Assembly: GCA_963666285.1 (NCBI GenBank)
Contig: OY762711.1
DNA from: Sedimentisphaerales bacterium
Lineage (GTDB): Bacteria; Planctomycetota; Phycisphaerae; Sedimentisphaerales; SM23-30
Length of the DNA: 64,000 bases
Direction: 5' to 3' (one strand)
The position numbers were made by a program, and so were the translations under genes. Position 1 is the first letter of the stretch, and each line of letters opens with the position of its first letter. Below, in pieces: positions 1 to 64,000 of the stretch. The notes beneath the pieces are model-generated. The model saw only the letters and a list, made by a program, of their open reading frames with translations. It did no database searches and had not been told where the DNA came from.

Positions 1-200
1 TCATTGGTAATGCCCTGCAGTTCAAGTGAACCGTCCGGGGCAGCGCCGGTAATTTTGAAAACCTTTACATCGGCATACTTTTCAGATTCCAGTAATGCGG
101 CAACTTCGATACCGGTATAGCCGGTTGCGGAATGACCACCAAAATCTATGACATACAGACCAACATATTTATCGCTATTATTTAATTGAGGAAGTTTCAT
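1..200 (-). CDS. Hypothetical protein, 5' part (runs off the window start)
   Basis: Hand translation from ATG at 200: MKLPQLNNSDKYVGLYVIDFGGHSATGYTGIEVAALLESEKYADVKVFKITGAAPDGSLELQGITN, open to position 1. Lies just downstream of tyrS with an AAGG-like RBS. Confidence 0.75.
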   Translation of the reverse strand, partial: MKLPQLNNSDKYVGLYVIDFGGHSATGYTGIEVAALLESEKYADVKVFKITGAAPDGSLELQGITN

Positions 201-250
201 ATTTTTACCTTTATCGTTATATCCAATTTTATAATACCCACATACCTCTA

Positions 251-1531
251 TTATGAAAACCTAACCAGGTTGTATTTCTTTTTGCCGCTACGAAGAACAA
301 TAACAGTTTCAGAGGCAAGATGTTCGGTTTTGACAATCATGCCCATATCCGAAACTTTGTTGTTATTAATATAAGCACCACCGTTTTTGATGAGTTTCTT
401 CGCTTCGCCCTTGGAAGGCAGCAAGCCGGACTCAACAAGCAGGTCAAGTACATTGATACCTTCGGTGAGTCTATCTTTACTCATTGAAGCGCTGGGCACA
501 TCGGCAAAAATAGATGTCAGTTCGGCATCATTCAGACCTGAAATCTCGCAGCCAAACAGTATATTGGTCGCTTTCTGAACAAGTTCCAGCTGGTCTTTGC
601 CATGGACAAGTTCAGTAACATATTCGGCGAGCACTTTCTGGGCCTGACGTTTTTCCGGTTCGGTTTCGACCAGTTTCGCCAGCTCAGCAATTTCTTCCAT
701 CGGCATAAACGTAAACCGCTTGAGCAGGTTAACGACATCGCGGTCATCTACCCGCATCCAGTATTGATAGAAGTCATACGGACGTGTCATCTCTCCGTCA
801 AGCCAGATGGTACCGGCTTCTGTTTTACCGAATTTCTGACCGCTAGCAGTAGTAAGCAGCGGCGAGGTCATACCAAAAACACCGTCACCGGTAACTTTAC
901 GGGTAAGATCGATACCAGCGGTAATGTTGCCCCACTGATCGTCGCCCCCTACCTGAAGAATACAGTTTTTGTCACGGTAAAGATGCAGGAAATCGTAGCC
1001 CTGCAAGAGCTGGTAGCTGAACTCGGTATAGCTCATGCCTGCTTCACTGTTAAGGCGTTTGCGAACTGATTCCTTACCCATCATTTCACCAACCCTGAAG
1101 TTTTTACCTACATCGCGTAAAAATTCGATAAAAGAAAATTTACCAATCCAGTCAAAATTATTAACCAGCTCGGCACTATTTGGACCACAATCAAAGTCAA
1201 GGAAATGGGCAAGCTGTTTTCTAATGCCAACCAGATTATCTTCAATAACTTCTTCGGTTAATAACACTCGTTCCTGGCTTTTGCCGGACGGGTCACCAAT
1301 CATAGCAGTAGCGCCACCGACAAGAGCTAACGGTTTGTGGCCAAAACGCTGATATTGAGCGAGCAGCATGATCTGAAGCAGGTTGCCAATATGAAGACTT
1401 TTGGCAGTGGGATCGAATCCTGCGTATAAAGTAACACATGAATCTGTGAGTTTCTTTTCAATTTCCGGAGAAGAAAGCTGGCTGACAAATCCCCTGTCTG
1501 TCAATTCGGTAATTACGTTTTGAATGCTCAA
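251..1531 (-). CDS. tyrS: Tyrosyl-tRNA synthetase
   Basis: YAGFDPTA, HIGH-like HIGN, QVGGDDQWGN, KMSKS-like KFGKT and a C-terminal S4 domain. TTG at 1531 follows GAGGA; the ORF track starts at 1558. Confidence 0.97.
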   Translation of the reverse strand: MSIQNVITELTDRGFVSQLSSPEIEKKLTDSCVTLYAGFDPTAKSLHIGNLLQIMLLAQYQRFGHKPLALVGGATAMIGDPSGKSQERVLLTEEVIEDNLVGIRKQLAHFLDFDCGPNSAELVNNFDWIGKFSFIEFLRDVGKNFRVGEMMGKESVRKRLNSEAGMSYTEFSYQLLQGYDFLHLYRDKNCILQVGGDDQWGNITAGIDLTRKVTGDGVFGMTSPLLTTASGQKFGKTEAGTIWLDGEMTRPYDFYQYWMRVDDRDVVNLLKRFTFMPMEEIAELAKLVETEPEKRQAQKVLAEYVTELVHGKDQLELVQKATNILFGCEISGLNDAELTSIFADVPSASMSKDRLTEGINVLDLLVESGLLPSKGEAKKLIKNGGAYINNNKVSDMGMIVKTEHLASETVIVLRSGKKKYNLVRFS

Positions 1532-2086
1532 GTCTATGTCCTCTTTGAAGTTATACACAATCTAAGCAAACTAATACTGTTATCGTATTTTCACTTAAGA
1601 TTTTAATACAAAACTAACATATAAGTAATTGTATTCTAACACTTTATATTAATATTAAACGTAAGAATACAGATGCATCATTATACCAAGGAAAATAACA
1701 GATTTCAAGAACGGTTATATGATATACAAATATTTCAACAATCAATAACGATTAGATTACTTACTAAAACAAAGGTACTTATAGCATTTCCATATTCTAA
1801 TAACAGAGTTTAATATATTATTTTGACCATAATATAACAAAGTAATAATAAAAAATTAAAATAGTTATGTGAAAATTTAGAAATAGTAACAGGCATTTCA
1901 GCTATTTAGAGCCGGGTTTTGACACTTTTTTAATTTATACCTCACTGCGTTCTAGTTCCATAAATACGGCATTTTTATTCACTTAAGCTCAAAATATGTC
2001 AAGTTTGGCAAAAATAATAAAATTTTTTTATATTTTTCTCTCGCCATAACCATCATAATATATTATTATTTCTCTTGTTGAAGCAC

Positions 2087-2116
2087 TTGACGCAGATATC
2101 TTTTATAAGATATAAT
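2087..2116 (+). promoter_or_regulatory. Sigma70-type promoter
   Basis: TTGACG (2087-2092), 18-nt spacer, TATAAT (2111-2116). Confidence 0.65.
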
Positions 2117-2121
2117 TAAGT

Positions 2122-2306
2122 GAAAGAAACAACAGAGCAAAAGTTCTGATTTCATTGACAACTAAAGAAGACACTCAATTTTGGCTGGTGTGGTTTTGTC
2201 TTTTTTTTTCCCTTCTGAATCCCGACCATAACATCATAAGGGCAGGATCACGCCGGCTTATTTTAAGCTATAAGAAAGCCAGTTCTGAAAAGAGCTGGCT
2301 TTTTTT
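2122..2306 (+). ncRNA. Candidate small RNA, about 185 nt, family unknown
   Basis: Lies between the promoter and an intrinsic terminator. 21-bp helix 2183-2203/2238-2258 in which all 8 non-Watson-Crick pairs are G-U on the + strand. No ORF in the track. Confidence 0.6.
2275..2306 (+). terminator. Rho-independent terminator
   Basis: AGCCAGTTCT-GAAA-AGAGCTGGCT followed by a T-run. Confidence 0.85.
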
Positions 2307-2670
2307 ATTTTAAATACTCCATCTAAAAAGATGGAAGCCCCCCTAAACCATCTCATAAACTCAAGGCAAACAGCCAGGTGTCTCAAGTAAAAAAAACTTT
2401 ACTATTTTGAGAAAAATACGGCGAAAGTTGCTGTCACAATAATGTACTTCACAGAATAAGAATCTAAATTACACAAACAGGTGTAAATATACAACATTTC
2501 TGCTACGTTTTTTGAAAAACTGACATATTACAGCCCTAAAATGTCAGTTTTTTCTTTGATGAGATAATAATACATCTTATAATGGAAAGTCTTGGAGTCA
2601 GCTGTATTTTTAATCTAAATACTTAAATAAGCAGAACTTAAACCAGCGACTATATATAGGAGACACTATT

Positions 2671-4416
2671 TTGGCAATATTGATGTCAGGTAATCAGGCA
2701 ATAGCCCGTGGGGCATACGAAGCAGGTATCAGCGTAGCCAGCGGTTATCCAGGTACCCCTTCAACGGAAATACTGGAAAACGTGGTACAATATAAAGATA
2801 CCCTGTATTGCGAATGGGCCCCGAACGAAAAGGTAGCATTCGAGGTAGCAGCTGCGGCGGCTATCAGTGGTGCACGATCAATGGTAACAATGAAACATGT
2901 CGGCCTGAATGTCGCAGCGGACCCGCTAATGACATTGGCATATACCGGCGTCGAAGGCGGCTTTGTAGCTATCGTGGCAGATGACCCCGGTATGCATTCC
3001 TCCCAGAACGAGCAGGACAGCCGTAATTACGCCATATTTGCCAAAATACCATTACTCGAACCATCAGACAGTCAGGAAGCAAAAGACTTTATCAAGCTGG
3101 CTATGGAGCTTTCAGAGGAATTCAAAACCCCAGTAATCCTGCGTACAAACACCCGTATCAGCCATTCAAGGACGCTGGTTGAGACAACCGAGCGGAGCGG
3201 AGAACGCAATGCAGATTTCCAGAAGGACCCGACAAGATGGGTACCAGTCCCATTATGGGCCCGAGAAATGCGTGTAAAGGTAGAAGAGCGTCTGGGAAAA
3301 CTCCGAGAAGCCGCGAATAAATCTAAAGCTAACCGTATCGAATGGCGTGACAAATCACTTGGTATCGTAGTAAGCTCAATTTCATACCAGTATGTGCGTG
3401 AAGTATGGCCGGAAGCATCAGTATTGAAACTTGGATTTTCATATCCATATCCGGACGACCTGATAAAAGAATTTTCAGCCGGAGTAGATAAATTACTGGT
3501 AGTCGAAGAGCTAGACAGTCTCATGGAAGAACACATCCGTTCAATCGGGATAGATTGCATCGGTCGAGATTTTATACCAGGCATAGGTGAACTATCTTCA
3601 GACAAACTACGTCAATGCCGAGCCAATATGGAAGGTCAGAAAGCTCCGGAATACCCAATCGGCGAATATGTATCAGAACTGCCTGCCAGGCCACCGGTCT
3701 TATGTCCGGGCTGCCCACATCGCGGTGTATTTTACGCATTAGGAAAACATGATGTAGTAGTCACCGGCGATATTGGCTGTTACAGCCTGGGCGCATTTAA
3801 ACCGCTGTCACGTCTTGACACTATTCTATGTATGGGCGGCGGAGTATCAATGGCACACGGTATGGACAAAGCCGGTGAAAAACGCAAAGTAGTAGGCATG
3901 GTCGGCGATTCGACCTTTTTCCACTCAGGTATAACCGGACTGCTGAATATCGCTTACAATAAGGGAAATTCAACCATATTTGTTGTGGATAACCGTACAA
4001 CAGCTATGACCGGACACCAGGAACACCCGGGAACAGGGCTAACCCTGCAGGGAGAGCCAACCGTGGAAGCATCGATAGAAGAAATCGGTAAAGCCTGCGG
4101 CATCAAGCGAGTTGTAACAATTGACCCATATGACATACCGACCACCATGGAAAAAATTTCAGCCGAGCTGGAAGCAGAAGAAGCATCACTAATAGTTTCA
4201 AGGGCGGCATGTCCGCTGCGTCATCGACCTGTAGTTGAGAAGGTATTCCAGGTTGACCAGGATGCATGCGTCAATTGCCGAATGTGTACAAAAATCGGAT
4301 GCCCAGCGATTGACGGCGGCAACGACAAACCCCAGATTAATGATGTGCTTTGTATCGCCTGCGGTATCTGCGAACAAATATGCCCGAAAAAATGCATCAA
4401 ACTCAGCGATAAATAA
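2671..4416 (+). CDS. iorA: Indolepyruvate:ferredoxin oxidoreductase alpha subunit
   Basis: GNQAIARGAYEAG, YPGTPSTEI, NEKVA, LCPGCPH, GDIGCY, TPP motif GDSTF..DN, C-terminal 2x[4Fe-4S]. TTG start after AGGAG. Confidence 0.95.
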   Translation: MAILMSGNQAIARGAYEAGISVASGYPGTPSTEILENVVQYKDTLYCEWAPNEKVAFEVAAAAAISGARSMVTMKHVGLNVAADPLMTLAYTGVEGGFVAIVADDPGMHSSQNEQDSRNYAIFAKIPLLEPSDSQEAKDFIKLAMELSEEFKTPVILRTNTRISHSRTLVETTERSGERNADFQKDPTRWVPVPLWAREMRVKVEERLGKLREAANKSKANRIEWRDKSLGIVVSSISYQYVREVWPEASVLKLGFSYPYPDDLIKEFSAGVDKLLVVEELDSLMEEHIRSIGIDCIGRDFIPGIGELSSDKLRQCRANMEGQKAPEYPIGEYVSELPARPPVLCPGCPHRGVFYALGKHDVVVTGDIGCYSLGAFKPLSRLDTILCMGGGVSMAHGMDKAGEKRKVVGMVGDSTFFHSGITGLLNIAYNKGNSTIFVVDNRTTAMTGHQEHPGTGLTLQGEPTVEASIEEIGKACGIKRVVTIDPYDIPTTMEKISAELEAEEASLIVSRAACPLRHRPVVEKVFQVDQDACVNCRMCTKIGCPAIDGGNDKPQINDVLCIACGICEQICPKKCIKLSDK

Positions 4417-4507
4417 GAAAATCAATCGTCAAAGTGCGGCATCGCACTTTTGACAGTTCAGCATTATACGCAAAGGCCGTAACAGGCCCAATTAAATGAA
4501 AAACGAA

Positions 4508-4549
4508 TAGTGGAAAGTGAAAAATTAAGGTGTTCGACTATCGTCTCAC
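4508..4549 (+). repeat. Heptamer-run plus GGTGT hairpin repeat, diverged copy
   Basis: tagtgga|aagtgaa|aaattaa|ggtgttcgactatcgtctcac resembles the copy at 41880-41931. Confidence 0.55.
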
Positions 4550-4664
4550 GCTTTGTTTAAAACACAAGTATTGCAGGAAGATCCTTTTAGGCTAATTACC
4601 AAAGGCACTTTGCTTTTGCAACCTAAAAACTATGAAAGTTAACTCAAAATAAGGTTTATATATA

Positions 4665-5249
4665 ATGTCAGAAACAAATACAGAAAGTGTTGTACTGGTC
4701 GGAGTAGGCGGCCAGGGAATATTACTAGCCAGCGAAGTAGTAGCATCAGCGGCAATGCATGCCGGTTTTGACGTAAAAACAAACGAAGTTCACGGCATGG
4801 CACAACGCGGCGGGTCAGTAATAGCACAAATCCGATACGGTAAGGAAGTACATTCACCACTGGTATCACTTGGCAGTGCAAAGGTACTGGTGTCACTAGA
4901 AAAAATCGAAGCTCTACGATACAGCAACTACCTGGCAGAAGACGGGCTTGCAGTTGTCAGCAACCAGGTTATTACTCCGGTAACAGTATCCATGGGCGCA
5001 GCGAAATATCCTGACCAGGTCGAAGAAAAACTGGCCAAGACATTTGATCGTCTTATCCTTATGGACGCGGCAAAAATAGCCCAGGATGCCGGAAATATCA
5101 AGGCTGCAAATATCGCACTGTTAGGCGCGATGTCAACCAACCTTGACCTGCCGCAGGAAGCATGGCATGAAGCTATTAAGGGGTGCGTAAAACCTCAGTT
5201 TGTAGAATTGAACCTTCAAGCATTTGAAGCAGGAAAAGCTTTGAGCTGA
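4665..5249 (+). CDS. iorB: Indolepyruvate:ferredoxin oxidoreductase beta subunit
   Basis: GVGGQG, EVHGMAQRGGSV, N..AFEAG; follows iorA. Confidence 0.95.
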   Translation: MSETNTESVVLVGVGGQGILLASEVVASAAMHAGFDVKTNEVHGMAQRGGSVIAQIRYGKEVHSPLVSLGSAKVLVSLEKIEALRYSNYLAEDGLAVVSNQVITPVTVSMGAAKYPDQVEEKLAKTFDRLILMDAAKIAQDAGNIKAANIALLGAMSTNLDLPQEAWHEAIKGCVKPQFVELNLQAFEAGKALS

Positions 5250-5292
5250 TAGTATTTATCTATAAAAATAATATAATATGTGAAATAATTCC

Positions 5293-5323
5293 AGACATGG
5301 TTTGAAGCCATGTCTTTTTTTTT
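5293..5323 (+). terminator. Rho-independent terminator of iorAB
   Basis: AGACATGG-tttgaag-CCATGTCT followed by a T-run. Confidence 0.8.
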
Positions 5324-5444
5324 GCAGACATAACGTCCTATAATAAAAGCGATCCGTATAACATAAACGCTGGCAATATAAACTATAATTGCTTATTATA
5401 AAGACATTTAAATAGTTTCACATCAAATCAAACCTTAGTATTAC

Positions 5445-5509
5445 TTGACAAAGGCAGTTTTACTTATTAGTATATTTCGTATTAGAAACATTTCTATTGT
5501 AATGTTTCT
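5445..5509 (+). promoter_or_regulatory. Sigma70 promoter with a putative MarR operator
   Basis: TTGACA-17 nt-TAGTAT (5445-5473), then the inverted repeat AGAAACATT-N8-AATGTTTCT (5484-5509). Confidence 0.6.
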
Positions 5510-5543
5510 TATTGTAATAATATTAAGAGGAAATAAATAATAT

Positions 5544-6098
5544 ATGGAAGCAGAGAATTTATCATTTGGAGGCAAAATCGATTCTCCCGATGATTTTTTT
5601 GAGAACTATGGTATTAGAATTTTGAGTTCAATACGCCGGATAATTCGTGCGGTAGACATTCATTCACGCAAACTGAATAATGACTTCAATATTACCGCCC
5701 CCCAAATGATCTGCCTGTACTCACTGGTAAAGGAAGGTCAAATAACTCAATCCGAACTGGCCCAAAAGGTTAGTATGGGAATGAGTACGATAAACGGCGT
5801 AATCGACAGACTGGAAAAAAAAGAGCTCGTAATAAGAGAACGAGACACCAAGGACCGCAGGAAGGTTTTTGTCAGAGTAACTGATACCGGCAGAGAGTTA
5901 ACAAAATCTGCCCCATCATTACTACAGGATAAACTTTCATTTGCTTTAAAGCAACTGCCGGAATTGGAGCAAGCAGCGATAGCTTTGTCTCTTGAGAGAG
6001 TAGTTCAGTTAATGGAAGCCGAACACCTGGAAGCATCACCAAACCTGGTACCAAACAATTCCATAAACGACAGTAAGGAAAATAATGGAAGCAGCTAA
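5544..6098 (+). CDS. MarR family regulator (EctR/CosR-like)
   Basis: [20 protein letters not shown], winged helix with RLEKKELV and DRRKVFV; heads an osmolyte operon. Confidence 0.9.
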
Positions 6099-7413
6099 AC
6101 CCAAAAGAACATTTAACAAGAAACAAAAGCACATATTTGAAACAATAGATTCAGGTCATCCAAGCGATCACTGGTTTGACTGGAAATGGCAAATGGCACA
6201 CTGCATCCACAGCCTTGAAGTATTTGAGGATCTGTTGGGAGTAGAGCTGTCAGAGGAAATGCAAACTGCGTTTAAAAAGACAGTTGAAAAATTTCCAATG
6301 TCAATAACCCCCTATTATTTATCATTAATAAATATAGACGACCTGGAAAACGATCCGATATTTAAGCAATCATTTCCTTCTCCACTGGAACTTTCGATAA
6401 CAAAAAGCGATATGGCCGACCCTCTGCACGAAGACGAAGACAGCCCGGTATCCGGTGTAACCCATCGCTATCCAGACAGAGTACTACTACTAGTCAGTAA
6501 TATGTGTTCTATGTATTGTCGACATTGCACACGCAAACGGCAGGTAGGAGAAATAGATTCAATACCGGACAGGCAGCAAATAAGTAAGGGAATAGAATAT
6601 ATCAGGAACACACCGCAAATACGCGATGTCTTATTGAGCGGAGGCGATCCATTTCTTCTCTCAGACAACATGATCGATTGGATATTATCAGAACTGCGAA
6701 GTATTGAACATGTAGAGGTGGTCCGAATCGGTACCCGCACTCCAGTAGTTATGCCATATAGAATAACAGATAATCTGGTATCAATTCTCAAAAAATATCA
6801 TCCTCTCTGGATTAATACACACTTTAACCATCCACGAGAACTGACCAAATCATCGAGAAATGCCCTGGCAAGACTAGCCGATGCCGGAATCCCACTTGGC
6901 AACCAGTCTGTATTACTTGCAGGAGTGAATGACTGTCCAAGAATTATGAGATCACTAGTACACAAATTAGTCCAGAATCGAGTCAGACCGTACTATCTAT
7001 ACCAATGCGATCTATCAGAAGGTCTATCACATTTCCGCACTCCAGTTGGAAAGGGAATCGAGATACTGGAGAGCCTTATCGGTCATACCAGCGGATTCTG
7101 TGTGCCAACATATGTCATTGATGCCCCGGGCGGCGGCGGTAAGATCCCGGTTATGCCAAACTATCTTATCTCATGGTCAACCAATAAAGTAGTTTTGCGA
7201 AATTATGAAGGTATCATAACTACATATAAGGAACCAGACTCATATGAACCAATATTTTGCGACCGCAATTGCAGCAATTGTGATCTGCAGCTGGCCCTTG
7301 GAGATGCAGACGAACGTAAAGCTCTTGGTGTTGAAAAGCTATTGAGTGATTATGACAAAACAATTTCTCTGGTTCCAGAGTCAAACGAACGTCACGATAG
7401 AAGAGAAGATTAA
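6085..7413 (+). CDS. ablA: Lysine 2,3-aminomutase (radical SAM, PLP)
   Basis: [39 protein letters not shown]-terminal Cys cluster; linked to ablB. Confidence 0.95.
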
Positions 7414-7431
7414 ACCAGACACATTATTTAT

Positions 7432-8334
7432 ATGGATTTCATTGTCGGAAATATACACATAACGTACTACCTGGCTATTGTTGCAGTAATAGCATTGATA
7501 GGCGCTTTTCTTCTCGGCCGCCATTTGGATATAATCGAGAAGAAACGTAAAAAGCGTCTGAGCAACACAGACGACGAAGAGCTGTTAGCCTATCTCATCA
7601 ATGATAATGTTGATGCCGGTAAACTAAAGCAAAAAAGTCTGAACAACCTGGAAAAGCGTTTTTCCATTACCCGCCGTACATTATATCTCTCTCTGATTTT
7701 GGTGACGATCCTGGTGGCAATGGTGCCAGTAGTAGGAAAATATTCACCAACCCTGGTATCAGTATTGATTGCCGGTGTATCTGTTGTAATAGGTATTGCC
7801 GCGAAGCCGTTTATCGAAAATCTGATCTGCGGCCTGGTACTCAGTTACGGCAAACTGGCCCGAATAGGAGATGTTATCCTGGTCGACAGTGAATACGGCA
7901 CAATCGAAGATGTTACCCTGACACATTGCATAGTGCGCAGATGGGACTGGCTGCGTTATGTTATCCCAAATTCCATCATGATGACCAAGGAATTTGTAAA
8001 TTACTCCCTGATAGATAACAACAGGTGGGTTTATGTAGAATTCTGGGTTGACGCAGACTCAGATATGGTCCAGGTCGAAAATATAGCAACCCAGACACCT
8101 AAATCCAGTGAATATTATTCAGACAGTGAAGAGCCAAGATTCTGGATTGTTGAACTAACACCGGCTTCAGCAAAGTGTATGGTCGTAGCCTGGGCAACAA
8201 CAGCACCGGACGGCTGGATGCTGAGTATAGACATAAGAAAAAAACTCATGGAAGAGTTCAGAAAGCACAATATCAGAACACACAAGAATATTGTCAAAGT
8301 GGAAAACGGAAATCATTGCAAAGGTGAATTTTGA
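7432..8334 (+). CDS. MscS family mechanosensitive channel protein
   Basis: Three hydrophobic segments, [33 protein letters not shown]. Confidence 0.85.
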
Positions 8335-9761
8335 CTTATATAGACTACATTATTTTCGGCCTTTACCTGTGCGGGGTCCTGACAGTCGGTGTATATCATT
8401 TTCTGAAGAATAAAAGCACAGAAGATTATTATGTCGGCAGCCGTAACATCAAGGCCTCACATGTCGGTTTATCGATCGTAGCAACTGATGTTGGCGGCGG
8501 TTTCTCAATCGGTTTGGGCGGAGTAGGCTTTATGATGGGCCTGGCGGGCAGCTGGCTTCTTTTCACCGGTCTAATCGGAGCCTGGCTGACGGCAGTATTT
8601 ATTATTCCGCGTATAAAAGCTATAGATGCCGACCGGAAGTTTTTTACATATCCAGATTTTTTACGATTCCGCTATAACGAAAACGTTGCACTGGTAGCTG
8701 CATTAATCTCCGGTATAGGATACCTGGGTTTTACCGGCGGGCAAATGTTGGCAGGAGCAAAGCTGGCCTCAGCGACAATACTGCAAACGAACCCATTCGA
8801 TATGGACCCGATCCATTTTTCATTGCTGGTTATTGCAGTTGTCACCATTCTATACACGGTTATCGGCGGGCTGAAAGCTGTGATTTACACAGACACTATC
8901 CAATGGATATTACTATTGTCAGGTTTAATTTTTGTTACAATACCAGTAACATTATACAAAATCGGCGGACTAACAGCCTTGCAAGAAAACCTGCCGGCCG
9001 AGTACTTTTCGCTAACAAATATTAAGCCGGTAATATTTCTCAACTGGATGGTGACAATCATACCAATCTGGCTGATAGGCATGACATTATACCAGAGGAT
9101 GTACGCATGCAAAGATGAGCGACAGGCCAAGAAAGCCTGGTATATTGCCGGTCTTTTTGAGTACCCGGTTATGGCGTTTACAGGTGTATTTCTAGGTATG
9201 TGCGCGAGAGTGGTATTTCCAGAAGCAGAGCCAGAAATGGCACTGCCAATGCTGATTCGTGACATCCTGCCGATAGGTGTAACGGGAATAGTAATCGCCT
9301 CTTACTTTTCGGCAATTATGTCAACAGCCGATAGCTGCCTAATGGCTTCATCGGGTAATTTCGTCAATGACATAATCGAAAGATATTTTATTAAAAACGT
9401 ATCGGCTAAAAAATCCATACATCTTTCCATGGCGGCAACATTAATAATCGGCGTACTGGCAGTATTCCTGGCGGCACAATTTGAAACCGTACTGGATGCA
9501 ATATTACTCGCATATTCCTTTATGATATCCGGACTGTTCATTCCAACCCTGGGCGCATATTTCTGGAAAAGGGCCAGCTCTGCCGGAGCCCTGGCAGGCA
9601 TGTTCAATGGCGGAACAACGACGATTCTATTAGCTACAAAAGTCATAACACTGAATGAAGAACTGGCAAAATACGAACTGGACGACTGTATATATGGAAT
9701 AACCATATCAGCAGTCTCCTTTGTTGTATTTTCTTTACTCTGTCCCGATAAAGAGAAATAA
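8331..9761 (+). CDS. Sodium:solute symporter family protein
   Basis: [31 protein letters not shown], about 13 TM segments. Confidence 0.92.
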
Positions 9762-9858
9762 ATTTTACTTACACATAATTATTTTGAAGTCAAAATAAAC
9801 GAACATCCAAAACATCAAACGTGTAAAAGCAGATTTGTATAGATTGGAGAAAATACCT

Positions 9859-10704
9859 GTGACACGAAAACAAGATAAAATTGAGATAATGAATAACTCA
9901 ATAATTCAACATGGCTCTTTAAGCGACAGGATATACCTGATGAAGCTAAAAGAGGAAGATCCGGTTGACTTAATAAATAAACTTCGAAAGCTGGCAGAAG
10001 AAAATCATTATTCCAAAATATTTGCCAAAATCCCGCAAAGCTTCGCTGACAATTTTTATAATGTAGGCTATGAAAAAGAGGCGGTTATCCCGAACTTTTA
10101 TAACGGTACTGAAGATGCAGTATTTTTAGGTCTCTATTTCAGCAGTAAGCGTAAATTAGAACAACAGCCGGACGTAATCGAGAAAAACCTGGCATTGGCA
10201 AAAGGGAAAGCCGGTAAAGGCGAATGGCCGGATCTCTTGGAAGGTGTAACAATCCGGCAGTGCGTTCCTGAAGATGCAGAGAGAATGGCGTATGTTTATA
10301 AAGAAGTCTTTCCTTCATATCCATTCCCTATCAGCGACCCTATATACCTGATAAAAACAATGGCGGAAAATATTGTATATTATGCAATTGAAATTGCCGG
10401 AGAGCTTATCTCGCTGGCATCATCTGAAATGGATATAGAATCAGAAAATGTCGAGTTTACCGATTTCGCTACATTGCCCCAACATCGCGGCAACGGTTTT
10501 GCTTTACATCTACTGGATACGATGGAAGATGCCATGAAAGCTCGCGGCATAAAAACAGGCTATACTATTGCAAGAGCAATGTCTGCGGGTATGAATATTA
10601 CTTTTGCCAAAGCCGGATATCAGTATAGCGGCAGACTAATAAATAATACCAATATCTCCGGCCAGATAGAAAGTATGAACGTATGGCATAAAGTCAACCT
10701 CTGA
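9859..10704 (+). CDS. ablB: Beta-lysine N-acetyltransferase (GNAT)
   Basis: DRIYLMKL, YSKIFAK, FPSYPFPI, EFTDFATLPQHRGNG, YTIARAMSAGMN, NNTNISGQIESMNVW. GTG at 9859 follows GGAG; the track starts at 9835. Confidence 0.93.
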   Translation: MTRKQDKIEIMNNSIIQHGSLSDRIYLMKLKEEDPVDLINKLRKLAEENHYSKIFAKIPQSFADNFYNVGYEKEAVIPNFYNGTEDAVFLGLYFSSKRKLEQQPDVIEKNLALAKGKAGKGEWPDLLEGVTIRQCVPEDAERMAYVYKEVFPSYPFPISDPIYLIKTMAENIVYYAIEIAGELISLASSEMDIESENVEFTDFATLPQHRGNGFALHLLDTMEDAMKARGIKTGYTIARAMSAGMNITFAKAGYQYSGRLINNTNISGQIESMNVWHKVNL

Positions 10705-10849
10705 AAATTCATTATGAGCGACTAGTTTATCTTTTGCCTGCTGACATGCGTCACATAAAACAGTGAATATAGTCCAATATGCACGATTTTATGTTCCTTG
10801 TCAGCAACCAAAATCTTAAACTATCGCATCAGAAGCAATTTCCAGAGGT
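10697..10849. mobile_element. About 153-bp foldback, MITE-like element
   Basis: Terminal inverted repeat ACCTCTGAAAATT / AATTTCCAGAGGT plus nested internal inverted repeats along its whole length; contains the ablB stop codon. Confidence 0.55.
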
Positions 10850-10910
10850 CACCTAAAGAATTATAGACAAAAATGCTAATCTTTACCTAAAGGTCAAATA
10901 ATATTATTTT

Positions 10911-10938
10911 GACGTGGTTCCAACCCACGTCTTTTTTT
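10911..10938 (+). terminator. Rho-independent terminator of the abl operon
   Basis: GACGTGG-ttccaac-CCACGTC followed by a T-run. Confidence 0.8.
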
Positions 10939-11063
10939 ATCTAGTTTTAGTCCTATAATATGCAAGAAACTACCATATCAGTACTTATAATCAGAAAAAT
11001 CGTTAAAAAAGTTAAATTTAATTTTGAATGGAATGAGGTTACGTTTATATTATAAATATATAG

Positions 11064-11311
11064 GCTAATGATTAGCAATCCCCTTTGGGCAAAGAGCCAA
11101 AGGGTGGTAAACCAGAGACCTGGGATAAGGCATCAGGGAAGATGCCGGTGTACAGATTTTTTTATATCTGCTGTACATAACTGTCATATTTTGCAGGAAA
11201 TACCATGCAGGAAAAGTGCGCCCGAATGACTTTCTGGTCGTTCTACGTTTTAATCCTGTAGTCAGAGGGTGAGAAACAGAGATTCGATACCGACGGCAGG
11301 ATCTGTCCGTC
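11064..11311 (+). ncRNA. Candidate structured leader or sRNA upstream of the glycogen gene
   Basis: At least six consecutive hairpins and five GGA motifs in a GC-richer patch of an AT-rich intergenic region. Confidence 0.4.
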
Positions 11312-11406
11312 TGTAGAAAAGCGTTTTAGATGAAGTTGACACTGCCAATAGATGTCTGCTTTGTATGTATTATATTATCGTTTTGCCTAAGAAATGAGTA
11401 AAAATT

Positions 11407-14163
11407 ATGCCCCTGGTAACATTCTATTTTGAGCTGCACCAGCCGTTCCGCCTGAATCCGGATACCAGTCAGTTTCTCTGGAAGGAAAAAGACAATGCGA
11501 TTTTCAATAAAGTTGCACAGAAATGCTATATTCCAGCTACCCAGATGTTTACTGACGCTGTACGGCGCTGCCCCAGCTTCAAAATATGCTTTAGCATGTC
11601 CGGTACTTTCCTGGAGCAGGCTGAAAAATATAACCCACAGGTTATCGAAGAGCTTAAAAAACTGTATGATGCCGGTAGAGACGGTGGTAACAACCAGGTG
11701 GAATTCCTGGAGGAAACCTATTATCATTCTCTGACAGCTTTATTTGAAGATCCGGAAAAGACCGAATTCAAAGAGCAGGTAATGATGCATCGCCAGATAA
11801 TGAAGCGGCTTTTTGACTGCAAGCCCACCTCATTTCGCAATACGGAATTGATGTATAATAACGAGGTTGCCAATACCGTAGCAGATATGGGCTACAAATC
11901 AATTCTCTGCGAGCAAAGAAATGACATGCTCATGGGTGCAGAAGGCAACATTTCTCCACATGCAGTATTCAGATGCAAAGGCAGAAACGGCCGGGCAAGA
12001 AACCTGATTGTCATCCCGCGTCATCGTGATCTGTCGGATGATGTCGCATTCCGGTTCAGGGGTAATACTCTGTCGGCAGAAGACTATGCTTATTATCTAT
12101 CCAGGATCGACGGTGAAGTTGTCATGCTGGGCTATGATTACGAGCATATCGGCGAACATATCTGGGAAGACACCGGCATCTTCAAGTTCTGGAGTGCACT
12201 GCCTGAAGCCATGGAAAAATACAATAACGTTGTACCAACCAACCCGACAGAAGTAGCCGAACAGTTCAAAAATGCCGAATGCCCGATTGCGGATATCCAT
12301 CCGCTGAGCACTTCCAGCTGGGCAGATGTAGAGCGTAATACCAACGGCTGGCTGGGAAGCTCTACCCAACATATGCTGTTCAAGGAAATGCAGGACCTTG
12401 AATATGATGTAAAGAAAACAAATGTTCACCATCTTCGCAGATGGCGATACCTGACGACATCTGACCATCTTTACTACCTGCATGAAGGTGTAGGCCCAGA
12501 CCGCGGCGTACATGACTACTTCAGTCCGTATGGTTCGCTGTCTACCGCCACCTGCCTGCTAACCAGAAACATTGACAATCTGTCATATAGTGTTAAACGG
12601 TTTAATGTGGCGATAAAGAAACAGGTTACACCAGTAATCCTGATCTCTCCTGAAACGGCCCGACTGCCACAGACAGGCATGGGCGATTTCGCCAAATTTA
12701 TCTCCGGTAAATCTGGGGGTATGGGCGATGTAGTTTCAGCCATATGCAAGGGTCTGGTAGATCGAGGTATGCCGGTACACCTGATAACCCTGAACCTGCA
12801 AAAGCGGTTCATGGAAGAAGCCGGTATGTCATCCGGAGAATGGATTGAGCAGCGTCATAAACTTCCTCAGGAATTTATCCACCTGGTAACATCTTCTATT
12901 TTCGGGCATTATTACCATGCCTATGAAGGTAAACCGGTTATGACAGCCGCAGAGTTTCAGCGTCAGATAATAAATAACTACCTAAAGGATATCCGCTCTC
13001 ATTATGACGGTCGTGCGATAATACACAGCCACGACTGGATGGCAGGCGGAGTCGTAACAGCATATGCCAAGCAGAGAAGCATACCTCTGCTTCATACCGT
13101 ACACAATACCCATACAGCCAACATACCGGTGGAAGCTCTTCACGGCGTTGATATGCATGAGATATGGCAAGACCTGTATCTGAAATGGGATAACGGCAGA
13201 GATTGCATTGACGCCCAGGCAACAGCAATCAAAAACGCATCAATAATATCATACGTAGGCAAAACTTTCTTACGTGAGATAGTAAAGGATTTCTTCCTGG
13301 ACAGGCCAATTATACCATGGTCGGTCAGAGAAGAGACCAAGGCAAAGCATTTCACCAGCCAATCTGCAGTAATCATGAACGGCATTTCACCTATGGTATA
13401 CCCGGAGATGCAGCAGGAAGATGCAGATATGGACAAACCGGGCCTGGCAAAAGCCTTTGGCCCTAATGACGAGATCCTGGAAGCCAAGAAACTCAACCTG
13501 GTAAAATTCCAGCATCAAATGGGCCTGAACAAAGACCCGGATGCAATAATGCTTTTCTGGCCAAGCAGACTGGACCAGAATCAGAAAGGTATCGAACTAC
13601 TGGAAGCAATCGCCGGTGAGTTTATTAACCAGAACCCAGACGTACAGATAGCGGTCGTCGGCAACCCGGTCGGCGACGATATGTGCCATAAGGATATAAT
13701 GGGCAGAATAGCATGTGCCTCCGGCGGACGGATCGCATACCATCACTTTACAGAAAACCTGAGTACACTTGGCTATGCCGCGGCATCAGACGTGTTTGGT
13801 GCATCACTCTATGAACCGTTCGGTCAGATTGATGTTATCGGCAATCTTTACGGAGCTACAACAACCAACCGCAATACCGGCGGCTTCAGCGACAAGATTG
13901 AAAGCCTGAGTCTGGCAGCCTGGGGCGCTCCGCAGGACTACGGCAACGGAGTCCTGTTTGACAGTTACGATCCGGGTGGATTGTGGTGGGGTCTTAGCCG
14001 AACAGTCAAGAACCATCGCTATTTCAGGATGAACCCAAGTCAGTGGCAGATACAGTCCAGAAGGATAATGAGAGAAGCCCGTGAGAAATGGTCGCTAGAC
14101 AAAATGATCGCCGGCTATATCAGCCTTTATGAAAAACTAAACGGAGGAAAACCTCTGGCATAA
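11407..14163 (+). CDS. GH57 amylase-like domain fused to a glycogen synthase (GT5)-like domain
   Basis: N-terminal FELHQP, ETYYHSL, FRNTEL, DYEHIGEH, TSDHLYY (GH57). C-terminal KSGGMGDV (KXGG), HSHDW, SRLDQNQKG, SLYEPFG (GT5). Confidence 0.9.
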   Translation: MPLVTFYFELHQPFRLNPDTSQFLWKEKDNAIFNKVAQKCYIPATQMFTDAVRRCPSFKICFSMSGTFLEQAEKYNPQVIEELKKLYDAGRDGGNNQVEFLEETYYHSLTALFEDPEKTEFKEQVMMHRQIMKRLFDCKPTSFRNTELMYNNEVANTVADMGYKSILCEQRNDMLMGAEGNISPHAVFRCKGRNGRARNLIVIPRHRDLSDDVAFRFRGNTLSAEDYAYYLSRIDGEVVMLGYDYEHIGEHIWEDTGIFKFWSALPEAMEKYNNVVPTNPTEVAEQFKNAECPIADIHPLSTSSWADVERNTNGWLGSSTQHMLFKEMQDLEYDVKKTNVHHLRRWRYLTTSDHLYYLHEGVGPDRGVHDYFSPYGSLSTATCLLTRNIDNLSYSVKRFNVAIKKQVTPVILISPETARLPQTGMGDFAKFISGKSGGMGDVVSAICKGLVDRGMPVHLITLNLQKRFMEEAGMSSGEWIEQRHKLPQEFIHLVTSSIFGHYYHAYEGKPVMTAAEFQRQIINNYLKDIRSHYDGRAIIHSHDWMAGGVVTAYAKQRSIPLLHTVHNTHTANIPVEALHGVDMHEIWQDLYLKWDNGRDCIDAQATAIKNASIISYVGKTFLREIVKDFFLDRPIIPWSVREETKAKHFTSQSAVIMNGISPMVYPEMQQEDADMDKPGLAKAFGPNDEILEAKKLNLVKFQHQMGLNKDPDAIMLFWPSRLDQNQKGIELLEAIAGEFINQNPDVQIAVVGNPVGDDMCHKDIMGRIACASGGRIAYHHFTENLSTLGYAAASDVFGASLYEPFGQIDVIGNLYGATTTNRNTGGFSDKIESLSLAAWGAPQDYGNGVLFDSYDPGGLWWGLSRTVKNHRYFRMNPSQWQIQSRRIMREAREKWSLDKMIAGYISLYEKLNGGKPLA

Positions 14164-14195
14164 TACCGGCCTAAAACTTTTTGTCCTTTAAAAAC

Positions 14196-14248
14196 AAAAA
14201 TACTGTTGAACCCTGACTTAACTAACGGAGTTCAACAGTATTTTTTTT
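14196..14248. terminator. Bidirectional terminator between convergent genes
   Basis: AAAAATACTGTTGAAC...GTTCAACAGTATTTTT. Confidence 0.75.
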
Positions 14249-14380
14249 GATACTAATATGGTTTCCCATTCAATTTTGTGTAGATTAGAGTTATGAGACA
14301 GCTGGACAAATCATTTCCGCCCTACCCTCTAAACGGTTAGTCCGCTTACATTTGGAAGTCAGAAAAATCGTCTGGTTTGG

Positions 14381-16336
14381 CTAGAAGAATGTCAGGCGGA
14401 AGAAGCGGATCACTTTACGTGCCACGACAAACCCAAGCGGCTTTTTAACTGTTCTGATCTTGGCGGAGCCTTCCATGCCGTCACGCAAGCCGTGCTGGAT
14501 TTTTTCAAGGGCATCCGGTTCGATATCAATACGAACATCAAAAACGTTTCCATTCTGAGTGATACGAGCAGCATGAGCTATCTGATCGGGACGGTCAATA
14601 GTGGCAGCCAGCTTAACCTGTGGGAACGCCTCAAGAACATAGTCAATCACAACCGGCAGAACCTGGTCCGATGCCTGCCCCTCACCACCGGCAGCAGCCA
14701 GTCGAACCCATTCGATGTCTGCCTGAGGAACTTCTATAACAAGCTGCCAGCTATTTAAATCTGCCAGTTCACAGATAAGATCACCTCGTTTAACGGTAAG
14801 CCCAACCCTGCGGTCCATCTGCGGGGTCAGAATATGCCCGGTAATCGGAGAAATAACTTTACATCGTTTAATAAGATCTTTTTTAAGTTCTATCTCATTA
14901 TTTATCCTGTGTATCTCAAGTTCACTGGTATTTTTTTCAACGGGAGTCAAATTTCCACGATTAAAATTCAGTTTCTCCTGCTCGAGTTTAATTTTCAAGG
15001 TAGCAAGTTCATTTTTCAGATCAAAATCGTCAAGTTGGGCAATTAATTCACCTTCATTAACCCGTCCTTCAGTTTTATAAATTTCTTTGATCTGAATCTG
15101 CTCCAGCTGCGATTCAACAGAGCGCATAACCTGAGGAGTAAGGCTGCAATCTCCCTTAATAGTAATCGTCCACGGCATAAACATACAAAGAACAATAATA
15201 ACGATTACAAGCAGAGTACGGAAAACAAATTTCCGTTTACGCTTAGGATCATCTTTGATCTTTTTCAACCTGGCAAGCGGCCTGACCACAGGAACAGAAG
15301 CCATCTCTAAAGCATTGTGAATTGCAATTGCGCCATGATTAGCAACCGAAGTAACCATTCCCTCCAGATTACCAGATGCTTCTGCGAAACCTTCGGCAAC
15401 AACAACGCCATAATAATTATCATCGAAGTGAATTGGATAAATATATATCTGGTTGAGCTGGCTTACATTAAAGTAATTCTTCAGCATCCCGGTAAGCTCA
15501 TCCTCTTCCGGAAGCTCGACCAGATTGTCGCGACCGGCAATAATGGGCTTTTTCTCACGCAATGCGTAACGGCCAAGTTTTTCAACGGCCTGCATAAGCA
15601 CAGCCCTTTTATCGGGCTTATCAACACCGCTAACAGCCTGCATATTACGTTTAACACGAGGATCTATCCAGATAATCACTCTTTCACACGCAATCACCTC
15701 ACGACCGAAATTTGCCATCTGGTAGCATACTTTTTCCAAGTCAAGCGAATCATGCACTTTTTCGCTATAATTCAACAACCTTGAAAGACTCTTGCGATCA
15801 TCGTCAAGAACAACAGCGCGGCGATGGGCAAGATATGTCTCTGCAGTTTCACCTGCCTGATCCAGAATGGCGACAATTGGCCGAAACTGAGACTGATCCA
15901 GCTGAGGGTCACAGACAAGATGAAGCAGCATAGCAACCTGTCCGCCGGCACGCAAAGGTTTGAACATAAGGCAATGACCACAAACATTGGTCAGCCCGGC
16001 AGCTTCAGAGTCTTCCGCTTTAGGGGGAACAACCATTGTCTTACCTTCTTCAACCGTCTTTTGAATTGCCTGGTTAAGGAGATCCTGCTGAGACGGAATG
16101 TCAAGTTTACACAGTTCGACATTGAGATGGCAATAGCATTGAGGTCCTTTTTCAGGCTGAAGTACCCAGATAGCTCCCCCTCTGCTGCCGGAAGCAGAAA
16201 TAGCAAGCTGCAGGAAATTGGCAAAAAACTGCGGAGGTTCCGGATTAGAACTGGCAAGTTTGGCTATTTTTGATAACAAATCTGCAACCTGGCGGGTATC
16301 TGGTAATGCGGTCACTACTAAGTCCTTTATCTGCAA
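14381..16336 (-). CDS. GAF-domain protein with a TM segment and a HlyD/RND adaptor-like C-terminus
   Basis: Two GAF-like segments (AVSGVDKPDKRA), TM FRTLLVIVIIVLCMFMPW, barrel-sandwich hybrid motifs (VNEGELIAQLD, VISPITG, VKRGDLICELAD). Start uncertain. Confidence 0.8.
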   Translation of the reverse strand: MQIKDLVVTALPDTRQVADLLSKIAKLASSNPEPPQFFANFLQLAISASGSRGGAIWVLQPEKGPQCYCHLNVELCKLDIPSQQDLLNQAIQKTVEEGKTMVVPPKAEDSEAAGLTNVCGHCLMFKPLRAGGQVAMLLHLVCDPQLDQSQFRPIVAILDQAGETAETYLAHRRAVVLDDDRKSLSRLLNYSEKVHDSLDLEKVCYQMANFGREVIACERVIIWIDPRVKRNMQAVSGVDKPDKRAVLMQAVEKLGRYALREKKPIIAGRDNLVELPEEDELTGMLKNYFNVSQLNQIYIYPIHFDDNYYGVVVAEGFAEASGNLEGMVTSVANHGAIAIHNALEMASVPVVRPLARLKKIKDDPKRKRKFVFRTLLVIVIIVLCMFMPWTITIKGDCSLTPQVMRSVESQLEQIQIKEIYKTEGRVNEGELIAQLDDFDLKNELATLKIKLEQEKLNFNRGNLTPVEKNTSELEIHRINNEIELKKDLIKRCKVISPITGHILTPQMDRRVGLTVKRGDLICELADLNSWQLVIEVPQADIEWVRLAAAGGEGQASDQVLPVVIDYVLEAFPQVKLAATIDRPDQIAHAARITQNGNVFDVRIDIEPDALEKIQHGLRDGMEGSAKIRTVKKPLGFVVARKVIRFFRLTFF

Positions 16337-16709
16337 TGGTTTGTACTAACAACAACAGGTATCGGCTATATGCGGATACCTGCAGTATTTATACCAATCA
16401 ATAATAATATCGGTTATGTAGAACTATATTATAAACGCAATGCCGGAAAAATACACCCTAAAAACACAGCGGATAAATCATTTAGGTTAAACTATCATAC
16501 TATTTTCAAATTCATAACTGTGCAGTATCAAATAAAGCCACCCAGCTATATAACCGATTGAAAATAAACAGATTTTATTATAGATGTGCAAAGCAGCAGA
16601 CAAGCTTCATAGTCCAATAATACCCTGAAGTCTAATGCTGAATTAAGATTTTGCGTTATGTCGAGATTGGCAAAAATATATGCACAAACATAATAGAATG
16701 GGGGCAAAT

Positions 16710-17873
16710 ATGGATAATTCTATAATTAATCTCAGGAAATTCCTGGCACCAGAAATTATTTTCGGTACCGGAGCCCGGAAAATGGTCGGCCAATACTGCA
16801 ATAATTTCATGTTAGAAAAGGTCATAATAGTAACCGACCAGGGACTAATAGACCATGGATGGGTAAAACAGGTCGAAGACAGCCTGGCAGAATCCGGAGT
16901 TGAATATGTTATATTTTCCGAAGTAACCCCGAATCCAAGAGCCGAGGAAGTAATGAAAGGGGCTGAAGTCTTTCGTACGGAAAACTGTTCAGGTATTGTC
17001 TCTATCGGAGGTGGAAGTCCGATGGACTGTGCCAAGGGAATAGGGATTATTATCTCAAACCACGGTCATATCCTGGACTATGAGGGGATCGACCAGATAC
17101 CGGCACCACTGCCGCCTATGATTTTTATACCATCTACAGCGGGTACATCAGCAGATGTATCTCAGTTCAGTATTATCGCAAATACTCAAGAGCAGGTAAA
17201 AATTGCGATCGTAAGCAAAAGTATTATCCCTGATGTATCACTAATAGACCCTGAAATTACTACAACAATGGATGATTATCTGACTGCATGTACCGGTATG
17301 GACGCATTAGTCCATGCGATAGAAGCCTATGTATCAACTGCCAGTTCAAAAATGACAGACCTCCATGCCCTGCATGCAATTACTCTGCTTAAAGATAATC
17401 TACCAATGATAATATCAGACTCAGACAACATTTTACTCCGTGAAAATATCATGCTGGCCAGCATGCACGCAGGCCTGGCATTTTCTAATGCCGTATTAGG
17501 GGCAGTTCATGCGATGTCACACAGCCTGGGCGGTTACCTGGATCTCCCGCATGGTGAATGCAATTCATTACTACTGGAACATGTAATAAACTACAATTTC
17601 GATGCAGCACCGGAAAGATTCAGAATAATTGCAGAAACATTTGGAATTGATACAAGAGGTATATTGAATCCTGACTTAAAAAACAGGCTCTTCGACTATA
17701 TCCGTAATTTAAGAAACAGGTTGGGAATATCAAAGAGATTGGAACTTGTGGGCGTAAACAATAGTGACATTCCAATACTCGCTGAAAAAGCCATAAAAGA
17801 TGCCTGTATTTTCACAAATCCCAAAAAAGCCAGCAAACGAGACATTGAAGTAATATATGAAGAAGCCAGATAA
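16710..17873 (+). CDS. ercA: Iron-containing alcohol dehydrogenase-like protein (ErcA-like)
   Basis: LRKFLAPEIIFG, GGGSPMDCAK, GMDALVHAIE, LGAVHAMSHSLGG..HGECN; overlaps the kinase start. The track starts at 16680. Confidence 0.85.
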   Translation: MDNSIINLRKFLAPEIIFGTGARKMVGQYCNNFMLEKVIIVTDQGLIDHGWVKQVEDSLAESGVEYVIFSEVTPNPRAEEVMKGAEVFRTENCSGIVSIGGGSPMDCAKGIGIIISNHGHILDYEGIDQIPAPLPPMIFIPSTAGTSADVSQFSIIANTQEQVKIAIVSKSIIPDVSLIDPEITTTMDDYLTACTGMDALVHAIEAYVSTASSKMTDLHALHAITLLKDNLPMIISDSDNILLRENIMLASMHAGLAFSNAVLGAVHAMSHSLGGYLDLPHGECNSLLLEHVINYNFDAAPERFRIIAETFGIDTRGILNPDLKNRLFDYIRNLRNRLGISKRLELVGVNNSDIPILAEKAIKDACIFTNPKKASKRDIEVIYEEAR

Positions 17874-20451
17874 TGAAAATTTGAATAACGACAATAATGA
17901 TGTTATCAAGCAATTGATCGGCATGGGGCAGCACTCTGCGCGTAAAAGCTATTACCCAATGCTGCAAGAGAAAATTGTCGAACTAAACAAAGAGAAAGTC
18001 AAATATAAAACCATGTTCGACTGTATGGCTGACGCTATTCTTTTAGTCAGAGATAACGGCATAATCAAAGATGTAAACCTGGAAGCATGTTCTAGATATA
18101 AATACAGCAGATCAGAAATGATTGAAATGCCTATATCGAGACTTGACCCACTGCACAATGATACAGAAGTAATCGAAACAATAAAAAAAATCAAAGAAGA
18201 AAATCCACTTAGATTTGAAACTGTTCATGCGACCAAAGACAATATAAATATTGATACAGAAATCATAGCAAATATGGTGGAATATGAAAACGAGCAGGTA
18301 ATTCTATGTGTATGCAGAAATATCAGTGAGTTAAAGCAAACAGAAATCGAGCTGGCAAGCAGTCAAAATCAACTCCAGAGTATTTTTACCGCAGCACCAT
18401 GCGGTATCGGTGTAATACGCAACCAGCTTCTTACATATATGAATAATTATTTCTGCGAAATGACCGGATACAGCGACGACGAGCTGCTGGGGCAAAATTC
18501 TCAAATTTTATATTTAACAGATGTTGAATTCAGACGAGTGGAAAATGACATATCCAGACAAATATCTGAACAAGGAGTTGGAACGGTAGAGACTCAGTTT
18601 AAGTGCAAAGATAATCGCATTCTTGACATAAAACTAAGTTCATCGCCATTAGACATGTCAGACTGGTCCAAAGGTTTAACCTTTACAGTTATTGACATAA
18701 CAAATGAAAAAGCCACAGAAAAAGCCTTGGAAAAACGAATAATAGCTCTTACAAATCCATTGGAAAATGCCGATGTTTCCTTCGAAGAATTATTTAACCT
18801 GGAAGATATCCAAAACATTCAAGACCTGTTTTCTGCAGCAACCGGAGTAGGTTCTATCATAACCAAACCTGATGGAACATATATTACATCACCAAGCTGT
18901 TTTTGCAGTTATTGTTCTGAATTAGCCTACATCACAAAAAAAGGGCAAAGTTTTTGCAAACAATCCAGTATCAATCTTAGTAAAGTAAACACCAAAGGAC
19001 CTACAATAGAGCTTCACGGAAAATGTGGCATTCTAGGTGCAGGAGCCAGCATTACAATAGGCGGCAAACATATTGCCAACTGGCTGATCGGACATGTTCG
19101 AAGAAATGACCGAACTGATGAACAAATAAAAGAATTTATTTTAGAACTGGGTGGCGACCCCAAAATAGCATTAGAGAAATATCATCAGACTCCAACAATG
19201 GAAGAGAATCAGTTTGTGATAATTGCAAATGCATTATTCGCATTTGCCAACCAGTTATCAAATACGGCATACCAGAATGTTCAGCAAGCAAGCCTCATAA
19301 ATAAAAGCAGAAGAGCAGAAGAAGTCGTAAAGAATTATAACAAAATACTAAGAAGTGAAGTCGAAAAGAGAACAGCAGAATTAGAAAATAAAAACAATCT
19401 CCTTCACAAAGAAATTGAGGAAAGGAACCGAACAGAAAAGGAGCTCCAAACAACACAGACCCAACTAATCCAATCAGAGAAAATGGCATCAATCGGCCAG
19501 CTGGCTTCAAATATTGCTCATGAAATTAACACTCCTCTCGGTGCAATTGGATCTTCAAATACAATTATTAAACAATTTTTTAATGATATTATTGAATTAC
19601 TTGAAGATTACGCCAAAATGTTTCAGAGTGAAAACAAGGATCTCATTAAAAAAGTTGTTAAATACAGTTCTATTCAAAATGCCCCGACTTTATCGACTCG
19701 TGAAATTCGTCAAATGCGAAGTGACCTTACCAAATTACTTGAAGGGCAAGTGTCATGCAGTCCAACGCTCCTGGCAGGATTCCTAGTTAACAGCGGTATG
19801 TCTGACATCTATAAAGAATTTATCCCATTGTTCAAAAGCTCAGATAGTGAGCGTATACTTGATATGCTGGAAAAGATAACTGCAATATACCAGGGAAATG
19901 TAATTATCGAACAGGCAATCCAGCAATCGTCCAGAATAGTCTTTGCCTTAAAAGAATATGCCCGTGCAGGTGACACTAAGAATAAAATCCTGGCAAGTGT
20001 TAGAAAGAGCCTGGAAACAGCAATAACTCTTTATGCCAATAAGCTCAAACACGGCCTGGAACTGGAACTGGAACTGGAAGATGTGCCAGAGATATTCTGT
20101 TATCCAAGTGAACTTAACCAGGTATGGACAAATCTAATCCATAATGCCGTCCAGGCAATGGAAGAACAAGGCAAACTGGAAATATCAATGAAAAAATCAG
20201 GCGATAATATAGAGATAAGAATAAAAGATAACGGCTGTGGAATACCAGATGATAATATCGATAAAATATTTGAACCGCTATTTACAACTAAACCATCCGG
20301 CATGGGCAGCGGTCTGGGGCTGGATATTGTCAAAAGAATAATTGACAGACACAACGGTAGTATCAGAGCTGAAAGTTCATTTGGCAAAGGGGCCATATTT
20401 ATAGTAACGCTGCCGATAATATTAAGACAGGAAATAGCTATAAATAGCTAA
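17857..20451 (+). CDS. Cytoplasmic sensor histidine kinase (PAS-PAS-PocR-HisKA-HATPase)
   Basis: N-terminal LIGMGQHSARKSYYP, two PAS domains, PocR signature IQDLFSAATGV..IGGKHIANWLIG, H box AHEINTPL, N/G1/F/G2 boxes, no TM segment. Confidence 0.92.
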   Translation: MKKPDNENLNNDNNDVIKQLIGMGQHSARKSYYPMLQEKIVELNKEKVKYKTMFDCMADAILLVRDNGIIKDVNLEACSRYKYSRSEMIEMPISRLDPLHNDTEVIETIKKIKEENPLRFETVHATKDNINIDTEIIANMVEYENEQVILCVCRNISELKQTEIELASSQNQLQSIFTAAPCGIGVIRNQLLTYMNNYFCEMTGYSDDELLGQNSQILYLTDVEFRRVENDISRQISEQGVGTVETQFKCKDNRILDIKLSSSPLDMSDWSKGLTFTVIDITNEKATEKALEKRIIALTNPLENADVSFEELFNLEDIQNIQDLFSAATGVGSIITKPDGTYITSPSCFCSYCSELAYITKKGQSFCKQSSINLSKVNTKGPTIELHGKCGILGAGASITIGGKHIANWLIGHVRRNDRTDEQIKEFILELGGDPKIALEKYHQTPTMEENQFVIIANALFAFANQLSNTAYQNVQQASLINKSRRAEEVVKNYNKILRSEVEKRTAELENKNNLLHKEIEERNRTEKELQTTQTQLIQSEKMASIGQLASNIAHEINTPLGAIGSSNTIIKQFFNDIIELLEDYAKMFQSENKDLIKKVVKYSSIQNAPTLSTREIRQMRSDLTKLLEGQVSCSPTLLAGFLVNSGMSDIYKEFIPLFKSSDSERILDMLEKITAIYQGNVIIEQAIQQSSRIVFALKEYARAGDTKNKILASVRKSLETAITLYANKLKHGLELELELEDVPEIFCYPSELNQVWTNLIHNAVQAMEEQGKLEISMKKSGDNIEIRIKDNGCGIPDDNIDKIFEPLFTTKPSGMGSGLGLDIVKRIIDRHNGSIRAESSFGKGAIFIVTLPIILRQEIAINS

Positions 20452-20775
20452 TTTACAATTTTTATCTATGTAATATCCCATGCTGATGATTTGAGATATG
20501 CCCCCCGGAAATAAGGTCCTATAAACAAAATCAGAATGGTAGTACTATAAAGCTTTAGGATTTTTACAGCTTAATGTCAAAAACATCCACAATAATGTTA
20601 TGTACAGTGTTTTTTTCTAAAATCAATGTTTCAAATTGCCGAATAATGTACCTAGACTTATTAATAAAAGAATCAGTCGAAAGCCCAAGAGAAGAACATA
20701 CAAATCTGCTTTAAATTATCAGAATAATAAGCAACGATTTGAGCCTAAAATAAGCAGATAAGGAAACAATGATAA

Positions 20776-21027
20776 ATGAAGACATGTGAGAAATTAGAGA
20801 AATGTCCATTTTTTAATGACATCATGAGTAATATGCCGGCTGAAAGTGAACAAATCAAAATGCAATATTGTTTGGATAATTTTGAATCTTGTGCCCGAAA
20901 GCTAATTGCCGATAAATTCGGGGAAGAACAGGTTCCATATGACATGTTCCCTAACGAAAATTATCGTGCAGTAGAGCTTATCAGCTATATGTCTAACCAG
21001 ATAGAAAATAAGGTTAACGAGAACTAA
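20776..21027 (+). CDS. Small Cys-containing hypothetical protein
   Basis: C-x5-CPFF...YC-x6-CAR...VP.DMFPN; AGGA upstream. Confidence 0.75.
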   Translation: MKTCEKLEKCPFFNDIMSNMPAESEQIKMQYCLDNFESCARKLIADKFGEEQVPYDMFPNENYRAVELISYMSNQIENKVNEN

Positions 21028-21068
21028 CTTTAAGAATTATCAAAACCTGGAATTTAATATACCAGAGA

Positions 21069-21596
21069 TTATTTAAAGAGAATCTTTTTCTCAGCCTCTT
21101 TCAATTCATCATATAATTCCAGCAAGCTTTGGCTAATAGTACGGGTATCCCCTACCGTTGACATAAAATTGGTATCACCATCCCAGCGTGGAACAATATG
21201 CTGGTGAAGATGGCCCGGCAGCCCGGCACCGGCACAACGCCCCAGATTGATTCCAATATTAAATCCATGAGGAGTTATTACTTCTTTTAGAACTAACTGA
21301 TAATACCTGGTTAGTTTGACAACCTCCAGCATCACATGGTCAGCTATATCCTGCAATTCACCGATATGATCTTTTGGTGCGATCAAAAGATGTCCGGCAC
21401 TATAAGGATAACCATTCATCACAACCATCGCATATTCGCCACGGTGCAGCAGAAGGTTTTTCCGGTCATTTTCCGGTTGATCATTCAAATAATCGCAAAG
21501 AAAACACTGCTCACCATCATGACCAGAGCGAACATCTTCTTCCAATCCTTTTAAATATGAAATGCGCCATGGAGCCCATATATTATTACTCATCAT
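21069..21596 (-). CDS. HIT family protein (Ap4A phosphorylase/hydrolase-like)
   Basis: WAPWR, CFLC, NGYPYSAGHLL, GFNIGINLG..AGAG, HLHQHIVPRWDGD. Confidence 0.92.
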   Translation of the reverse strand: MMSNNIWAPWRISYLKGLEEDVRSGHDGEQCFLCDYLNDQPENDRKNLLLHRGEYAMVVMNGYPYSAGHLLIAPKDHIGELQDIADHVMLEVVKLTRYYQLVLKEVITPHGFNIGINLGRCAGAGLPGHLHQHIVPRWDGDTNFMSTVGDTRTISQSLLELYDELKEAEKKILFK

Positions 21597-21602
21597 AAAT
21601 AC

Positions 21603-22691
21603 CTATTCGATAGTGTCAGAAGCTGTTTGAGAACCAAATTTTTTCCAGGCAGTAATAACCGTACTCCGAACAAATTCGTCAGAATCTCCAATAACAGCTC
21701 GATCAAGCAACTTTTCACTAAGTTTGGCCGAATACTCCAGCCACCTAAGTTCGTAAATTTCTTCACGAACCAAATCCTGAACCTCCGCAAGCAGCTTGTA
21801 CTGCGGAAGTGTATAACTTACTAACTTTCCTATATAATAATATCCGTCAGATTCTACAATGTCAGTTAATTGACCTGGTTGCAGCTTGATAAGTTTATTA
21901 GCAACTGGTTTTAATTCTTTTTTTATAGAATCCGGTCCTTCAACGGGATCCCAAAGACCTCCATATTTCGCACGCCAATCCTTAGATTCAATTTTAGCAA
22001 GTTCAGCAAAATCTTTCCCGGCTTTGAGTTTTGCCAGTAATCCCTGAGCTTTTTCAGCAGACTCTACCTTAATAAGCCGAAACTCCAAAGATTCTTTAAC
22101 GCTGACATATTTATCAAGATTATTGTTATAATAATCCTGTATTTCGAGACGGGTAATAGTATTATCCTTGGAAATAATAGTATCTTTGAAACTGGAAATA
22201 ACCACTTCCCGCTGAAATTTATCCAGCATCTCCTCCATTGAAGTTCCCATCTCTTCAAGTTTAAGATTTGCAATCGCCTGGTTGCCCGCATAATTACGAA
22301 CAATATCTTTACGACGCCGTTCCCGCATTTCCTTTATCATTTGGCCGCTTGAATCTTTTTTTAATACATCCTCCAGAGCTTTCTGATACATTAACAATTC
22401 TCTAACTTCCATCCTTGTGTATTCAGTTATAATCGGAAGAGCAGCGTTGCAAAAAGCCATAACATCCTTGTCTGCAAATTGGATAAGTTCTTCCCTGGCT
22501 TTTTCGATTACATCATATGAAGAAACGGCATCGCCATTTACAACCAGTACACTACCATATCCAACAAGATCATCAAAATTTATAGATTCATTCTGTTTTT
22601 CCGGAACCGGTCCTATCATCTGCTGGGAAAACGATGCATCAATGAACAAGGATAAGGTCAATAAAACAATAATATATTTAAAATATGCCAT
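21603..22691 (-). CDS. Exported parvulin-type peptidyl-prolyl isomerase (SurA/PrsA-like)
   Basis: Signal peptide, VVNGDAV, EIQDYY, GKDFAELAK.ES, YGGLW, DIVESDGYYYI. Confidence 0.85.
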   Translation of the reverse strand: MAYFKYIIVLLTLSLFIDASFSQQMIGPVPEKQNESINFDDLVGYGSVLVVNGDAVSSYDVIEKAREELIQFADKDVMAFCNAALPIITEYTRMEVRELLMYQKALEDVLKKDSSGQMIKEMRERRRKDIVRNYAGNQAIANLKLEEMGTSMEEMLDKFQREVVISSFKDTIISKDNTITRLEIQDYYNNNLDKYVSVKESLEFRLIKVESAEKAQGLLAKLKAGKDFAELAKIESKDWRAKYGGLWDPVEGPDSIKKELKPVANKLIKLQPGQLTDIVESDGYYYIGKLVSYTLPQYKLLAEVQDLVREEIYELRWLEYSAKLSEKLLDRAVIGDSDEFVRSTVITAWKKFGSQTASDTIE

Positions 22692-22983
22692 TTATCATTC
22701 CTTAAATTACTTATAGCATCAAACAAAATACAAATAAAACATAACGCATTGCTATTATTAAACTAAGCGTATCAATGTTTGGCTAATAATCATACACTAT
22801 ACGGTCCTATAAATCAACATATCGGTAAGAATAGTAAAATAAGAGTAAAAAAAGGAAATATTTGACACACAACAGCTTCAATATCCGCAAATATCAAATG
22901 CATATTGCCATTTTCCTTATATTCTTGTCAACAAGGAATTTACAGACATAAACACTTGGTTTTCCGGGAGTTATAACTGCTGA

Positions 22984-23616
22984 TTATGCTTTAGCTGCTA
23001 ATGCTGTTATCCAGTTTTTCTCAGGGATTGTATCCAGCTTAACAAGCCTGAATCCTGCCGCAGAAAGAAAACCCTCGTATTCCGCAGGAGTATGAATCTG
23101 CATCCGGGCAAGACTGACACAGCGAGAATTTCTCTCTTCAAATGCCGGGTCACTATAGCATTCATTAACGAGCAGCAATCTCCCCCCGGGTTTTAGTGTC
23201 CGGTTGATTTCCTTTAAGTCGTTTACCAGATCAGGCCAGAAATAGTAGGTCTCAAAAGCTGTTGCAAGTTCAAAGGATGCATCATCAAAACATAAATCTG
23301 ATACTTCAGCCTGAACAATAGCAACTCTTCCGCCGTCTATAAGTTCGCAACATGTATTGCAGGCTAACTCAACCATATCTGGCGAATAATCAATGGCAGA
23401 AAGCACAGCATTCGGCGCAAGTTCTGCCATCAATTTAACCGTCATCCCGGAACCACAGCCTATATCTAATATTGACTTTATCCCGGTAAAGTCCAGATGA
23501 GAAAAACCCCACTGCCATAATTCTCTATGGTTTTTGTTCATATTTTCGGCAACTTGCAGCCCAAGTGAACCTGTAGGCTTACGACATTGCTTAACTAATT
23601 CATCTTTTCGGGACAT
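22984..23616 (-). CDS. Class I SAM-dependent methyltransferase
   Basis: ILDIGCGSG, IDYSPDMV, AFETYYFWPD, LKPGG. Confidence 0.9.
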   Translation of the reverse strand: MSRKDELVKQCRKPTGSLGLQVAENMNKNHRELWQWGFSHLDFTGIKSILDIGCGSGMTVKLMAELAPNAVLSAIDYSPDMVELACNTCCELIDGGRVAIVQAEVSDLCFDDASFELATAFETYYFWPDLVNDLKEINRTLKPGGRLLLVNECYSDPAFEERNSRCVSLARMQIHTPAEYEGFLSAAGFRLVKLDTIPEKNWITALAAKA

Positions 23617-23619
23617 AAA

Positions 23620-26600
23620 CTAATTCTCCAAAACTTCTGAAAATAATGGGGCAACATCCACAGGCTGACCAGAATTATACTGTTCAATTTTCCTTTGATA
23701 TCGGCCCTGAATATTAATTAACGACTTCTCCATTACAATACGTCGATTTATTTCCTTTAAACCTCTCTGCCAGTATCTAAATGCTTTCTGCGGATTGCCA
23801 AGCCTGTACAAAGTATCTCCAAGATGGTCCATAAGTTCAGGATCAACAATAATATCGGCGGCAGCGGCATGATAAATATAATCCAGTGCAATCTGAAATT
23901 CACCTTGTTTATAATAAAGCCAGCCCACACTGTCAAGAATGGCGACATTTTCCGGAGCCATATAAATTGCCTCTCGAATAAGCCTACCGGCACGTTCCGG
24001 TTCCCTATTATTAGTTATCATTGTATAAGCCAGATTATTTTTGCTCATCGCGTTATCGCTTTCCAGCTCATATAGTTTTGCCAGCTGCTCAATAGCTTCA
24101 TCGACAAGCCCTGCTTTTTCCAGGGCGAAACTATACAAGCTTCTATAGTAAGCTTCATCCGGAAAGTCTTTAATCAAATCCTGATACATACTTATTGCTT
24201 TGTCAAAATCTCCCGAGAGGTAAAAAATCCGGGCCTGTGCGGCCAGTATAGCGGGCGAGTCAGGATCTGTCGTCATATTAATTATTCTTTCCGAAGCAAT
24301 CTCCGGATTGCCACGGGTAAGATCAAGAATAATTCGATAGTCAAACCATTTAAAAGGGTCAACATTCCTTTTTGCCAGGCCATCCATGATGCCAGAGGCT
24401 TCGTTTAGCGAACGTTCATCGCCCTGATGAATTAGACAGAAAACCAGGTTAACCAGGAGGTCAACATCATCACTCTGGCTACGAAGGCGTTTTCTGGTCA
24501 GATCAATTGCCTGTTGAAATTCATCCGCTCGTTTATAAGTATTAAACAATGCATACTGCCTGTTGGTAGCGTCAGGATTTTCCAGCTGCCAATTTTCGAC
24601 ATATTCAATTGCCAGCTGAGGCTGACCAGCTTCGATCAGAGTATAAGCATATTCAAGAATAATAAATATATTATCAGGAAGAACTTCCATCATTTGTTCA
24701 AGAAATGAAGCACTATCATCATACATCCCCCTGATATTAAGCGACCTGACCAGCATTTGTATCGCATAGATTTTACTTTCAGGGAACTCAGAGTAAAGTT
24801 TTTTCAGCTGCTCAACCGCGATATCAAATCTGCTGTCATATATAAGAAGAAGAGCAAGTTTATATTTTAAGGATTTTGCCAAATCTTCTTTAGATACATC
24901 GCGGCAAATATCAAGCCATTTAGTAATTACATCAATGCCCTCACCATAATTACGCAGAATAAGATAGGTATTATAAGCTTCTCCGGAAATATTTTCTATA
25001 AAGGTAACATCATCAGGAAATAATTCAATACCATTATTAAGCATATTAAGAGATTCAGATGGCATTCCGGCTAACCTCAGAGCCTTCATAGCTGCAAAAA
25101 GAGTATCAGGAGTCTTTTGATGTTTCTCCCAGATAATTTTTCTTGTCGCGGCAGCTAATTCATATTTATCGGCAAAATCAAATATCTCTGCTGACTTTTT
25201 CAGTAATTCATAATCATCACTAAACATATTTATCAGCCGCGAAGCATGAGAGACTGCACTGTCAATTTTTTTTGTTCGGAAATACGAATCACACAATACG
25301 ACTCTTGCCGGTTTACATTTTTTATGCCGGTCAAGTAACTCTTCAAGACTTTCCTGGAGAATAGTCTCTGCTTTATCCTGACCGGATGAAGAACCGGCAT
25401 ATCTATCGGAGTAATTGTCGGCTAGCACAAAAACACGTTGATAGCTATTTTTGATAATATCAGAAGCGTCATTCCCCGGCATAGACCAGATAGAATACAG
25501 CTTAATAAGTTCTACCTGGATACGATCCTGCTCCGGATGCCTTCTTGCAGACCTGAGAAGTAATTTTTCAGCATTGCCGTACTGTCCCAATGAACGATAT
25601 AAATCGGCTAACCTAATTACTGCCTGTTGGTTATATTTATCTTTCAACAGGATTTTTTTGTAACAATCAATAGATTTGTCAAATTTCCCCAGCGACTGAT
25701 ATGCCCTGGCAACATACATAATTATATCCGGGCGATCATATCCTTTTGCCAGAACAAGAAGATTTTGATATTTACCTACACGGGCATAGTAGCGAATGAG
25801 ATATTTTCGAGCTACGATATTATCACGGTCCTTACCCAATGCAGCCTGGTATAAAGCTTCAGCTAGAGAATTCTTTTTGTTATTTTCAGCAATAAGAGCT
25901 TTGATGATAAGAGCTCCAAAAGATTTGTCATCAAATAACTTTATTTTATCAGATAAAGTATCCCTGGCAGCCTGGTCATATAGAAGAATGTTCTCAAACT
26001 CACTTATTACTTCTTCCGGATTTCGAACTCCTGCATCAAGACAATTAATATACTCCTGCAGCATCTCGTTGAATGATTGATTGGCCCGGTCTATTCTAGC
26101 AAATTCCAACCAGACCGCAGCCGTTTCAAAACCGGGCCTGGAATTATTCAAAACCAGCCTAGCTTCAGTATGCCGCCTGGCATATTCGAGCGCTCGAGCG
26201 TAACTATGCCGGGATATCAACTGTGGCAATTCCGGATTTATAACATTAGAACCATACCAGGCCTGGACAACCTTGATATATTCATTATGAAGGGACATTT
26301 TTAGACAATTGTTATAAAACAACCTGAGAACAAAATCAGCATCTTCTCCATCAGCCAACAAATATAAATATAACTGCATAAGCAATTTGAACCTTACTTT
26401 TTGAGATTCAGGAAGGTCGATAACCATTGGAGATATATAAGCCAACAGCTGTTGAAAATTTGGCCCTATCTGTACCTGGCGAAGCGTCTGGATGCAGTCA
26501 TCTATCTTGCCGCATTGCAAAAACATCCGGGCAGCCAAAAGAAGTTGAAATTCAGAGCTTTCCATAATTTTTTGAATTGACTGGTCGTAGTGCTGAAACT

Positions 26601-27330
26601 GCCTGTGATACTTCATAAGCTGCCAGGCACGAAGATATGTTTCTGCTGCTGCATAGGTATAGCCCAGCTCGGCAAACGAGGTTGCCATATGAAGCGTTGC
26701 TATTGCCGTTGAAACATTTTCTGTCCCAGACCTGTTGCTTTGTAAGGCAAGGTTTAAAAATTGCAACGCTTCTTCATATCTTCCCGTCTCATTATACACA
26801 GCGGCTATCGTAATTGCAGTATCCATATCATTAGGATCAATTGAAATAACTTTTTTTGCCTCACGTATCGCTGCAAATTGCTTATTCATCTTTAAATAAT
26901 GATCAACCGCCTTTTTTTGCATTGCTGTAACGTAAGGAAAACGGTCAACATAGGCAAAGAAATCGTCAGATATCTTCTGATACTCCCGTCTTGGCATCCC
27001 TTCTTTGAGAAGAGACTCAGATCTGCGAAATCTAAGATATGATTTGATCATATTCGGATCATTTTCATTAGTGCCAGGTTCAACATCAACCTTCGCGATA
27101 TCTGGCAGGCCCATTTGGACAAGGACTGTTTTTGCCGGCGATAATATCCGGTTAACCCTCTCGGGAGAAATATTGCCATAAATATCTGTCACAGCAACAT
27201 TTTTGACGACTTCCGGCAATATGTTTTTACCTGGAACTCGCTTTTCGTGGCTGTGATCGATGCATCCATTAACAAAAAACAATGCAATAACAATATATAA
27301 TATTTGCAATTTATTTTCTTTTTTATTCAT
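23620..27330 (-). CDS. Large TPR-repeat exported protein, probable lipoprotein
   Basis: Lipobox-like FFVNGC, many TPRs, C-terminal NNLAY..LDSVGWLYYKQG..DHLGD. Confidence 0.85.
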   Translation of the reverse strand: MNKKENKLQILYIVIALFFVNGCIDHSHEKRVPGKNILPEVVKNVAVTDIYGNISPERVNRILSPAKTVLVQMGLPDIAKVDVEPGTNENDPNMIKSYLRFRRSESLLKEGMPRREYQKISDDFFAYVDRFPYVTAMQKKAVDHYLKMNKQFAAIREAKKVISIDPNDMDTAITIAAVYNETGRYEEALQFLNLALQSNRSGTENVSTAIATLHMATSFAELGYTYAAAETYLRAWQLMKYHRQFQHYDQSIQKIMESSEFQLLLAARMFLQCGKIDDCIQTLRQVQIGPNFQQLLAYISPMVIDLPESQKVRFKLLMQLYLYLLADGEDADFVLRLFYNNCLKMSLHNEYIKVVQAWYGSNVINPELPQLISRHSYARALEYARRHTEARLVLNNSRPGFETAAVWLEFARIDRANQSFNEMLQEYINCLDAGVRNPEEVISEFENILLYDQAARDTLSDKIKLFDDKSFGALIIKALIAENNKKNSLAEALYQAALGKDRDNIVARKYLIRYYARVGKYQNLLVLAKGYDRPDIIMYVARAYQSLGKFDKSIDCYKKILLKDKYNQQAVIRLADLYRSLGQYGNAEKLLLRSARRHPEQDRIQVELIKLYSIWSMPGNDASDIIKNSYQRVFVLADNYSDRYAGSSSGQDKAETILQESLEELLDRHKKCKPARVVLCDSYFRTKKIDSAVSHASRLINMFSDDYELLKKSAEIFDFADKYELAAATRKIIWEKHQKTPDTLFAAMKALRLAGMPSESLNMLNNGIELFPDDVTFIENISGEAYNTYLILRNYGEGIDVITKWLDICRDVSKEDLAKSLKYKLALLLIYDSRFDIAVEQLKKLYSEFPESKIYAIQMLVRSLNIRGMYDDSASFLEQMMEVLPDNIFIILEYAYTLIEAGQPQLAIEYVENWQLENPDATNRQYALFNTYKRADEFQQAIDLTRKRLRSQSDDVDLLVNLVFCLIHQGDERSLNEASGIMDGLAKRNVDPFKWFDYRIILDLTRGNPEIASERIINMTTDPDSPAILAAQARIFYLSGDFDKAISMYQDLIKDFPDEAYYRSLYSFALEKAGLVDEAIEQLAKLYELESDNAMSKNNLAYTMITNNREPERAGRLIREAIYMAPENVAILDSVGWLYYKQGEFQIALDYIYHAAAADIIVDPELMDHLGDTLYRLGNPQKAFRYWQRGLKEINRRIVMEKSLINIQGRYQRKIEQYNSGQPVDVAPLFSEVLEN

Positions 27331-27485
27331 TATGTTTAACAGTGTAATTGATTGTTAGTTTTAAATAAAATATAATCAATTGATCAGTAATATAATAATG
27401 CATATAGTAATAATAGTTAACATTAATATATAATCCAGATTGTTTGGATAAAAACTAAATAAGTATTGTTGAGGGAATAAGAATT

Positions 27486-28484
27486 ATGAAGAAAAAGCGA
27501 ACAATTAAGCGGATTATACTCCTGCTTTTTATAATTGTCGTTATCGGTATATCTGTCACCATGTCATACCTGGGCAGCATAGGTCGAATAGCCGTTGAAA
27601 AAGTTGGAACTGCAGCTTTATCTGTGCCGGTAACATTGGAAAATCTTGATATTTCCGCTTTTCGCGGTAAAGTTTCGTTAGAAGGCTTGAATATTGCCAA
27701 CCCGGAAGGTTTCAAAACTGAAAGACTGTTCAAACTGAGCAGCTGCAGCACAGACGTTGCAATGAAAACACTGCTTGACGATACTATTGTCGTCAATGAT
27801 GTAACAATCTCCGGTCTTGAGGTAACCTTTGAACAGAAAGGTATGACCAGTAACTTACAGGCCCTTTTGGACCTCCTGGCAGAAAATAGTAAATCAACTA
27901 CCGAAGAACAGGAACCAGAGCCAGAAGAACAAACAGGTTCTGGTAAAAATCTGCGGATTGACCGATTTCATATCGAAGAAGCCAAAGTACACTTGAAATT
28001 GCTGCCTCTTCCCGGCCAGAAAAGTGACATTACGATAAAGATGGCTCCAATAACCCTGGAACACGTATCAAGCGATCAGGATAAAGGTGAGTTAGCGGGA
28101 ACAGTTATCCGCAAGGTCTTCGTTGCAATCTCCCAGGCAATAATAAAAACTATTGCCCACGATATACCTGCTGAGCTGCTCAAGGGGCTGGAAGGATCAC
28201 TAAAAGGTGCTGTCGAGATAATTGGCTCTGGTGCCGAAATACTAATTGAAGGTGTAGGTGCTATCGGAGATTTGGGCATTAAAGGAGTCGGTGCAGCCGT
28301 TGAGGGTGCAGGAAAAACCCTGGAAGGAGCTGGAAAAACTCTGGAAGGTGCCGGCAAAGGTGCCGAAGAAATAATTAATAACGCCGGAAAGGGAATCGGT
28401 GACATTGGCAAAGGGATCGGCAACCTGCTCGGCGGCAATAAAAACAAAGAGAAAAAGGAAGAAGAAAAAGCTAAGGAAGAATAG
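27486..28484 (+). CDS. AsmA/DUF748-like membrane-anchored protein with a Gly-rich repetitive tail
   Basis: N-terminal TM, GLNIANPEGF, VTFEQKGMTSNL, tail with GAGKTLE repeats. Confidence 0.8.
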   Translation: MKKKRTIKRIILLLFIIVVIGISVTMSYLGSIGRIAVEKVGTAALSVPVTLENLDISAFRGKVSLEGLNIANPEGFKTERLFKLSSCSTDVAMKTLLDDTIVVNDVTISGLEVTFEQKGMTSNLQALLDLLAENSKSTTEEQEPEPEEQTGSGKNLRIDRFHIEEAKVHLKLLPLPGQKSDITIKMAPITLEHVSSDQDKGELAGTVIRKVFVAISQAIIKTIAHDIPAELLKGLEGSLKGAVEIIGSGAEILIEGVGAIGDLGIKGVGAAVEGAGKTLEGAGKTLEGAGKGAEEIINNAGKGIGDIGKGIGNLLGGNKNKEKKEEEKAKEE

Positions 28485-28507
28485 TGATTTATACTTTGAC
28501 CAAACTC

Positions 28508-28542
28508 AAAAGGCGACACTAAAACCGGTGCCGCCTTTTTTA
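28508..28542. terminator. Rho-independent terminator, possibly bidirectional
   Basis: AAAAGGCGACAC...GTGCCGCCTTTTTTT. Confidence 0.7.
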
Positions 28543-28764
28543 TACACATTGTATATGATTTTGCCCGATCGCTCGGAAGGTAAGAAATGACAATTTAGCC
28601 ATTTATACTACGCTCGAACGGGCATTTTCAACAGTTACAGGTATTATTTATATCAGTTCACCAGTTCTCTTTCAATTTGTTCAAAACTCTTGCCTTCTGT
28701 TTCCGACAATTCTCGTTTAATCTGCCTATAAACCAGGGATAAATAGAATTCCAAATATACAACA

Positions 28765-29415
28765 CTAAGAAGCAGCAGCCTCTATCTGCTGAGATTTGTC
28801 CTGAGCTGATTTCTCATTTGTGCCCGGCTCGATCTTCTGACCAAAAGTTACTATCTGCCTTACTATCGGCCTGTATATAATGTAACAAAAGACAAAAGAA
28901 ATAACTATTGGTAAGAGCAGCATTAGCCAGACATGCGATGTAGATTTTGTTATATGCTCTGGAAATATATCTTCCACCCTACTATTAAGTTCAATCCACA
29001 TAATTACAGCCAACAACTTTACATATCTATCAATATTGAAAAAACTAGCATCCGTTTTCTTAAATAGGAATTTTGCCATTATTCGACATAAAACAGAGTA
29101 CACTATTGGAAGCAACATCAACATCGTTGTCAAACTCACAAATATGCTTAACCCAACTTTGTCACATCTTTCAGCTAAGCCGGAAAAATAGCCGGACAAC
29201 TTCGAAAAAAGCTCAGAATCAGAAGGCAAATACTCTGAAATATAAGCTAATACTAAAAATACAAACAGACAAGACAAGCCAAATGAAATACTGGATATCG
29301 AAAAAAACTCCCTTTTATTCTGGATTCTCACTAAAGCAAAAAGTATCCAAATAAAAAGCAAAACAACTATTGCAAATATCAAATAAATAGCACTGTCAAA
29401 CATAGTAGACCTCAC
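28765..29415 (-). CDS. Hypothetical membrane protein
   Basis: 216-aa ORF with about 5 hydrophobic segments and no motif I recognise. Confidence 0.65.
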   Translation of the reverse strand: MRSTMFDSAIYLIFAIVVLLFIWILFALVRIQNKREFFSISSISFGLSCLFVFLVLAYISEYLPSDSELFSKLSGYFSGLAERCDKVGLSIFVSLTTMLMLLPIVYSVLCRIMAKFLFKKTDASFFNIDRYVKLLAVIMWIELNSRVEDIFPEHITKSTSHVWLMLLLPIVISFVFCYIIYRPIVRQIVTFGQKIEPGTNEKSAQDKSQQIEAAAS

Positions 29416-29480
29416 AATTTTATTAAACCATCATCACCCAGCCTGTAAATAAACTATCATATTCGTTAGATTAATTCAAT

Positions 29481-29508
29481 AAAAAAAGGTGCTAGCAACT
29501 AGCACCTT
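29481..29508 (-). terminator. Terminator of the deoR-GH78-E1 operon
   Basis: Minus strand AAGGTGCTAG-ttg-CTAGCACC followed by T7. Confidence 0.8.
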
Positions 29509-29665
29509 GAATGGTCACAACAGGTAGAAAAGAATAAGACACCAAAATAGCATAAACAACTTTTTTTCGTTTGGCCGCTTCGCAGCCCCCTATTCATGTC
29601 ATCAAAAGAGTCTCGCAATCATATTGACTTATCATTTCTAACCTGTCGAAAATGAAAAAATTGTA

Positions 29666-32143
29666 TTATATTCCTTTTCTGTTTTTATCAATTATTTTAG
29701 CCGAAGAAAAATCAGCTACCGGCTTATAACCCTTTAGCGGGATAATATGCTCGTTAATAATATCAAGGAAGTCAGACGGATACGGGAAGAACGCATCTTC
29801 GATTTCATCCGGCGGTGTAATCCAGTTCTTGGCACCAAGCACAACCGGCGGAGCATCCAGCTCATCAAAAGCGAGCGTACTGATATTAGATGCCATAGTA
29901 TGCAGAAAACTGCCGCGTTCACAGGCATCAGAAGCCAGCAGAATCTTGCGGGTCTTCTTAACAGACTCGATAACCTTTTCGTAGTTAAACGGAACAAGAG
30001 TTCTCGCGTCGATAATTTCACAGCTCAGGCCATATTTTTCTTCCAACTCTTTAGCTGCTTCGATCGCACGGTAAAGGGTAGCACCAACAGTAAGAATAGT
30101 AAGGTCGTTACCTTCTTTACGAACAGCCGGTTCGCCAAATTCGATACTATACGATTCAGACGGTATGCCGCCCGGCTGGAATTCCTCTGCAATGCCATAT
30201 AGACGCTGGCTTTCAAAGAAGATAACGGGGTCTGTCCCGGTTAGAGCATTATACAGCAGTCCTTTTGCATCGTATGGAGTCGCCGGAAATGCTATCTTTA
30301 GACCAGGTATGTGAGCACAAAGAGCGGTCCAGTCCTGACTGTGCTGAGCTCCGTATTTGCTGCCCACCGATACACGCATTGTAACAGGCATCTTAAGCAA
30401 ACCACCACTCATAGACTGCCATTTACATAACTGGTTAAATACTTCGTCACCGGCACGGCCAAGGAAGTCGCAATACATTAGCTCGATAAGAGCACGACCA
30501 CCCTCCAGGGCATAACCAACCGCGGTACCGGCAATGGCTGCCTCTGCAATCGGAGAATTAAACAGGCGATGGTACGGCAGAGCCTCGGTCAGGCCGCGAT
30601 ACACGGCAAAGGCACCGCCCCAGTCACGATTTTCTTCGCCGTAAGCAACCAGAGTCGGGTCGGTATAGAACCGATCAATAATAGCTTCAAACAATGCATC
30701 TTTGTAACCTACACAGCGAGTATCTTTCAGACGCTCGCCATTTTCACCATAAGCAGAACGGCTCTTAGACTCCAGGCTCTTGGTTCGTGGGTTTTCCGCA
30801 ATTGTTTCAATGAGAACATCCGGCTTACGGGTAGTATCCAGCGACTCGATTGTTTCATTAGAAAACATAGTCTGCTCAAGAAGGCAATTTTCTTTTTTCA
30901 GGTCGGCACGAGGTGACACTTCCAGGTCGGCAGCAAGGCCAAGAGCCCTGGTAATCAGTCCGTCGGCATATTCAGCTATCTCTGTCAGCTTCGCTTCGTT
31001 GCAAACCTTGGCCTTAACAAGTTCCTTACCAAAGTTTACGGTCGAATCATGTTCCATCCAGGCTTCGATTTCTTCCTTTTGGCGATAGCTGCTCTGGTCA
31101 GAAGGAGAATGGCCGCTATAACGGTAAGTTACGGTATCCAGCAGAACCGGGCCGGCCCCTTTTTCCAGGATCTGACGTTTACGGTCGATAGCATCGGCAA
31201 CGGCAAGCGGGTTATAACCATCAATACGCTCGGCATGCATCTGCTCAGGATTGAGACCTGCACCAATACGGGCAAGCGAGCCAAAGCCCATTGTCTCACC
31301 TTCAGGCTGGCCGCCCATGCCGTAGAAGTTATTATTGAAGTTCATGATCAGCGGCAGCCCGCCCTTGTGGGCATCATCCCAAAGCTGCTTGAACTGGTCC
31401 ATAGTAGCAAAACATAAGCCTTCCCAAACCGGACCGCAGGCACTGGAGGCGTCACCGATATTACAGATAATAATACCGGTTTTCTGGTTAACTTTTTTGA
31501 ACAGTGCCGCGCCAACTGAAACATCGCCAGAACCGCCAACAATTGCGTTATTCGGATAGACACCAAACGGCGGGAAGAAAGCATGCATCGAGCCGCCCAT
31601 ACCTTTATTCAGACCGGGTTCGCGACCAAATACCTCGGCAAGAGTTCCGTAGATAAGAAAATCAATTGCCAGGTCTTTGACCGAACCGCCATTAGAGTTC
31701 TTTTCAACTATCTTGAGACACCAGCCACCAAAATAGTTCTCCATAATCTCCATAAGTTCTTTTTCATTAAGCTTTTCGATAGCAGAAAGACCTTTGGCAA
31801 GAATTTCGCCATGGCTGCGGTGGCTGCCATAAATATGGTCGTCAATATTCAGATGGTAGGCCTGACCGACAGCGGCAGCTTCCTGGCCAATTGACAAATG
31901 GGCCGGCCCTTTATGCATATATTCTACGCCGTTATATACACCACGCAACTTGATCTCATTCAGCATGTTTTCAAAGGTACGAATTATAACCATATCACGC
32001 TGGATACGGATTAAATCATCTTTGCTAAATCTTTTAAGTTCATCCTTAACAGACTTGTTATACTGGTTAACGGGTATCGGCTTGAACTCTATCTGGCCGC
32101 TTTTACGCATATCTGAAGGATTAACAACTTGACACTTAGGCAT
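29666..32143 (-). CDS. TPP-dependent dehydrogenase E1, fused alpha-beta (2-oxoacid/acetoin dehydrogenase family)
   Basis: [27 protein letters not shown] motif, RYSGHS; beta part [26 protein letters not shown]. Confidence 0.93.
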
Positions 32144-32162
32144 TTCTTAACTCCTATAATTA

Positions 32163-33917
32163 TTATTTAACAATTTTAACACCATCAGGTGCTTCAATAT
32201 TAGATTTAACAGTACCATCGGGTAGTTTTTCATGACGAATTTTAATAACCCCCTGCGGTACAGGATAAGTTCCCTCAACCCATTTAAGGTCAACTAAATG
32301 AGGTTCAATCTTGACTACTTTACAACCTGGTTCCAGTGGCTTTACACCAAGTACATGCTCGCTAAGCCAGGCGGTAGGACCAGAAGCCCAGCCATGACAT
32401 AAGCTATGTCGAAATCCGACATAACAGTAATTACCAAAATCACCATGAATATCTTTTTTGCCTTCAGGCACTAATTCATCAATCGGAACTGCATTATCAG
32501 TCCAGTCCAGGTCAAAGTCTTCCCAAAATGTTGTAGCCCCCATATCAAGCATACCACCCCAATATTGACGAATAACATCAAGGCTGCCTTGATAATCCCT
32601 GGCTTTCGCTCTTGCCTGTAAAACGTAATAGCCATAAAAAGTAGACATACGTTTTGGACCATCAACAGCCATAACCTCCCGGTTCATTTTTTTGGCACCA
32701 GCCAAATCAGCTAATGCCAATAATGCCGCGGCTTGCTTGCTGTCAGCAGGGTCTGGCTTGCAAGTTCGAAGCTTTCGTACAGATTTAAGACACCTGTCTC
32801 TGGTATCAACCTCATTTAAAATCGAGCATAACTCTGCACCTTTTTCCAGCGTAATAATTAACAGTGCCTGCAACCCTGCATGCTTAGCCTTAGGATTTGC
32901 CTGACTGGGCCAATCAAGAAACCGCATTTCAGGAAGAGTTTCCTGGCCGTCTTCAGCAACAAAACCGGATAATTGATTTAACAAACCAGTAATGTACTCT
33001 TTTTGTTTACTAAGAAAATCGATATCTCCTGTATACAGATAATAATCATGCTGTATAAGCAGCCACCACATAGAATATGAGCTTATTCCATTCATCCATC
33101 CCGGAAGCGGTGTTTCTTCACGAATAAGATCAAGACTGTCTTTAACTATATTTTGCCGGCCAAAGACACACTGAATGGTCATTGTTTCAGGATGCATATC
33201 GCCAATCCAGACAAGGCGGTCACGTTTTATGCCATCCCACAGATAATCCTGCATATTTAGGTGTACAGTATACGCTCCAACCTTCCAAATCTCATTCAAT
33301 CGTTCATCATCACACCTGAACGACCCTTTATATTCTAACGGGCGATAAATAAAGACGGCCCGTACACTTTTGAGCTCTAAGAAACCATCACCTAAATAAT
33401 CGATTCTAACAAAGCGAAAACCGGTATTTCCAATTTCAGCCGTCCCAAGCCATGGAATTATTGTTTCCTGGTCACGAACAGCGTGGTCATTGGTAGGGTT
33501 CTTGCCAACGTACAGACCATCACTCATAGCTTCACTAACCGACTCACCAAATCGCACACGAACCGAAACCGGCTTATTACTTAAACTCCCATTTCGATTG
33601 TTCCAGGCCATAATCTGAATACCGCCGTGCAACTCTTTACCAAAATCAAGAAGAATTGAACCACCTGTATGAAGTGAGCATGGATTTGAAGAGCCAAGTG
33701 TTATCTGTCCTGAACGTTTTAATAAAAGTGCTTCCGAATTATTGACTATATCTTCTCCGGAGGTCCAGACAACACGTGTTGGTACCACATATTCTCTTAC
33801 CCGCGGATCAATATCACCGCCTGCCAGACTAGGCGTAGATGCATTTATTTCGCAAAAACATCCAATTGATAATATCAGCGATAATGAAATAATAATCATG
33901 CGTTTTGTTAAATTCAT
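32163..33917 (-). CDS. Exported alpha-L-rhamnosidase (GH78)
   Basis: LDFGKELHG, GFRFVRI, DGIKRDRLVWIGD, GATTFWE, SLCHGWASGP, signal peptide. The track starts at 33932. Confidence 0.9.
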   Translation of the reverse strand: MNLTKRMIIISLSLILSIGCFCEINASTPSLAGGDIDPRVREYVVPTRVVWTSGEDIVNNSEALLLKRSGQITLGSSNPCSLHTGGSILLDFGKELHGGIQIMAWNNRNGSLSNKPVSVRVRFGESVSEAMSDGLYVGKNPTNDHAVRDQETIIPWLGTAEIGNTGFRFVRIDYLGDGFLELKSVRAVFIYRPLEYKGSFRCDDERLNEIWKVGAYTVHLNMQDYLWDGIKRDRLVWIGDMHPETMTIQCVFGRQNIVKDSLDLIREETPLPGWMNGISSYSMWWLLIQHDYYLYTGDIDFLSKQKEYITGLLNQLSGFVAEDGQETLPEMRFLDWPSQANPKAKHAGLQALLIITLEKGAELCSILNEVDTRDRCLKSVRKLRTCKPDPADSKQAAALLALADLAGAKKMNREVMAVDGPKRMSTFYGYYVLQARAKARDYQGSLDVIRQYWGGMLDMGATTFWEDFDLDWTDNAVPIDELVPEGKKDIHGDFGNYCYVGFRHSLCHGWASGPTAWLSEHVLGVKPLEPGCKVVKIEPHLVDLKWVEGTYPVPQGVIKIRHEKLPDGTVKSNIEAPDGVKIVK

Positions 33918-33928
33918 ATAACCCCCTA

Positions 33929-34723
33929 TCATCGCTTCACTTCTGATATATTTTCTTGACCGGGATAAACCATTTTCACATTATGAGATCTAAGAAATTC
34001 TTCCCATTCCGAGTCAGGTCTTTCATTTGTTATAATTGTGGATATCTGGTGGAAATCCATGATCTTATATAAAGAAGGCTGACCGAATTTACTGCTATCA
34101 GCAAGTAAAATCAGCTCTGTAGCATTTTTGGCTGCAAAAGAATAGATATGGGCACTGTCAACATCGGATGCGGTAATACCAAAATCCATACCAAGGCCGT
34201 CAGTACCAAGGAAAGCACGATAGCCGCGAAGCTTTTCAAGAACTTCAGCGGCCATAGGGCCTACCGTATCCATTCTGTCCGGGCGATATTGACCGCCAAG
34301 CATGAGAACATTAATAGTAGGAATATTAAGTTCCTGAGCAATCCGGGCAGAGTTGATAATAATCGATAAGTTCCTTTTACTCCTAAGGTAAGGGGTCATC
34401 TGGAAACAAGTGGTACCAGAATCCAGGAATAAATGCTCGCCATCAATTATCATATCGCTGGCAAGCCTGGCGATGGCTTCTTTGGCTTCAACGTTTCTAA
34501 CCGATTTGGACATAAAGGAAAAATCGGTCTTGCGGACAACTGACGCTCCGCCGTGGGTAAGTTCAAGAAGTCCTTCGGCAGCCAAACCATGCAGATCCCT
34601 TCGAACAGTAGCTTCAGAGACGCCAAGCTGGTTGGAAAGCTGTCGTACCATTACATAACCCGCCTGGTATGCCGAAGACAGAATCTGTTCTTTTCGCTGG
34701 TTGATACCCATTTCTTTAGCCAT
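33929..34723 (-). CDS. DeoR/GlpR family regulator
   Basis: VSEATVRRDL HTH, HGGA, FLDSGTT, LADSSKF. Confidence 0.95.
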   Translation of the reverse strand: MAKEMGINQRKEQILSSAYQAGYVMVRQLSNQLGVSEATVRRDLHGLAAEGLLELTHGGASVVRKTDFSFMSKSVRNVEAKEAIARLASDMIIDGEHLFLDSGTTCFQMTPYLRSKRNLSIIINSARIAQELNIPTINVLMLGGQYRPDRMDTVGPMAAEVLEKLRGYRAFLGTDGLGMDFGITASDVDSAHIYSFAAKNATELILLADSSKFGQPSLYKIMDFHQISTIITNERPDSEWEEFLRSHNVKMVYPGQENISEVKR

Positions 34724-34914
34724 TTTTCACCTGCATCTATGTCTTATAGTCTTATAAAACAACAACTTGCGTACAATACACTGAAAATAAATTCACTAGA
34801 TTTTCAATGTCGCAAACAATAAGCATTAGCCACAAACAACGTGTAACTGCTTTGTCTAATATATAAAAAACCATAATTTACCCGAAAAATCAACAAAAAA
34901 ATGAAAAAAAATGC

Positions 34915-34949
34915 TTGCTTTATGATTGTTTTTGCAAGATAATCAATCA
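34915..34949 (+). promoter_or_regulatory. Putative promoter with an overlapping DeoR operator
   Basis: TTGCTT-17 nt-GATAAT (34915-34943) overlapped by the inverted repeat TGATTG-N15-CAATCA. Confidence 0.4.
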
Positions 34950-35080
34950 CTATAATAAGCGATAGTATCAAAAGGAATGTTAGACATATAATATGACACT
35001 AAGGAATAGTCAGGATACTATATTATAAATTGAAGCACTTATATCACGCTCGAATGAGCAAACTCAACTGTGAGGGTTAA

Positions 35081-37039
35081 ATGTTTTATATCACATTGCC
35101 AAAGAAGCTCCATAAAGCCAGCCAAGTTGTTATATATAAATGGCTTACAGGAGTTGGAGAGAAGATTGAAAAGGGACAAACGCTTTGCGTGGTCCATATC
35201 GGTCAGGAATTATTTGAGATCCAATCAGACATATCAGGCTGCCTTTTGAAGCAAACGGCACCGGCTGGCGGCGTTATTTCAGGTGTCGAGCCGGTTGCAG
35301 TAGTCGGAGAAAAAGGCGAAGACGTATCGATATTGGACAAAAACAGCGATATCAATACTGAAAACAAGGCTGAAAACGCAAAACAGGAAGTAATAGAGAG
35401 TAAAACAGAAACACAATCTGCCCAAGCAACCACAGCGGGAGTCGATAAAATGAGTTCAGAAAGTACAAGCTCAGCAGCGCAAGGTGAAGTTATCCCTATA
35501 CTGATGCCTCAAGCAGGTCAGAGTATGGAAGAAGGAACGATAGTAGCGTGGAAAGTAGCGGAAGGCGACCGAATAGAGGTTGGGCAGATAATCATGGAAA
35601 TCGAGACAGACAAAGCAGTTATGGAAGTAGAAGCTGCGGATGCCGGTCTAGTAGCCAAGATAATAAGCAAAGAAGGCGATATAGTCGAGGTTAAGCAGCC
35701 GGTCGCATTTCTGGCAGAAGAAGGCGTTGACCTGAGCTCTTATACAGGTGTAACAGCAACAAGCGAAGCACCAGCAACAAGCGAAGCACCAGCGGCCAGC
35801 AACGGCGCTACCGCGGCGGCGAACGAAGCCCCTGCGGCGATGCCGGAAGGAGTAACGCCGATTCTGATGCCGCAAGCGGGTCAGAGTATGGAAGAGGGAA
35901 CGATTGTAGCCTGGAAAGTAGCAGAAGGCGACCGCATAGAAGTCGGCCAGGTTATAATGGAAATCGAGACAGATAAAGCAGTTATGGAAGTAGAAGCTGT
36001 TGATGCGGGCCGGGTTGCGAAGATTGTGAGCCAGGAAGGTGATATAGTTGAGGTAAAAGAGCCGGTTGCATACCTGGCAGAAGAAGGCGTAGACGTTGAC
36101 GGCTATATCGCGGCGAGCAGCGGCGGTGCAGCAGGCGTCCAGCCGAGCAGCAGCCACCAGCAAGCGAACAAAGGAAGCGTCGCGTCGGCCAACGGCGAGC
36201 TGAAACAATCGAAATCGCCCGCGCAGCGCACTGAGACGGGTCGCGTCAAGGCCTCGCCGGCCGCGCGGAAGGCAGCTGCCGATGCAGGCATCAACCTGTC
36301 ATCGATCAGTGCCGGGTCCGGGCCGGGTGGTCGCATCCTGTCAACGGATGTAAAAAATGCCAAAATCATCCCATCTGAAGAGGTGGTCATACCACTTACC
36401 AAGATGCGTCGAGCAATTGCCAAGAACCTTCAATATTCGAAACAGACAGTACCACATTTCTATATGAAAGGTACTATTGATGCCGCTAAATTATTTGACA
36501 CTTATAAAGCGACTAAAGAAGAGTTCAAATGCTCAGTGAATGATTTTGTTACCATGGCATGTGCCAAGGCAATACGTCAGTACCCGGCATTCAGGAGTCA
36601 GTATATCGACGACCAGATAGTTGAGAAACCACTGGTGAATATCGGTATAGCGGTTGGAACTGATGACGGGCTGACCGTGCCGGTAGTATGCGATATTGAC
36701 AGGATGACACTAGAGAGATTGGCAGCCAGAACTCGTGAGGTAGTGGAATCGGCACGTAACGGCAAGATGGAAGGTGTCGGCCAGGGCATATTTACAATTA
36801 CGAACCTAGGCATGTTCGGCACAGAAGAATTTTCAGCGATAATCAATCCGCCGGAAGCCGCTATCCTGGCAGTCGGCGCGATTCGTGAAGATATAATAGT
36901 TAAAAACGGTGCGATTATGCCGACACGTGTGATGACAATGACGCTGAGCGTTGACCATAGAGTAATTGACGGCGTATTGGCGGCCCAGTTTATGAATACG
37001 CTTAAAGAGACATTAGAGAATCCAGAAAAGCTCCTATAA
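35081..37039 (+). CDS. Dihydrolipoamide acyltransferase E2 (one degenerate and two intact lipoyl domains)
   Basis: Two ETDKA lipoyl domains, ASPAARK..GSGPGGRI E3-binding domain, FTITNLG, DHRVIDG. Confidence 0.95.
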   Translation: MFYITLPKKLHKASQVVIYKWLTGVGEKIEKGQTLCVVHIGQELFEIQSDISGCLLKQTAPAGGVISGVEPVAVVGEKGEDVSILDKNSDINTENKAENAKQEVIESKTETQSAQATTAGVDKMSSESTSSAAQGEVIPILMPQAGQSMEEGTIVAWKVAEGDRIEVGQIIMEIETDKAVMEVEAADAGLVAKIISKEGDIVEVKQPVAFLAEEGVDLSSYTGVTATSEAPATSEAPAASNGATAAANEAPAAMPEGVTPILMPQAGQSMEEGTIVAWKVAEGDRIEVGQVIMEIETDKAVMEVEAVDAGRVAKIVSQEGDIVEVKEPVAYLAEEGVDVDGYIAASSGGAAGVQPSSSHQQANKGSVASANGELKQSKSPAQRTETGRVKASPAARKAAADAGINLSSISAGSGPGGRILSTDVKNAKIIPSEEVVIPLTKMRRAIAKNLQYSKQTVPHFYMKGTIDAAKLFDTYKATKEEFKCSVNDFVTMACAKAIRQYPAFRSQYIDDQIVEKPLVNIGIAVGTDDGLTVPVVCDIDRMTLERLAARTREVVESARNGKMEGVGQGIFTITNLGMFGTEEFSAIINPPEAAILAVGAIREDIIVKNGAIMPTRVMTMTLSVDHRVIDGVLAAQFMNTLKETLENPEKLL

Positions 37040-37051
37040 TAGCTTTTCTAA

Positions 37052-37114
37052 AAGAGTAAATTGTAAAATAAAAAGTGTAAAGAAGGTGTCCAGCACCGTA
37101 CGGTACAGGACCTT
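37052..37114 (+). repeat. Heptamer-run plus bulged GGTGT hairpin repeat
   Basis: aagagta|aattgta|aaataaa|aagtgta|aagaaggtgtcc...ggacctt. Confidence 0.85.
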
Positions 37115-37238
37115 ATTTTAATCGGCTGACGCCGAAATAATTTGAACCACTGATACTGAATTAACGCAGAAAAATAACATTAAAAAGAAGACCGCGTGGG
37201 TACTCCTCAGCAAAAGCTTCGGAATTTACCCACCCTAC
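37115..37238 (+). repeat. About 125-bp repeat ending in a GTAG-type REP-like palindrome, copy 1
   Basis: Aligns with 38715-38844; minus strand reads GTAGGGTGGGTAAA...TACCCACGC. Confidence 0.85.
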
Positions 37239-37251
37239 AGATGGACTAAAA

Positions 37252-38679
37252 ATGGCAGAACATTATGATATAGCAGTACTCGGAGCGGGACCTGGCGGAT
37301 ATGTGGCAGCGTTGAAAGCAGCACAGATGGGTGCCAAGGTTGCGATAGTAGAGAAACATCATTTCGGCGGCACATGCCTGAACTACGGGTGTATCCCGTC
37401 GAAGGCTTTGCTGGCCTCTGCTGAGATGCTGTATAAGATCCATGACTGCAAATCGCTGGAGATAACAGTCGATGGTAAAGTAAGTTTCGATTGGGATAAG
37501 ATCCAGAAGCGTAAGAATAAAGTTCTGACTAAGCTTCGAGGTGGTATTAAGGGGTTGCTTACAGCTCGCAAGGTTAAGCAGTATGCCGGAAAGGCGGTAC
37601 TGGACGGTGTTGGTAAGGTAAACGTTATCGGCGAGAAAGGTACAGAATCATTTACTGCTGAAAAGATAATCCTGGCGGTAGGTTCTACCCCGGCCCGGAT
37701 ACCAGGCTGGCCGACAAAGCCTGATCTGGTATGCACTTCGGACGAAGCGCTGCACTGGAAAGAGCTGCCGAAGAAGCTGCTGATAGTAGGCGGCGGTGTA
37801 ATCGGTTGTGAGTTTGCGTGCATGATGCACGAATATGGTGTTGAGGTGACGATAGTTGAGCTGATGGATAGCCTGCTGCCAGAGATGGAAAGATCGCTGG
37901 GTGAGACACTGGGCGATGTTTTCCGGAAACGTGGGATGAAGATTTATACCGGTGTAAAGGTTGAGAGCCTGACCGAGGATAAAGGCGGGATAAAAGCCGT
38001 ATTGTCCGGTGATGAAAAACTTGAAGTTCATAAAGTACTGGTTGCTACCGGTAGAAGACCGGCGACCGGCGAGATCGGGCTGGAGACTATCGGGCTGGAG
38101 GCCGAGCGAGGTTTTATAAAAGTTAATGATAAAATGGAGACCGCGGTAAAGGGCTATTACTGTATTGGTGACGCGAACGGTCGATGCCTGCTGGCTCATG
38201 CTGCCAGTGCCCAGGGAGAGGTAGCAGTTGAAAATGCACTTGGCCATGATAAGGCACAGACCAGGCCGATACCAGGTGCGGTATATACGTTCCCTGAGAT
38301 AGCGTCGGTTGGGCTGACAACAAAACAGGCTAAAGAGCGAAATATTCCGATCGCGGTCGGCGAGTTTCCGATTGGATATCTCGGTAAGGCGATGGCGGTT
38401 GGCGAAGAGTTCGGGTTTGTCCGGGTGATCCGCAGCCTGGAAGATGATACGCTGCTGGGCGTACATATGATCGGACATAACGCAACTGAGATAATAGAGA
38501 GTGCCGCGGCGATGCTGACACTTAAGGCGAAGGCGAGCGAGTTGGGCGAGATGATATTTGCCCATCCGACAATATCGGAAGCAGTGAAGGAAGCAGCTGA
38601 AGATTCGTTTGAGAAGGCACTGCATATGCCGCCGAGGAAAATAACAACATTAGTTGCAGATTCAAATAAAGTTGGATAA
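37252..38679 (+). CDS. lpdA: Dihydrolipoyl dehydrogenase E3
   Basis: GAGPGGY, GGTCLNYGCIPSK, GGGVIG, HPTISE. Confidence 0.96.
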   Translation: MAEHYDIAVLGAGPGGYVAALKAAQMGAKVAIVEKHHFGGTCLNYGCIPSKALLASAEMLYKIHDCKSLEITVDGKVSFDWDKIQKRKNKVLTKLRGGIKGLLTARKVKQYAGKAVLDGVGKVNVIGEKGTESFTAEKIILAVGSTPARIPGWPTKPDLVCTSDEALHWKELPKKLLIVGGGVIGCEFACMMHEYGVEVTIVELMDSLLPEMERSLGETLGDVFRKRGMKIYTGVKVESLTEDKGGIKAVLSGDEKLEVHKVLVATGRRPATGEIGLETIGLEAERGFIKVNDKMETAVKGYYCIGDANGRCLLAHAASAQGEVAVENALGHDKAQTRPIPGAVYTFPEIASVGLTTKQAKERNIPIAVGEFPIGYLGKAMAVGEEFGFVRVIRSLEDDTLLGVHMIGHNATEIIESAAAMLTLKAKASELGEMIFAHPTISEAVKEAAEDSFEKALHMPPRKITTLVADSNKVG

Positions 38680-38681
38680 GG

Positions 38682-38844
38682 CATAAGGGAAGGATTTGCC
38701 TTACGGCAAAACTAATTTATATCGGCTGACGGCGAAATAATTTGAACGACAAATAAGACACTGAATTAACGCAGATAAAATAATACAAAAAAGATGACAG
38801 CGTGGGTACTCCGCAAACGAGTCTGCGAAATTTACCCACCCTAC
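38682..38844 (+). repeat. CATAAGGGAAGGA-hairpin module plus copy 2 of the REP-like repeat
   Basis: 38682-38713 matches 43723-43753; 38715-38844 matches 37115-37238. Confidence 0.85.
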
Positions 38845-38860
38845 AAAAGGAAAAAGATAG

Positions 38861-40123
38861 ATGGCTGGAACTGAATCTACAAACGGATTCTTAAAGAATA
38901 TTGGGTCAACCGAAGCAATCAAGGCAGAGGCGGGAAATAGCCCGGCCCTGGCAAAGCCTATCGTATCTAACAGTCATATCCATATCCCGCCGAACTTTTC
39001 AGCGTTTGAAACAATCGGTCAGGCGGTTGAGCTGGCGGCGAATGAAGGGATCAATGTTTTGGGGACCGGTAACTATTATGACTTTTCGGTCTATAAAGGG
39101 TTTGCCGATGAATGCCTGGCGAAGAATATCTTTCCGCTGTTCAGTACTGAGATAATCGCGTTGGAGAAAGAGCTGCAGGCGGAAAATATCCGGGTGAACG
39201 ATCCGGGTAACCCTGGTAAATATTATATCTGCGGTAAGAGTATAACGAAATTTGAAGAGTTTACGCCGAGAGCGGCTGAGCTTAACAAGCGGATCCGTGA
39301 TAATGACGCCCTGCGTATGACAGAGATGGCTGCGAAGATGGCGGACTATTTTGCCGGGTTCGGGGTTGATACCAAGCTGGACGATCAGGCGGTAATAGCA
39401 CGAGTTGTGAAACGGCATAACTGCAAGCCTGAAACGGTGACCCTGCAGGAGCGGCATCTGGCACAGGCGTTTCAGGAAGTGTTCTTTGAGCTGGTCGATG
39501 CCGATAGCAGAGCAGCTAAACTGGCAGAGATATTTGGTACCGAACCTAAAGCTGACATTAATGATGCGGTTGGAATCCAGAATGAGATCCGGTCGTATCT
39601 GATGAAGGCCGGTAAGCCATGCTTCGTGGAAGAGTCGTTTGTGACACTGGCCGAAGCGCAGGAATATATCGAAGAGCTGGGCGGGATATCATGTTACCCG
39701 ACGCTGGCGGACGGGTCTAAGGTACCGTGCGAGTATGAAACGCCGGTTGAAAATCTGATCGATACACTAAAGAAGAGTAATTTCCCGATGCTGGAGTTCA
39801 TCCCGAACCGTAATACGCCGGAGGTACTGGAGCAGTATGTAACAGCGGTTCGTAATGCAGGGCTGGTAGTGATAGCCGGGACCGAACATAATACACTGGC
39901 ACTGGACCCGCTTGAACCGAAATGTGTGGGCGGAAAAGATATCCCGGCTAAGGTTCAGGAGATCTTCCATGAAGGTATCTGCGTGCTGGCGGCTCATCAG
40001 TTTTTGTGTGCGAACGGCGAAGCAGGGTTTCCGCAGAGATATAAAGACGCATCGGATAAAGAAAGCGTGATCGAAGAGTTCAGAAAGATAGGAACTGTAG
40101 TTTTGAACAGAAATAACATTTAA
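38861..40123 (+). CDS. PHP-domain metallo-phosphoesterase-like protein
   Basis: NSHIH (HxH), STE, ERHLA, EFIPNRN, AGTEHN. Confidence 0.75.
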   Translation: MAGTESTNGFLKNIGSTEAIKAEAGNSPALAKPIVSNSHIHIPPNFSAFETIGQAVELAANEGINVLGTGNYYDFSVYKGFADECLAKNIFPLFSTEIIALEKELQAENIRVNDPGNPGKYYICGKSITKFEEFTPRAAELNKRIRDNDALRMTEMAAKMADYFAGFGVDTKLDDQAVIARVVKRHNCKPETVTLQERHLAQAFQEVFFELVDADSRAAKLAEIFGTEPKADINDAVGIQNEIRSYLMKAGKPCFVEESFVTLAEAQEYIEELGGISCYPTLADGSKVPCEYETPVENLIDTLKKSNFPMLEFIPNRNTPEVLEQYVTAVRNAGLVVIAGTEHNTLALDPLEPKCVGGKDIPAKVQEIFHEGICVLAAHQFLCANGEAGFPQRYKDASDKESVIEEFRKIGTVVLNRNNI

Positions 40124-40194
40124 AAGAGTAAAGTGTAAAATAAAAAGTGTAAAGAAGGTGTCGCTAGCGCGACCTTGTTTTAAAGCTGACGCAA
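40124..40194 (+). repeat. Heptamer-run, GGTGT hairpin and mini-hairpin forming the leader of the four-helix-bundle gene
   Basis: aagagta|aagtgta|aaataaa|aagtgta|aagaaggtgtcgctagcgcgacctt...gctgacgcaa; nearly identical to 49766-49837. Confidence 0.9.
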
Positions 40195-40557
40195 ATGGAA
40201 AAACTATCCGACAGGACAAAAGAATTTGCAATTAGAATTATAAAATTATGCCAGGTAATAGATTCCAAACCTGGCATAGGAAAGCTGCTATGTAAACAAT
40301 TGCTTCGATCTGGTACATCAATTGGAGCAAATATTGCTGAAAGTGAAGGAGCACAAAGCGATGCTGACTATCTGACAAAATGCAGCATTGCCGTAAAAGA
40401 AGCTCGAGAGACCCAATATTGGCTTGACCTTCTAATACAGTCAGAAATAATAAATGAGAACAGACCAAAAGATATTAAACAAGAAAGCGACGAAATAGTT
40501 GCTATCTTAACTACTATTTGTAAGAAAATGAAAGATAAGCATAACGCTAAAGTGTAA
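40195..40557 (+). CDS. Four-helix-bundle protein (23S rRNA IVS protein/bAvd-like family)
   Basis: RTKEFAIRII, KQLLRSGTSIGANIAE, KEARETQYWL; markedly more AT-rich than its neighbours. Confidence 0.93.
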   Translation: MEKLSDRTKEFAIRIIKLCQVIDSKPGIGKLLCKQLLRSGTSIGANIAESEGAQSDADYLTKCSIAVKEARETQYWLDLLIQSEIINENRPKDIKQESDEIVAILTTICKKMKDKHNAKV

Positions 40558-40660
40558 AGAAGGTATAATGCCGCGGAGCGGCAAGTGAAGAGAAGAACTA
40601 AGAGCGAAGAGTTGCGGTGTTGCTTCGCGACCAAATTTTATCGCTCACATGTGTTCGCGA
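40549..40660 (+). repeat. Repeat cluster downstream of the four-helix-bundle gene
   Basis: AAAGTGTAAAGAAGGT (contains the stop codon), hairpin tgccgc-gga-gcggca, then aagtgaa..gaactaa|gagcgaa|gagttgc|ggtgttgcttcgcgacc. Confidence 0.85.
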
Positions 40661-40709
40661 ATAAATAAGAATAAAAGATTAACGCAAAACAGGATTTGAA
40701 AGATTAAAG

Positions 40710-41795
40710 ATGGCAGATGTAACAGATAAAATAAATATAATATCGCCGATGCTAAGAGGGCTGCTGGCGAAAGATGATATACGGCCTGTGATCAGTTTTG
40801 TTGAAGCAGCTGACTGCAAATGCAGCGGAGTAAAAGTATCTATCAGCGATTACGATGAAGCTAAGGTACTGGAGGCCCTGGCCGGAGCGGTACAAGGTAA
40901 AGATGCAGAATGTGTCGAGGTTGAAGGTGTCGGCTGCTTTAATGTGAAATATCCCGAACCGGACCCTGTTAAACGGGTATGCGGCAAGGTAGCGATTGTG
41001 ACCGGTGCGGCGCAAGGGTTTGGGCTTGAGATAGCACAGGATCTGGTCGGACAGGGAGCGTATGTGGTGCTGGCGGACCTTAATATCGAAGCGGCAGAAA
41101 ACGAAGCGAAACTGCTGCAGGAAAAGTTCGGCGCTGATAATGCATATGCTATAAAGATGAATGTGACCGATCTGGTATCGATAAAGGAAGCGATATCAAC
41201 TGTCGTGAAGAGATACGGCGGGTTTGATGTGTTTGTCTCTAATGCCGGTGTGCTGAAGGCTGAAAGTGTGAAGACACAGCCGGAGAAGGATTTCGATTTT
41301 GTTACGGCGGTAAACTATAAAGGCTATTTTCTGACGACCCAGGTGGTATCGCAGATATTGAGCCGCCAGAATAAAGCTAACCGGTCGCTCTATAGCGATA
41401 TTATCCAGATAAACTCCAAGAGCGGGCTGGTCGGTTCTAACAGGAACGGAGCTTATGCCGGCGGCAAGTTCGGCGGGATCGGGTTGACCCAGTCGTTTGC
41501 GTTGGAATTGATCGATGACGGGATAAAAGTTAACTCGATCTGTCCTGGTAATTTCTTTGATGGGCCGCTCTGGTCTGAGCCTACGAACGGGCTGTTTGCC
41601 CAGTATCTGAGGACGGGTAAGGTGCCAGGTGCCAAGACAATCGAAGATGTAAAACATTTTTATGAAGAAAAGGTGCCGATGAAACGCGGGTGTACGACCG
41701 CTGATGTGATGAAGGCGGTGTATTACCTGATCGAACAGAAATATGAAACCGGGCAGGCAGTACCTGTTACCGGCGGACAAGTAATGTTAAATTAA
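40710..41795 (+). CDS. SDR oxidoreductase, sorbitol-6-phosphate dehydrogenase (SrlD)-like, with an N-terminal extension
   Basis: TGAAQGFG, SNAG, INSKSG.VGS..N..YAGGKFGGIGLTQS.ALEL, KVPMKRGC. Confidence 0.88.
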   Translation: MADVTDKINIISPMLRGLLAKDDIRPVISFVEAADCKCSGVKVSISDYDEAKVLEALAGAVQGKDAECVEVEGVGCFNVKYPEPDPVKRVCGKVAIVTGAAQGFGLEIAQDLVGQGAYVVLADLNIEAAENEAKLLQEKFGADNAYAIKMNVTDLVSIKEAISTVVKRYGGFDVFVSNAGVLKAESVKTQPEKDFDFVTAVNYKGYFLTTQVVSQILSRQNKANRSLYSDIIQINSKSGLVGSNRNGAYAGGKFGGIGLTQSFALELIDDGIKVNSICPGNFFDGPLWSEPTNGLFAQYLRTGKVPGAKTIEDVKHFYEEKVPMKRGCTTADVMKAVYYLIEQKYETGQAVPVTGGQVMLN

Positions 41796-41819
41796 AAAAC
41801 AACAGTTTTTTAATTTAAC

Positions 41820-42007
41820 AAGTGAAGAACTAAGAGTGAAGAGTGAAGAGTTGCGGTGTCGCTGACGCGACCTTAAATAAAGTATAAAGTGTAAAATAAA
41901 AAGTGTAAAGATGGTGTTCGCTAACGCTCACAACTTAAATTTAGAGCAAACGCGACGTTATTTTTAATCGGCTAAAGCCGATAATGTCGAGCTCCCGAAA
42001 ATCGGGA
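41820..42007 (+). repeat. Two tandem heptamer-run/GGTGT hairpin units plus further hairpins
   Basis: aagtgaa|gaactaa|gagtgaa|gagtgaa|gagttgc|ggtgtcgctgacgcgacc; aagtata|aagtgta|aaataaa|aagtgta|aagatggtgttcgctaacgctcac; atcggctaaagccgat; tcccgaaaatcggga. Confidence 0.88.
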
Positions 42008-42045
42008 TTACATTCGGCTCGGCGTTCCCAGGAAGGAATAGGACA

Positions 42046-43713
42046 ATGGAAAATACAATACCAGCAAACCAGCAGGCAATCCAGCTTGTAGGTGAAGATA
42101 AACTGATACATAATACCGATAAGCCGGTTGATAAGCCGGGCCCGTACCAGATACTGCTGAAAGTTGAGGCACTGGGTTTATGTTTCTCTGACCTGAAACT
42201 GCTCAAGCAGTTCAATAACCATGTGCGTAAGAGCGAGATACTGTCTGGAATTGACCCGGCAGTCTTGAAAGAACTGCCGAGCTATAAGCCGGGGACAGAG
42301 CCGGTTGTGCCGGGCCATGAGGCGTATGGTGTAATTGTCGCGGTCGGTGATAAGGTAACCCATCATAAAGCGGGTGAAAAGGTACTGGTCCAGACAGACT
42401 ATCGCTGGCTGAAGACAAAGAACTCCAACTCTGCGTTCGGGTATAATATCGAAGGCGGGCTGCAGCAGTATGTGATACTGGACGAGCGAGTGATAATTGA
42501 GCCTGACAGCGGCGAAAGTTTCCTGATACCGGTTGATAAGGATATCAGTGCAGCGTCTATCGCACTGGTGGAGCCCTGGGCGTGTGTGGAAAGCTCTTAT
42601 ATAACCGAAGAGCGTAATACATTAAAGCCGGGCGGACGGCTGCTGGTAGTGAAGGATGAGGGAAAGAGTATAAGCGGGATCGCGGCGAGCTTATCAGATA
42701 AAGGTGAGCCGGCGGAAGTTACTACATTCGGAGTTAACAGCGACCTGGCGGATATTGAAACTGACGCTAAAGAAGCGGCGAGCCTGGCTGAGCTGCCAGC
42801 TGAATATTATGACGATATTATCTATTTCGGTTCTGATAAAGCGACAATCGAGCTGCTGGATGAAAAGCTGGCGGCCCAGGGTATAATCAATATCGTACTT
42901 TGCGGTGACAAGATCGGTGAAGAAGTATCGGTTGGTGTCGGCCGCACTCATTACGGTATGACACGCTGGATCGGAACGGTCGGATGTGATGCGTGTGAAA
43001 GCTATAAGACAGTGCCGGCGATGGGCGAGATACGACCGAATGATAAGGTCCTTATTATCGGAGCTGCCGGACCGATGGGGCAGATGCATGTTATCCGGGT
43101 ATTGTCGCTGGAGACCGAGAACCTGACCGTAGTTGGAACTGACTTTGACGATGAGCGGATCGAATCGCTGGCAGCGAAAGCCGAGCCGCTGGCGAAACAG
43201 AATAATGTGAAGTTGTCGCTGGTCAATCCTAAAAACAATCCTGTGACTGACAAGTTCAGCTACTTTGCGATAATGGCACCGGTTGGACCACTGGTCGCAC
43301 AGGCGATTAAGGACAGCAGCGAAGGTGCTTTAATAAATATCTTTGCGGGTATCCCGGCGACGGTTAAGCAGGAGATAGACCTGGACCTTTATATTGCCAA
43401 TAAGTGCTTCATGTTTGGTACGAGCGGATCGCGCTTGTCTGATATGAAGATCGTACTGGAGAAAGTTTTGACCGGTAAGCTGAATACTAATTGTTCGGTG
43501 GATGCGATATCCGGTATAGCCGGTGCGATTGACGGTATCCGAGCGGTAGAAGCACGAGCGCTGGCAGGTAAGATAATCGTGTTCCCGCAGAAGCCTGATA
43601 TGCCGCTGACACCGCTGACCGAACTGGCAGAGAAGATGCCGGAAGTGGCCGCGAAGCTGGATAACGGGCTGTGGACAAAAGAAGCGGAAGAAGAGTTGCT
43701 AAAGCAGGGATAA
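42046..43713 (+). CDS. Zn-dependent medium-chain dehydrogenase, L-sorbose-1-phosphate reductase (SorE)-like
   Basis: LCFSDLK, VPGHE, ALVEPWACV, GAAGPMG, FGTSG; 555 aa. Confidence 0.85.
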   Translation: MENTIPANQQAIQLVGEDKLIHNTDKPVDKPGPYQILLKVEALGLCFSDLKLLKQFNNHVRKSEILSGIDPAVLKELPSYKPGTEPVVPGHEAYGVIVAVGDKVTHHKAGEKVLVQTDYRWLKTKNSNSAFGYNIEGGLQQYVILDERVIIEPDSGESFLIPVDKDISAASIALVEPWACVESSYITEERNTLKPGGRLLVVKDEGKSISGIAASLSDKGEPAEVTTFGVNSDLADIETDAKEAASLAELPAEYYDDIIYFGSDKATIELLDEKLAAQGIINIVLCGDKIGEEVSVGVGRTHYGMTRWIGTVGCDACESYKTVPAMGEIRPNDKVLIIGAAGPMGQMHVIRVLSLETENLTVVGTDFDDERIESLAAKAEPLAKQNNVKLSLVNPKNNPVTDKFSYFAIMAPVGPLVAQAIKDSSEGALINIFAGIPATVKQEIDLDLYIANKCFMFGTSGSRLSDMKIVLEKVLTGKLNTNCSVDAISGIAGAIDGIRAVEARALAGKIIVFPQKPDMPLTPLTELAEKMPEVAAKLDNGLWTKEAEEELLKQG

Positions 43714-43792
43714 GTGATATGTCATAAGGGAAGGAAACGCCTGCGGCGAAACTTATAATAAAAAACAATAAGTAGGAAAACGGAAACGGATT

Positions 43793-44857
43793 ATGGAAAT
43801 ATTGCAGATAATAACCGAATTGTCGCACGAGTTTGGTACAAGTGACTATGTACGCGGCGGCGGTGGTAATACATCATGTAAGAGTACTGAAACACTGTGG
43901 GTAAAACCATCCGGTACAACGCTGGCCGGGTTGAAGCCCGAACTATTTGTTGCACTTGACCGTGAGAATCTGGGCGGGCTGTATAAGGTAGAGACACCGA
44001 CAGAGCCGGCTGAGAGAGAAGTACTGGTAAAGGATATAATGGCAAACGCGGTAATGCTGGGCAGTAAAGGTCGTGCATCGGTTGAAGCACCGCTGCATGA
44101 TTCGCTGAGTGCGACTTATGTTGTACATACGCATCCATATTTAGTTAACGGTATGACCTGCGGAAAAGAAGGTAAGGCCAAATGCAAAGAGCTGTTTCCA
44201 GATGCGCTGTGGCTGGACTATATCGACCCGGGCTATACGCTGTGTATGTTTGTTCGTGAAGAGATCAAGAAATATGCCGAGGCGAACGGCCAGGAGCCGA
44301 AGATGATCTTTTTGAAGAATCATGGCGTCTTTGTCGCCGGTGATACAGCAGATGAAGTTCGCGGAATCTATAAGACGATTATTGATACGCTAACGAATTA
44401 CTACGATGAAAAAGGGATTACAGCCGAACTGGCAGTTGAGCCGGACCCGGACGATGACGCAGTTGACCAGGTTGGGCTGAAGCTGGCAGAATGTTTGAGC
44501 GATGAGACTGTCGCAGTTGCGGCATGCGGGATGTTTGACTATCCGCAAGGACCGATTACGCCGGACCATATAGTATATGCGAAGTCTTATCCGTTTGTCG
44601 GCGAGCCGAGTGAGGAAGCGATTAATGAGTTCAAAGCCAAACATGGATACGAGCCAAAGATAGTAGTCTGCTCGGATGCCGTATTTGGTATCGGGCCGAC
44701 AGAGACCAAGGCGGCTCTGGCACTGGAGCTGGCTATTGATGGAGCAATTGTTTTGAAACTAGCGGAAGCTTTTGGCGGAATTGATCTTATGACGGACCAG
44801 GCACGTGAATTTATCGAAAACTGGGAAGTTGAATCTTACCGAAGCAAACAGATCTAA
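43793..44857 (+). CDS. Class II aldolase/adducin-fold protein (resembles the aldolase half of RhaEW)
   Basis: GGGGNTSCK, VKPSG, ASVEAPLH, VVHTHP, LKNHG, TPDHIVY, NWEVESYR. Confidence 0.88.
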   Translation: MEILQIITELSHEFGTSDYVRGGGGNTSCKSTETLWVKPSGTTLAGLKPELFVALDRENLGGLYKVETPTEPAEREVLVKDIMANAVMLGSKGRASVEAPLHDSLSATYVVHTHPYLVNGMTCGKEGKAKCKELFPDALWLDYIDPGYTLCMFVREEIKKYAEANGQEPKMIFLKNHGVFVAGDTADEVRGIYKTIIDTLTNYYDEKGITAELAVEPDPDDDAVDQVGLKLAECLSDETVAVAACGMFDYPQGPITPDHIVYAKSYPFVGEPSEEAINEFKAKHGYEPKIVVCSDAVFGIGPTETKAALALELAIDGAIVLKLAEAFGGIDLMTDQAREFIENWEVESYRSKQI

Positions 44858-45185
44858 GTGAAAATCTTTTGGTGCCCCGATGTACATCGGGAGCTATTAA
44901 TATAGTTTGCGTAAAAGGCAATATAAATAGAAGTAAGAATAACTACTATCTATAGTAGTGCAAAACCGGGCATCAAGCCCTAATTATCAATAACAATCGA
45001 ATACGGAATTTAATTAAATCAGCAGGAGATATTGCGGTTTTTCCTGCTGCGCGTATATTTTAACACCGGTAGTGTTCATATTCGGACCACTGCTTTTTAA
45101 CCTTTACAGAGTACATATATAGAATATAATAAAACGTAAATCTATCCGAATTGTATCTTGTAATAAAAATGAAAGGGTAATTGCT

Positions 45186-46652
45186 ATGAGCGAAAAGCAT
45201 GCATATGCAGCTGTTGACCTTGGGGCTGAGAGCGGCCGCGTGGTCAAGGGCATCCTGAGTAACGGGAAACTAGAACTGGAAGAGATCAACAGGTTCAAAA
45301 ACGGACTTGTCCCTATCGATGGTCACGATCACTGGAACCTGATCAGGTTGTACGAGAATATGATCGAGGCGTTTAAGATCTGTGCCAAGAGCGACGTGCC
45401 AATCGAAAGTATTGGTGTGGATTCCTGGGGAGTGGACTTTGCCCTGATGGCTGAGGATAATGCCCTGATGGGATTGCCGGTGGCTTACCGTGACAGCCGA
45501 ACCGACGGGATGATGGAGAAGCTGTTTGAGAAGATGCCTAAGGATAAGGTTTACGAGAAGACCGGAATCCAGTTTATGAAGTTTAACTCTGTTTACCAGC
45601 TGTTTTCACTTACCCAGGCGAATAAGTCATGGATGGATAAGGTGACAGACTTTCTTATGGTGCCGGACTATTTTCATTTTCTGTTTACCGGTAAAAAGAC
45701 CAATGAATACACAAACGCATCTACCACCCAGCTGCTGAACGTTGAGACAGGTACATGGGACACAGAGCTGCTGGAGACTATTGGTATTAATCCTTCGATA
45801 TTCAAAGAGCTGATCAAGCCGGGAACAAAGATCGGACCGATCACCGAGCAACTTCAGCAGGCGACAGGACTGGGACCGGTTCCGGTGATTGCCCCTGGTA
45901 CGCATGATACTGCATCGGCAGTTGCGGCTGTACCGGCGGAAGGCGGCAAATGGGCATATATAAGCTCAGGCACCTGGTCGCTGATGGGTATTGAAGCCGA
46001 TAAGCCAAACAGCACGCAGAAAGCCTTTGGATATAACTTCACAAATGAAGGCGGCGTATTTAATACGATCAGATTTTTGAAGAATATCATGGGACTGTGG
46101 CTGGTGCAGAGATGCAGGGCTGCATTTGACAAGGAGATCGACTATGGTACACTGACACAGATGGCGGCAGATGCCCCGGCGTTTGTAAGCCTGGTGGATC
46201 CGGATTGCGATGCGTTTATGAACCCTGCATCAATGACAGATGCGATAGATGAATTCTGTAAGAAGACCGGTCAGCCGGTGCCTGCGTCGGAAGGTGCATA
46301 TGTACGCTGCTGCCTGGAGAGCCTGGCACTGCAGTATCGACTGGTACTGGATATGCTGGGTGATGTATATGAAACCGATTTCGATAAGATTAATATCGTT
46401 GGCGGCGGCACCCAGAATAAACTGCTGAACCAGTTTACTGCTGATGCATGTAACGCGGAAGTTGTGACCGGTCCGATTGAAGCTACAATAATCGGAAATG
46501 TGATCATGCAGGCTATCGGAATGGGGCATATCAAGGACCTGAGCGAAGGGCGTCAGATAATACGCAACTCGTTCGAGATGGAGACATTTAAGCCTGGTAA
46601 TGCCGCGGCATGGGACGAGCAATACGAACGGTTTAAGAAGTTGAAAAAATAG
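45186..46652 (+). CDS. rhaB: Rhamnulokinase
   Basis: AVDLGAESGR, IGVDSWGVD, YRDSRT, TGIQFM, THDTASA, ISSGTWSL, FTNEGG, LKNIMGLW. Confidence 0.93.
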   Translation: MSEKHAYAAVDLGAESGRVVKGILSNGKLELEEINRFKNGLVPIDGHDHWNLIRLYENMIEAFKICAKSDVPIESIGVDSWGVDFALMAEDNALMGLPVAYRDSRTDGMMEKLFEKMPKDKVYEKTGIQFMKFNSVYQLFSLTQANKSWMDKVTDFLMVPDYFHFLFTGKKTNEYTNASTTQLLNVETGTWDTELLETIGINPSIFKELIKPGTKIGPITEQLQQATGLGPVPVIAPGTHDTASAVAAVPAEGGKWAYISSGTWSLMGIEADKPNSTQKAFGYNFTNEGGVFNTIRFLKNIMGLWLVQRCRAAFDKEIDYGTLTQMAADAPAFVSLVDPDCDAFMNPASMTDAIDEFCKKTGQPVPASEGAYVRCCLESLALQYRLVLDMLGDVYETDFDKINIVGGGTQNKLLNQFTADACNAEVVTGPIEATIIGNVIMQAIGMGHIKDLSEGRQIIRNSFEMETFKPGNAAAWDEQYERFKKLKK

Positions 46653-46684
46653 TTAGCGGTTAGCAGAAAGCATAGCTGTTTATT

Positions 46685-47077
46685 ATGAATCATGTTGGAA
46701 AGAAATTATGGGTTGTGCCGGACGGATATATACCGGCATTAACTGACAACGACAAGGATAACGTTAACGGATATCTGTCACACGAATGCGCGTGCATACT
46801 GAATTGCGGGCCTGGTGATGCCGAGATAGAGCTGACAGTCTATTTTGAAGATTGTGAACCGGTTGTGATCGGCGGCATAGTAGTGCCGGCGAGGCGCAGT
46901 TCGCACCTCAGAATGGACGAGCTGGAAATCGACGGTAAAGCCGCGATACCACGAGCGAAACCCTATTCGCTGGTGGTGAAGAGCAGTACGGCGGTGGTGG
47001 TGCAGATGTCCAGATTGGATACAACACAAACAAATATGGCATTTTTATCAACAATGGCTATACCATATGACATTTAA
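46685..47077 (+). CDS. Anabaena sensory rhodopsin transducer (ASRT)-family protein
   Basis: GKKLWVVPDGYIP, SHE..CILN, TVYFED.EP, VPARR..HLR, VVVQ.SRLDT. Confidence 0.85.
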   Translation: MNHVGKKLWVVPDGYIPALTDNDKDNVNGYLSHECACILNCGPGDAEIELTVYFEDCEPVVIGGIVVPARRSSHLRMDELEIDGKAAIPRAKPYSLVVKSSTAVVVQMSRLDTTQTNMAFLSTMAIPYDI

Positions 47078-47100
47078 TAAGAAATAATGGAGAATCTAGT

Positions 47101-48366
47101 ATGTCAAAGAATATTGAACAAGCTTACGAAATTGCAAAAGAAAAGTATGCAGCGATCGGAATTGATACCGAAGCGGCGATGAAGAAACTTGAGACCGTGC
47201 CAGTGTCAATTAATTGCTGGCAGGGAGACGATGTGGGCGGTTACGAACACGTGGGCGGCGCAGAGCTGACCGGCGGTATCCAGACGACCGGAAACTACCC
47301 GGGTAAGGCTCGCACAATAGATGAGCTTCGCAGCGATATCGAAAAAGCCATAAGCCTGATACCTGGCAACCATCGATTGAACCTTCATTCATGCTACCTG
47401 GATAATGGCGGCAAGTTTATCGATCGTAACGAGATGGAGCCCAGCCATTTCCAGAGCTGGATAGACTGGGGTAAGGGCAAGCTTCACGGGATGGACTTTA
47501 ACCCGACCTATTTCTCACACGATAAAGCCGGTGACGGTTTTACCTTGAGCCATCCGGACAAGGGAATCCGCGATTTCTGGATCGAGCATGGTATTGCATG
47601 CCGAAAGATCGGTGCGGAAATGGGTAAACAGTTCGGTACAACAACAGTAACAAACTACTGGATGCCGGATTCATATAAAGATACACCGGCTGACCGTGTT
47701 GCACCTCGCGAACGTATGGCCGATTCGCTGGACAAGATTTTTGTTGAAGATATCGATCCGAAGCTGCACCTGGATGCGGTTGAATCAAAACTGTTTGGTA
47801 TCGGCGGCGAAAGCTATACTGTAGGATCGCACGAATTCTTTATGGGTTATGCGGTATCACGTCAGAAGGTACTATGTCTGGACGCGGGTCACTACCATCC
47901 AACAGAAATGATCTCAGAAAAGATTTCATCTGTAATGATGTTCTGCCCGGAACTACTGCTACATGTAAGCCGTCCAGTTCGTTGGGACAGCGACCACGTA
48001 GTATGTTTCGATGACGAACTACAGCAGATTGCCAAAGAGCTGGTCCGCAGCGGCAAGCTGGAAAAGGTACATATCGGACTGGACTTCTTTGACGCCTCTA
48101 TCAACCGTGTAGCGGCATGGGTAATCGGTACCCGTAATATGGTTAAGGCAATGCTCTTTGCCATGCTGGAGCCAACCGAAACTCTGCGTAAGATTGAACT
48201 GGAAATGAACTATACCGAGCGACTGGTAATATTCGAAGAATTGAAGACAATGCCTTGGGCAGCTGTATGGGATTACTACTGCATGAAACAGGGAGCTCCT
48301 GTCGGCCTGGACTGGTTCAAGGTTGTTAAGCAGTATGAAAAAGAAGTTCTGTCCAAACGCGGCTAA
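47101..48366 (+). CDS. rhaA: L-rhamnose isomerase
   Basis: CWQGDDV, TGNYPGKAR, DFNPT, AVESKLFGIG.ESYTVGSHEF, LDAGHYHPTE, HVSRPVRWDSDHV. Confidence 0.97.
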   Translation: MSKNIEQAYEIAKEKYAAIGIDTEAAMKKLETVPVSINCWQGDDVGGYEHVGGAELTGGIQTTGNYPGKARTIDELRSDIEKAISLIPGNHRLNLHSCYLDNGGKFIDRNEMEPSHFQSWIDWGKGKLHGMDFNPTYFSHDKAGDGFTLSHPDKGIRDFWIEHGIACRKIGAEMGKQFGTTTVTNYWMPDSYKDTPADRVAPRERMADSLDKIFVEDIDPKLHLDAVESKLFGIGGESYTVGSHEFFMGYAVSRQKVLCLDAGHYHPTEMISEKISSVMMFCPELLLHVSRPVRWDSDHVVCFDDELQQIAKELVRSGKLEKVHIGLDFFDASINRVAAWVIGTRNMVKAMLFAMLEPTETLRKIELEMNYTERLVIFEELKTMPWAAVWDYYCMKQGAPVGLDWFKVVKQYEKEVLSKRG

Positions 48367-48398
48367 TTACTAGCTGATTTTTCAAAAAAGTCAATATT

Positions 48399-48437
48399 GC
48401 ACGGATGTTTGGATATCATCTGAACGTCCGTGCTTTT
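48399..48437 (+). terminator. Hairpin/terminator after rhaA
   Basis: GCACGGATGTTTGGA...TCTGAACGTCCGTGC followed by TTTT. Confidence 0.65.
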
Positions 48438-48517
48438 GTCGTATCATAAGCGATGTGTCAGGGGGACTGGATCACAGCCCTGAATACGAAATTCTACTTC
48501 ACAATCAGGAGATTATT

Positions 48518-49765
48518 ATGGATCTTAACATTCTTGCAGAAGCAAATCCGACTGTAGGTATAATTATTTTTATGCTCGGCGGTCTGGCCGGAGCAGTATT
48601 TTATACTCCTCTGAAAAAGGTAAAAGACTGGGCCTGGGAAAGCTACTGGATGATCTATGCAGTGTTTGCCTTGCTAATTGTACCCATTGTGCTGGCATTT
48701 ATTGTATCGCCCAATTTCATATCAGTAATCAAAGCATCACCAAAAGAAGAAGTCATAAAATGCTTTATATGCGGAGCAGCATGGGGCATCGGCGGTCTGA
48801 CCTGGGGACTAATGATCCGCTTTCTCGGATTTGGCCTGGGCCTGGCGTTAGGTTGCGGTATCTGTTCAGCAGCAGGAACATTTCTGCCACCAATAATAAA
48901 AGGTGGAGAAGATTTGAATAAATTATTCACAACAAATGGCGGTAAAATATCAGTCTTAAGTGCGATCATATCAGTTGCCGGTATAGTATTTGTTGGCATG
49001 GCAGGTATGAGTAAAGAAAATGAACTGCCGGAAGAAGAAAAGAAAAAGGCAGTTGCAGAATTTAATTTCAAAAAAGGCATTATCGCTGTTTTATTTTCAG
49101 GCTTGATGAGTTCGGCAATGAGTATCGGCCTGCAAGGCGGACCAACAATTGAATCGTTGGCAAAGACCACTGAGCCAGTGACAAATATCGCCTGGGCCGG
49201 AATACCTGTATTAGTAGTTGTATTACTAGGCGGTTTTATTATTAATGCCGGATGGTGCCTGATATTAAATATCAAAAATAAGACAACCGGCGACTACGTA
49301 AAGAGCAGCTCACCGATTTTACCGAATCTTATTTTTGCCGCTATTGCCGGTGCTATCTGGTGTTCACAGTTTATCTGCTTTAAGACAGGTGAGCCACAGA
49401 TGGGCGATACAGCTTATATAGGCTGGGCAGTACTAATGGCAAGTTCAATTCTATTCAGCCAGGTAATAGGCATGTTCTTTGGCGAATGGAAAGGCGTAAG
49501 TAAAAAGACAATGCAGCTGCTTGTCATTGGCTTAATTCTACTAATCGTTTCAGCAGTAGTTGCCGGTTACAGCGGAAAAGTCGCAAAAGATGAAGCTGCA
49601 AAAGTTGAAAGTGCTGCTGCCGGTCAGTTAGAAAAGACAGATGAACCTGCCCCGGTTATGCCGGCGAAGAAACTCACGCCTGCGGTAAAAACAGATGAAG
49701 CTGCCGGGGCAGTAGAAGAAGCAGTTGAAAAGGTCGAAGAAGCTGCCGAGGATATGAAGCAGTAG
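48518..49765 (+). CDS. rhaT: L-rhamnose/proton symporter with an acidic C-terminal tail
   Basis: FYTPLKKVKDWAWE.YW, WGIGGLT.GL, EFNFKKG, GEWKG. ATG at 48518 follows AGGAG; the track starts at 48455. Confidence 0.92.
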   Translation: MDLNILAEANPTVGIIIFMLGGLAGAVFYTPLKKVKDWAWESYWMIYAVFALLIVPIVLAFIVSPNFISVIKASPKEEVIKCFICGAAWGIGGLTWGLMIRFLGFGLGLALGCGICSAAGTFLPPIIKGGEDLNKLFTTNGGKISVLSAIISVAGIVFVGMAGMSKENELPEEEKKKAVAEFNFKKGIIAVLFSGLMSSAMSIGLQGGPTIESLAKTTEPVTNIAWAGIPVLVVVLLGGFIINAGWCLILNIKNKTTGDYVKSSSPILPNLIFAAIAGAIWCSQFICFKTGEPQMGDTAYIGWAVLMASSILFSQVIGMFFGEWKGVSKKTMQLLVIGLILLIVSAVVAGYSGKVAKDEAAKVESAAAGQLEKTDEPAPVMPAKKLTPAVKTDEAAGAVEEAVEKVEEAAEDMKQ

Positions 49766-49837
49766 AAGTGTAAAGTGTAAAATTAAAAGTGTAAAGAAGG
49801 TGTCGCTTGCGCGACCTGATTTTTAAGGCTAACGCAA
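49766..49837 (+). repeat. Heptamer-run, GGTGT hairpin and mini-hairpin with no following small gene
   Basis: aagtgta|aagtgta|aaattaa|aagtgta|aagaaggtgtcgcttgcgcgacct...gctaacgcaa. Confidence 0.9.
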
Positions 49838-49864
49838 GATGTAACTTTCATTTAGTATATTATG

Positions 49865-49900
49865 ATTAGTCTCTGCGATCAGGTAGAGACTAATCTTTTC
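49865..49900 (+). terminator. Rho-independent terminator after rhaT
   Basis: GATTAGTCTCT...AGAGACTAATC followed by TTTT. Confidence 0.7.
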
Positions 49901-50051
49901 TGTAACTGTTCACATAGCTACAGTTATAAGTAACAAGATATAAGCGTTGTTAATGAATTTATAATACTGTAATCATTAACTCTTTTCTTTATTTTCTAAT
50001 CGAATTGCGTCATTTTAATCAAAGTCGGATAATATTCAGGGTGGATATAAT

Positions 50052-51593
50052 ATGTCAGATCAGAACGAAAAAACATCACATGGAAATGAATACGAGCGAG
50101 AGCCGGTCCCGGAAAAGGCACTGTTGGGCTTTAAGAGTTTTGTTGGCATGTATGCAGGCGAGCATTGTGCCGGAACAGAGCTGATGATCGGTCCGCTGTT
50201 TGTGGCGGCGGGAGTAAGTGCGTTTGATATTGTCGCGGGACTGCTGATAGGCAACCTGCTGGCGGTACTAAGCTGGATGCTGTTTTGTGCACCAATCGCC
50301 ACCCGCACCCGGCTGACATTATACTACCAGGCAGAGAAGATCTGCGGCCGCCACCTGGTAACGATCTACAACCTGGCAAATGGTGTGATGTTTACTATAC
50401 TTGCCGGTGCGATGATCATGGTGGCAACAACAGCATTTGGCCAATGGTTTAAGCTTCCGATGCCTGGCCTGAACGATATGTACCCCAATAGTGCAGTCTG
50501 GATAATAGCGGTTTTGTTAGTTGGCTCTGTAATTTCACTGGTAGCCAGCTGCGGTTATAAGATGGTATCGAATATCGCCAATATGGCGGCCCCATGGCTG
50601 GTTTTAATGTTCATTGTGTGTGGAATAATTGCGCTGGGCGAATTTATCAAGGTATCGGGCCGTGAGGTTAATTCGGCGACCGATCTGTGGGAGCTGGCAG
50701 ATAAGGTAATCTGGCGAGGCGGAAAGCCATTTCCCGGTCAGGTTAAATTTTCTTTCTGGCATGTAATGTTCTTTGCGTGGTTCTGCAACATGGCATGGCA
50801 TATAGGTATGAGTGATTTAACGATATTTCGCTTTGCGAGGAGGTCATGGTACGGTGCCGCATCGGCGACTGGAATGTACCTGGGCCATTTCATCGCATGG
50901 CTGGCAGCCGGTATGCTGTATTCGCTGCAGATGTACAAGATCGACCTGCAGCCTGCTGAGCTTGATGCGCTGAGGGAAGCAGGAATCCTGGCAAAACTGC
51001 AAAGTCAGGAGATGATCCTGACAGCAGATACAATCCGGGAATTAATAGCAACCGGCGTATTGAAGAGCCCCCCTGCCGTATTGCCGGGCCCGATGACATA
51101 TTCAGCTGTTGGAGTAGCAGGCCTGATATGTGTAATCATGGCAAGCTGGACAACCGCGAACCCGACAATATACCGGGCCGGACTGGCATTCCAGGCAATC
51201 ATGCCAAGATTTTCACGATTTAAGGTCACCTTTGTAATAGGTCTGATAGCAACACTGACAGGTATGTTTCCGGCAGTTGCGATGCAGCTGCTCGACTTTG
51301 TCGCATTATGGGGATTGATCTTAATGCCTATGGGAGCGATAATCTTTGTAGATTTCTGGCTGTTCAAAAAGCTGGGACTTAAGAGTAACTATGCCGAGCT
51401 GAGTAAGAAACATTTCAACATAGCGGCCGGACTGGCATGGCTAATATCGGTATCAATCTGTTTCTGGCTGGCCTATACCGGCAAAGTACAGATATATTTC
51501 GTTTCGCTGCCCGGCTGGTTCTTAACAACCATACTATACATATCGATAAGCATGTTCTACCAGAAAAGGAAACTCGAAAATGAAAACAATTAG
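50052..51593 (+). CDS. Purine-cytosine permease (NCS1)-like transporter
   Basis: EYEREPVP, YAGEH.AGTE.MIGPLF, WTTANPTIYRAGLA, about 12 TM segments. Confidence 0.8.
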   Translation: MSDQNEKTSHGNEYEREPVPEKALLGFKSFVGMYAGEHCAGTELMIGPLFVAAGVSAFDIVAGLLIGNLLAVLSWMLFCAPIATRTRLTLYYQAEKICGRHLVTIYNLANGVMFTILAGAMIMVATTAFGQWFKLPMPGLNDMYPNSAVWIIAVLLVGSVISLVASCGYKMVSNIANMAAPWLVLMFIVCGIIALGEFIKVSGREVNSATDLWELADKVIWRGGKPFPGQVKFSFWHVMFFAWFCNMAWHIGMSDLTIFRFARRSWYGAASATGMYLGHFIAWLAAGMLYSLQMYKIDLQPAELDALREAGILAKLQSQEMILTADTIRELIATGVLKSPPAVLPGPMTYSAVGVAGLICVIMASWTTANPTIYRAGLAFQAIMPRFSRFKVTFVIGLIATLTGMFPAVAMQLLDFVALWGLILMPMGAIIFVDFWLFKKLGLKSNYAELSKKHFNIAAGLAWLISVSICFWLAYTGKVQIYFVSLPGWFLTTILYISISMFYQKRKLENENN

Positions 51594-51771
51594 TCTAATA
51601 GCAACAATCATCGGCTATAGCTCTCTCGCGGGATTGACACTTTCGTCTTTGCTATTTCTGTCAGGCAGGTTAGAGCTGGATCAGACCAAGCAGCACATAC
51701 TAATAGCTACTTTCGTATGGTTTATAACTGCGGGGTTCAATATGTACCAGTCCGCGAAACGCGACAAATGA
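51580..51771 (+). CDS. Small two-TM membrane protein
   Basis: 63 aa, two hydrophobic helices, overlaps the transporter stop, AAGGA RBS. Confidence 0.7.
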   Translation: MKTISLIATIIGYSSLAGLTLSSLLFLSGRLELDQTKQHILIATFVWFITAGFNMYQSAKRDK

Positions 51772-52476
51772 AGAGCCCCGAAAACTAAAATACTGTCAAA
51801 AGAAAAATGCAAACATAGGGATATTAAGCCGCATTTAAGGTACAGACATATACCAGTAATATGCGTAGTGAACAAACAACTGCACAGGCCAGTATAGAGA
51901 TACAGGTCAAAGCAAGTTGTTAGTAGTAGTTTTCACCTTGAAAACTAGTGCCAATGGCACGAATTTAACCTGTTATGCAGGCGACAATTGTTTCATCAAG
52001 GTGTTTTCCGCTTGCTAGTGCAGTTTCTCAAACCATATAAAGCGGAAATTCAATTCTTGGCTGGCGTACAAACACGTGATAGCTTGTGAGGATAATTAAC
52101 TCTTTCCATGCTATCATTTATTGGCAGGAATAGCGAAGAAAAAAAGGAAAAAGAAGACTCCCAGCCATGAGACCTCATAACTATCTTCCTTTCCTTTATT
52201 TTGATGTCAAACAAGAGCGATTCACTTTTCCTGTCTCCTCACATATAAATACGCAAAAGTTTTTTTATATTGGAAAAAAAATTATAATTTTTTGATATTA
52301 TTTGATATTATTTATGCTCATGAATGAAATTCTGCAACCATAACGAACCAATCAAATATCTCACAGTTTTGCAGACAAATTCGTTAGTTATTATTTTTCA
52401 ATAAGTTACGAGATAGATTTATATAAGCAGCTGGCAATATACAGGTTAAACTGCGACCAACCAAGAGAAGAATTAA

Positions 52477-53223
52477 GTGCCTGACAAAAAGCGAAAAAAG
52501 AAGAAGATACTTAATACAACCCGCTGGTCCCTGATCTCTATGATGAACAAGCTGGATTCGAGTGAATCTCGACAACTAAGAGAAGAATTATTCAGAGATT
52601 ACTGGCGTCCAATCCATATTTTTTTTAAAAATAAAGGGCTGGATAGCGATACAGCCCAGGACATGACACAGGATTTTTTCTATAAATCCATAATTGACAA
52701 CGACTTATTCGGAAAAGCCAGTAAGGATAAAGGCAAATTTCGTTCTTTGCTAGTCCGTGCATTAAATAATTTTTATGTAAGCCAGAAGCGTTACAACAGC
52801 TCAACACTCAGAAAACCAGAAAATATCATCTTTAATAGTTCAAATCTGGACAAAGTGGAAGCAAAAGACAACGAAAAAGATGTCAAGCACTTTAACCATG
52901 CCTGGATCCAAACAATCCTGGAAAATGTATCTGAAAGGTTAAAAAAACATTATTTAAATTCAGGTAAAGGATATTGCTGGGAAGCTTTTAACCTAAGAGT
53001 AGTCGAACCTATTATAAGTCAAAAAGAAGCACCTGGCATATGTGAAATATGCCAAAAAATCGGTATTTCAGATGAAAATAAAGTTTCAAATTATATTTAC
53101 CAAGTGAAACAAAAATATCAAAAAGAATTAAGAAATCATATAAGAGAATACGTAAATACCGAAAAAGAAGTAAGTGAAGAGTTAACAGATTTTTCAATTT
53201 TTCTTCAGAACTTAACTAACTGA
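52477..53223 (+). CDS. ECF-type RNA polymerase sigma factor (TRWS type)
   Basis: TTRWSLI, YWRPIH, AQDMTQDFF, KGKFRSLL, FNHAW and a region-4-like C-terminus; upstream of a Ser/Thr kinase. Confidence 0.85.
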   Translation: MPDKKRKKKKILNTTRWSLISMMNKLDSSESRQLREELFRDYWRPIHIFFKNKGLDSDTAQDMTQDFFYKSIIDNDLFGKASKDKGKFRSLLVRALNNFYVSQKRYNSSTLRKPENIIFNSSNLDKVEAKDNEKDVKHFNHAWIQTILENVSERLKKHYLNSGKGYCWEAFNLRVVEPIISQKEAPGICEICQKIGISDENKVSNYIYQVKQKYQKELRNHIREYVNTEKEVSEELTDFSIFLQNLTN

Positions 53224-53499
53224 CTGCCAGTCATATATTTTTATTACTATCATTATCGGTTATGGTTGCCGGGTATTTATTGCTATTGAATAAAATAGAA
53301 AGTTAAAATTTCTTATCGAACTCATAGGGGGTTTGCCTGATATGATTTTTTATTAATACCAGGTTCCATCATTTAAACTATTTTTTATTGCAGAGGTAAA
53401 AAATAGATAGTTGCAATTAGTATTATATTTGGCTATTATTGATATATATTGAGCTGGTCAATATGGTTCTTTTTCAAAAAACACAACTATAGTCTGTAT

Positions 53500-55224
53500 A
53501 TGGGAACAGAAGAGCATAAACAATTAAAAGCTAAACAGCTGCTTGAACTGTTAAATATCGGAGCGGAGCAAGTAGAATCTTTTAACGATCCTCTAAAAGA
53601 GATATTACCAAGTATCAGGGATTATGAGATCGTAGAAAAACTGGGTGAAGCCGGTCAGGGTCAGGTCTGGCGAGCGATACACTTGAGCACCCGTCGAGAG
53701 GTCGCATTAAAGATTCCCAAGTTCCACGGTTTCAGTCCGCGTCAGGCATTGCAGCGTTTTGAGCGTGAGGTAAAAGTAATATCCCGGCTTGACCATCCTA
53801 ACATAGTGAAGATATATGACAGCGGCATCCATAAGGGTGTATATTTCTACACAATGGATTTCATTAGCGGCAAGCACCTGGATGAATATTGCAGTGAGAG
53901 CCAGCTTGATCGAAAAGAAATAATCAAGCTAATGATAAAAGTGTGTGATGTTGTTGAGTTTGCCCATAAAAACGAAGTCATTCACCGAGATCTCAAGCCG
54001 TCAAATATTCTGATAACAGAAGACGGTGAGCCACATATTCTAGATTTTGGCCTAGCGAAACTGACAACAGGAAATGAATATGATCTGACAATCACACTTG
54101 ATAATGCTTCCATGGGCACCCCGGCATATATGTCACCAGAACAGGCCCGAGGCAATTTTGACCAGGTAAATTTACATAGTGACATTTACAGCTTAGGCAT
54201 TATCCTGTTCAACCTGATAACTGGTGAACTGCCATTTGAAGTTTCCGGTACAAAAGAAGACCTAATCAAACGAGTATCGGAAAATAGAATAAAGCCTATC
54301 AGGAAATTCAGCCAGATAGATTCCGAACTGGAGAAAATCTTTTCACATATATTCCAACTTACGCCAGAAGAGCGGTACAAAAATGCCGGTGAACTTAAAA
54401 CCGACCTGGAAAATTATCTATCAAACAAACCATTGATAGCCGGCTCAGCTACCCAATGGTATAAACTCTGCAAATATCTAACTAAACATAAAAAAGCCTC
54501 GATTATCACCATAGTACCAACGTTGCTAATTTGCGTATATATCTGCCTGTCAATATACACTGACAAATACAGTCTATCCGAGAGCTTTAGTTATAAGCAA
54601 GGTACAACGCTGGCAAATATTGCAGGCTGGGAAATGCTGCGATCAACAAACCCGCCATTGGACAATACAGTCATCAATAACCGGTTAAAGGAAAACAGCT
54701 ATACAGGCCGCAAAATAATAATACCTGAGATTATCCTGCACACGAATAACAAATTAGAATTTCAGCCAGACAAAGATTTTTCAGCAAAAATAGACTTTGC
54801 TTTTGACGGCAACTGGGATGAGATAATAGGAATAGTATTCAGCTGCACAGATAAAAACAACTTTTTCTCTTTCGAAGTAGAATCAAATAAAATGACACCG
54901 GACAGACTACTGCTGGTGCAGGTAAAAAATGATTTGGATGGTGAACTTGGCTACACAGAAATAGAACTGGACAAGAACAACGACTTCCAGTTACAAGTAA
55001 AATACAACAGTAAAGAATCTACTGTTTCTGCTGCGATCTTCGATTATACAGAGAATAATATTGCAGCAGAACTTAATGACCTAAAAGTGGAACTGTCGGC
55101 AGGCAAATTTGGGATAATGACCCTTGATGCCAACCACACCTTCCTGGATAATCTGAAACTCAATATCTATCCTGACCCGGTAAATCTTCATAAATTTCTG
55201 TCCGGTTTAACTTTGAAAAACTAA
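53500..55224 (+). CDS. Membrane-anchored Hanks-type Ser/Thr kinase with an extracytoplasmic beta-sandwich
   Basis: LGEAGQGQV, VALK, HRDLKPSN, DFG, GTPAYMSPEQ, one TM, beta-rich C-terminus (GKFGIM..FLDNL). The track starts at 53449. Confidence 0.92.
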   Translation: MGTEEHKQLKAKQLLELLNIGAEQVESFNDPLKEILPSIRDYEIVEKLGEAGQGQVWRAIHLSTRREVALKIPKFHGFSPRQALQRFEREVKVISRLDHPNIVKIYDSGIHKGVYFYTMDFISGKHLDEYCSESQLDRKEIIKLMIKVCDVVEFAHKNEVIHRDLKPSNILITEDGEPHILDFGLAKLTTGNEYDLTITLDNASMGTPAYMSPEQARGNFDQVNLHSDIYSLGIILFNLITGELPFEVSGTKEDLIKRVSENRIKPIRKFSQIDSELEKIFSHIFQLTPEERYKNAGELKTDLENYLSNKPLIAGSATQWYKLCKYLTKHKKASIITIVPTLLICVYICLSIYTDKYSLSESFSYKQGTTLANIAGWEMLRSTNPPLDNTVINNRLKENSYTGRKIIIPEIILHTNNKLEFQPDKDFSAKIDFAFDGNWDEIIGIVFSCTDKNNFFSFEVESNKMTPDRLLLVQVKNDLDGELGYTEIELDKNNDFQLQVKYNSKESTVSAAIFDYTENNIAAELNDLKVELSAGKFGIMTLDANHTFLDNLKLNIYPDPVNLHKFLSGLTLKN

Positions 55225-55302
55225 TTTACTAAAGGTCAAATTTCAAGGTATCAGTTTTCAGGTATTGGGTAAGGTCAACCAGGTTGATTTTGCAATAAGA
55301 CA

Positions 55303-55917
55303 CTATTTGCCTAAAGTCATCATCTTCTGCTTTTCCCAGCTTTTGCCGGATAGTAATTCAGTAAATCTGCATTTGACAGTTAGATTATTCTTTGCCGGTC
55401 GATACTGGTCAACCGGTAGAGTAAATCTATACTCGGAAGCCAAAATGCCATCCCAGTTTTCCTCGAATTCATCCGTAGAAAAAGACCAGCTTTTGACAAG
55501 GTTTTTATCTTCCGGTGCGTCTAAATCCCAAAGTTCAATTTCACAGGAGCCGGCAATTTTTACTTTATCACCACTCTTGTCCATAATATGTAAATACAGT
55601 ACCAGAGAATCTACCTTCAGATCATTATCAGCATCCTCTACCCTGGTGTACCTCCCCAGGTTAATTTTGCAGGCCCTGGTAACATATTCGATATAATCAT
55701 CTGGCAGTTTCTGTAAATTAGCAATCTGCTGATCTTTCTGCTTCAAAAGCAGCTGTGCCTGCTGAAGCTCATTATTAAGCTGTTCGATTTGCCGCTCACT
55801 GTCAGATAAAGATGTATCTGCCGGCTCATTGCACCCGATAAAAGTCAGACTAATACTACAAATGAATATATAGAGTATTAGATTCAAGTTCGTATTTTTT
55901 TTTGTTAATTGCCACAT
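55303..55917 (-). CDS. Hypothetical lipoprotein with a coiled coil
   Basis: Lipobox TFIGC, Q/L-rich coiled coil, beta-rich C-terminus. Confidence 0.75.
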   Translation of the reverse strand: MWQLTKKNTNLNLILYIFICSISLTFIGCNEPADTSLSDSERQIEQLNNELQQAQLLLKQKDQQIANLQKLPDDYIEYVTRACKINLGRYTRVEDADNDLKVDSLVLYLHIMDKSGDKVKIAGSCEIELWDLDAPEDKNLVKSWSFSTDEFEENWDGILASEYRFTLPVDQYRPAKNNLTVKCRFTELLSGKSWEKQKMMTLGK

Positions 55918-56058
55918 AATATACCTGCCTATACAAAATCATATAATGCAATCCAGTTATATTTCCAATATAACAAAGATATAACCGCTTTGCATTAAAA
56001 AAACCGCCCTGAAATATTCAACGCGGTTTAATTTTGTTTATTAGAAGTAAACTGACAT

Positions 56059-56667
56059 TTACTCATCCTGCGATTCAGGCATCTTTTCAAGAACTTTGTC
56101 CGCACAACCGTATTCAACAGCTTCAGCGGCATTAAGCCATTTGTTTCTATCACAGTCTTTCAAGACCTGTTCACGATTTTTACCGGTATGGTCAGAAATA
56201 ATATCATATAGCCTGTCACGAACTCTAAGCATTTCTTCAGCTTCGATCTTCAGATCAGTGGCAGGACCAGTAATCTGACCTCGGACTAATGGCTGATGCA
56301 GCATAACAGTAGAGTTTGGCAAGGCAAAACGCTTCCCTTTACTTCCGCTGAGGAATAACACCGCCCCCATACTGGCAGCCATGCCAATACAGTAAGTTGC
56401 AACATTGCAGCGAAGAAAACGCATAGTATCATAAATTGCAAGCCCGGCAGAGACAGAGCCGCCTGGTGAGTTAATATAAAAATGAATATCAGCTTTTGAG
56501 TCTTCATTACTAAGGAAAAGCAGCTGGGCAATAATCAGGTTTGCACTATCGTCGGTAACCGGTCCGCCAAGAAAAATTACCCTGTCCTTAAGCAGACGAG
56601 AATAAATATCGTACGCTCTTTCGCCACGCCCGGTTGTTTCTACTACCATTGGAATTAAATTAGACAT
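56059..56667 (-). CDS. clpP: Clp protease proteolytic subunit (Asn at the triad Asp position)
   Basis: [42 protein letters not shown]. Confidence 0.96.
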
Positions 56668-56729
56668 TTTTGTCTCCTGGATATCATATAACAGTACCTA
56701 GTTTGTAACTGTATGTTGTTTACTTACTA

Positions 56730-57386
56730 CTATTTCTTCTTATCATTTTCCTGCGGTTCTTCAGTGAGTACCTCATCGACAACACCATATGCCTTTGCTT
56801 CTTCAGCACTCATATAATGATCACGTTCGATTTCCTCTTCGATTTTTTCCGCAGTCTGTCCAGTATGTTTGACCAGGACATCGTTCAGCATTTGCTTGGT
56901 TTTGATGATTTCCTGAGCCTGAATTTCCATATCACTGGCCTGTCCGCCGATGCCGCCCCATGGCTGATGAAGCATAATCTTTGAATGAGGCAGAGCAAAA
57001 CGCTTACCCGGCGTGCCGGCGGCGAGAATGATAGCACCACCGCTGGCAGCATGGCCAATACAATAAGTGCAAACGTCAGATTTAATAAACTGCATTGTAT
57101 CATAAATACCCATAGTATCATCAACACTACCGCCGGGACAGTTGATATATAGATGGATATCACTGCCGCGTTTGAGATTGTCAAGATAAAGCAGAGATTT
57201 TATGATCGCAGTTGCAACAGTACCAAGACTGGTAACATACGAAGGGTCCAGCGGCAGATCGAGGAAAATACAACGATTTTCCAGCAGCATTTCATTAAGC
57301 CCCATCTCCCGGGTTCGCTGGTACTGCATCCCGGCTTGAGGTCTGATAATATCACGATATGAATTATGTGGTTTAATAATGTCCAT
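56730..57386 (-). CDS. clpP: Clp protease proteolytic subunit, second paralog
   Basis: YINCPGGSV, GHAASGG, MLHQPWGG, ERDHYMSAEEA. Confidence 0.95.
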   Translation of the reverse strand: MDIIKPHNSYRDIIRPQAGMQYQRTREMGLNEMLLENRCIFLDLPLDPSYVTSLGTVATAIIKSLLYLDNLKRGSDIHLYINCPGGSVDDTMGIYDTMQFIKSDVCTYCIGHAASGGAIILAAGTPGKRFALPHSKIMLHQPWGGIGGQASDMEIQAQEIIKTKQMLNDVLVKHTGQTAEKIEEEIERDHYMSAEEAKAYGVVDEVLTEEPQENDKKK

Positions 57387-57547
57387 TATCCGGCCTTTAC
57401 AAAAGGTATTTCAAAAAAATCAATAATAATAAAAAATGGTATCACCAGTCAGGCCGGCGATACCATATTACATTCATTAACAGCAAGGCTAGCCCGCTGG
57501 TTACTTATCGGCTAAATCTGCTATGATTATTACCTTAAATTGTCATA

Positions 57548-58942
57548 TTACTCAGCAGATTCAGGTTTTTTTCTGGTAGTTTTCTTTTTAGTCTTTTTAG
57601 GAGCTTTTTCTTTCTTTGCAGGCTCTTTATCTACGACTTCAGCCATTTCCAGTACCTTAGCAATAGCCTTATCTTCAGCAATTGCATCACGGATACCTTC
57701 CAGACGGCCCTGAGAAGCCAATTCTTCCTTCATCTTTTCCGGACGACGACCATAGCGATATGCCATATTGGCAATAAACGAATTAACTTCAGCCGAAGAA
57801 GCTTCCACTTTTAGCTCATCACAGATTTTTTCCAGAATAAATGACATTTTCATCTGTTTCTGAGCCTGCTCGGATGATGTCGCCCTGATTTCTTCGATAG
57901 TTTTTTCTATTTCAGCGTATGGTACACCCTGTTGAAGCATTTCCTGAATGCGACGAGATACCAACCTGTCAGCATACTTAGCAGCAGCATTTTCCGGTAC
58001 TTCCATTTCAATGTTAGTATCGAGATAATCATAGATCTGCTGAGACATCAATTGACGAGAGTCCTGATCAGCCCTGGCTTCCAATTCTTCTTCGATCTGG
58101 CGGCGAAGCTCATTTTCGTCAGCACATCCGATACTTTTCAGGAATTCTTCAGTCAATTCCGCAGGTTTCAGACGTTTGACATACTGAACAGTAATTTCCA
58201 TATCAACTTTTTTATTCTGCCAGTCAGCTTCCTTATGATCCTCAGAGATAGTCATAGAGTGCTTTTTGACATCGCCCTTCTTGACACCCTTGATAACATC
58301 AGCCATGTTCTCAACGCGAATACCTTTAACCGTACACGGGCTGACCCAGAGAGGCCATTCGGTAAGCTCTACAGGGTTTTCGATGCCTTCGATATTCAGG
58401 ACAATATCACTCATTACATGATCATCTTCCTGAGCCTCGTCAACTTCCTGCATTGAACCGGCACGCTTGCAAAGCATTTCAACAGCTTCGTTGATCTTAT
58501 CTTCAGTAATTTCAACAGCTTCCTTTTCAACCTTGATACCTTCAAGCTTCGGCAGTTCGAATTCAGGCTTTACTTCAACTTCATAAACAAAAGTAAAGTC
58601 GCCTTCTTCCGGCATAACAATATCATCCGGATTAAGATCAGGTTCGCCAAGGATTTCGAAATCTTCGTCCTCTTCTACCTGCTGGAAAGCCTGGGCCAGA
58701 AGTCTGAACTTAGCCTGATCCTTGATATCTCCACCAAAACGTTTTTCTATGAGGCGTTTAGGCGCTCTGCCTTTACGGAAACCAGGCAGCTGGGCACTGG
58801 TACGCAGGTCGCTATATTGAGATTCAAGTTCTTCTTCAATCTGCTCGCGAGGAATGACAACAGTGATCTTTTTCTTCCAAACACCGGTATCTTCTATTTT
58901 GACATCAGATTTGAACTCAGGTTTTTTGTTTTCTTCAGACAT
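57548..58942 (-). CDS. tig: Trigger factor
   Basis: Ribosome-binding loop LPGFRKGRAP, EVEVKPEFEL; upstream of clpP. Confidence 0.95.
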   Translation of the reverse strand: MSEENKKPEFKSDVKIEDTGVWKKKITVVIPREQIEEELESQYSDLRTSAQLPGFRKGRAPKRLIEKRFGGDIKDQAKFRLLAQAFQQVEEDEDFEILGEPDLNPDDIVMPEEGDFTFVYEVEVKPEFELPKLEGIKVEKEAVEITEDKINEAVEMLCKRAGSMQEVDEAQEDDHVMSDIVLNIEGIENPVELTEWPLWVSPCTVKGIRVENMADVIKGVKKGDVKKHSMTISEDHKEADWQNKKVDMEITVQYVKRLKPAELTEEFLKSIGCADENELRRQIEEELEARADQDSRQLMSQQIYDYLDTNIEMEVPENAAAKYADRLVSRRIQEMLQQGVPYAEIEKTIEEIRATSSEQAQKQMKMSFILEKICDELKVEASSAEVNSFIANMAYRYGRRPEKMKEELASQGRLEGIRDAIAEDKAIAKVLEMAEVVDKEPAKKEKAPKKTKKKTTRKKPESAE

Positions 58943-59005
58943 TTAATTGACTCCTGCAAAAAATGAGTTAATTGTTGACAACAGGCAAGAATGAATCTAA
59001 CGAGC

Positions 59006-59140
59006 AAAAAAAAGCCGCTCATATGAACTCTCTACCCGCGACGGCTTCAGGGGCGGAGAAGGTCATATAAACGGCCTTCAATCGCGACGTCGACCAGCGC
59101 CAGATATATCAACAGGATATACCCGATTTCTCGTTGTCGC
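59006..59140 (-). ncRNA. Candidate structured RNA or attenuator between tRNA-Gly and tig
   Basis: Two long stem-loops on the minus strand; the second has a 14-bp stem with 3 G-U pairs and ends in U8. Confidence 0.4.
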
Positions 59141-59180
59141 ATACTATATGCATCCGGCTTAGTAAAAAGCCATAAAAAAA

Positions 59181-59252
59181 AGCGGGTGATGAGATTCGAA
59201 CCCACGACATTCACGTTGGCAACGTGACGCTCTACCACTGAGCTACACCCGC
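59181..59252 (-). tRNA. tRNA-Gly (GCC)
   Basis: GCGGGTG TAGCTCAGTGGTAGAGC G TCACG TTGCCAA CGTGA ATGTC GTGGGTTCGAATCTCAT CACCCGC T; CCA not encoded. Confidence 0.97.
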
Positions 59253-59448
59253 ATATAGTATCAATTTCTTTTTGACAAAGAAATTGTTCTCGTATTAACT
59301 TTTGAGACGCAAAATATAACAAATATCCGTAAGGTATGCAAACCCTAATTTGCAAAAATGCAAAAAAATAAGGAAAGAAGAGAAAATAATTGGTGTTAAG
59401 TATTGGAAAAGAAAGACTTACGCTCTGACAAGTAAGGTAAATAAATTC

Positions 59449-60948
59449 TTAACGAGAACCTTTCATTAAAGCCGTAATTGTACGAAGCATAATCTGAATA
59501 TCCATCATGATAGACCAGTTTTTGATGTAATAAAGATCGTATCTGAGCTTTTCCCTGGCATCACATACGCTTGAACAATAGCGGTATCTGATTTGTGCCA
59601 TGCCTGTTATGCCTGGACGAGACCAGCATCTAAAAGAAAAGTACGGTACGTCTTTTTCTATCATTTCGACCAGCTCTGGAATTTCCGGCCTTGGGCCTAC
59701 CACAGACATATCGCCTTTGAGAACGTTCCAGAATTGAGGAAGCTCATCAAGCCTGGTTTTACGCAGGAAATGCCCTACCCGGGTAATTCGGATATCGCTT
59801 TTTTGTGTCCAGCCTTTTTTATTTTCCGTGCCAACTGTCATAGTTCGGAATTTATACATCTTAAAGGGCTTACCAAACTGACCCATTCGTTCCTGGGTAA
59901 ATATGACTGACTTCGTGCCAGACAGTTTAATCGCAGCCCATATAAGAACAAAAACCGAAAACCCTAAAGTCAAAACCAGAGTTGATACAATGATATCAAC
60001 CACTCGTTTAGAAAACGCCTGAAAATGCCCGTTGACTGTAATCCTGGACTGGAAAAACCAATCTTCTTTGATATGTTCAACCGGTACCTGCTCAAAAGCC
60101 TCTTCCATAAAGGTACATTCATCAAGCACCGTACATCCCGCCTGGGCCGCTTTGTAGCAGTATTCCAGCATTTTTTTAGACTTTGAAGCTTCTTTCGAAA
60201 GAATGATCTGATCAACCTCCATTGAACGACATAAGCTCCATAAACCTTCACTTTTATTAGTTAACCGGCCATGCGCAATACCATTCCAGCACCCGACTAA
60301 ATCATAATGATTACTATGCGATTTCAATTGCTGATTGAAGTCAGAAACTCCATTACTATTTCCGACCCAAAGCAGCCTGACACTGCTATTAGTTACAGCG
60401 TAATATATAAACAACTTAGGAATATAACTTAACATTCCATATGTACAGGCAAATGCCAATAACATTCGCCTACCAAGCTGGCTGTACAAAACTACATTGG
60501 AAAATAAAGTCAGCCCTAACACAGTAATAACAATACAAACTATCTGAGTAAAAAGAAGCTTGATAAAATTCTGATAATTTTTACGTTCATTTACACCAAC
60601 AATTACAGCGGCAAGCAAAGCACTAACAGCTGCAGCATAAAAGAAAACCGGACCCATTTGAGCGTGAAGCTTAAGTGTATTTACATATACCAGCGAGCTA
60701 AATGCTAAAATAGCTTCAAAAATCCCCCACTTAACACTTGAAACCTCAAGGGAATGCCTGGCAATACTTTTTAGAATAGATTGCCCTTTTTGCTTCCAGT
60801 TAAGCGTTGACGTCCGATATGGGAATTCCAGATTAGCAGAAAAATCTTTAGCCGTCCAAGCTCCATGAGGTTCAGGAATGGTTAATTCCGGAATATAACC
60901 CTCGAAAACATTTCCCGCCACGGCATTATCTGTTACTAAATTAGACAT
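59449..60948 (-). CDS. Priming polyprenyl-phosphate glycosylphosphotransferase (WcaJ/WbaP family)
   Basis: N-terminal TMs, KRVVDI, FTQERMG..GKPFKMYKFRTM, RLDELPQFWNVLKGDMSVVGPRPE, DLYYIKNWS. Confidence 0.93.
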   Translation of the reverse strand: MSNLVTDNAVAGNVFEGYIPELTIPEPHGAWTAKDFSANLEFPYRTSTLNWKQKGQSILKSIARHSLEVSSVKWGIFEAILAFSSLVYVNTLKLHAQMGPVFFYAAAVSALLAAVIVGVNERKNYQNFIKLLFTQIVCIVITVLGLTLFSNVVLYSQLGRRMLLAFACTYGMLSYIPKLFIYYAVTNSSVRLLWVGNSNGVSDFNQQLKSHSNHYDLVGCWNGIAHGRLTNKSEGLWSLCRSMEVDQIILSKEASKSKKMLEYCYKAAQAGCTVLDECTFMEEAFEQVPVEHIKEDWFFQSRITVNGHFQAFSKRVVDIIVSTLVLTLGFSVFVLIWAAIKLSGTKSVIFTQERMGQFGKPFKMYKFRTMTVGTENKKGWTQKSDIRITRVGHFLRKTRLDELPQFWNVLKGDMSVVGPRPEIPELVEMIEKDVPYFSFRCWSRPGITGMAQIRYRYCSSVCDAREKLRYDLYYIKNWSIMMDIQIMLRTITALMKGSR

Positions 60949-61286
60949 AAATAAAACTCTAACAACAACTTACGATAGCATCCTATCATAACAATAAGAA
61001 ATATCTTTTATCGCATCCTTTTAAAAAAAGAAACCAGCTGCCCTGCTAAATAATTAACAAAAAGTCAGCCTAGTTAACTGTGTAAGTTATCGGCCTGATT
61101 TGACTTACCCTTCAATAAAATCAGATATAATTTTGAATTAATATGAAGATATGAAATTTATATACATATAATTTTATAATAACTGAGATCTTAAGTCTGT
61201 ATAACTATTATTAATCATTAAAACAGATAAAGAGAAACTCATAAAATCCCAATAGAATAACATTAACGATGGCAAACCTATTATGA

Positions 61287-62174
61287 TTAATCATGAGACT
61301 TTAAGGAGTCAAAATAATTAACACATTGTTTAAGAGACATAAAACAATATTTTTTATCTTTCAACATCTTTATTAGTTTTGTAATTCTCCAGGCAGCCTT
61401 TTGCTCTCCTAAACGATATTTCACCCTGGTTGACAATTTTATTCCCGAATGCAGATCAGGTAATGGTCTGGAAGTCATTTCATAAGGGTGAATATAGAAT
61501 AAATAAAAGTTATGACCTTTGAGATATATTTTTATCAGACGTGACATTAACATCCATGGAAAAACTCTGATATATCCGCCGCCGGCAACCGGAATTGACA
61601 TGCCTGCAATAGAAACGGTCCCAACACCAAATTCATAGAAATTATCTTTTCGCCATATATTATCGGACAATAGCTGAAATCCAGACATATCAATCTGCCC
61701 ATATAATTTATGAGCTGAAAAATTGATTTTGCTGGCATCATATCTAAAGCCAAGATCTACTAATATGTCAATTTTTTCACGATCAATCCCGTAACTTGGG
61801 GCACGATAACCAATAACCTCGTCACCAATAATATCTTCGATTGAATTACGAACATTTATGGTATGCTCTCTAAAGACTTCAGCTGATTTTTCAACCGGTC
61901 GAATATGGTCCCAATCGTGACAAGCTATTTCAAATCCGGCCGAATGTAATCGCTGCAAATTATCCTTAAGCTGGCCAGCAATATCTCCAACAACTGAAAA
62001 TGTTGCATTGCCTACTCCATTATTAATTAATAGATCAGCATAATTATCTACTCCATCAAGAACGGAAAGACTACAATCAACCTTATTACGATTGACATAA
62101 TCAAGGTGATACCAATCTTCTACATCCATAACGAATGCAGCTATTTTACGTTTATCTGTTTCCACCAAATTCAA
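61287..62174 (-). CDS. Polysaccharide deacetylase family protein (DUF3473-type)
   Basis: MDVEDWYH, ATF.VVG, EIACHDWDH, GYRAPS, AGGGYIR, FYIHPYE. Confidence 0.9.
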   Translation of the reverse strand: MNLVETDKRKIAAFVMDVEDWYHLDYVNRNKVDCSLSVLDGVDNYADLLINNGVGNATFSVVGDIAGQLKDNLQRLHSAGFEIACHDWDHIRPVEKSAEVFREHTINVRNSIEDIIGDEVIGYRAPSYGIDREKIDILVDLGFRYDASKINFSAHKLYGQIDMSGFQLLSDNIWRKDNFYEFGVGTVSIAGMSIPVAGGGYIRVFPWMLMSRLIKIYLKGHNFYLFYIHPYEMTSRPLPDLHSGIKLSTRVKYRLGEQKAAWRITKLIKMLKDKKYCFMSLKQCVNYFDSLKSHD

Positions 62175-63126
62175 ATTCCACAGTTCGTTTAAAAGCTTCC
62201 TCTAGACTATAAGGCGGTTTAAACCCAGTAGCCATCGCCCTGCCATTGTCGAAGCAGAGAGAAACTCTAAACTTTTTTATTCTTATAGAACTAACAGGAT
62301 AGGTTTTTCCAGTTATTCTGCTCAGTAAGTCAAAACAATATCCACCGCATAAACCAATCCAATACGGACACCTAAAACCAACACTAGCACTTCGCCCCAT
62401 AGCTTTTTTGGCAATGGATATCATCTGACCGGTTGACAGATCTGGTTTATCAACATAATTAAATAAGTAATTACCACGGTCAAGATTTTCGATAACATAT
62501 TGCATAAAACAGACTATATTACCCACATAATTTACTGATTTAAGATTTTTCCCATCACCAACAACAATAAAACGTTTTTGATATATCTGTTGCAGCATAA
62601 GATAAATATTGCCGCGATTGTGTTCACCAAAGACAACACACGGTCTTATAATAATCAACTGTTTACCATCGCCATTCTTATACCAATCCCGTAAAACCTG
62701 TTCTGCGTTAAATTTGCTCTCACCGTATGGATTAAATGGAGCAGGCGGCGTATCCTCACTGGGATCACCTTCTACAAACAAAGGGTAAACTGCCGAACTG
62801 CTTGTAAAAATTATATTTTTAACACCATGACAATCCATGGCCTTCACTAAATTGGTCGTACCGGTAACATTCACCTGATAATACAAATCCAAAGGTTTAA
62901 CATTGTCTGTATGCTCAGCTGCAAGATGTATAACATAATCACATCCGGCTACAGCGTCAGCGATTTCATCATAATTTCGCACATCACCTATTATCACATC
63001 ATCCGTTAAATTGCGATCTGAATGTTTAAGATCGAATACCCGTACTTCATAGCCCTCACCAACTAATAACTTCTGAAGATTAGTTCCTATAAATCCGCTA
63101 CCGCCTGTAATTAATATTTTCATCAT
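62152..63126 (-). CDS. NAD-dependent epimerase/dehydratase
   Basis: MKILITGGSGFIG, VIHLAA, FTSS, YGESK. The track's extension to 63267 overlaps the next gene and is unlikely. Confidence 0.92.
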   Translation of the reverse strand: MMKILITGGSGFIGTNLQKLLVGEGYEVRVFDLKHSDRNLTDDVIIGDVRNYDEIADAVAGCDYVIHLAAEHTDNVKPLDLYYQVNVTGTTNLVKAMDCHGVKNIIFTSSSAVYPLFVEGDPSEDTPPAPFNPYGESKFNAEQVLRDWYKNGDGKQLIIIRPCVVFGEHNRGNIYLMLQQIYQKRFIVVGDGKNLKSVNYVGNIVCFMQYVIENLDRGNYLFNYVDKPDLSTGQMISIAKKAMGRSASVGFRCPYWIGLCGGYCFDLLSRITGKTYPVSSIRIKKFRVSLCFDNGRAMATGFKPPYSLEEAFKRTVEFEFGGNR

Positions 63127-63133
63127 TGAATAA

Positions 63134-63916
63134 TTAAAAAAACCTTCCACCCGAAATAATAAATTCTTTTCTATCCTTTTTAGTTGGAAATGAATAATAA
63201 GTAGATTCACTTTCCAAATTAGGCTTGCGTTCAACCAATCCAACATTGATCTTTTCAACAGCCTCAACTAATGCCTTAGCCCCAAGAGCCTTTGTTTTAA
63301 TCAGTAAATCATGCCAACTGTCCTCCGGCAATATCTCAACCGTTTTCTGGACCAGGATATCACCATCGTCAATCCTGGCCTCCAGGTCATGAACAGTTGA
63401 AGCGGCAAATTTTTCCTTATTTTTCAACATCCAAAAAGAAGGCATTACGCCTCTATACCTTGGCAACGGAGCACCGTGAACGTTTATACAGCCGGCCGAA
63501 AACCTATCCCTTATTTTCTTTCCGATTATCTGCGGACAGCTAAGAGAAACCAGCAGTTCTGGTTCTGTTTGATCCAGCAGCACAGTAAACTCATCACACT
63601 TGATATCTTCGAAATAATAATATGGTATACCATAAGTCTTTGCTACCTGAGAAATTGAATAAAAAGGTCCGCTTTCGGCAGGATTTGTCAATTTAGCTTT
63701 AATTTTAGCAGACATTGATAAGCACCCGACTCGTAAAAAAGTAAGCGGGCCAAGAAAATCCACATATTTCTTTACCCCTGTCATAAAACCGGAATTGGTT
63801 CCCATAGTTGGTAAAGCTACAACCGCCACAATGCTGTCTTTTAATTCACGACAAACAATTGATAAAGCCAGCGGCTGGTATAGATTATCATATTGTGTAA
63901 GAAGAATAATTTTCAT
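63134..63916 (-). CDS. Formyltransferase family protein, probably sugar/polysaccharide N-formylation
   Basis: CINVHGAPLPRYRG, TVHDL...IDDGDIL; lacks the C-terminal domain of Fmt; lies in an EPS locus. Confidence 0.85.
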   Translation of the reverse strand: MKIILLTQYDNLYQPLALSIVCRELKDSIVAVVALPTMGTNSGFMTGVKKYVDFLGPLTFLRVGCLSMSAKIKAKLTNPAESGPFYSISQVAKTYGIPYYYFEDIKCDEFTVLLDQTEPELLVSLSCPQIIGKKIRDRFSAGCINVHGAPLPRYRGVMPSFWMLKNKEKFAASTVHDLEARIDDGDILVQKTVEILPEDSWHDLLIKTKALGAKALVEAVEKINVGLVERKPNLESESTYYSFPTKKDRKEFIISGGRFF

Positions 63917-63947
63917 TTGATTTAAAATACGCTATATGCCTGTCATA

Positions 63948-64000
63948 TTATACAAGAGTCACTTTTGACTGTTCAGCATAAAAATTCTGTAAAGTGCTTC
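63948..64000 (-). CDS. 3' end of an upstream EPS-locus gene (partial)
   Basis: Open frame KHFTEFYAEQSKVTLV* ending 32 nt before the formyltransferase start. Confidence 0.4.
   Translation of the reverse strand, partial: STLQNFYAEQSKVTLV

What the first reader, a model, noticed from the sequence alone, without database searches (positions are those of the whole stretch)
29666..49765. Possible lactaldehyde-free L-rhamnose pathway: flip the sugar phosphate, then cleave it to acetyl-CoA with an acetoin-dehydrogenase-like complex
Seen: one DeoR-centred divergent locus carries GH78, rhaT, rhaA and rhaB plus a fused TPP E1, E2, E3, a SorE-like reductase, an SrlD-like SDR, a class II aldolase-fold protein and a PHP protein. 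There is no FucO/AldA-type lactaldehyde enzyme or microcompartment shell gene in the locus. Established: SorE plus SorD/SrlD convert L-sorbose-1-P to glucitol-6-P to fructose-6-P by reducing one end and oxidising the other, and AcoAB-type complexes split acyloins into acetyl-CoA and an aldehyde. Inference: the same chemistry on rhamnulose-1-P gives a 1-deoxy-hexulose-6-P, a methyl-ketone acyloin. E1/E2/E3 could cleave that to acetyl-CoA, NADH and a tetrose-4-P, with the aldolase-fold protein acting as an AraD-like epimerase. This accounts for the oxidoreductases and the complex and avoids lactaldehyde. The alternative is ordinary RhaEW-like aldol cleavage with a co-located pyruvate dehydrogenase. 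I cannot verify novelty without a literature search.
Basis: partly seen in the sequence, partly recalled or inferred. Interest (0 to 1): 0.9.

Follow-up and report, generated by a model that had tools for sequence, protein, structure and literature searches.

The report
Rhamnose locus with own lipoamide complex
A rhamnose-utilisation gene cluster carries a widely conserved but functionally untested set of two sugar-phosphate-type dehydrogenases, a phosphoesterase and a dedicated thiamine/lipoate enzyme complex, which may be an undescribed way of turning deoxy-sugars into acetyl-CoA.

Summary
All the genes named sit at the stated coordinates, and the genome has no microcompartment shell gene.

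The core is E1, DeoR, E2, E3, PHP, SDR and the 555-aa dehydrogenase (MDR). It is a conserved module. Of 51 related loci with enough upstream DNA, 37 carry SDR, PHP, E3, E2 and E1 together.

- The SDR's best solved relative is sorbitol-6-phosphate dehydrogenase.
- E1 orthologues on Rhizobium and Agrobacterium plasmids sit in sugar-kinase operons with an AcoC-type partner.
- The complex coexists with a canonical AceE in several genomes.

"Lactaldehyde-free" is not supported:
- The aldolase-fold gene travels with rhaA/rhaT in genomes that lack this E1 family, so it looks like a genuine aldolase.
- By published gene tables, not checked by sequence here, Caldicellulosiruptor has a similar cluster. 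It makes one 1,2-propanediol per rhamnose (PMC4187192).

That cluster is already in print as "function unclear" (PMC4187192, PMC8579813). This scan has also met the module in at least 8 other windows. The mechanism remains inferred. My best reading, at about 0.35, is an accessory flip-and-cleave route that runs beside the aldolase.

The parts
29666..32143 (-). Fused E1 alpha/beta TPP-dependent dehydrogenase (825 aa)
   Evidence: Pfam finds E1_dh, Transket_pyr and Transketolase_C. It scores below the PDH E1 equivalog cut-offs: 224 against 321 and 178.6 against 393.85. A GDA...NNN TPP motif and [10 protein letters not shown] are present. Relatives are 73-94% identical, 57-78% identical in 29 other genomes of the phylum sample, and 52-53% identical on alpha-proteobacterial plasmids.
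32163..33932 (-). GH78-like alpha-L-rhamnosidase (589 aa); a lineage-specific insertion, not part of the conserved module
   Evidence: Pfam finds Bac_rhamnosid6H and Bac_rhamnosid_C. None of the 80 related loci has a match.
33929..34723 (-). DeoR-family regulator, divergent from E2
   Evidence: Pfam finds HTH_DeoR and DeoRC. It is present in 42 of 51 loci with full upstream flank.
35081..37039 (+). E2 dihydrolipoyl acyltransferase (652 aa, at least two lipoyl domains)
   Evidence: Pfam finds 2-oxoacid_dh, Biotin_lipoyl x2 and E3_binding. TIGR01349 scores 411 against a cut-off of 445. It is the only PF00198 match in the genome.
37252..38679 (+). E3 dihydrolipoyl dehydrogenase
   Evidence: TIGR01350 scores 515.7 against a cut-off of 408.8. 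A CLNYGC redox motif is present.
38861..40123 (+). PHP-family metal-dependent phosphoesterase (420 aa), substrate unknown
   Evidence: The AF2 model has pLDDT 91.8. Foldseek matches RNase AM, BAD_1165 and Cv1693 at E 1e-10 to 3e-10. Invariant residues are N37, H39, H41, E97, H199, D284, E342 and H379. It is in 45 of 51 loci. In G211 a homologue at 27% identity lies directly upstream of the MDR, with no other module gene within 10 kb.
40195..40557 (+). Four-helix-bundle (23S rRNA IVP family) gene, an insertion
   Evidence: PF05635 and TIGR02436 match. It is found in 1 of 80 related loci, and not at this position.
40710..41795 (+). SrlD-like short-chain dehydrogenase (361 aa; catalytic domain 93-361 with a 92-aa N-terminal extension)
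   Evidence: NF009050 (sorbitol-6-P dehydrogenase) scores 236 against a cut-off of 307, and the RhaEW model scores 164. The best PDB hit is SrlD 5o3z. It is 69% identical to the SDR half of the fused aldolase/SDR relatives. TGxxxGxG and YxxxK motifs are present.
42046..43713 (+). 555-aa Zn-type MDR dehydrogenase, SorE-like, with an inserted second Rossmann-like domain
   Evidence: Pfam finds ADH_N only. C46, H91 and E92 are invariant. The AF2 model matches generic MDR folds, with target-normalised TM (TMt) about 0.6-0.8 over the listed hits. It shares a C-terminal tail with the normal-size MDR of the diverged module, and its insert aligns to that enzyme's Rossmann domain. Some sources name relatives L-sorbose 1-phosphate reductase.
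43793..44857 (+). Stand-alone class II aldolase-fold protein (RhaE-like); probable L-rhamnulose-1-phosphate aldolase
   Evidence: PF00596 matches. It resembles the N-terminal half of the bifunctional aldolase/SDR models (E 4e-24). It aligns to residues 18-399 of a fused relative at 32% identity. An HTH zinc motif is present. It is linked to RhaA and RhaT in G211 and G259, where this E1 family was not found.
45186..46652 (+). Rhamnulokinase RhaB
   Evidence: TIGR02627 scores 574.4 against a cut-off of 527.95.
46685..47077 (+). ASRT-family small protein between rhaB and rhaA
   Evidence: PF07100 matches at 3e-39. It is conserved next to RhaA in L013, G211 and G259.
47101..48366 (+). L-rhamnose isomerase RhaA
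   Evidence: NF002203 scores 696.6 against a cut-off of 572.
48455..49765 (+). RhaT-type rhamnose/proton symporter
   Evidence: PF06379 scores 174 bits. NF010024 scores 337 against a cut-off of 468.
50052..51593 (+). 513-aa membrane protein, probable transporter, co-occurring with RhaA
   Evidence: The only hit is a weak one to TIGR02358. Seven of the 80 related loci carry it: six of the eight with RhaA, plus one (L063) without. It also lies in the RhaA clusters of G211 and G259.

Best explanation
The locus joins two units.

Unit 1 is an ordinary rhamnose entry set: the GH78 rhamnosidase, RhaT, the 513-aa transporter, RhaA, RhaB and a RhaE-type aldolase. It makes L-rhamnulose-1-phosphate and can split it to DHAP plus L-lactaldehyde.

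Unit 2 is a DeoR-controlled accessory module conserved across phyla. It holds the SorE-like MDR, the SrlD-like SDR, the PHP phosphoesterase and E1/E2/E3. My best reading is that this module takes the same 6-deoxy-ketohexose 1-phosphate (rhamnulose-1-P, or fuculose-1-P in relatives) through three steps:
1. The MDR reduces C2.
2. The SDR oxidises C5, next to the methyl group. This gives a 1-deoxy-2-ketohexose 6-phosphate, a methyl-ketone acyloin.
3. The acetoin-dehydrogenase-like E1 cleaves that compound by TPP chemistry. The acetyl group passes via lipoyl-E2 to CoA, E3 makes NADH, and a tetrose 4-phosphate is released.

On this reading the module runs beside the aldolase route, not instead of it.

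Shown: gene identities, module conservation, family affinities and genomic associations.

Inferred: every substrate and every reaction of unit 2. The role of the PHP protein is unexplained.
For: - Module conservation: 37 of 51 loci with full flank carry SDR, PHP, E3, E2 and E1 together. They come from Planctomycetota, Verrucomicrobiota, Acidobacteriota and Actinomycetota records.
- A strongly diverged second version keeps the same parts list. In G176 and G140 the order is PHP, an SDR that passes the SrlD cut-off, DeoR, a 416-aa MDR, then E2, E3 and E1 at 59% identity.
- The SDR is closest to sorbitol-6-P dehydrogenase. The MDR is specifically related to the normal-size MDR of that version.
- E1 orthologues at 52-53% identity over 97% of their length lie on alpha-proteobacterial plasmids. 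In all five records viewed they are followed by a 78-aa lipoyl protein and an AcoC-like hydrolase, and a SorC regulator and a sugar kinase lie in the same block (the kinase follows the hydrolase in the three Rhizobium records). The neighbours vary by record: sugar ABC transporters, RbsD/FucU, a TIM-barrel isomerase, a mannitol-dehydrogenase-family gene, xylB and lipA. The next-best plasmid E1s are only 30-34% identical.
- The complex coexists with a canonical AceE in G001 and G004 and in G304, G010 and G133, and with a 1177-aa PFOR in this genome.
- Entry genes next to the module differ between loci:
  - RhaB/RhaA in 7-10 of 44 loci with at least 8 kb downstream.
  - FucI in L019.
  - An ABC transporter, a RhaI-like isomerase and a kinase in L085.
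  - A Mannitol_dh-family gene in L027 (followed by an FGGY kinase) and in L078.
- BMC shell genes, the other planctomycetal way of handling lactaldehyde, occur in 106 of 301 sampled genomes. Only 1 of the 30 with this E1 and 2 of the 20 with this MDR have them.
- Published tables for C. bescii list SrlD (51% to E. coli SrlD), SorE (54% to a Klebsiella SorE), and AcoC/AcoL/AcoB-like genes in an operon with a DeoR regulator and rhaA (PMC8579813 supplement 2, rows read). The cluster is up-regulated on rhamnose (PMC4187192, passages read).
Against: - The physiological data I found for a carrier of a similar cluster are for C. saccharolyticus, which makes 1,2-propanediol, acetate, H2 and CO2 at 1:1:1:1 from rhamnose (PMC4187192). 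There the methyl end goes to propanediol, so a flip-and-cleave route cannot carry the main flux.
- The parts are not always together. The MDR occurs at 44% identity or more in 9 of 20 genomes where this E1 was not found. These include three 98-99% complete genomes of the window's own order. Conversely, the E1 occurs in 19 of 30 genomes where this MDR was not found at 44% identity or more, though G176 and G140 of these carry a 416-aa MDR in its place.
- G289 and G021 have RhaB, PHP, MDR and an aldolase/SDR fusion without E1.
- An aldolase is always at hand where RhaA is, so the module is not needed to complete a pathway.
- The fused aldolase/SDR architecture matches RhaEW, which has been shown to give DHAP plus L-lactate (PMC3870299).
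- E2 is PDH-like (411 against 445 on TIGR01349). It is the only E2 in this genome and in G002.
- AceE is rarer in E1-bearing genomes (3 of 30) than in the others (95 of 271). That pattern would also fit a PDH replacement.
- By my own stereochemical reasoning, the product would be D-threose-4-P or L-erythrose-4-P, not D-erythrose-4-P, unless something epimerises it.
- The PHP protein has no role in the scheme.
Confidence: 0.35

Rival explanations
1. Lactaldehyde-to-acetyl-CoA module with a dedicated pyruvate dehydrogenase. The aldolase gives DHAP plus L-lactaldehyde. The SDR acts like RhaW and oxidises lactaldehyde to L-lactate. The MDR oxidises lactate to pyruvate. E1/E2/E3 is a PDH complex.
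For: - The RhaEW-like fusion of aldolase and SDR occurs in 32 of 71 related SDR genes, and RhaEW is validated in vitro (PMC3870299, passages read).
- E2 and E3 are closest to PDH-type models.
- The E2 is the sole E2 in this genome and in G002.
- AceE is found in only 3 of 30 genomes with this E1, against 95 of 271 without it.
- The parts occur independently, as enzymes of common metabolites would.
- The scheme has exactly two dehydrogenases plus a PDH-type complex.
Against: - E1 orthologues in Rhizobium and Agrobacterium lie in sugar-kinase operons with an AcoC-type partner, while the chromosomal pdhABC is the essential PDH (PMC5118466).
- The complex coexists with AceE in five genomes and with PFOR here.
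- The SDR is far closer to SrlD than canonical RhaW is (41% by alignment, against the 22% quoted in PMC3870299).
- I recall no MDR-type lactate dehydrogenase.
- E1 scores below the PDH cut-offs, and its alpha half is divergent (85 bits to human E1 alpha).
- The PHP protein is unexplained.
Confidence: 0.18
2. The complex acts on L-lactaldehyde itself. This is the suggestion printed for C. bescii. One possible form is TPP/lipoamide-dependent oxidation to an acyl-CoA, which would make the module the functional counterpart of the microcompartment's aldehyde dehydrogenase step.
For: - PMC8579813 (passage read) states that lactaldehyde dehydrogenase and reductase are missing in Caldicellulosiruptor. 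It proposes the acetoin-dehydrogenase-like genes Athe_0702-4 for this step.
- The module and BMC shell genes are nearly mutually exclusive in the phylum sample.
Against: - I recall no E1 that uses a plain aldehyde as donor.
- Caldicellulosiruptor reduces the C3 unit to propanediol, which an oxidising complex cannot do (PMC4187192).
- This reading does not explain the SorE- and SrlD-type enzymes or the kinase-linked alpha-proteobacterial cassettes.
- The anticorrelation with BMC is phylogenetically structured.
Confidence: 0.1
3. The complex cleaves a sugar phosphate, but by different chemistry from the reader's flip. One example: direct oxidation of C5-OH of rhamnulose-1-P or fuculose-1-P, acyloin cleavage to acetyl-CoA plus a C4 keto-aldehyde phosphate, oxidation of that aldehyde by the SDR, and OtnC-like decarboxylation by the fused aldolase-fold domain to DHAP. 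Alternatively, the substrate may come from another sugar or polyol.
For: - It rests on the same family and context evidence as the best explanation.
- It would give the aldolase-SDR fusion two consecutive steps.
- Mannitol-dehydrogenase-family and FGGY kinase genes lie next to the module in L027 and in Agrobacterium; L078 has the mannitol-dehydrogenase-family gene only.
- The alpha-proteobacterial cassettes have a kinase and an isomerase but no SorE/SrlD pair.
Against: - The aldolase-fold proteins gave no match to the OtnC model at E <= 1e-3.
- The window-type aldolase travels with RhaA without SDR or E1.
- The scheme is pure inference, with no intermediate known from any organism.
Confidence: 0.25
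4. Chance neighbourhood: an L-sorbose-type operon and a 2-oxoacid dehydrogenase operon merely lie beside rhamnose genes.
For: - PMC8579813 labels the SrlD and SorE genes "Sorbose?".
- Only 7 of 44 related loci with at least 8 kb downstream have RhaA.
Against: - The same parts list recurs in 37 of 51 loci, and again in a strongly diverged version.
- In L085 transporter, isomerase, kinase, PHP, aldolase/SDR, MDR, E2, E3 and E1 all lie on one strand in a row.
- RhaA is enriched among genomes that have the E1 (10 of 30) or the MDR (6 of 20), against 30 of 301 overall.
Confidence: 0.05

Closest known systems
Caldicellulosiruptor rhamnose-associated cluster Csac_0865-0876 / Athe_0695-0706 (PMC4187192, PMC8579813)
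   Same: By the papers' tables, the cluster holds FucA, a novel aldolase RhaD1, SrlD, SorE, then AcoC-like E2, AcoL-like E3 and AcoB-like E1, a DeoR regulator and rhaA. It is up-regulated on rhamnose and its function is described as unclear. The parts list is the same as here.
   Different: I could not obtain those sequences, so membership of its E1 in this E1 family is not verified here. The paper's best characterised hit for that E2 is AcoC (33% identity), whereas the E2 here carries a 2-oxoacid_dh (CAT-type) catalytic domain; I could not see that E2's own domains. The papers list no PHP gene; two genes of the cluster are missing from the table I read. That organism makes propanediol stoichiometrically.
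RhaEW pathway (bifunctional L-rhamnulose-1-P aldolase / L-lactaldehyde dehydrogenase; Chloroflexus, B. subtilis YuxG; PMC3870299)
   Same: Class II aldolase and SDR are homologous over the full length. They are fused in 32 of 71 relatives, sit in rha loci and are under a DeoR-type regulator.
   Different: In the window the two are split. All scores are far below the equivalog cut-offs: 316-331 against 567.75 for fused relatives. The SDR half is closer to SrlD. It is accompanied by MDR, PHP and E1/E2/E3, which RhaEW loci lack.
L-sorbose pathway SorE / SorD(SrlD) of enterobacteria and lactobacilli (recalled from my own knowledge)
   Same: An MDR ketose-1-phosphate reductase is paired with an SDR hexitol-6-phosphate dehydrogenase.
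   Different: The substrate here would be a 6-deoxy sugar phosphate. The MDR carries an extra Rossmann-like insert. The SDR scores 236 against 307 on the SrlD model. There is no PTS.
Acetoin dehydrogenase enzyme system AcoABCL
   Same: A TPP E1 alpha/beta plus lipoyl E2 and E3 that could cleave a methyl-ketone acyloin to acetyl-CoA plus an aldehyde. The orthologous alpha-proteobacterial cassettes use an AcoC-like hydrolase-fold partner.
   Different: E1 is fused. The window's E2 has the 2-oxoacid_dh catalytic domain. The regulator is DeoR or SorC rather than, as I recall, a sigma-54 AcoR. The genes sit among sugar genes. The substrate is untested.
Planctomycete/Verrucomicrobia-type microcompartment for fucose and rhamnose (Erbilgin 2014, as cited in PMC11958385)
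   Same: It handles the lactaldehyde branch of deoxy-sugar catabolism in the same phyla, under a DeoR regulator.
   Different: There are no shell genes here. The two systems almost never share a genome in the sample: 1 of 30 genomes with this E1 have shell genes, against 105 of 271 without it.

Membership tests
RhaEW bifunctional aldolase/dehydrogenase | Aldolase and SDR domains in one polypeptide | tested here: not met
   The window has separate genes at 43793-44857 and 40710-41795. They are fused in 32 of 71 related SDR genes.
RhaEW bifunctional aldolase/dehydrogenase | Score above the curated equivalog cut-off (TIGR02632, 567.75) | tested here: not met
   The window SDR scores 164.4 and the aldolase 76. 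Fused relatives score 316-331.
RhaEW bifunctional aldolase/dehydrogenase | Converts rhamnulose-1-P to DHAP plus L-lactate with NAD+ | not testable with these tools
   This needs an enzyme assay. It has been shown only for the Chloroflexus and B. subtilis proteins (PMC3870299).
Pyruvate dehydrogenase complex (E1 alpha/beta type) | E1 above the PDH E1 alpha and beta equivalog cut-offs | tested here: not met
   NF006667 scores 224 against 321, and TIGR03182 scores 178.6 against 393.85.
Pyruvate dehydrogenase complex (E1 alpha/beta type) | E2 and E3 of PDH type | tested here: inconclusive
   E2 scores 411.2 against 445 on TIGR01349. E3 scores 515.7 against 408.8 on TIGR01350.
Pyruvate dehydrogenase complex (E1 alpha/beta type) | Serves as the cell's pyruvate oxidising complex (no other present) | tested here: inconclusive
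   It is the sole E2 here and there is no AceE, but a PFOR is present. In G001, G004, G304, G010 and G133 the module coexists with AceE.
Acetoin dehydrogenase system AcoABCL | E2 of the AcoC type (lipoyl domain plus alpha/beta-hydrolase fold) | tested here: not met
   The window's E2 has the 2-oxoacid_dh catalytic domain. The feature is met in the orthologous plasmid cassettes.
Acetoin dehydrogenase system AcoABCL | Cleaves acetoin, a methyl-ketone acyloin | not testable with these tools
Sorbitol-6-phosphate dehydrogenase (SrlD/SorD) | Score above the NF009050 cut-off (307) | tested here: not met
   The window SDR scores 236.3. The SDR of the diverged module in G176 scores 359.3. The best PDB hit is SrlD 5o3z.
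L-sorbose-1-phosphate reductase (SorE) | Sequence membership in the SorE family | tested here: inconclusive
   No curated SorE model matched. Sources name 3 of the listed relatives SorE. The window MDR is 28% identical to the 416-aa MDR of the G176 module and shares its tail. No characterised SorE sequence was available to me.
Canonical rhamnose trio RhaA/RhaB/RhaD | RhaA and RhaB above equivalog cut-offs | tested here: met
   RhaA scores 696.6 against 572, and RhaB 574.4 against 527.95.
Canonical rhamnose trio RhaA/RhaB/RhaD | RhaD-type aldolase (NF002963 / TIGR02624) | tested here: not met
   The window's aldolase-fold protein does not hit the RhaD models and resembles RhaE instead. A true RhaD is found in the G176 lineage.
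PHP phosphoesterase superfamily | PHP fold with conserved metal-binding His, Asp and Glu residues | tested here: met
   Foldseek gives E about 1e-10 to PHP phosphoesterases, with target-normalised TM (TMt) 0.71-0.77. HxH and further invariant His, Glu and Asp residues are present. The Pfam PHP model itself gave no hit for the window protein, but it hits homologues in L103 and L104.

The most novel reading that the evidence does not exclude
E1/E2/E3 is a new kind of lipoamide-linked complex whose substrate is a 1-deoxy-2-ketohexose 6-phosphate. That substrate would be made from L-rhamnulose-1-P or L-fuculose-1-P by a SorE-like reductase and an SrlD-like dehydrogenase. The result would be a previously undescribed, widespread route from 6-deoxy-hexoses to acetyl-CoA plus a tetrose phosphate, one that bypasses lactaldehyde and microcompartments.
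Probability: 0.35. Interest if true: 0.85.

Novelty: new variant of a known kind. Interest (0 to 1): 0.65.

Why it matters
L-rhamnose and L-fucose are major sugars of pectin, algal polysaccharides and mucins. Their known catabolism always passes through toxic lactaldehyde or through non-phosphorylated acid intermediates.

The 555-aa dehydrogenase that anchors this module is encoded in at least 511 species genomes, and the module recurs around it across several phyla. It sits beside rhamnose or fucose genes, yet none of its parts has a measured activity. If it cuts the methyl end of deoxy-sugars into acetyl-CoA, three things follow:
- It would add a new sugar pathway.
- It would add a new substrate class for 2-oxoacid/acetoin-dehydrogenase-type complexes.
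- It would change carbon and redox budgets assumed for polysaccharide-degrading Planctomycetota and Verrucomicrobiota, and possibly for Caldicellulosiruptor.

If the complex proves to be a pathway-specific PDH, the result is more modest. It would still explain a long-noted "function unclear" cluster.

Tried and rejected
- **Housekeeping PDH.** This was my first reading, because the E2 is the only E2 in the genome. I downgraded it after three findings:
  - PFOR is present here.
  - AceE sits beside the module in other genomes.
  - E1 orthologues lie in plasmid sugar cassettes of Rhizobium, which has its own essential pdhABC.
- **Structure searches.** The MDR model matched only generic MDR enzymes, which says nothing about its substrate. 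The PHP model matched nucleotide and RNA phosphoesterases, again with no substrate clue.
- **Other look-ups.**
  - The ESM Atlas look-up of the PHP protein returned only "PHP-like/hypothetical" clusters.
  - The solved-structure sequence search of the PHP protein found nothing.
  - An Fe-ADH in the window (16680-17873) is ErcA-like with an adjacent histidine kinase. It is not a FucO: 345.7 against 523 on the lactaldehyde reductase model.
- **Literature.**
  - "rhamnulose" with "acetoin dehydrogenase": 0 papers.
  - "6-deoxy-5-ketofructose" with "rhamnose": nothing relevant.
  - "Phycisphaerae" with "rhamnose" and "propanediol": nothing relevant.
  - "pRL8" with "acetoin": nothing relevant.
  - A five-term search on 1-deoxy sugar, lipoyl and acetoin dehydrogenase: nothing relevant.
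  - "lactaldehyde" with "acetoin dehydrogenase": 6 papers. Only the C. bescii paper bears on the module's function.
  - van de Werken 2008, which holds the per-gene rhamnose expression values, is not in the library.
- **Left undone.**
  - I did not attempt to infer substrate from E1 active-site residues, because I had no reliable reference positions.
  - I did not verify by sequence that the Caldicellulosiruptor E1 belongs to this family.
  - RNA-read tools, complex prediction and the representative-protein search were not used.

Full report
**1. Is it there?**

Yes. ORF listing with Pfam and NCBIfam confirms the genes on both strands.

On the minus strand:
- A fused E1 alpha/beta (29666-32143).
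- A GH78-like rhamnosidase (32163-33932).
- A DeoR regulator (33929-34723).

On the plus strand:
- E2 (35081-37039).
- E3 (37252-38679).
- A 420-aa protein without a Pfam hit (38861-40123).
- A four-helix-bundle gene (40195-40557).
- An SDR (40710-41795).
- A 555-aa Zn-dehydrogenase-type protein, here called MDR (42046-43713).
- A class II aldolase-fold protein (43793-44857).
- RhaB, an ASRT-family protein, RhaA and RhaT, followed by a 513-aa membrane protein (50052-51593).

RhaA, RhaB and E3 pass their curated equivalog cut-offs.

The 420-aa protein is a PHP phosphoesterase by fold. Its AF2 model has pLDDT 91.8. Foldseek matches RNase AM, BAD_1165 and Cv1693 at about E 1e-10. An HxH motif and further invariant metal-type residues are present.

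Catalytic motifs are intact in the other enzymes:
- E2: two ETDKA motifs and DHRVIDG.
- E3: CLNYGC.
- E1: a GDA...NNN TPP motif and [10 protein letters not shown].
- SDR: TGxxxGxG and YxxxK.
- Aldolase: HTH.

No FucO- or AldA-type gene lies in the locus. The genome has no BMC shell gene.

**2. It is a conserved module, not a one-off.**

The MDR family is large and well conserved. I anchored a search of one genome per species on it. At least 511 stretches encode a relative. The best 80 loci come from records titled Planctomycetota, Verrucomicrobiota, Acidobacteriota and Actinomycetota.

A tblastn matrix of all window proteins against these loci shows the pattern. Among the 51 loci with at least 9.5 kb upstream of the MDR:
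- 49 have the SDR.
- 45 have the PHP protein.
- 45 have E2 and 44 have E3.
- 43 have E1.
- 42 have DeoR.
- 37 have SDR, PHP, E3, E2 and E1 together.

GH78 (0 of 80) and the four-helix-bundle gene (1 of 80) are local insertions.

The module comes in two forms:
- In 36 loci the SDR stands alone, at about 360 aa, as here.
- In 32 loci it is the C-terminal half of a fused aldolase/SDR protein (at least 600 aa by my ORF calls; 668-851 aa).

The window SDR is 69% identical to that half. The window aldolase aligns to the other half at 32%.

Rhamnose genes accompany the module only sometimes. Of 44 loci with at least 8 kb downstream, 7 have RhaA and 10 have a RhaB-like kinase. Other entry genes also occur:
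- FucI in L019.
- A Mannitol_dh-family gene in L027 (followed by an FGGY kinase) and in L078.
- In L085, a complete one-strand row of ABC transporter, RhaI-like isomerase, kinase, PHP, aldolase/SDR, MDR, E2, E3 and E1.

**3. A second, strongly diverged version of the same parts list.**

In the phylum sample (301 genomes), 30 carry this E1 family at 57% identity or more. Twenty carry the MDR at 44% or more. Eleven carry both.

Contexts fetched for some of the others show several arrangements:
- In G176 and G140 the order is PHP (23% identical), SDR (43%), DeoR, a normal-size 416-aa MDR, E2, E3, and E1 (59%). That SDR passes the sorbitol-6-P dehydrogenase equivalog cut-off, 359 against 307.
- The window MDR shares its C-terminal half and a distinctive tail with the 416-aa MDR. 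Its 140-aa insert aligns to that enzyme's Rossmann domain, so the insert is a duplicated Rossmann-like domain.
- G054, G040 and G105 have only DeoR, E2, E3 and E1.
- G289 and G021 have RhaB, PHP, MDR and aldolase/SDR (G289 also RhaA), without E1.
- G211 has a bare PHP-MDR pair.

**4. What kind of enzymes are they?**

The SDR's best curated model and best solved relative are sorbitol-6-phosphate dehydrogenase. NF009050 scores 236 against a cut-off of 307. SrlD 5o3z scores 166 bits, against 109 for the next hit.

The fused relatives resemble RhaEW over their full length, but they score far below every equivalog cut-off: 316-331 against 567.75.

E1 is below the PDH E1 cut-offs. Its alpha half is divergent, with 85 bits to human E1 alpha. 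E2 is just below the PDH E2 cut-off, 411 against 445.

**5. Is E1/E2/E3 simply the cell's pyruvate dehydrogenase?**

For:
- It is the only E2 in this genome, and there is no AceE. It is also the only E2 in G002.
- AceE occurs in only 3 of 30 E1-bearing genomes, against 95 of 271 others. This contrast is phylogenetically structured.

Against:
- This genome has a 1177-aa PFOR.
- G001, the relative with the full rha-plus-module arrangement, has a bona fide AceE (1279.9 against 859.9). So has G004, and so have G304, G010 and G133.
- Orthologues at 52-53% identity over 97% of the length lie on Rhizobium, Agrobacterium and Pleomorphomonas plasmids. There the order is E1, a 78-aa lipoyl protein, an alpha/beta hydrolase (annotated acoC in one record), then a carbohydrate kinase in the three Rhizobium records, and a SorC-type sugar-binding regulator; in the Agrobacterium and Pleomorphomonas records the regulator follows the hydrolase and a xylB kinase lies nearby.
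- The cassette sits beside genes that vary by record: sugar ABC transporters, RbsD/FucU, a TIM-barrel isomerase, a mannitol-dehydrogenase-family gene, xylB and lipA. The next-best plasmid E1s are only 30-34% identical.
- In R. leguminosarum the chromosomal pdhABC are the growth-essential PDH genes, and the cassette hydrolase pRL80081 is non-essential (PMC5118466, passages read).

So this E1 family is consistently wired to sugar-phosphate regulators and kinases.

**6. Is lactaldehyde avoided?**

Probably not.
- The window-type aldolase (60-61% identical) lies in ALDO-ASRT-RhaA-RhaT clusters of G211 and G259, with the 513-aa protein one gene further on. These genomes are 98-99% complete, and this E1 family was not found in them; the SDR did not match within the stretches fetched around their MDR and RhaA genes.
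- G274 also has an aldolase copy next to RhaA.
- The G176 lineage has a canonical RhaD (244 against 170) next to RhaA and a kinase.

Thus wherever RhaA is found, an aldolase is found too. The aldolase behaves as part of the rhamnose entry set, not of the E1 module.

BMC shell genes, the planctomycetal device for lactaldehyde, are in 106 of 301 sampled genomes. Only 1 of the 30 with this E1 and 2 of the 20 with this MDR have them. This is compatible either with the module handling lactaldehyde or with it reducing lactaldehyde formation. Related genomes are not independent, so I make no statistical claim.

**7. What is in print.**

RhaEW was shown in vitro to convert rhamnulose-1-P to DHAP plus L-lactate (PMC3870299, passages read). 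That paper has no PDH or planctomycete content.

A lead from earlier notes of this scan took me to Caldicellulosiruptor.
- The review PMC4187192 (passages read) states that the cluster Csac_0865-0876 is highly up-regulated on rhamnose. [quoted passage not shown] It reports that rhamnose gives 1,2-propanediol, acetate, H2 and CO2 at 1:1:1:1.
- PMC8579813 (passages and supplement 2 rows read) lists the following genes:
  - Athe_0695, FucA.
  - Athe_0696, RhaD1.
  - Athe_0698, SrlD (51% to E. coli SrlD).
  - Athe_0699, SorE (54% to a Klebsiella SorE), labelled "Sorbose?".
  - Athe_0702-0704, with AcoC, AcoL and AcoB as best hits, described as "predicted dehydrogenase in rhamnose utilization". These are in an operon with a DeoR regulator (RhaR2) and rhaA.
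- The same paper proposes that this complex converts L-lactaldehyde.

I could not fetch those sequences, so their homology to the window genes rests on the papers' tables. The figure with per-gene expression values and the primary paper were not available. None of my searches found the flip-and-cleave idea in print.

**8. Weighing.**

Several things favour a sugar-phosphate substrate for E1:
- The SorE and SrlD family affinities.
- The recurrence of the same parts list in two diverged versions.
- The DeoR or SorC control.
- The kinase-linked plasmid cassettes with an AcoC-type partner.
- The coexistence with AceE or PFOR.

By my own Fischer-projection reasoning, rhamnulose-1-P and fuculose-1-P would converge on the same tetrose 4-phosphate after cleavage. 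That product would be D-threose-4-P or L-erythrose-4-P unless C4 is epimerised first.

Several things argue against it as a replacement of the aldolase route:
- The aldolase's independent linkage to RhaA.
- The RhaEW-like fusions.
- The modular occurrence of MDR(+PHP) and of E1/E2/E3 without each other.
- The stoichiometric propanediol of Caldicellulosiruptor.

I therefore commit, at about 0.35, to an accessory flip-and-cleave route that runs beside the aldolase. The rivals are:
- Other sugar-phosphate cleavage chemistry, about 0.25.
- A dedicated PDH fed by lactaldehyde via lactate, about 0.18.
- Direct action on lactaldehyde, about 0.10.
- Chance neighbourhood, about 0.05.

The PHP phosphoesterase is unexplained in every scheme, although it sits directly beside the MDR even where the other module genes are absent nearby.

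**9. Novelty.**

The gene association is real and widespread. It has already been noted in print as unexplained, and this scan has met it in at least 8 other windows.

What would be new is the function. The window adds one more member, in which the module is joined directly to GH78, RhaT, RhaA, RhaB and a stand-alone RhaE-type aldolase.

Noticed in passing
window 40195-40557: A four-helix-bundle (23S rRNA intervening-sequence protein family) gene is inserted between the PHP and SDR genes. Only 1 of 80 related loci has a match, and that match is elsewhere in the locus.
   Followed up: partly
window 46685-47077: An ASRT-family (Anabaena sensory rhodopsin transducer) small protein sits between rhaB and rhaA. 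It recurs next to RhaA in L013, G211 and G259. No RhaM-type mutarotase was seen in the locus, so it may be a sugar-binding or mutarotase-like accessory.
   Followed up: partly
window 50052-51593: A 513-aa membrane protein has only a weak CytX-like hit. Seven of the 80 related loci carry it: six of the eight with RhaA, plus L063 without. It also lies in the RhaA clusters of G211 and G259. It is probably a deoxy-sugar or oligosaccharide transporter.
   Followed up: partly
window 42046-43713, residues about 190-330: The extra 140 residues of the 555-aa dehydrogenase align to the Rossmann domain of the normal-size homologue. The enzyme therefore carries a duplicated, probably degenerate, second nucleotide-binding-like domain.
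   Followed up: partly
window 40710-40985 (SDR residues 1-92): Stand-alone SDRs of the module keep an N-terminal extension of about 90 aa. It has no clear similarity to the aldolase half of the fused forms. Its function is unknown.
   Followed up: no
window 16680-20451: An ErcA-type iron alcohol-dehydrogenase-like protein (605.9 against a cut-off of 550) is followed by a PAS histidine kinase. This looks like a regulatory pair and not a lactaldehyde reductase.
   Followed up: partly
window 2671-4416: A 581-aa ORF carries a weak POR_N match (54 bits). It is a 2-oxoacid:ferredoxin oxidoreductase-like protein, separate from the 1177-aa PFOR elsewhere in the genome.
   Followed up: no
L116-L120 (Rhizobium, Agrobacterium and Pleomorphomonas plasmids): A compact cassette holds the fused E1, a 78-aa lipoyl protein, an AcoC-like hydrolase and a SorC regulator, with a sugar kinase inside it (Rhizobium) or nearby (xylB). 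It has no E3 or SorE/SrlD pair next to it. In pRL8 it lies between sugar-transport genes and the homoserine catabolic genes. Its substrate is unknown.
   Followed up: partly
window 23620-27330: A 1236-aa TPR-repeat protein lies upstream of the locus. It appears unrelated.
   Followed up: no

Follow-up and report, generated by a model that had tools for sequence, protein, structure and literature searches.

Hairpin repeats that follow chromosome polarity blocks in a Sedimentisphaerales bacterium: likely DNA-level elements reduced to one arm

Repeat copies in the window

The window, i.e. the whole 64,000-nt stretch of contig OY762711.1 analysed here, carries repeat copies and sister modules at the gene junctions listed in Table 1. 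For example, the copy at 37052 starts 13 nt past the stop codon of the E2 (dihydrolipoamide acyltransferase) gene, and the truncated arm at 40549..40564 provides the stop codon of the four-helix-bundle gene at 40195..40557. All eight stretches reported in the first-pass annotation were found where it had placed them, and every full copy has the build described there: a 7-periodic purine run, then GGTGT, then a hairpin. The copies at 37052, 40124, 40583, 41820 and 49766 have the 2-nt-bulge register in common, and the change between gtcg/cgac and gtcc/ggac was confirmed. The copies at 41880 and 4508 form a second type with a tandem TC/TC mismatch; the latter had been regarded as diverged, but is one of about 58 copies that make up a longer subfamily. 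The first pass overlooked sister modules built on different heptamer words, which are located at about 38680, 43714, 44857 and 46653.

The copies were described as lying in sense orientation after stop codons, which is true of the window (+ strand, 0–92 nt past a sense stop or overlapping it) but not of the genome. The claim that they have no U-tract is not exact: a simple terminator scan picks up three of the copies, though it finds 14 such sites in the region against 11.1 ± 3.2 in shuffled sequences.

Table 1. Repeat copies, sister modules and associated features of the window
Feature	Position	Strand
Multi-hairpin unit of ~200 nt enclosing copy 4508-4549; subfamily of ~58 members	4435..4640	+
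Repeat copy: heptamer run, GGTGT hairpin with long nested palindrome, T-rich linker, second mini-hairpin	37052..37132	+
Sister module: other heptamer word and two T..C-loop hairpins, directly past lpd stop	38680..38745	+
Repeat copy beginning at the stop of a PHP-like gene; missing from the X4 contig (metagenome, other study)	40124..40192	+
Four-helix-bundle gene, TIGR02436 / PF05635, 120 aa	40195..40557	+
Truncated arm; exact 16-nt direct repeat of 40144-40159	40549..40564	+
Repeat copy retained in the X4 contig, with the replaced segment reaching to its first base	40583..40632	+
Repeat copy, 25 nt past short-chain dehydrogenase stop	41820..41872	+
Repeat copy, tandem-mismatch type (TC/TC on +, GA/GA on -)	41880..41931	+
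Sister module: other heptamer word and T..C-loop hairpin, past dehydrogenase stop	43714..43750	+
Degenerate copy (one heptamer, GGTGC, palindrome) at the stop of an aldolase-like gene	44857..44892	+
Repeat copy with second mini-hairpin, beginning right past rhaT stop	49766..49836	+
Part of one polarity block, silent sites purine-rich on +	before window start to ~59000	+

Number and placement in the genome

A profile search (E ≤ 0.01) identified 265 copies in the genome and none in the reversed chromosome, while a 20-nt pattern gave 109 matches versus 0 for the reversed control. The repeat family is not a chance product. The GGTGT foot is exact in 201 copies, and the dispersal of the copies (207 clusters over 6.15 Mb) agrees with the first-pass view that they are not CRISPR repeats. 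All copies except one (264 of 265) lie outside called genes. By the gene calls made in this analysis, on which these classes rest, 125 are tandem-sense, 47 tandem-antisense, 49 divergent, 43 convergent and 1 is in a gene. An excess exists just past sense stops: 53 of the 169 copies with a sense upstream gene are within 75 nt of its stop, versus 4 of 96. Tandem gaps contain a copy in 75 of 598 cases when co-oriented and in 25 of 602 when anti-oriented, so gene direction still matters.

At the gathering score of Rfam 15 the repeats had no match, and only neighbouring tRNAs were matched. In the genome there are two GIY-YIG matches, four reverse transcriptase matches (none in the window) and no GxxExxY gene above the cut-off, and no mobilising enzyme was found adjoining the repeats. 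A literature search, mostly of open-access text without supplements and narrower for the blocks, returned no description of the element or of the blocks.

Orientation along polarity blocks

The orientation of the copies forms 45 runs along the chromosome, against 104.5 ± 7.1 expected. Compared with the local silent-site skew, 221 copies point with it, 8 against it and 36 are unclassified; even tandem-antisense copies follow the block in 37 of 47 cases. The repeats point along blocks tens of kilobases long, not along genes. Silent codon sites in these blocks are 53–55% or 35–37% purine, depending on gene direction, and none of 5000 block permutations reached a skew as extreme. Genes in the blocks are co-oriented with the skew in 674 of 1284 cases and run against it in 610, while heptamer runs of any word follow it in 249 of the 266 that could be classified.

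The silent-site purine asymmetry of the blocks is 0.17, versus about 0.02 for replication. A replication-type strand skew, keto (G>C, T>A) over two replichores, was rejected as the source, as the block skew is purine-type with about 44 switches and the replichore skew is present separately. Inverted blocks of an older replication skew were rejected as well, since the skew type differs and silent-site purine values of orthologues are uncorrelated between genomes (r = -0.15, n = 101). FtsK/KOPS-type polarity was considered too and dropped, because the block skew peaks at block starts and weakens after them.

A repeated CGG-rich non-coding element marks the onset of the skew, in 30 of 30 copies of the element, and the skew fades over 40–60 kb from there. 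About 35 kb ahead of the window start is a CGG-rich tract on the + strand, and repeat copies cluster just downstream of most such tracts. The starter element has no Rfam match, no clear promoter, no clear covariation and no excess of sigma-70-like sites; among 150 other genomes of the order there were two short weak matches and none of full length.

Such a pattern could be left by one-way mutation, if the pyrimidine strand were exposed as a single strand downstream of the CGG elements, biasing both substitutions and the orientation of insertions. The decay of the skew with distance from the tracts and the uncorrelated orthologues are consistent with this, as are transposase-like multicopy families biased to one orientation (7:1, 7:1, 6:1 and 4:0), although other multicopy families lean the opposite way (1:4 and 0:3). 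Also speaking against mutation, the blocks shift GC skew by about 0.07 in intergenic DNA versus about 0.18 at silent sites, whereas the replication effect is about equal in both. Rare variants in the co-oriented repeats, which may be under selection of their own, have a strand ratio of 0.93 (0.75–1.15; transversions 141/7843 vs 198/10233), where a mutational cause needs about 1.44. This symmetry argues for selection, not one-way mutation, behind the polarity, and we consider the mutational explanation rather improbable.

Hairpin chemistry and the folding strand

On the opposite (pyrimidine) strand, 74 of 87 and 30 of 37 hairpins that could be parsed have a G..A loop, and 77 of 87 have a GA/GA mismatch; the parse used rigid registers, which 134 of 258 did not fit. 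GNRA accounts for only 8 of 83 tetraloops on this strand, and G..A is kept while the loop sequence varies. The sequence GCGN(N)AGC is on the pyrimidine strand in 141 copies versus 7; according to the available text of PMC13037366, it is a DNA mini-hairpin motif that is far less stable as RNA. The chemistry of loops and mismatches is consistent with the non-sense strand folding as single-stranded DNA, although nearest-neighbour energies favour neither strand (DNA, -3.42 vs -3.38). That the pyrimidine strand is the folding strand would also suit the mutational explanation, and so would the preference of G..A-loop hairpins outside the repeat copies for this strand (126 vs 59). The compensatory stem change noted in the first pass reflects real covariation: 194 of 201 stem positions are Watson-Crick over GCC, GAC and GGC stems, in a parse that does not demand complementarity.

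The first-pass proposal of an mRNA processing or stability signal did not survive these comparisons. In its fuller form, the copies would serve processing, stability or weak termination in polycistronic transcripts, with the heptamers bound by a pentameric four-helix-bundle protein. The excess past sense stops, the 125 sense versus 47 antisense copies in tandem junctions and the three terminator-scan hits would be expected of such signals, and the best solved relative of the four-helix-bundle protein, 2RLD, has five chains. However, it accounts poorly for the antisense and divergent copies, for tandem-antisense copies that follow the block, and for loops that are not typical RNA tetraloops on either strand. 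Moreover, in another genome of the genus (G003) the heptamers of the rhamnose operon are reversed relative to transcription compared with the same operon here. With orientation following the blocks and loop chemistry fitting single-stranded DNA, such a role is improbable.

Relatives and two-armed forms

The repeat family was not found in three same-genus genomes. One of them, G003, has equally strong blocks, and its heptamer runs follow the skew in 25 of 25 cases. Other bacteria (metagenome loci and genome G015) carry two units tail to tail; the two-armed forms in the metagenome loci fold at z ~ -7, with the same hairpin on both strands. In this genome, 0 of 265 copies have an inverted partner, and among 328 heptamer runs the neighbouring ones are inverted in 4 cases versus 99 in the same direction.

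The copies might instead be functional priming or loading sites, in which an SSB-resistant mini-hairpin and a pyrimidine run recruit primase or another motor on an unwound block. Phage G4 and plasmid ssiA have mini-hairpins at their single-strand priming sites, and SSB binds poorly to such hairpins (PMC13037366, in its available part), and both the constancy of G..A and the clustering downstream of CGG tracts would fit. Against such a function, G003 maintains its blocks without the family, the two-armed forms elsewhere present the hairpin on both strands, and a close strain is without one copy. We think it unlikely.

The four-helix-bundle gene

The protein encoded at 40195..40557 has named close relatives in several other phyla (best identity about 65–73%). 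The X4 contig is without both the 40124 copy and this gene, an empty allele that rests on one contig at depth 4.7, and four relatives are without both at the same junction. These absences partly support the first-pass suggestion of an insertion site for small gene cassettes. In a stricter form, the copies would be attachment sites at which a dedicated cassette system inserts small genes, four-helix-bundle genes among them. The joint absence from X4, the 16-nt direct repeats flanking the gene and the heptamer runs around its homologues (61 of 80 upstream and 62 of 80 downstream) speak for it. But what separates the filled from the empty allele is a replacement that starts within the upstream gene rather than a clean insertion; neither direct repeat is left in the empty allele, where the upstream gene also has a different end. 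Only 2 of 10 four-helix-bundle genes lie beside a copy, versus 129 of 4131 genes overall (p = 0.037), and 263 of 265 copies adjoin no such gene. In addition, the GGTGT unit was scored in only 1 of 80 homologue loci, and none of 22 metagenome loci has such a gene within 700 nt. A dedicated cassette system is therefore very unlikely.

Comparison with known systems

The GTAG- and CGTC-tagged REP/REPIN sequences (Di Nocera et al. 2013, PMC3733652), as the available text presents them, resemble this family: each is a short imperfect palindrome, tagged by unpaired bases at one foot, that occurs outside genes in hundreds of copies, as singles and dimers, and frequently near stop codons, which it sometimes provides. 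However, the tag here is GGTGT/ACACC, not GTAG/GGAG or CGTC, a 7-periodic arm is attached, and copies lie between divergent genes with orientation set by chromosome blocks. No copy-flanked RAYT (Y1) gene was found in this genome, where the five PF01797 matches have unrelated flanks without repeat copies. Inverted dimers are absent here and present in the metagenome loci and G015.

The intervening sequence in the 23S rRNA of Coxiella burnetii encodes S23p and, in the available text, is a selfish element with a PF05635 gene behind tandem heptamers of variable number (PMC4990558). In contrast, the gene here lies between protein genes and is flanked by direct, not complementary, repeats, and nearly every repeat copy is without a gene. 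An ORF-bearing rRNA intervening sequence was rejected: the PF05635/TIGR02436 gene and upstream heptamers were found, but not the rRNA location or the complementary RNase III stem.

Diversity-generating retroelements (DGRs) use Avd, a four-helix-bundle protein. The DGR target of Bordetella phage BPP-1 has a DNA hairpin near a stop codon, with a variable stem and a G..A loop that matters, but in the available description its loop is GRNA on the sense strand and its stem 8–10 bp (PMC3240598). The TAACTGA heptamer repeats of Beggiatoaceae, Cyanobacteria and Bacteroidetes (MacGregor 2015, PMC4679880) are likewise intergenic, lineage-specific sets of 2–6 tandem heptamers, and eight Microcystis sets lie between stop codons in one chromosomal orientation; in the available text they are mostly just upstream of start codons, and no hairpin anchor is described. 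Rho-driven purine bias also enriches synonymous sites in purines whatever the direction of replication (PMC13323073, available part), but there it follows the sense strand of each gene, and here it follows blocks in which 610 of 1284 genes run against it.

Proposed explanation

We propose that the repeats are single arms of a two-armed hairpin repeat, spread as single-stranded DNA and oriented by the blocks through selection, with a probability of about 0.52. They are likely DNA-level hairpin repeats cut to one arm by strand polarity, not mRNA signals. The unit comprises the purine heptamer run, GGTGT, the hairpin and the T-rich linker, with G..A loops and tandem GA mismatches on the opposite strand. 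It may be copied via the folded pyrimidine strand by a putative enzyme, and may insert preferentially just past stop codons; the four-helix-bundle protein may help in this or be a mere passenger. Copies point along the blocks likely because selection removes pyrimidine-rich sequence from one strand per block, and the arm placing the G-poor run on the purine strand would be lost or never fixed.

As for the selective agent, the likeliest candidate, though well below an even chance by itself, is long transcripts that would start at the CGG-rich elements, extend over genes whatever their orientation and have to escape Rho. An excess of C and T is what Rho targets (PMC13323073, available part), and the genome has two rho-like genes, one above the family cut-off. 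Terminator-like sites are only slightly rarer past purine-strand genes (73 of 893 vs 101 of 910, p = 0.04). This slight deficit and the lack of a sigma-70-like excess at the starter both count against the Rho step.

Significance

Bacterial strand asymmetry is attributed either to replication or to the orientation of individual genes. The block skew is a third, larger asymmetry that ignores both, and it recurs in a second species with rearranged gene order; since it recurs and starts at definable elements, it is directly testable. With somewhat less than an even chance, in our estimate, this lineage has its single chromosome partitioned into dozens of polar blocks; a repeated non-coding element would launch each of them, and a one-way machine would run along it for tens of kilobases regardless of gene direction. 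This machine might be long-range transcription shielded from Rho, or a DNA motor. It would select on silent codons, orient repeats and insertion sequences, and turn a two-armed selfish hairpin into one-armed polarity markers. The repeats are the most visible read-out of the block asymmetry, and they connect the four-helix-bundle gene family with heptamer repeats and with DNA mini-hairpins.

Repeat family and its probable folding strand

The eight repeat stretches that the first-pass annotation listed in the window were all found as described, at gene junctions of a dehydrogenase and rhamnose-use operon. A genome-wide scan with an iterated profile (E≤0.01) gave 265 copies, all on the 6.15-Mb chromosome contig (G000:C1), and the same profile gave 0 matches on the reversed chromosome. 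In each unit 2–5 purine heptamers lead into GGTGT, then come a hairpin and a T-rich linker, and a second hairpin of two pairs often follows (parsed in 80 copies). Further palindromes are nested within the unit, one module being present in 72 of 258 copies. The stem variants are GCC, GAC, GGC and GC, and the compensatory change suggested from the window holds for the family, in which 194 of 201 stem positions pair with pairing not imposed in the parse.

Among the 258 copies with a near-exact foot, the register is a tandem mismatch in 87, a plain stem in 37 and neither in 134. On the opposite strand, the hairpin loop has G as its first and A as its last base in 74 of the 87 tandem-mismatch and 30 of the 37 plain-stem copies, 77 of 87 tandem mismatches are GA/GA, and GNRA accounts for only 8 of 83 tetraloops. 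Tandem GA pairs are stable in DNA. The motif GCGN(N)AGC is on the pyrimidine strand in 141 copies versus the purine strand in 7; an excerpt of PMC13037366 describes it as a DNA mini-hairpin with a sheared G-A pair, whose RNA version is far less stable. Computed folding energies of the two repeat strands gave no separation. We infer that the unit folds as single-stranded DNA, on its pyrimidine strand.

A metagenome scan for the unit returned 22 stretches, of which 15 score as real units (some redundant) and 7 seem to be chance matches. In 5 metagenome loci an inverted partner scores, and in several more one is visible; two such two-armed loci fold as long hairpins (z about -7), and one relative (G015) has an inverted unit pair between convergent genes. 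In G000, 0 of 265 copies have an inverted partner within 200 nt.

Orientation and polarity blocks

All copies in the window had been described as sense and just after or across stop codons. Genome-wide, the excess near sense stops stands, and the exclusive sense orientation does not: 125 copies are tandem-sense, 47 tandem-antisense, 49 divergent and 43 convergent (our own gene calls, 4271 genes, some short genes missed). Generally, orientation is shared over long distances, as 207 copy clusters form 45 orientation runs versus 104.5±7.1 in 10,000 shuffles, and neighbours less than 20 kb apart agree in 91–94% of copies versus 55–64% of genes.

The chromosome is divided into polarity blocks, stretches of tens of kb with silent codon sites purine-skewed on one strand. 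When blocks are defined by the repeats and nothing else, the purine share of fourfold-degenerate sites is 53–55% in co-oriented versus 35–37% in anti-oriented genes in either replichore. None of 5000 block permutations reached this contrast, and of the 1284 genes in blocks only 674 are co-oriented. When copy direction is set against the coding-site skew, the two match in 221 copies and conflict in 8, with 36 unclear. GAG, AG and GCG are enriched on the purine strand, and CTC, TC and CT are depleted. tRNA genes tend to follow the blocks (29 versus 12, 14 unclear). The local block direction is also that of three reverse transcriptase loci and of several further multicopy families.

Gene direction is a second bias on the copies: 53 of 169 with a sense upstream gene lie within 75 nt of its stop, versus 4 of 96 near an antisense start, and tandem gaps holding a copy differ threefold (co-oriented, 75 of 598; anti-oriented, 25 of 602).

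The repeat is best explained as a REP-like DNA element that is non-autonomous and whose ancestral form would be an inverted dimer. It would be copied through the folded pyrimidine strand and land mostly after stop codons, and copies would then be filtered by block polarity.

Downstream of 56 non-coding CGG-rich tracts, skew is 0.09–0.12 in the first 20 kb, 0.06 at 20–40 kb and 0.025 at 40–60 kb; it is not evident in three 65-kb contigs. A lineage-specific non-coding element of about 570 nt, T/G-rich in its 5' part and CGG-rich in its 3' part, has 30 copies in G000:C1, with positive skew downstream of 30 of 30 and upstream of 15 of 30. All 30 copies of this starter mark the beginning of a polarity block; Rfam has nothing matching it, and 150 other genomes of the order gave no full-length match.

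Two tests point to selection as the source of the polarity and disfavour one-way mutation. Rare transversions in co-oriented repeats are symmetric (ratio 0.93, 95% range 0.75–1.15), whereas a purine equilibrium of about 0.59 would need a ratio of 1.44. Intergenic DNA also shows a smaller block effect than silent sites do, a reduction not seen for the effect of replication on GC skew. Each test carries a caveat, namely possible constraint on the repeats and turnover of intergenic DNA. In excerpts of a Bacillus subtilis study (PMC13323073), Rho selects excess C and T. Since this excess is what the blocks avoid, G000 has two rho-like genes and tRNA genes lean with the blocks, long Rho-avoiding transcripts are named as the likeliest selective agent; the attribution is tentative and rather doubtful, because terminator-like sites are barely depleted and no promoter stands out in the starter.

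Comparison with relatives

Among 30 relatives searched, the repeat pattern occurs in G015 (3 matches) and G004 (2 matches, which look like chance), and was not found in the other 28, including three same-genus genomes, 72–98% complete. Silent-site blocks in the same-genus G003 match those of G000 in strength (correlation between opposite-strand neighbours 0.64 versus 0.45–0.60; 400 kb of 4.6 Mb) and are weak in another relative, G001 (0.19; 400 kb). Orthologue silent-site values are uncorrelated with those of G000 (r=-0.15, n=101; r=0.05, n=107). Heptamer runs of any word lie along the skew in 249 of 266 classifiable runs of G000 (14 against, 3 ties; 311 runs), 25 of 25 in G003 and 3 of 5 in G001. 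The dehydrogenase and rhamnose-use operon of the window is in a reversed block in G003, where the sense strand of its heptamer runs is pyrimidine-rich; one run directly precedes a start codon. As the runs are reversed with the block and the family was not found there, the blocks are independent of the family, and the visible arm is set by the block.

Four-helix-bundle gene and the empty allele

In 80 loci homologous to the window's four-helix-bundle gene, a heptamer run is present upstream in 61 and downstream in 62, and 58 of the 62 downstream runs are C-rich or even on the sense strand. None of the co-oriented four-helix-bundle genes of G000 showed such a downstream arm. The suggested association with these genes is limited to 2 of 10 with a copy within 150 nt.

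In four relatives the PHP-like gene is next to the dehydrogenase gene, and both the four-helix-bundle gene and this repeat are missing. In a metagenome run from another study (X4), one 471-nt contig (depth 4.7; 430 aligned bases with 5 differences) connects window positions 40092 and 40583 through 41 other letters, 30 of which match neither direct repeat and appear to give the upstream gene a different end. The four-helix-bundle gene thus varies as a single block with copy 40124 and the truncated arm. The proposed small-gene cassette site is supported in part, as a block varying together and, on this one low-depth contig, by replacement instead of clean insertion.

Coordinates of features around the repeat and the polarity blocks (G000:C1, chromosome contig; L-numbers, stretches taken from genomes)
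Location	Feature	Observation
Window 40195-40557	Four-helix-bundle gene	TIGR02436
Window 10694-10858	Long imperfect inverted repeat	After acetyltransferase gene; relative upstream of four-helix-bundle gene G000:C1:5233579; similar ones in G003
Window 37159-37236, 38759-38843	Second intergenic repeat, ~75 nt	9-10-nt internal repeats; before lpd and PHP-like gene
G000:C1:45322-46300	Two near-identical four-helix-bundle genes and start of third, in tandem	Each follows same purine repeat: local amplification
G000:C1:6020424-6020744	Four-helix-bundle gene	Same pyrimidine-rich heptamer repeat both sides, sense strand; weakly anti-oriented block
G000:C1:1463841-1464959 (L174), 5946911-5948155 (L173)	rho-like genes	One full-length with N-terminal extension; other shorter, below family cut-off
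G000:C1:2682800, 4206138, 5410617	Three identical IS200-like transposase genes	Against local block, one in weak skew
L176:219-780; L175	Starter, example copies	
L003 ~2735-2762 (G003)	GTAG-type palindrome	Supplies stop codon of PHP-like gene; this junction is site of four-helix-bundle block in G000: different repeats attracted independently
L004 (G001)	PHP-like orthologue	Shorter, TAG stop within matched region

Relation to known elements

The repeat works like REP/REPIN sequences, but fails on the tag and on the RAYT gene. With ORF-bearing intervening sequences it shares a gene and heptamers, but not the site and complementary ends. In the literature, mainly open-access, no description of the unit or of such blocks was found. 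Newly described are the strand rule for the DNA mini-hairpin, the empty allele, the operon found reversed in G003, the starter polarity (30 of 30) and the evidence that speaks against mutation as the cause. In summary, the repeat is real and is a variant of a known repeat kind, and it marks a strange, testable polarity of the chromosome.
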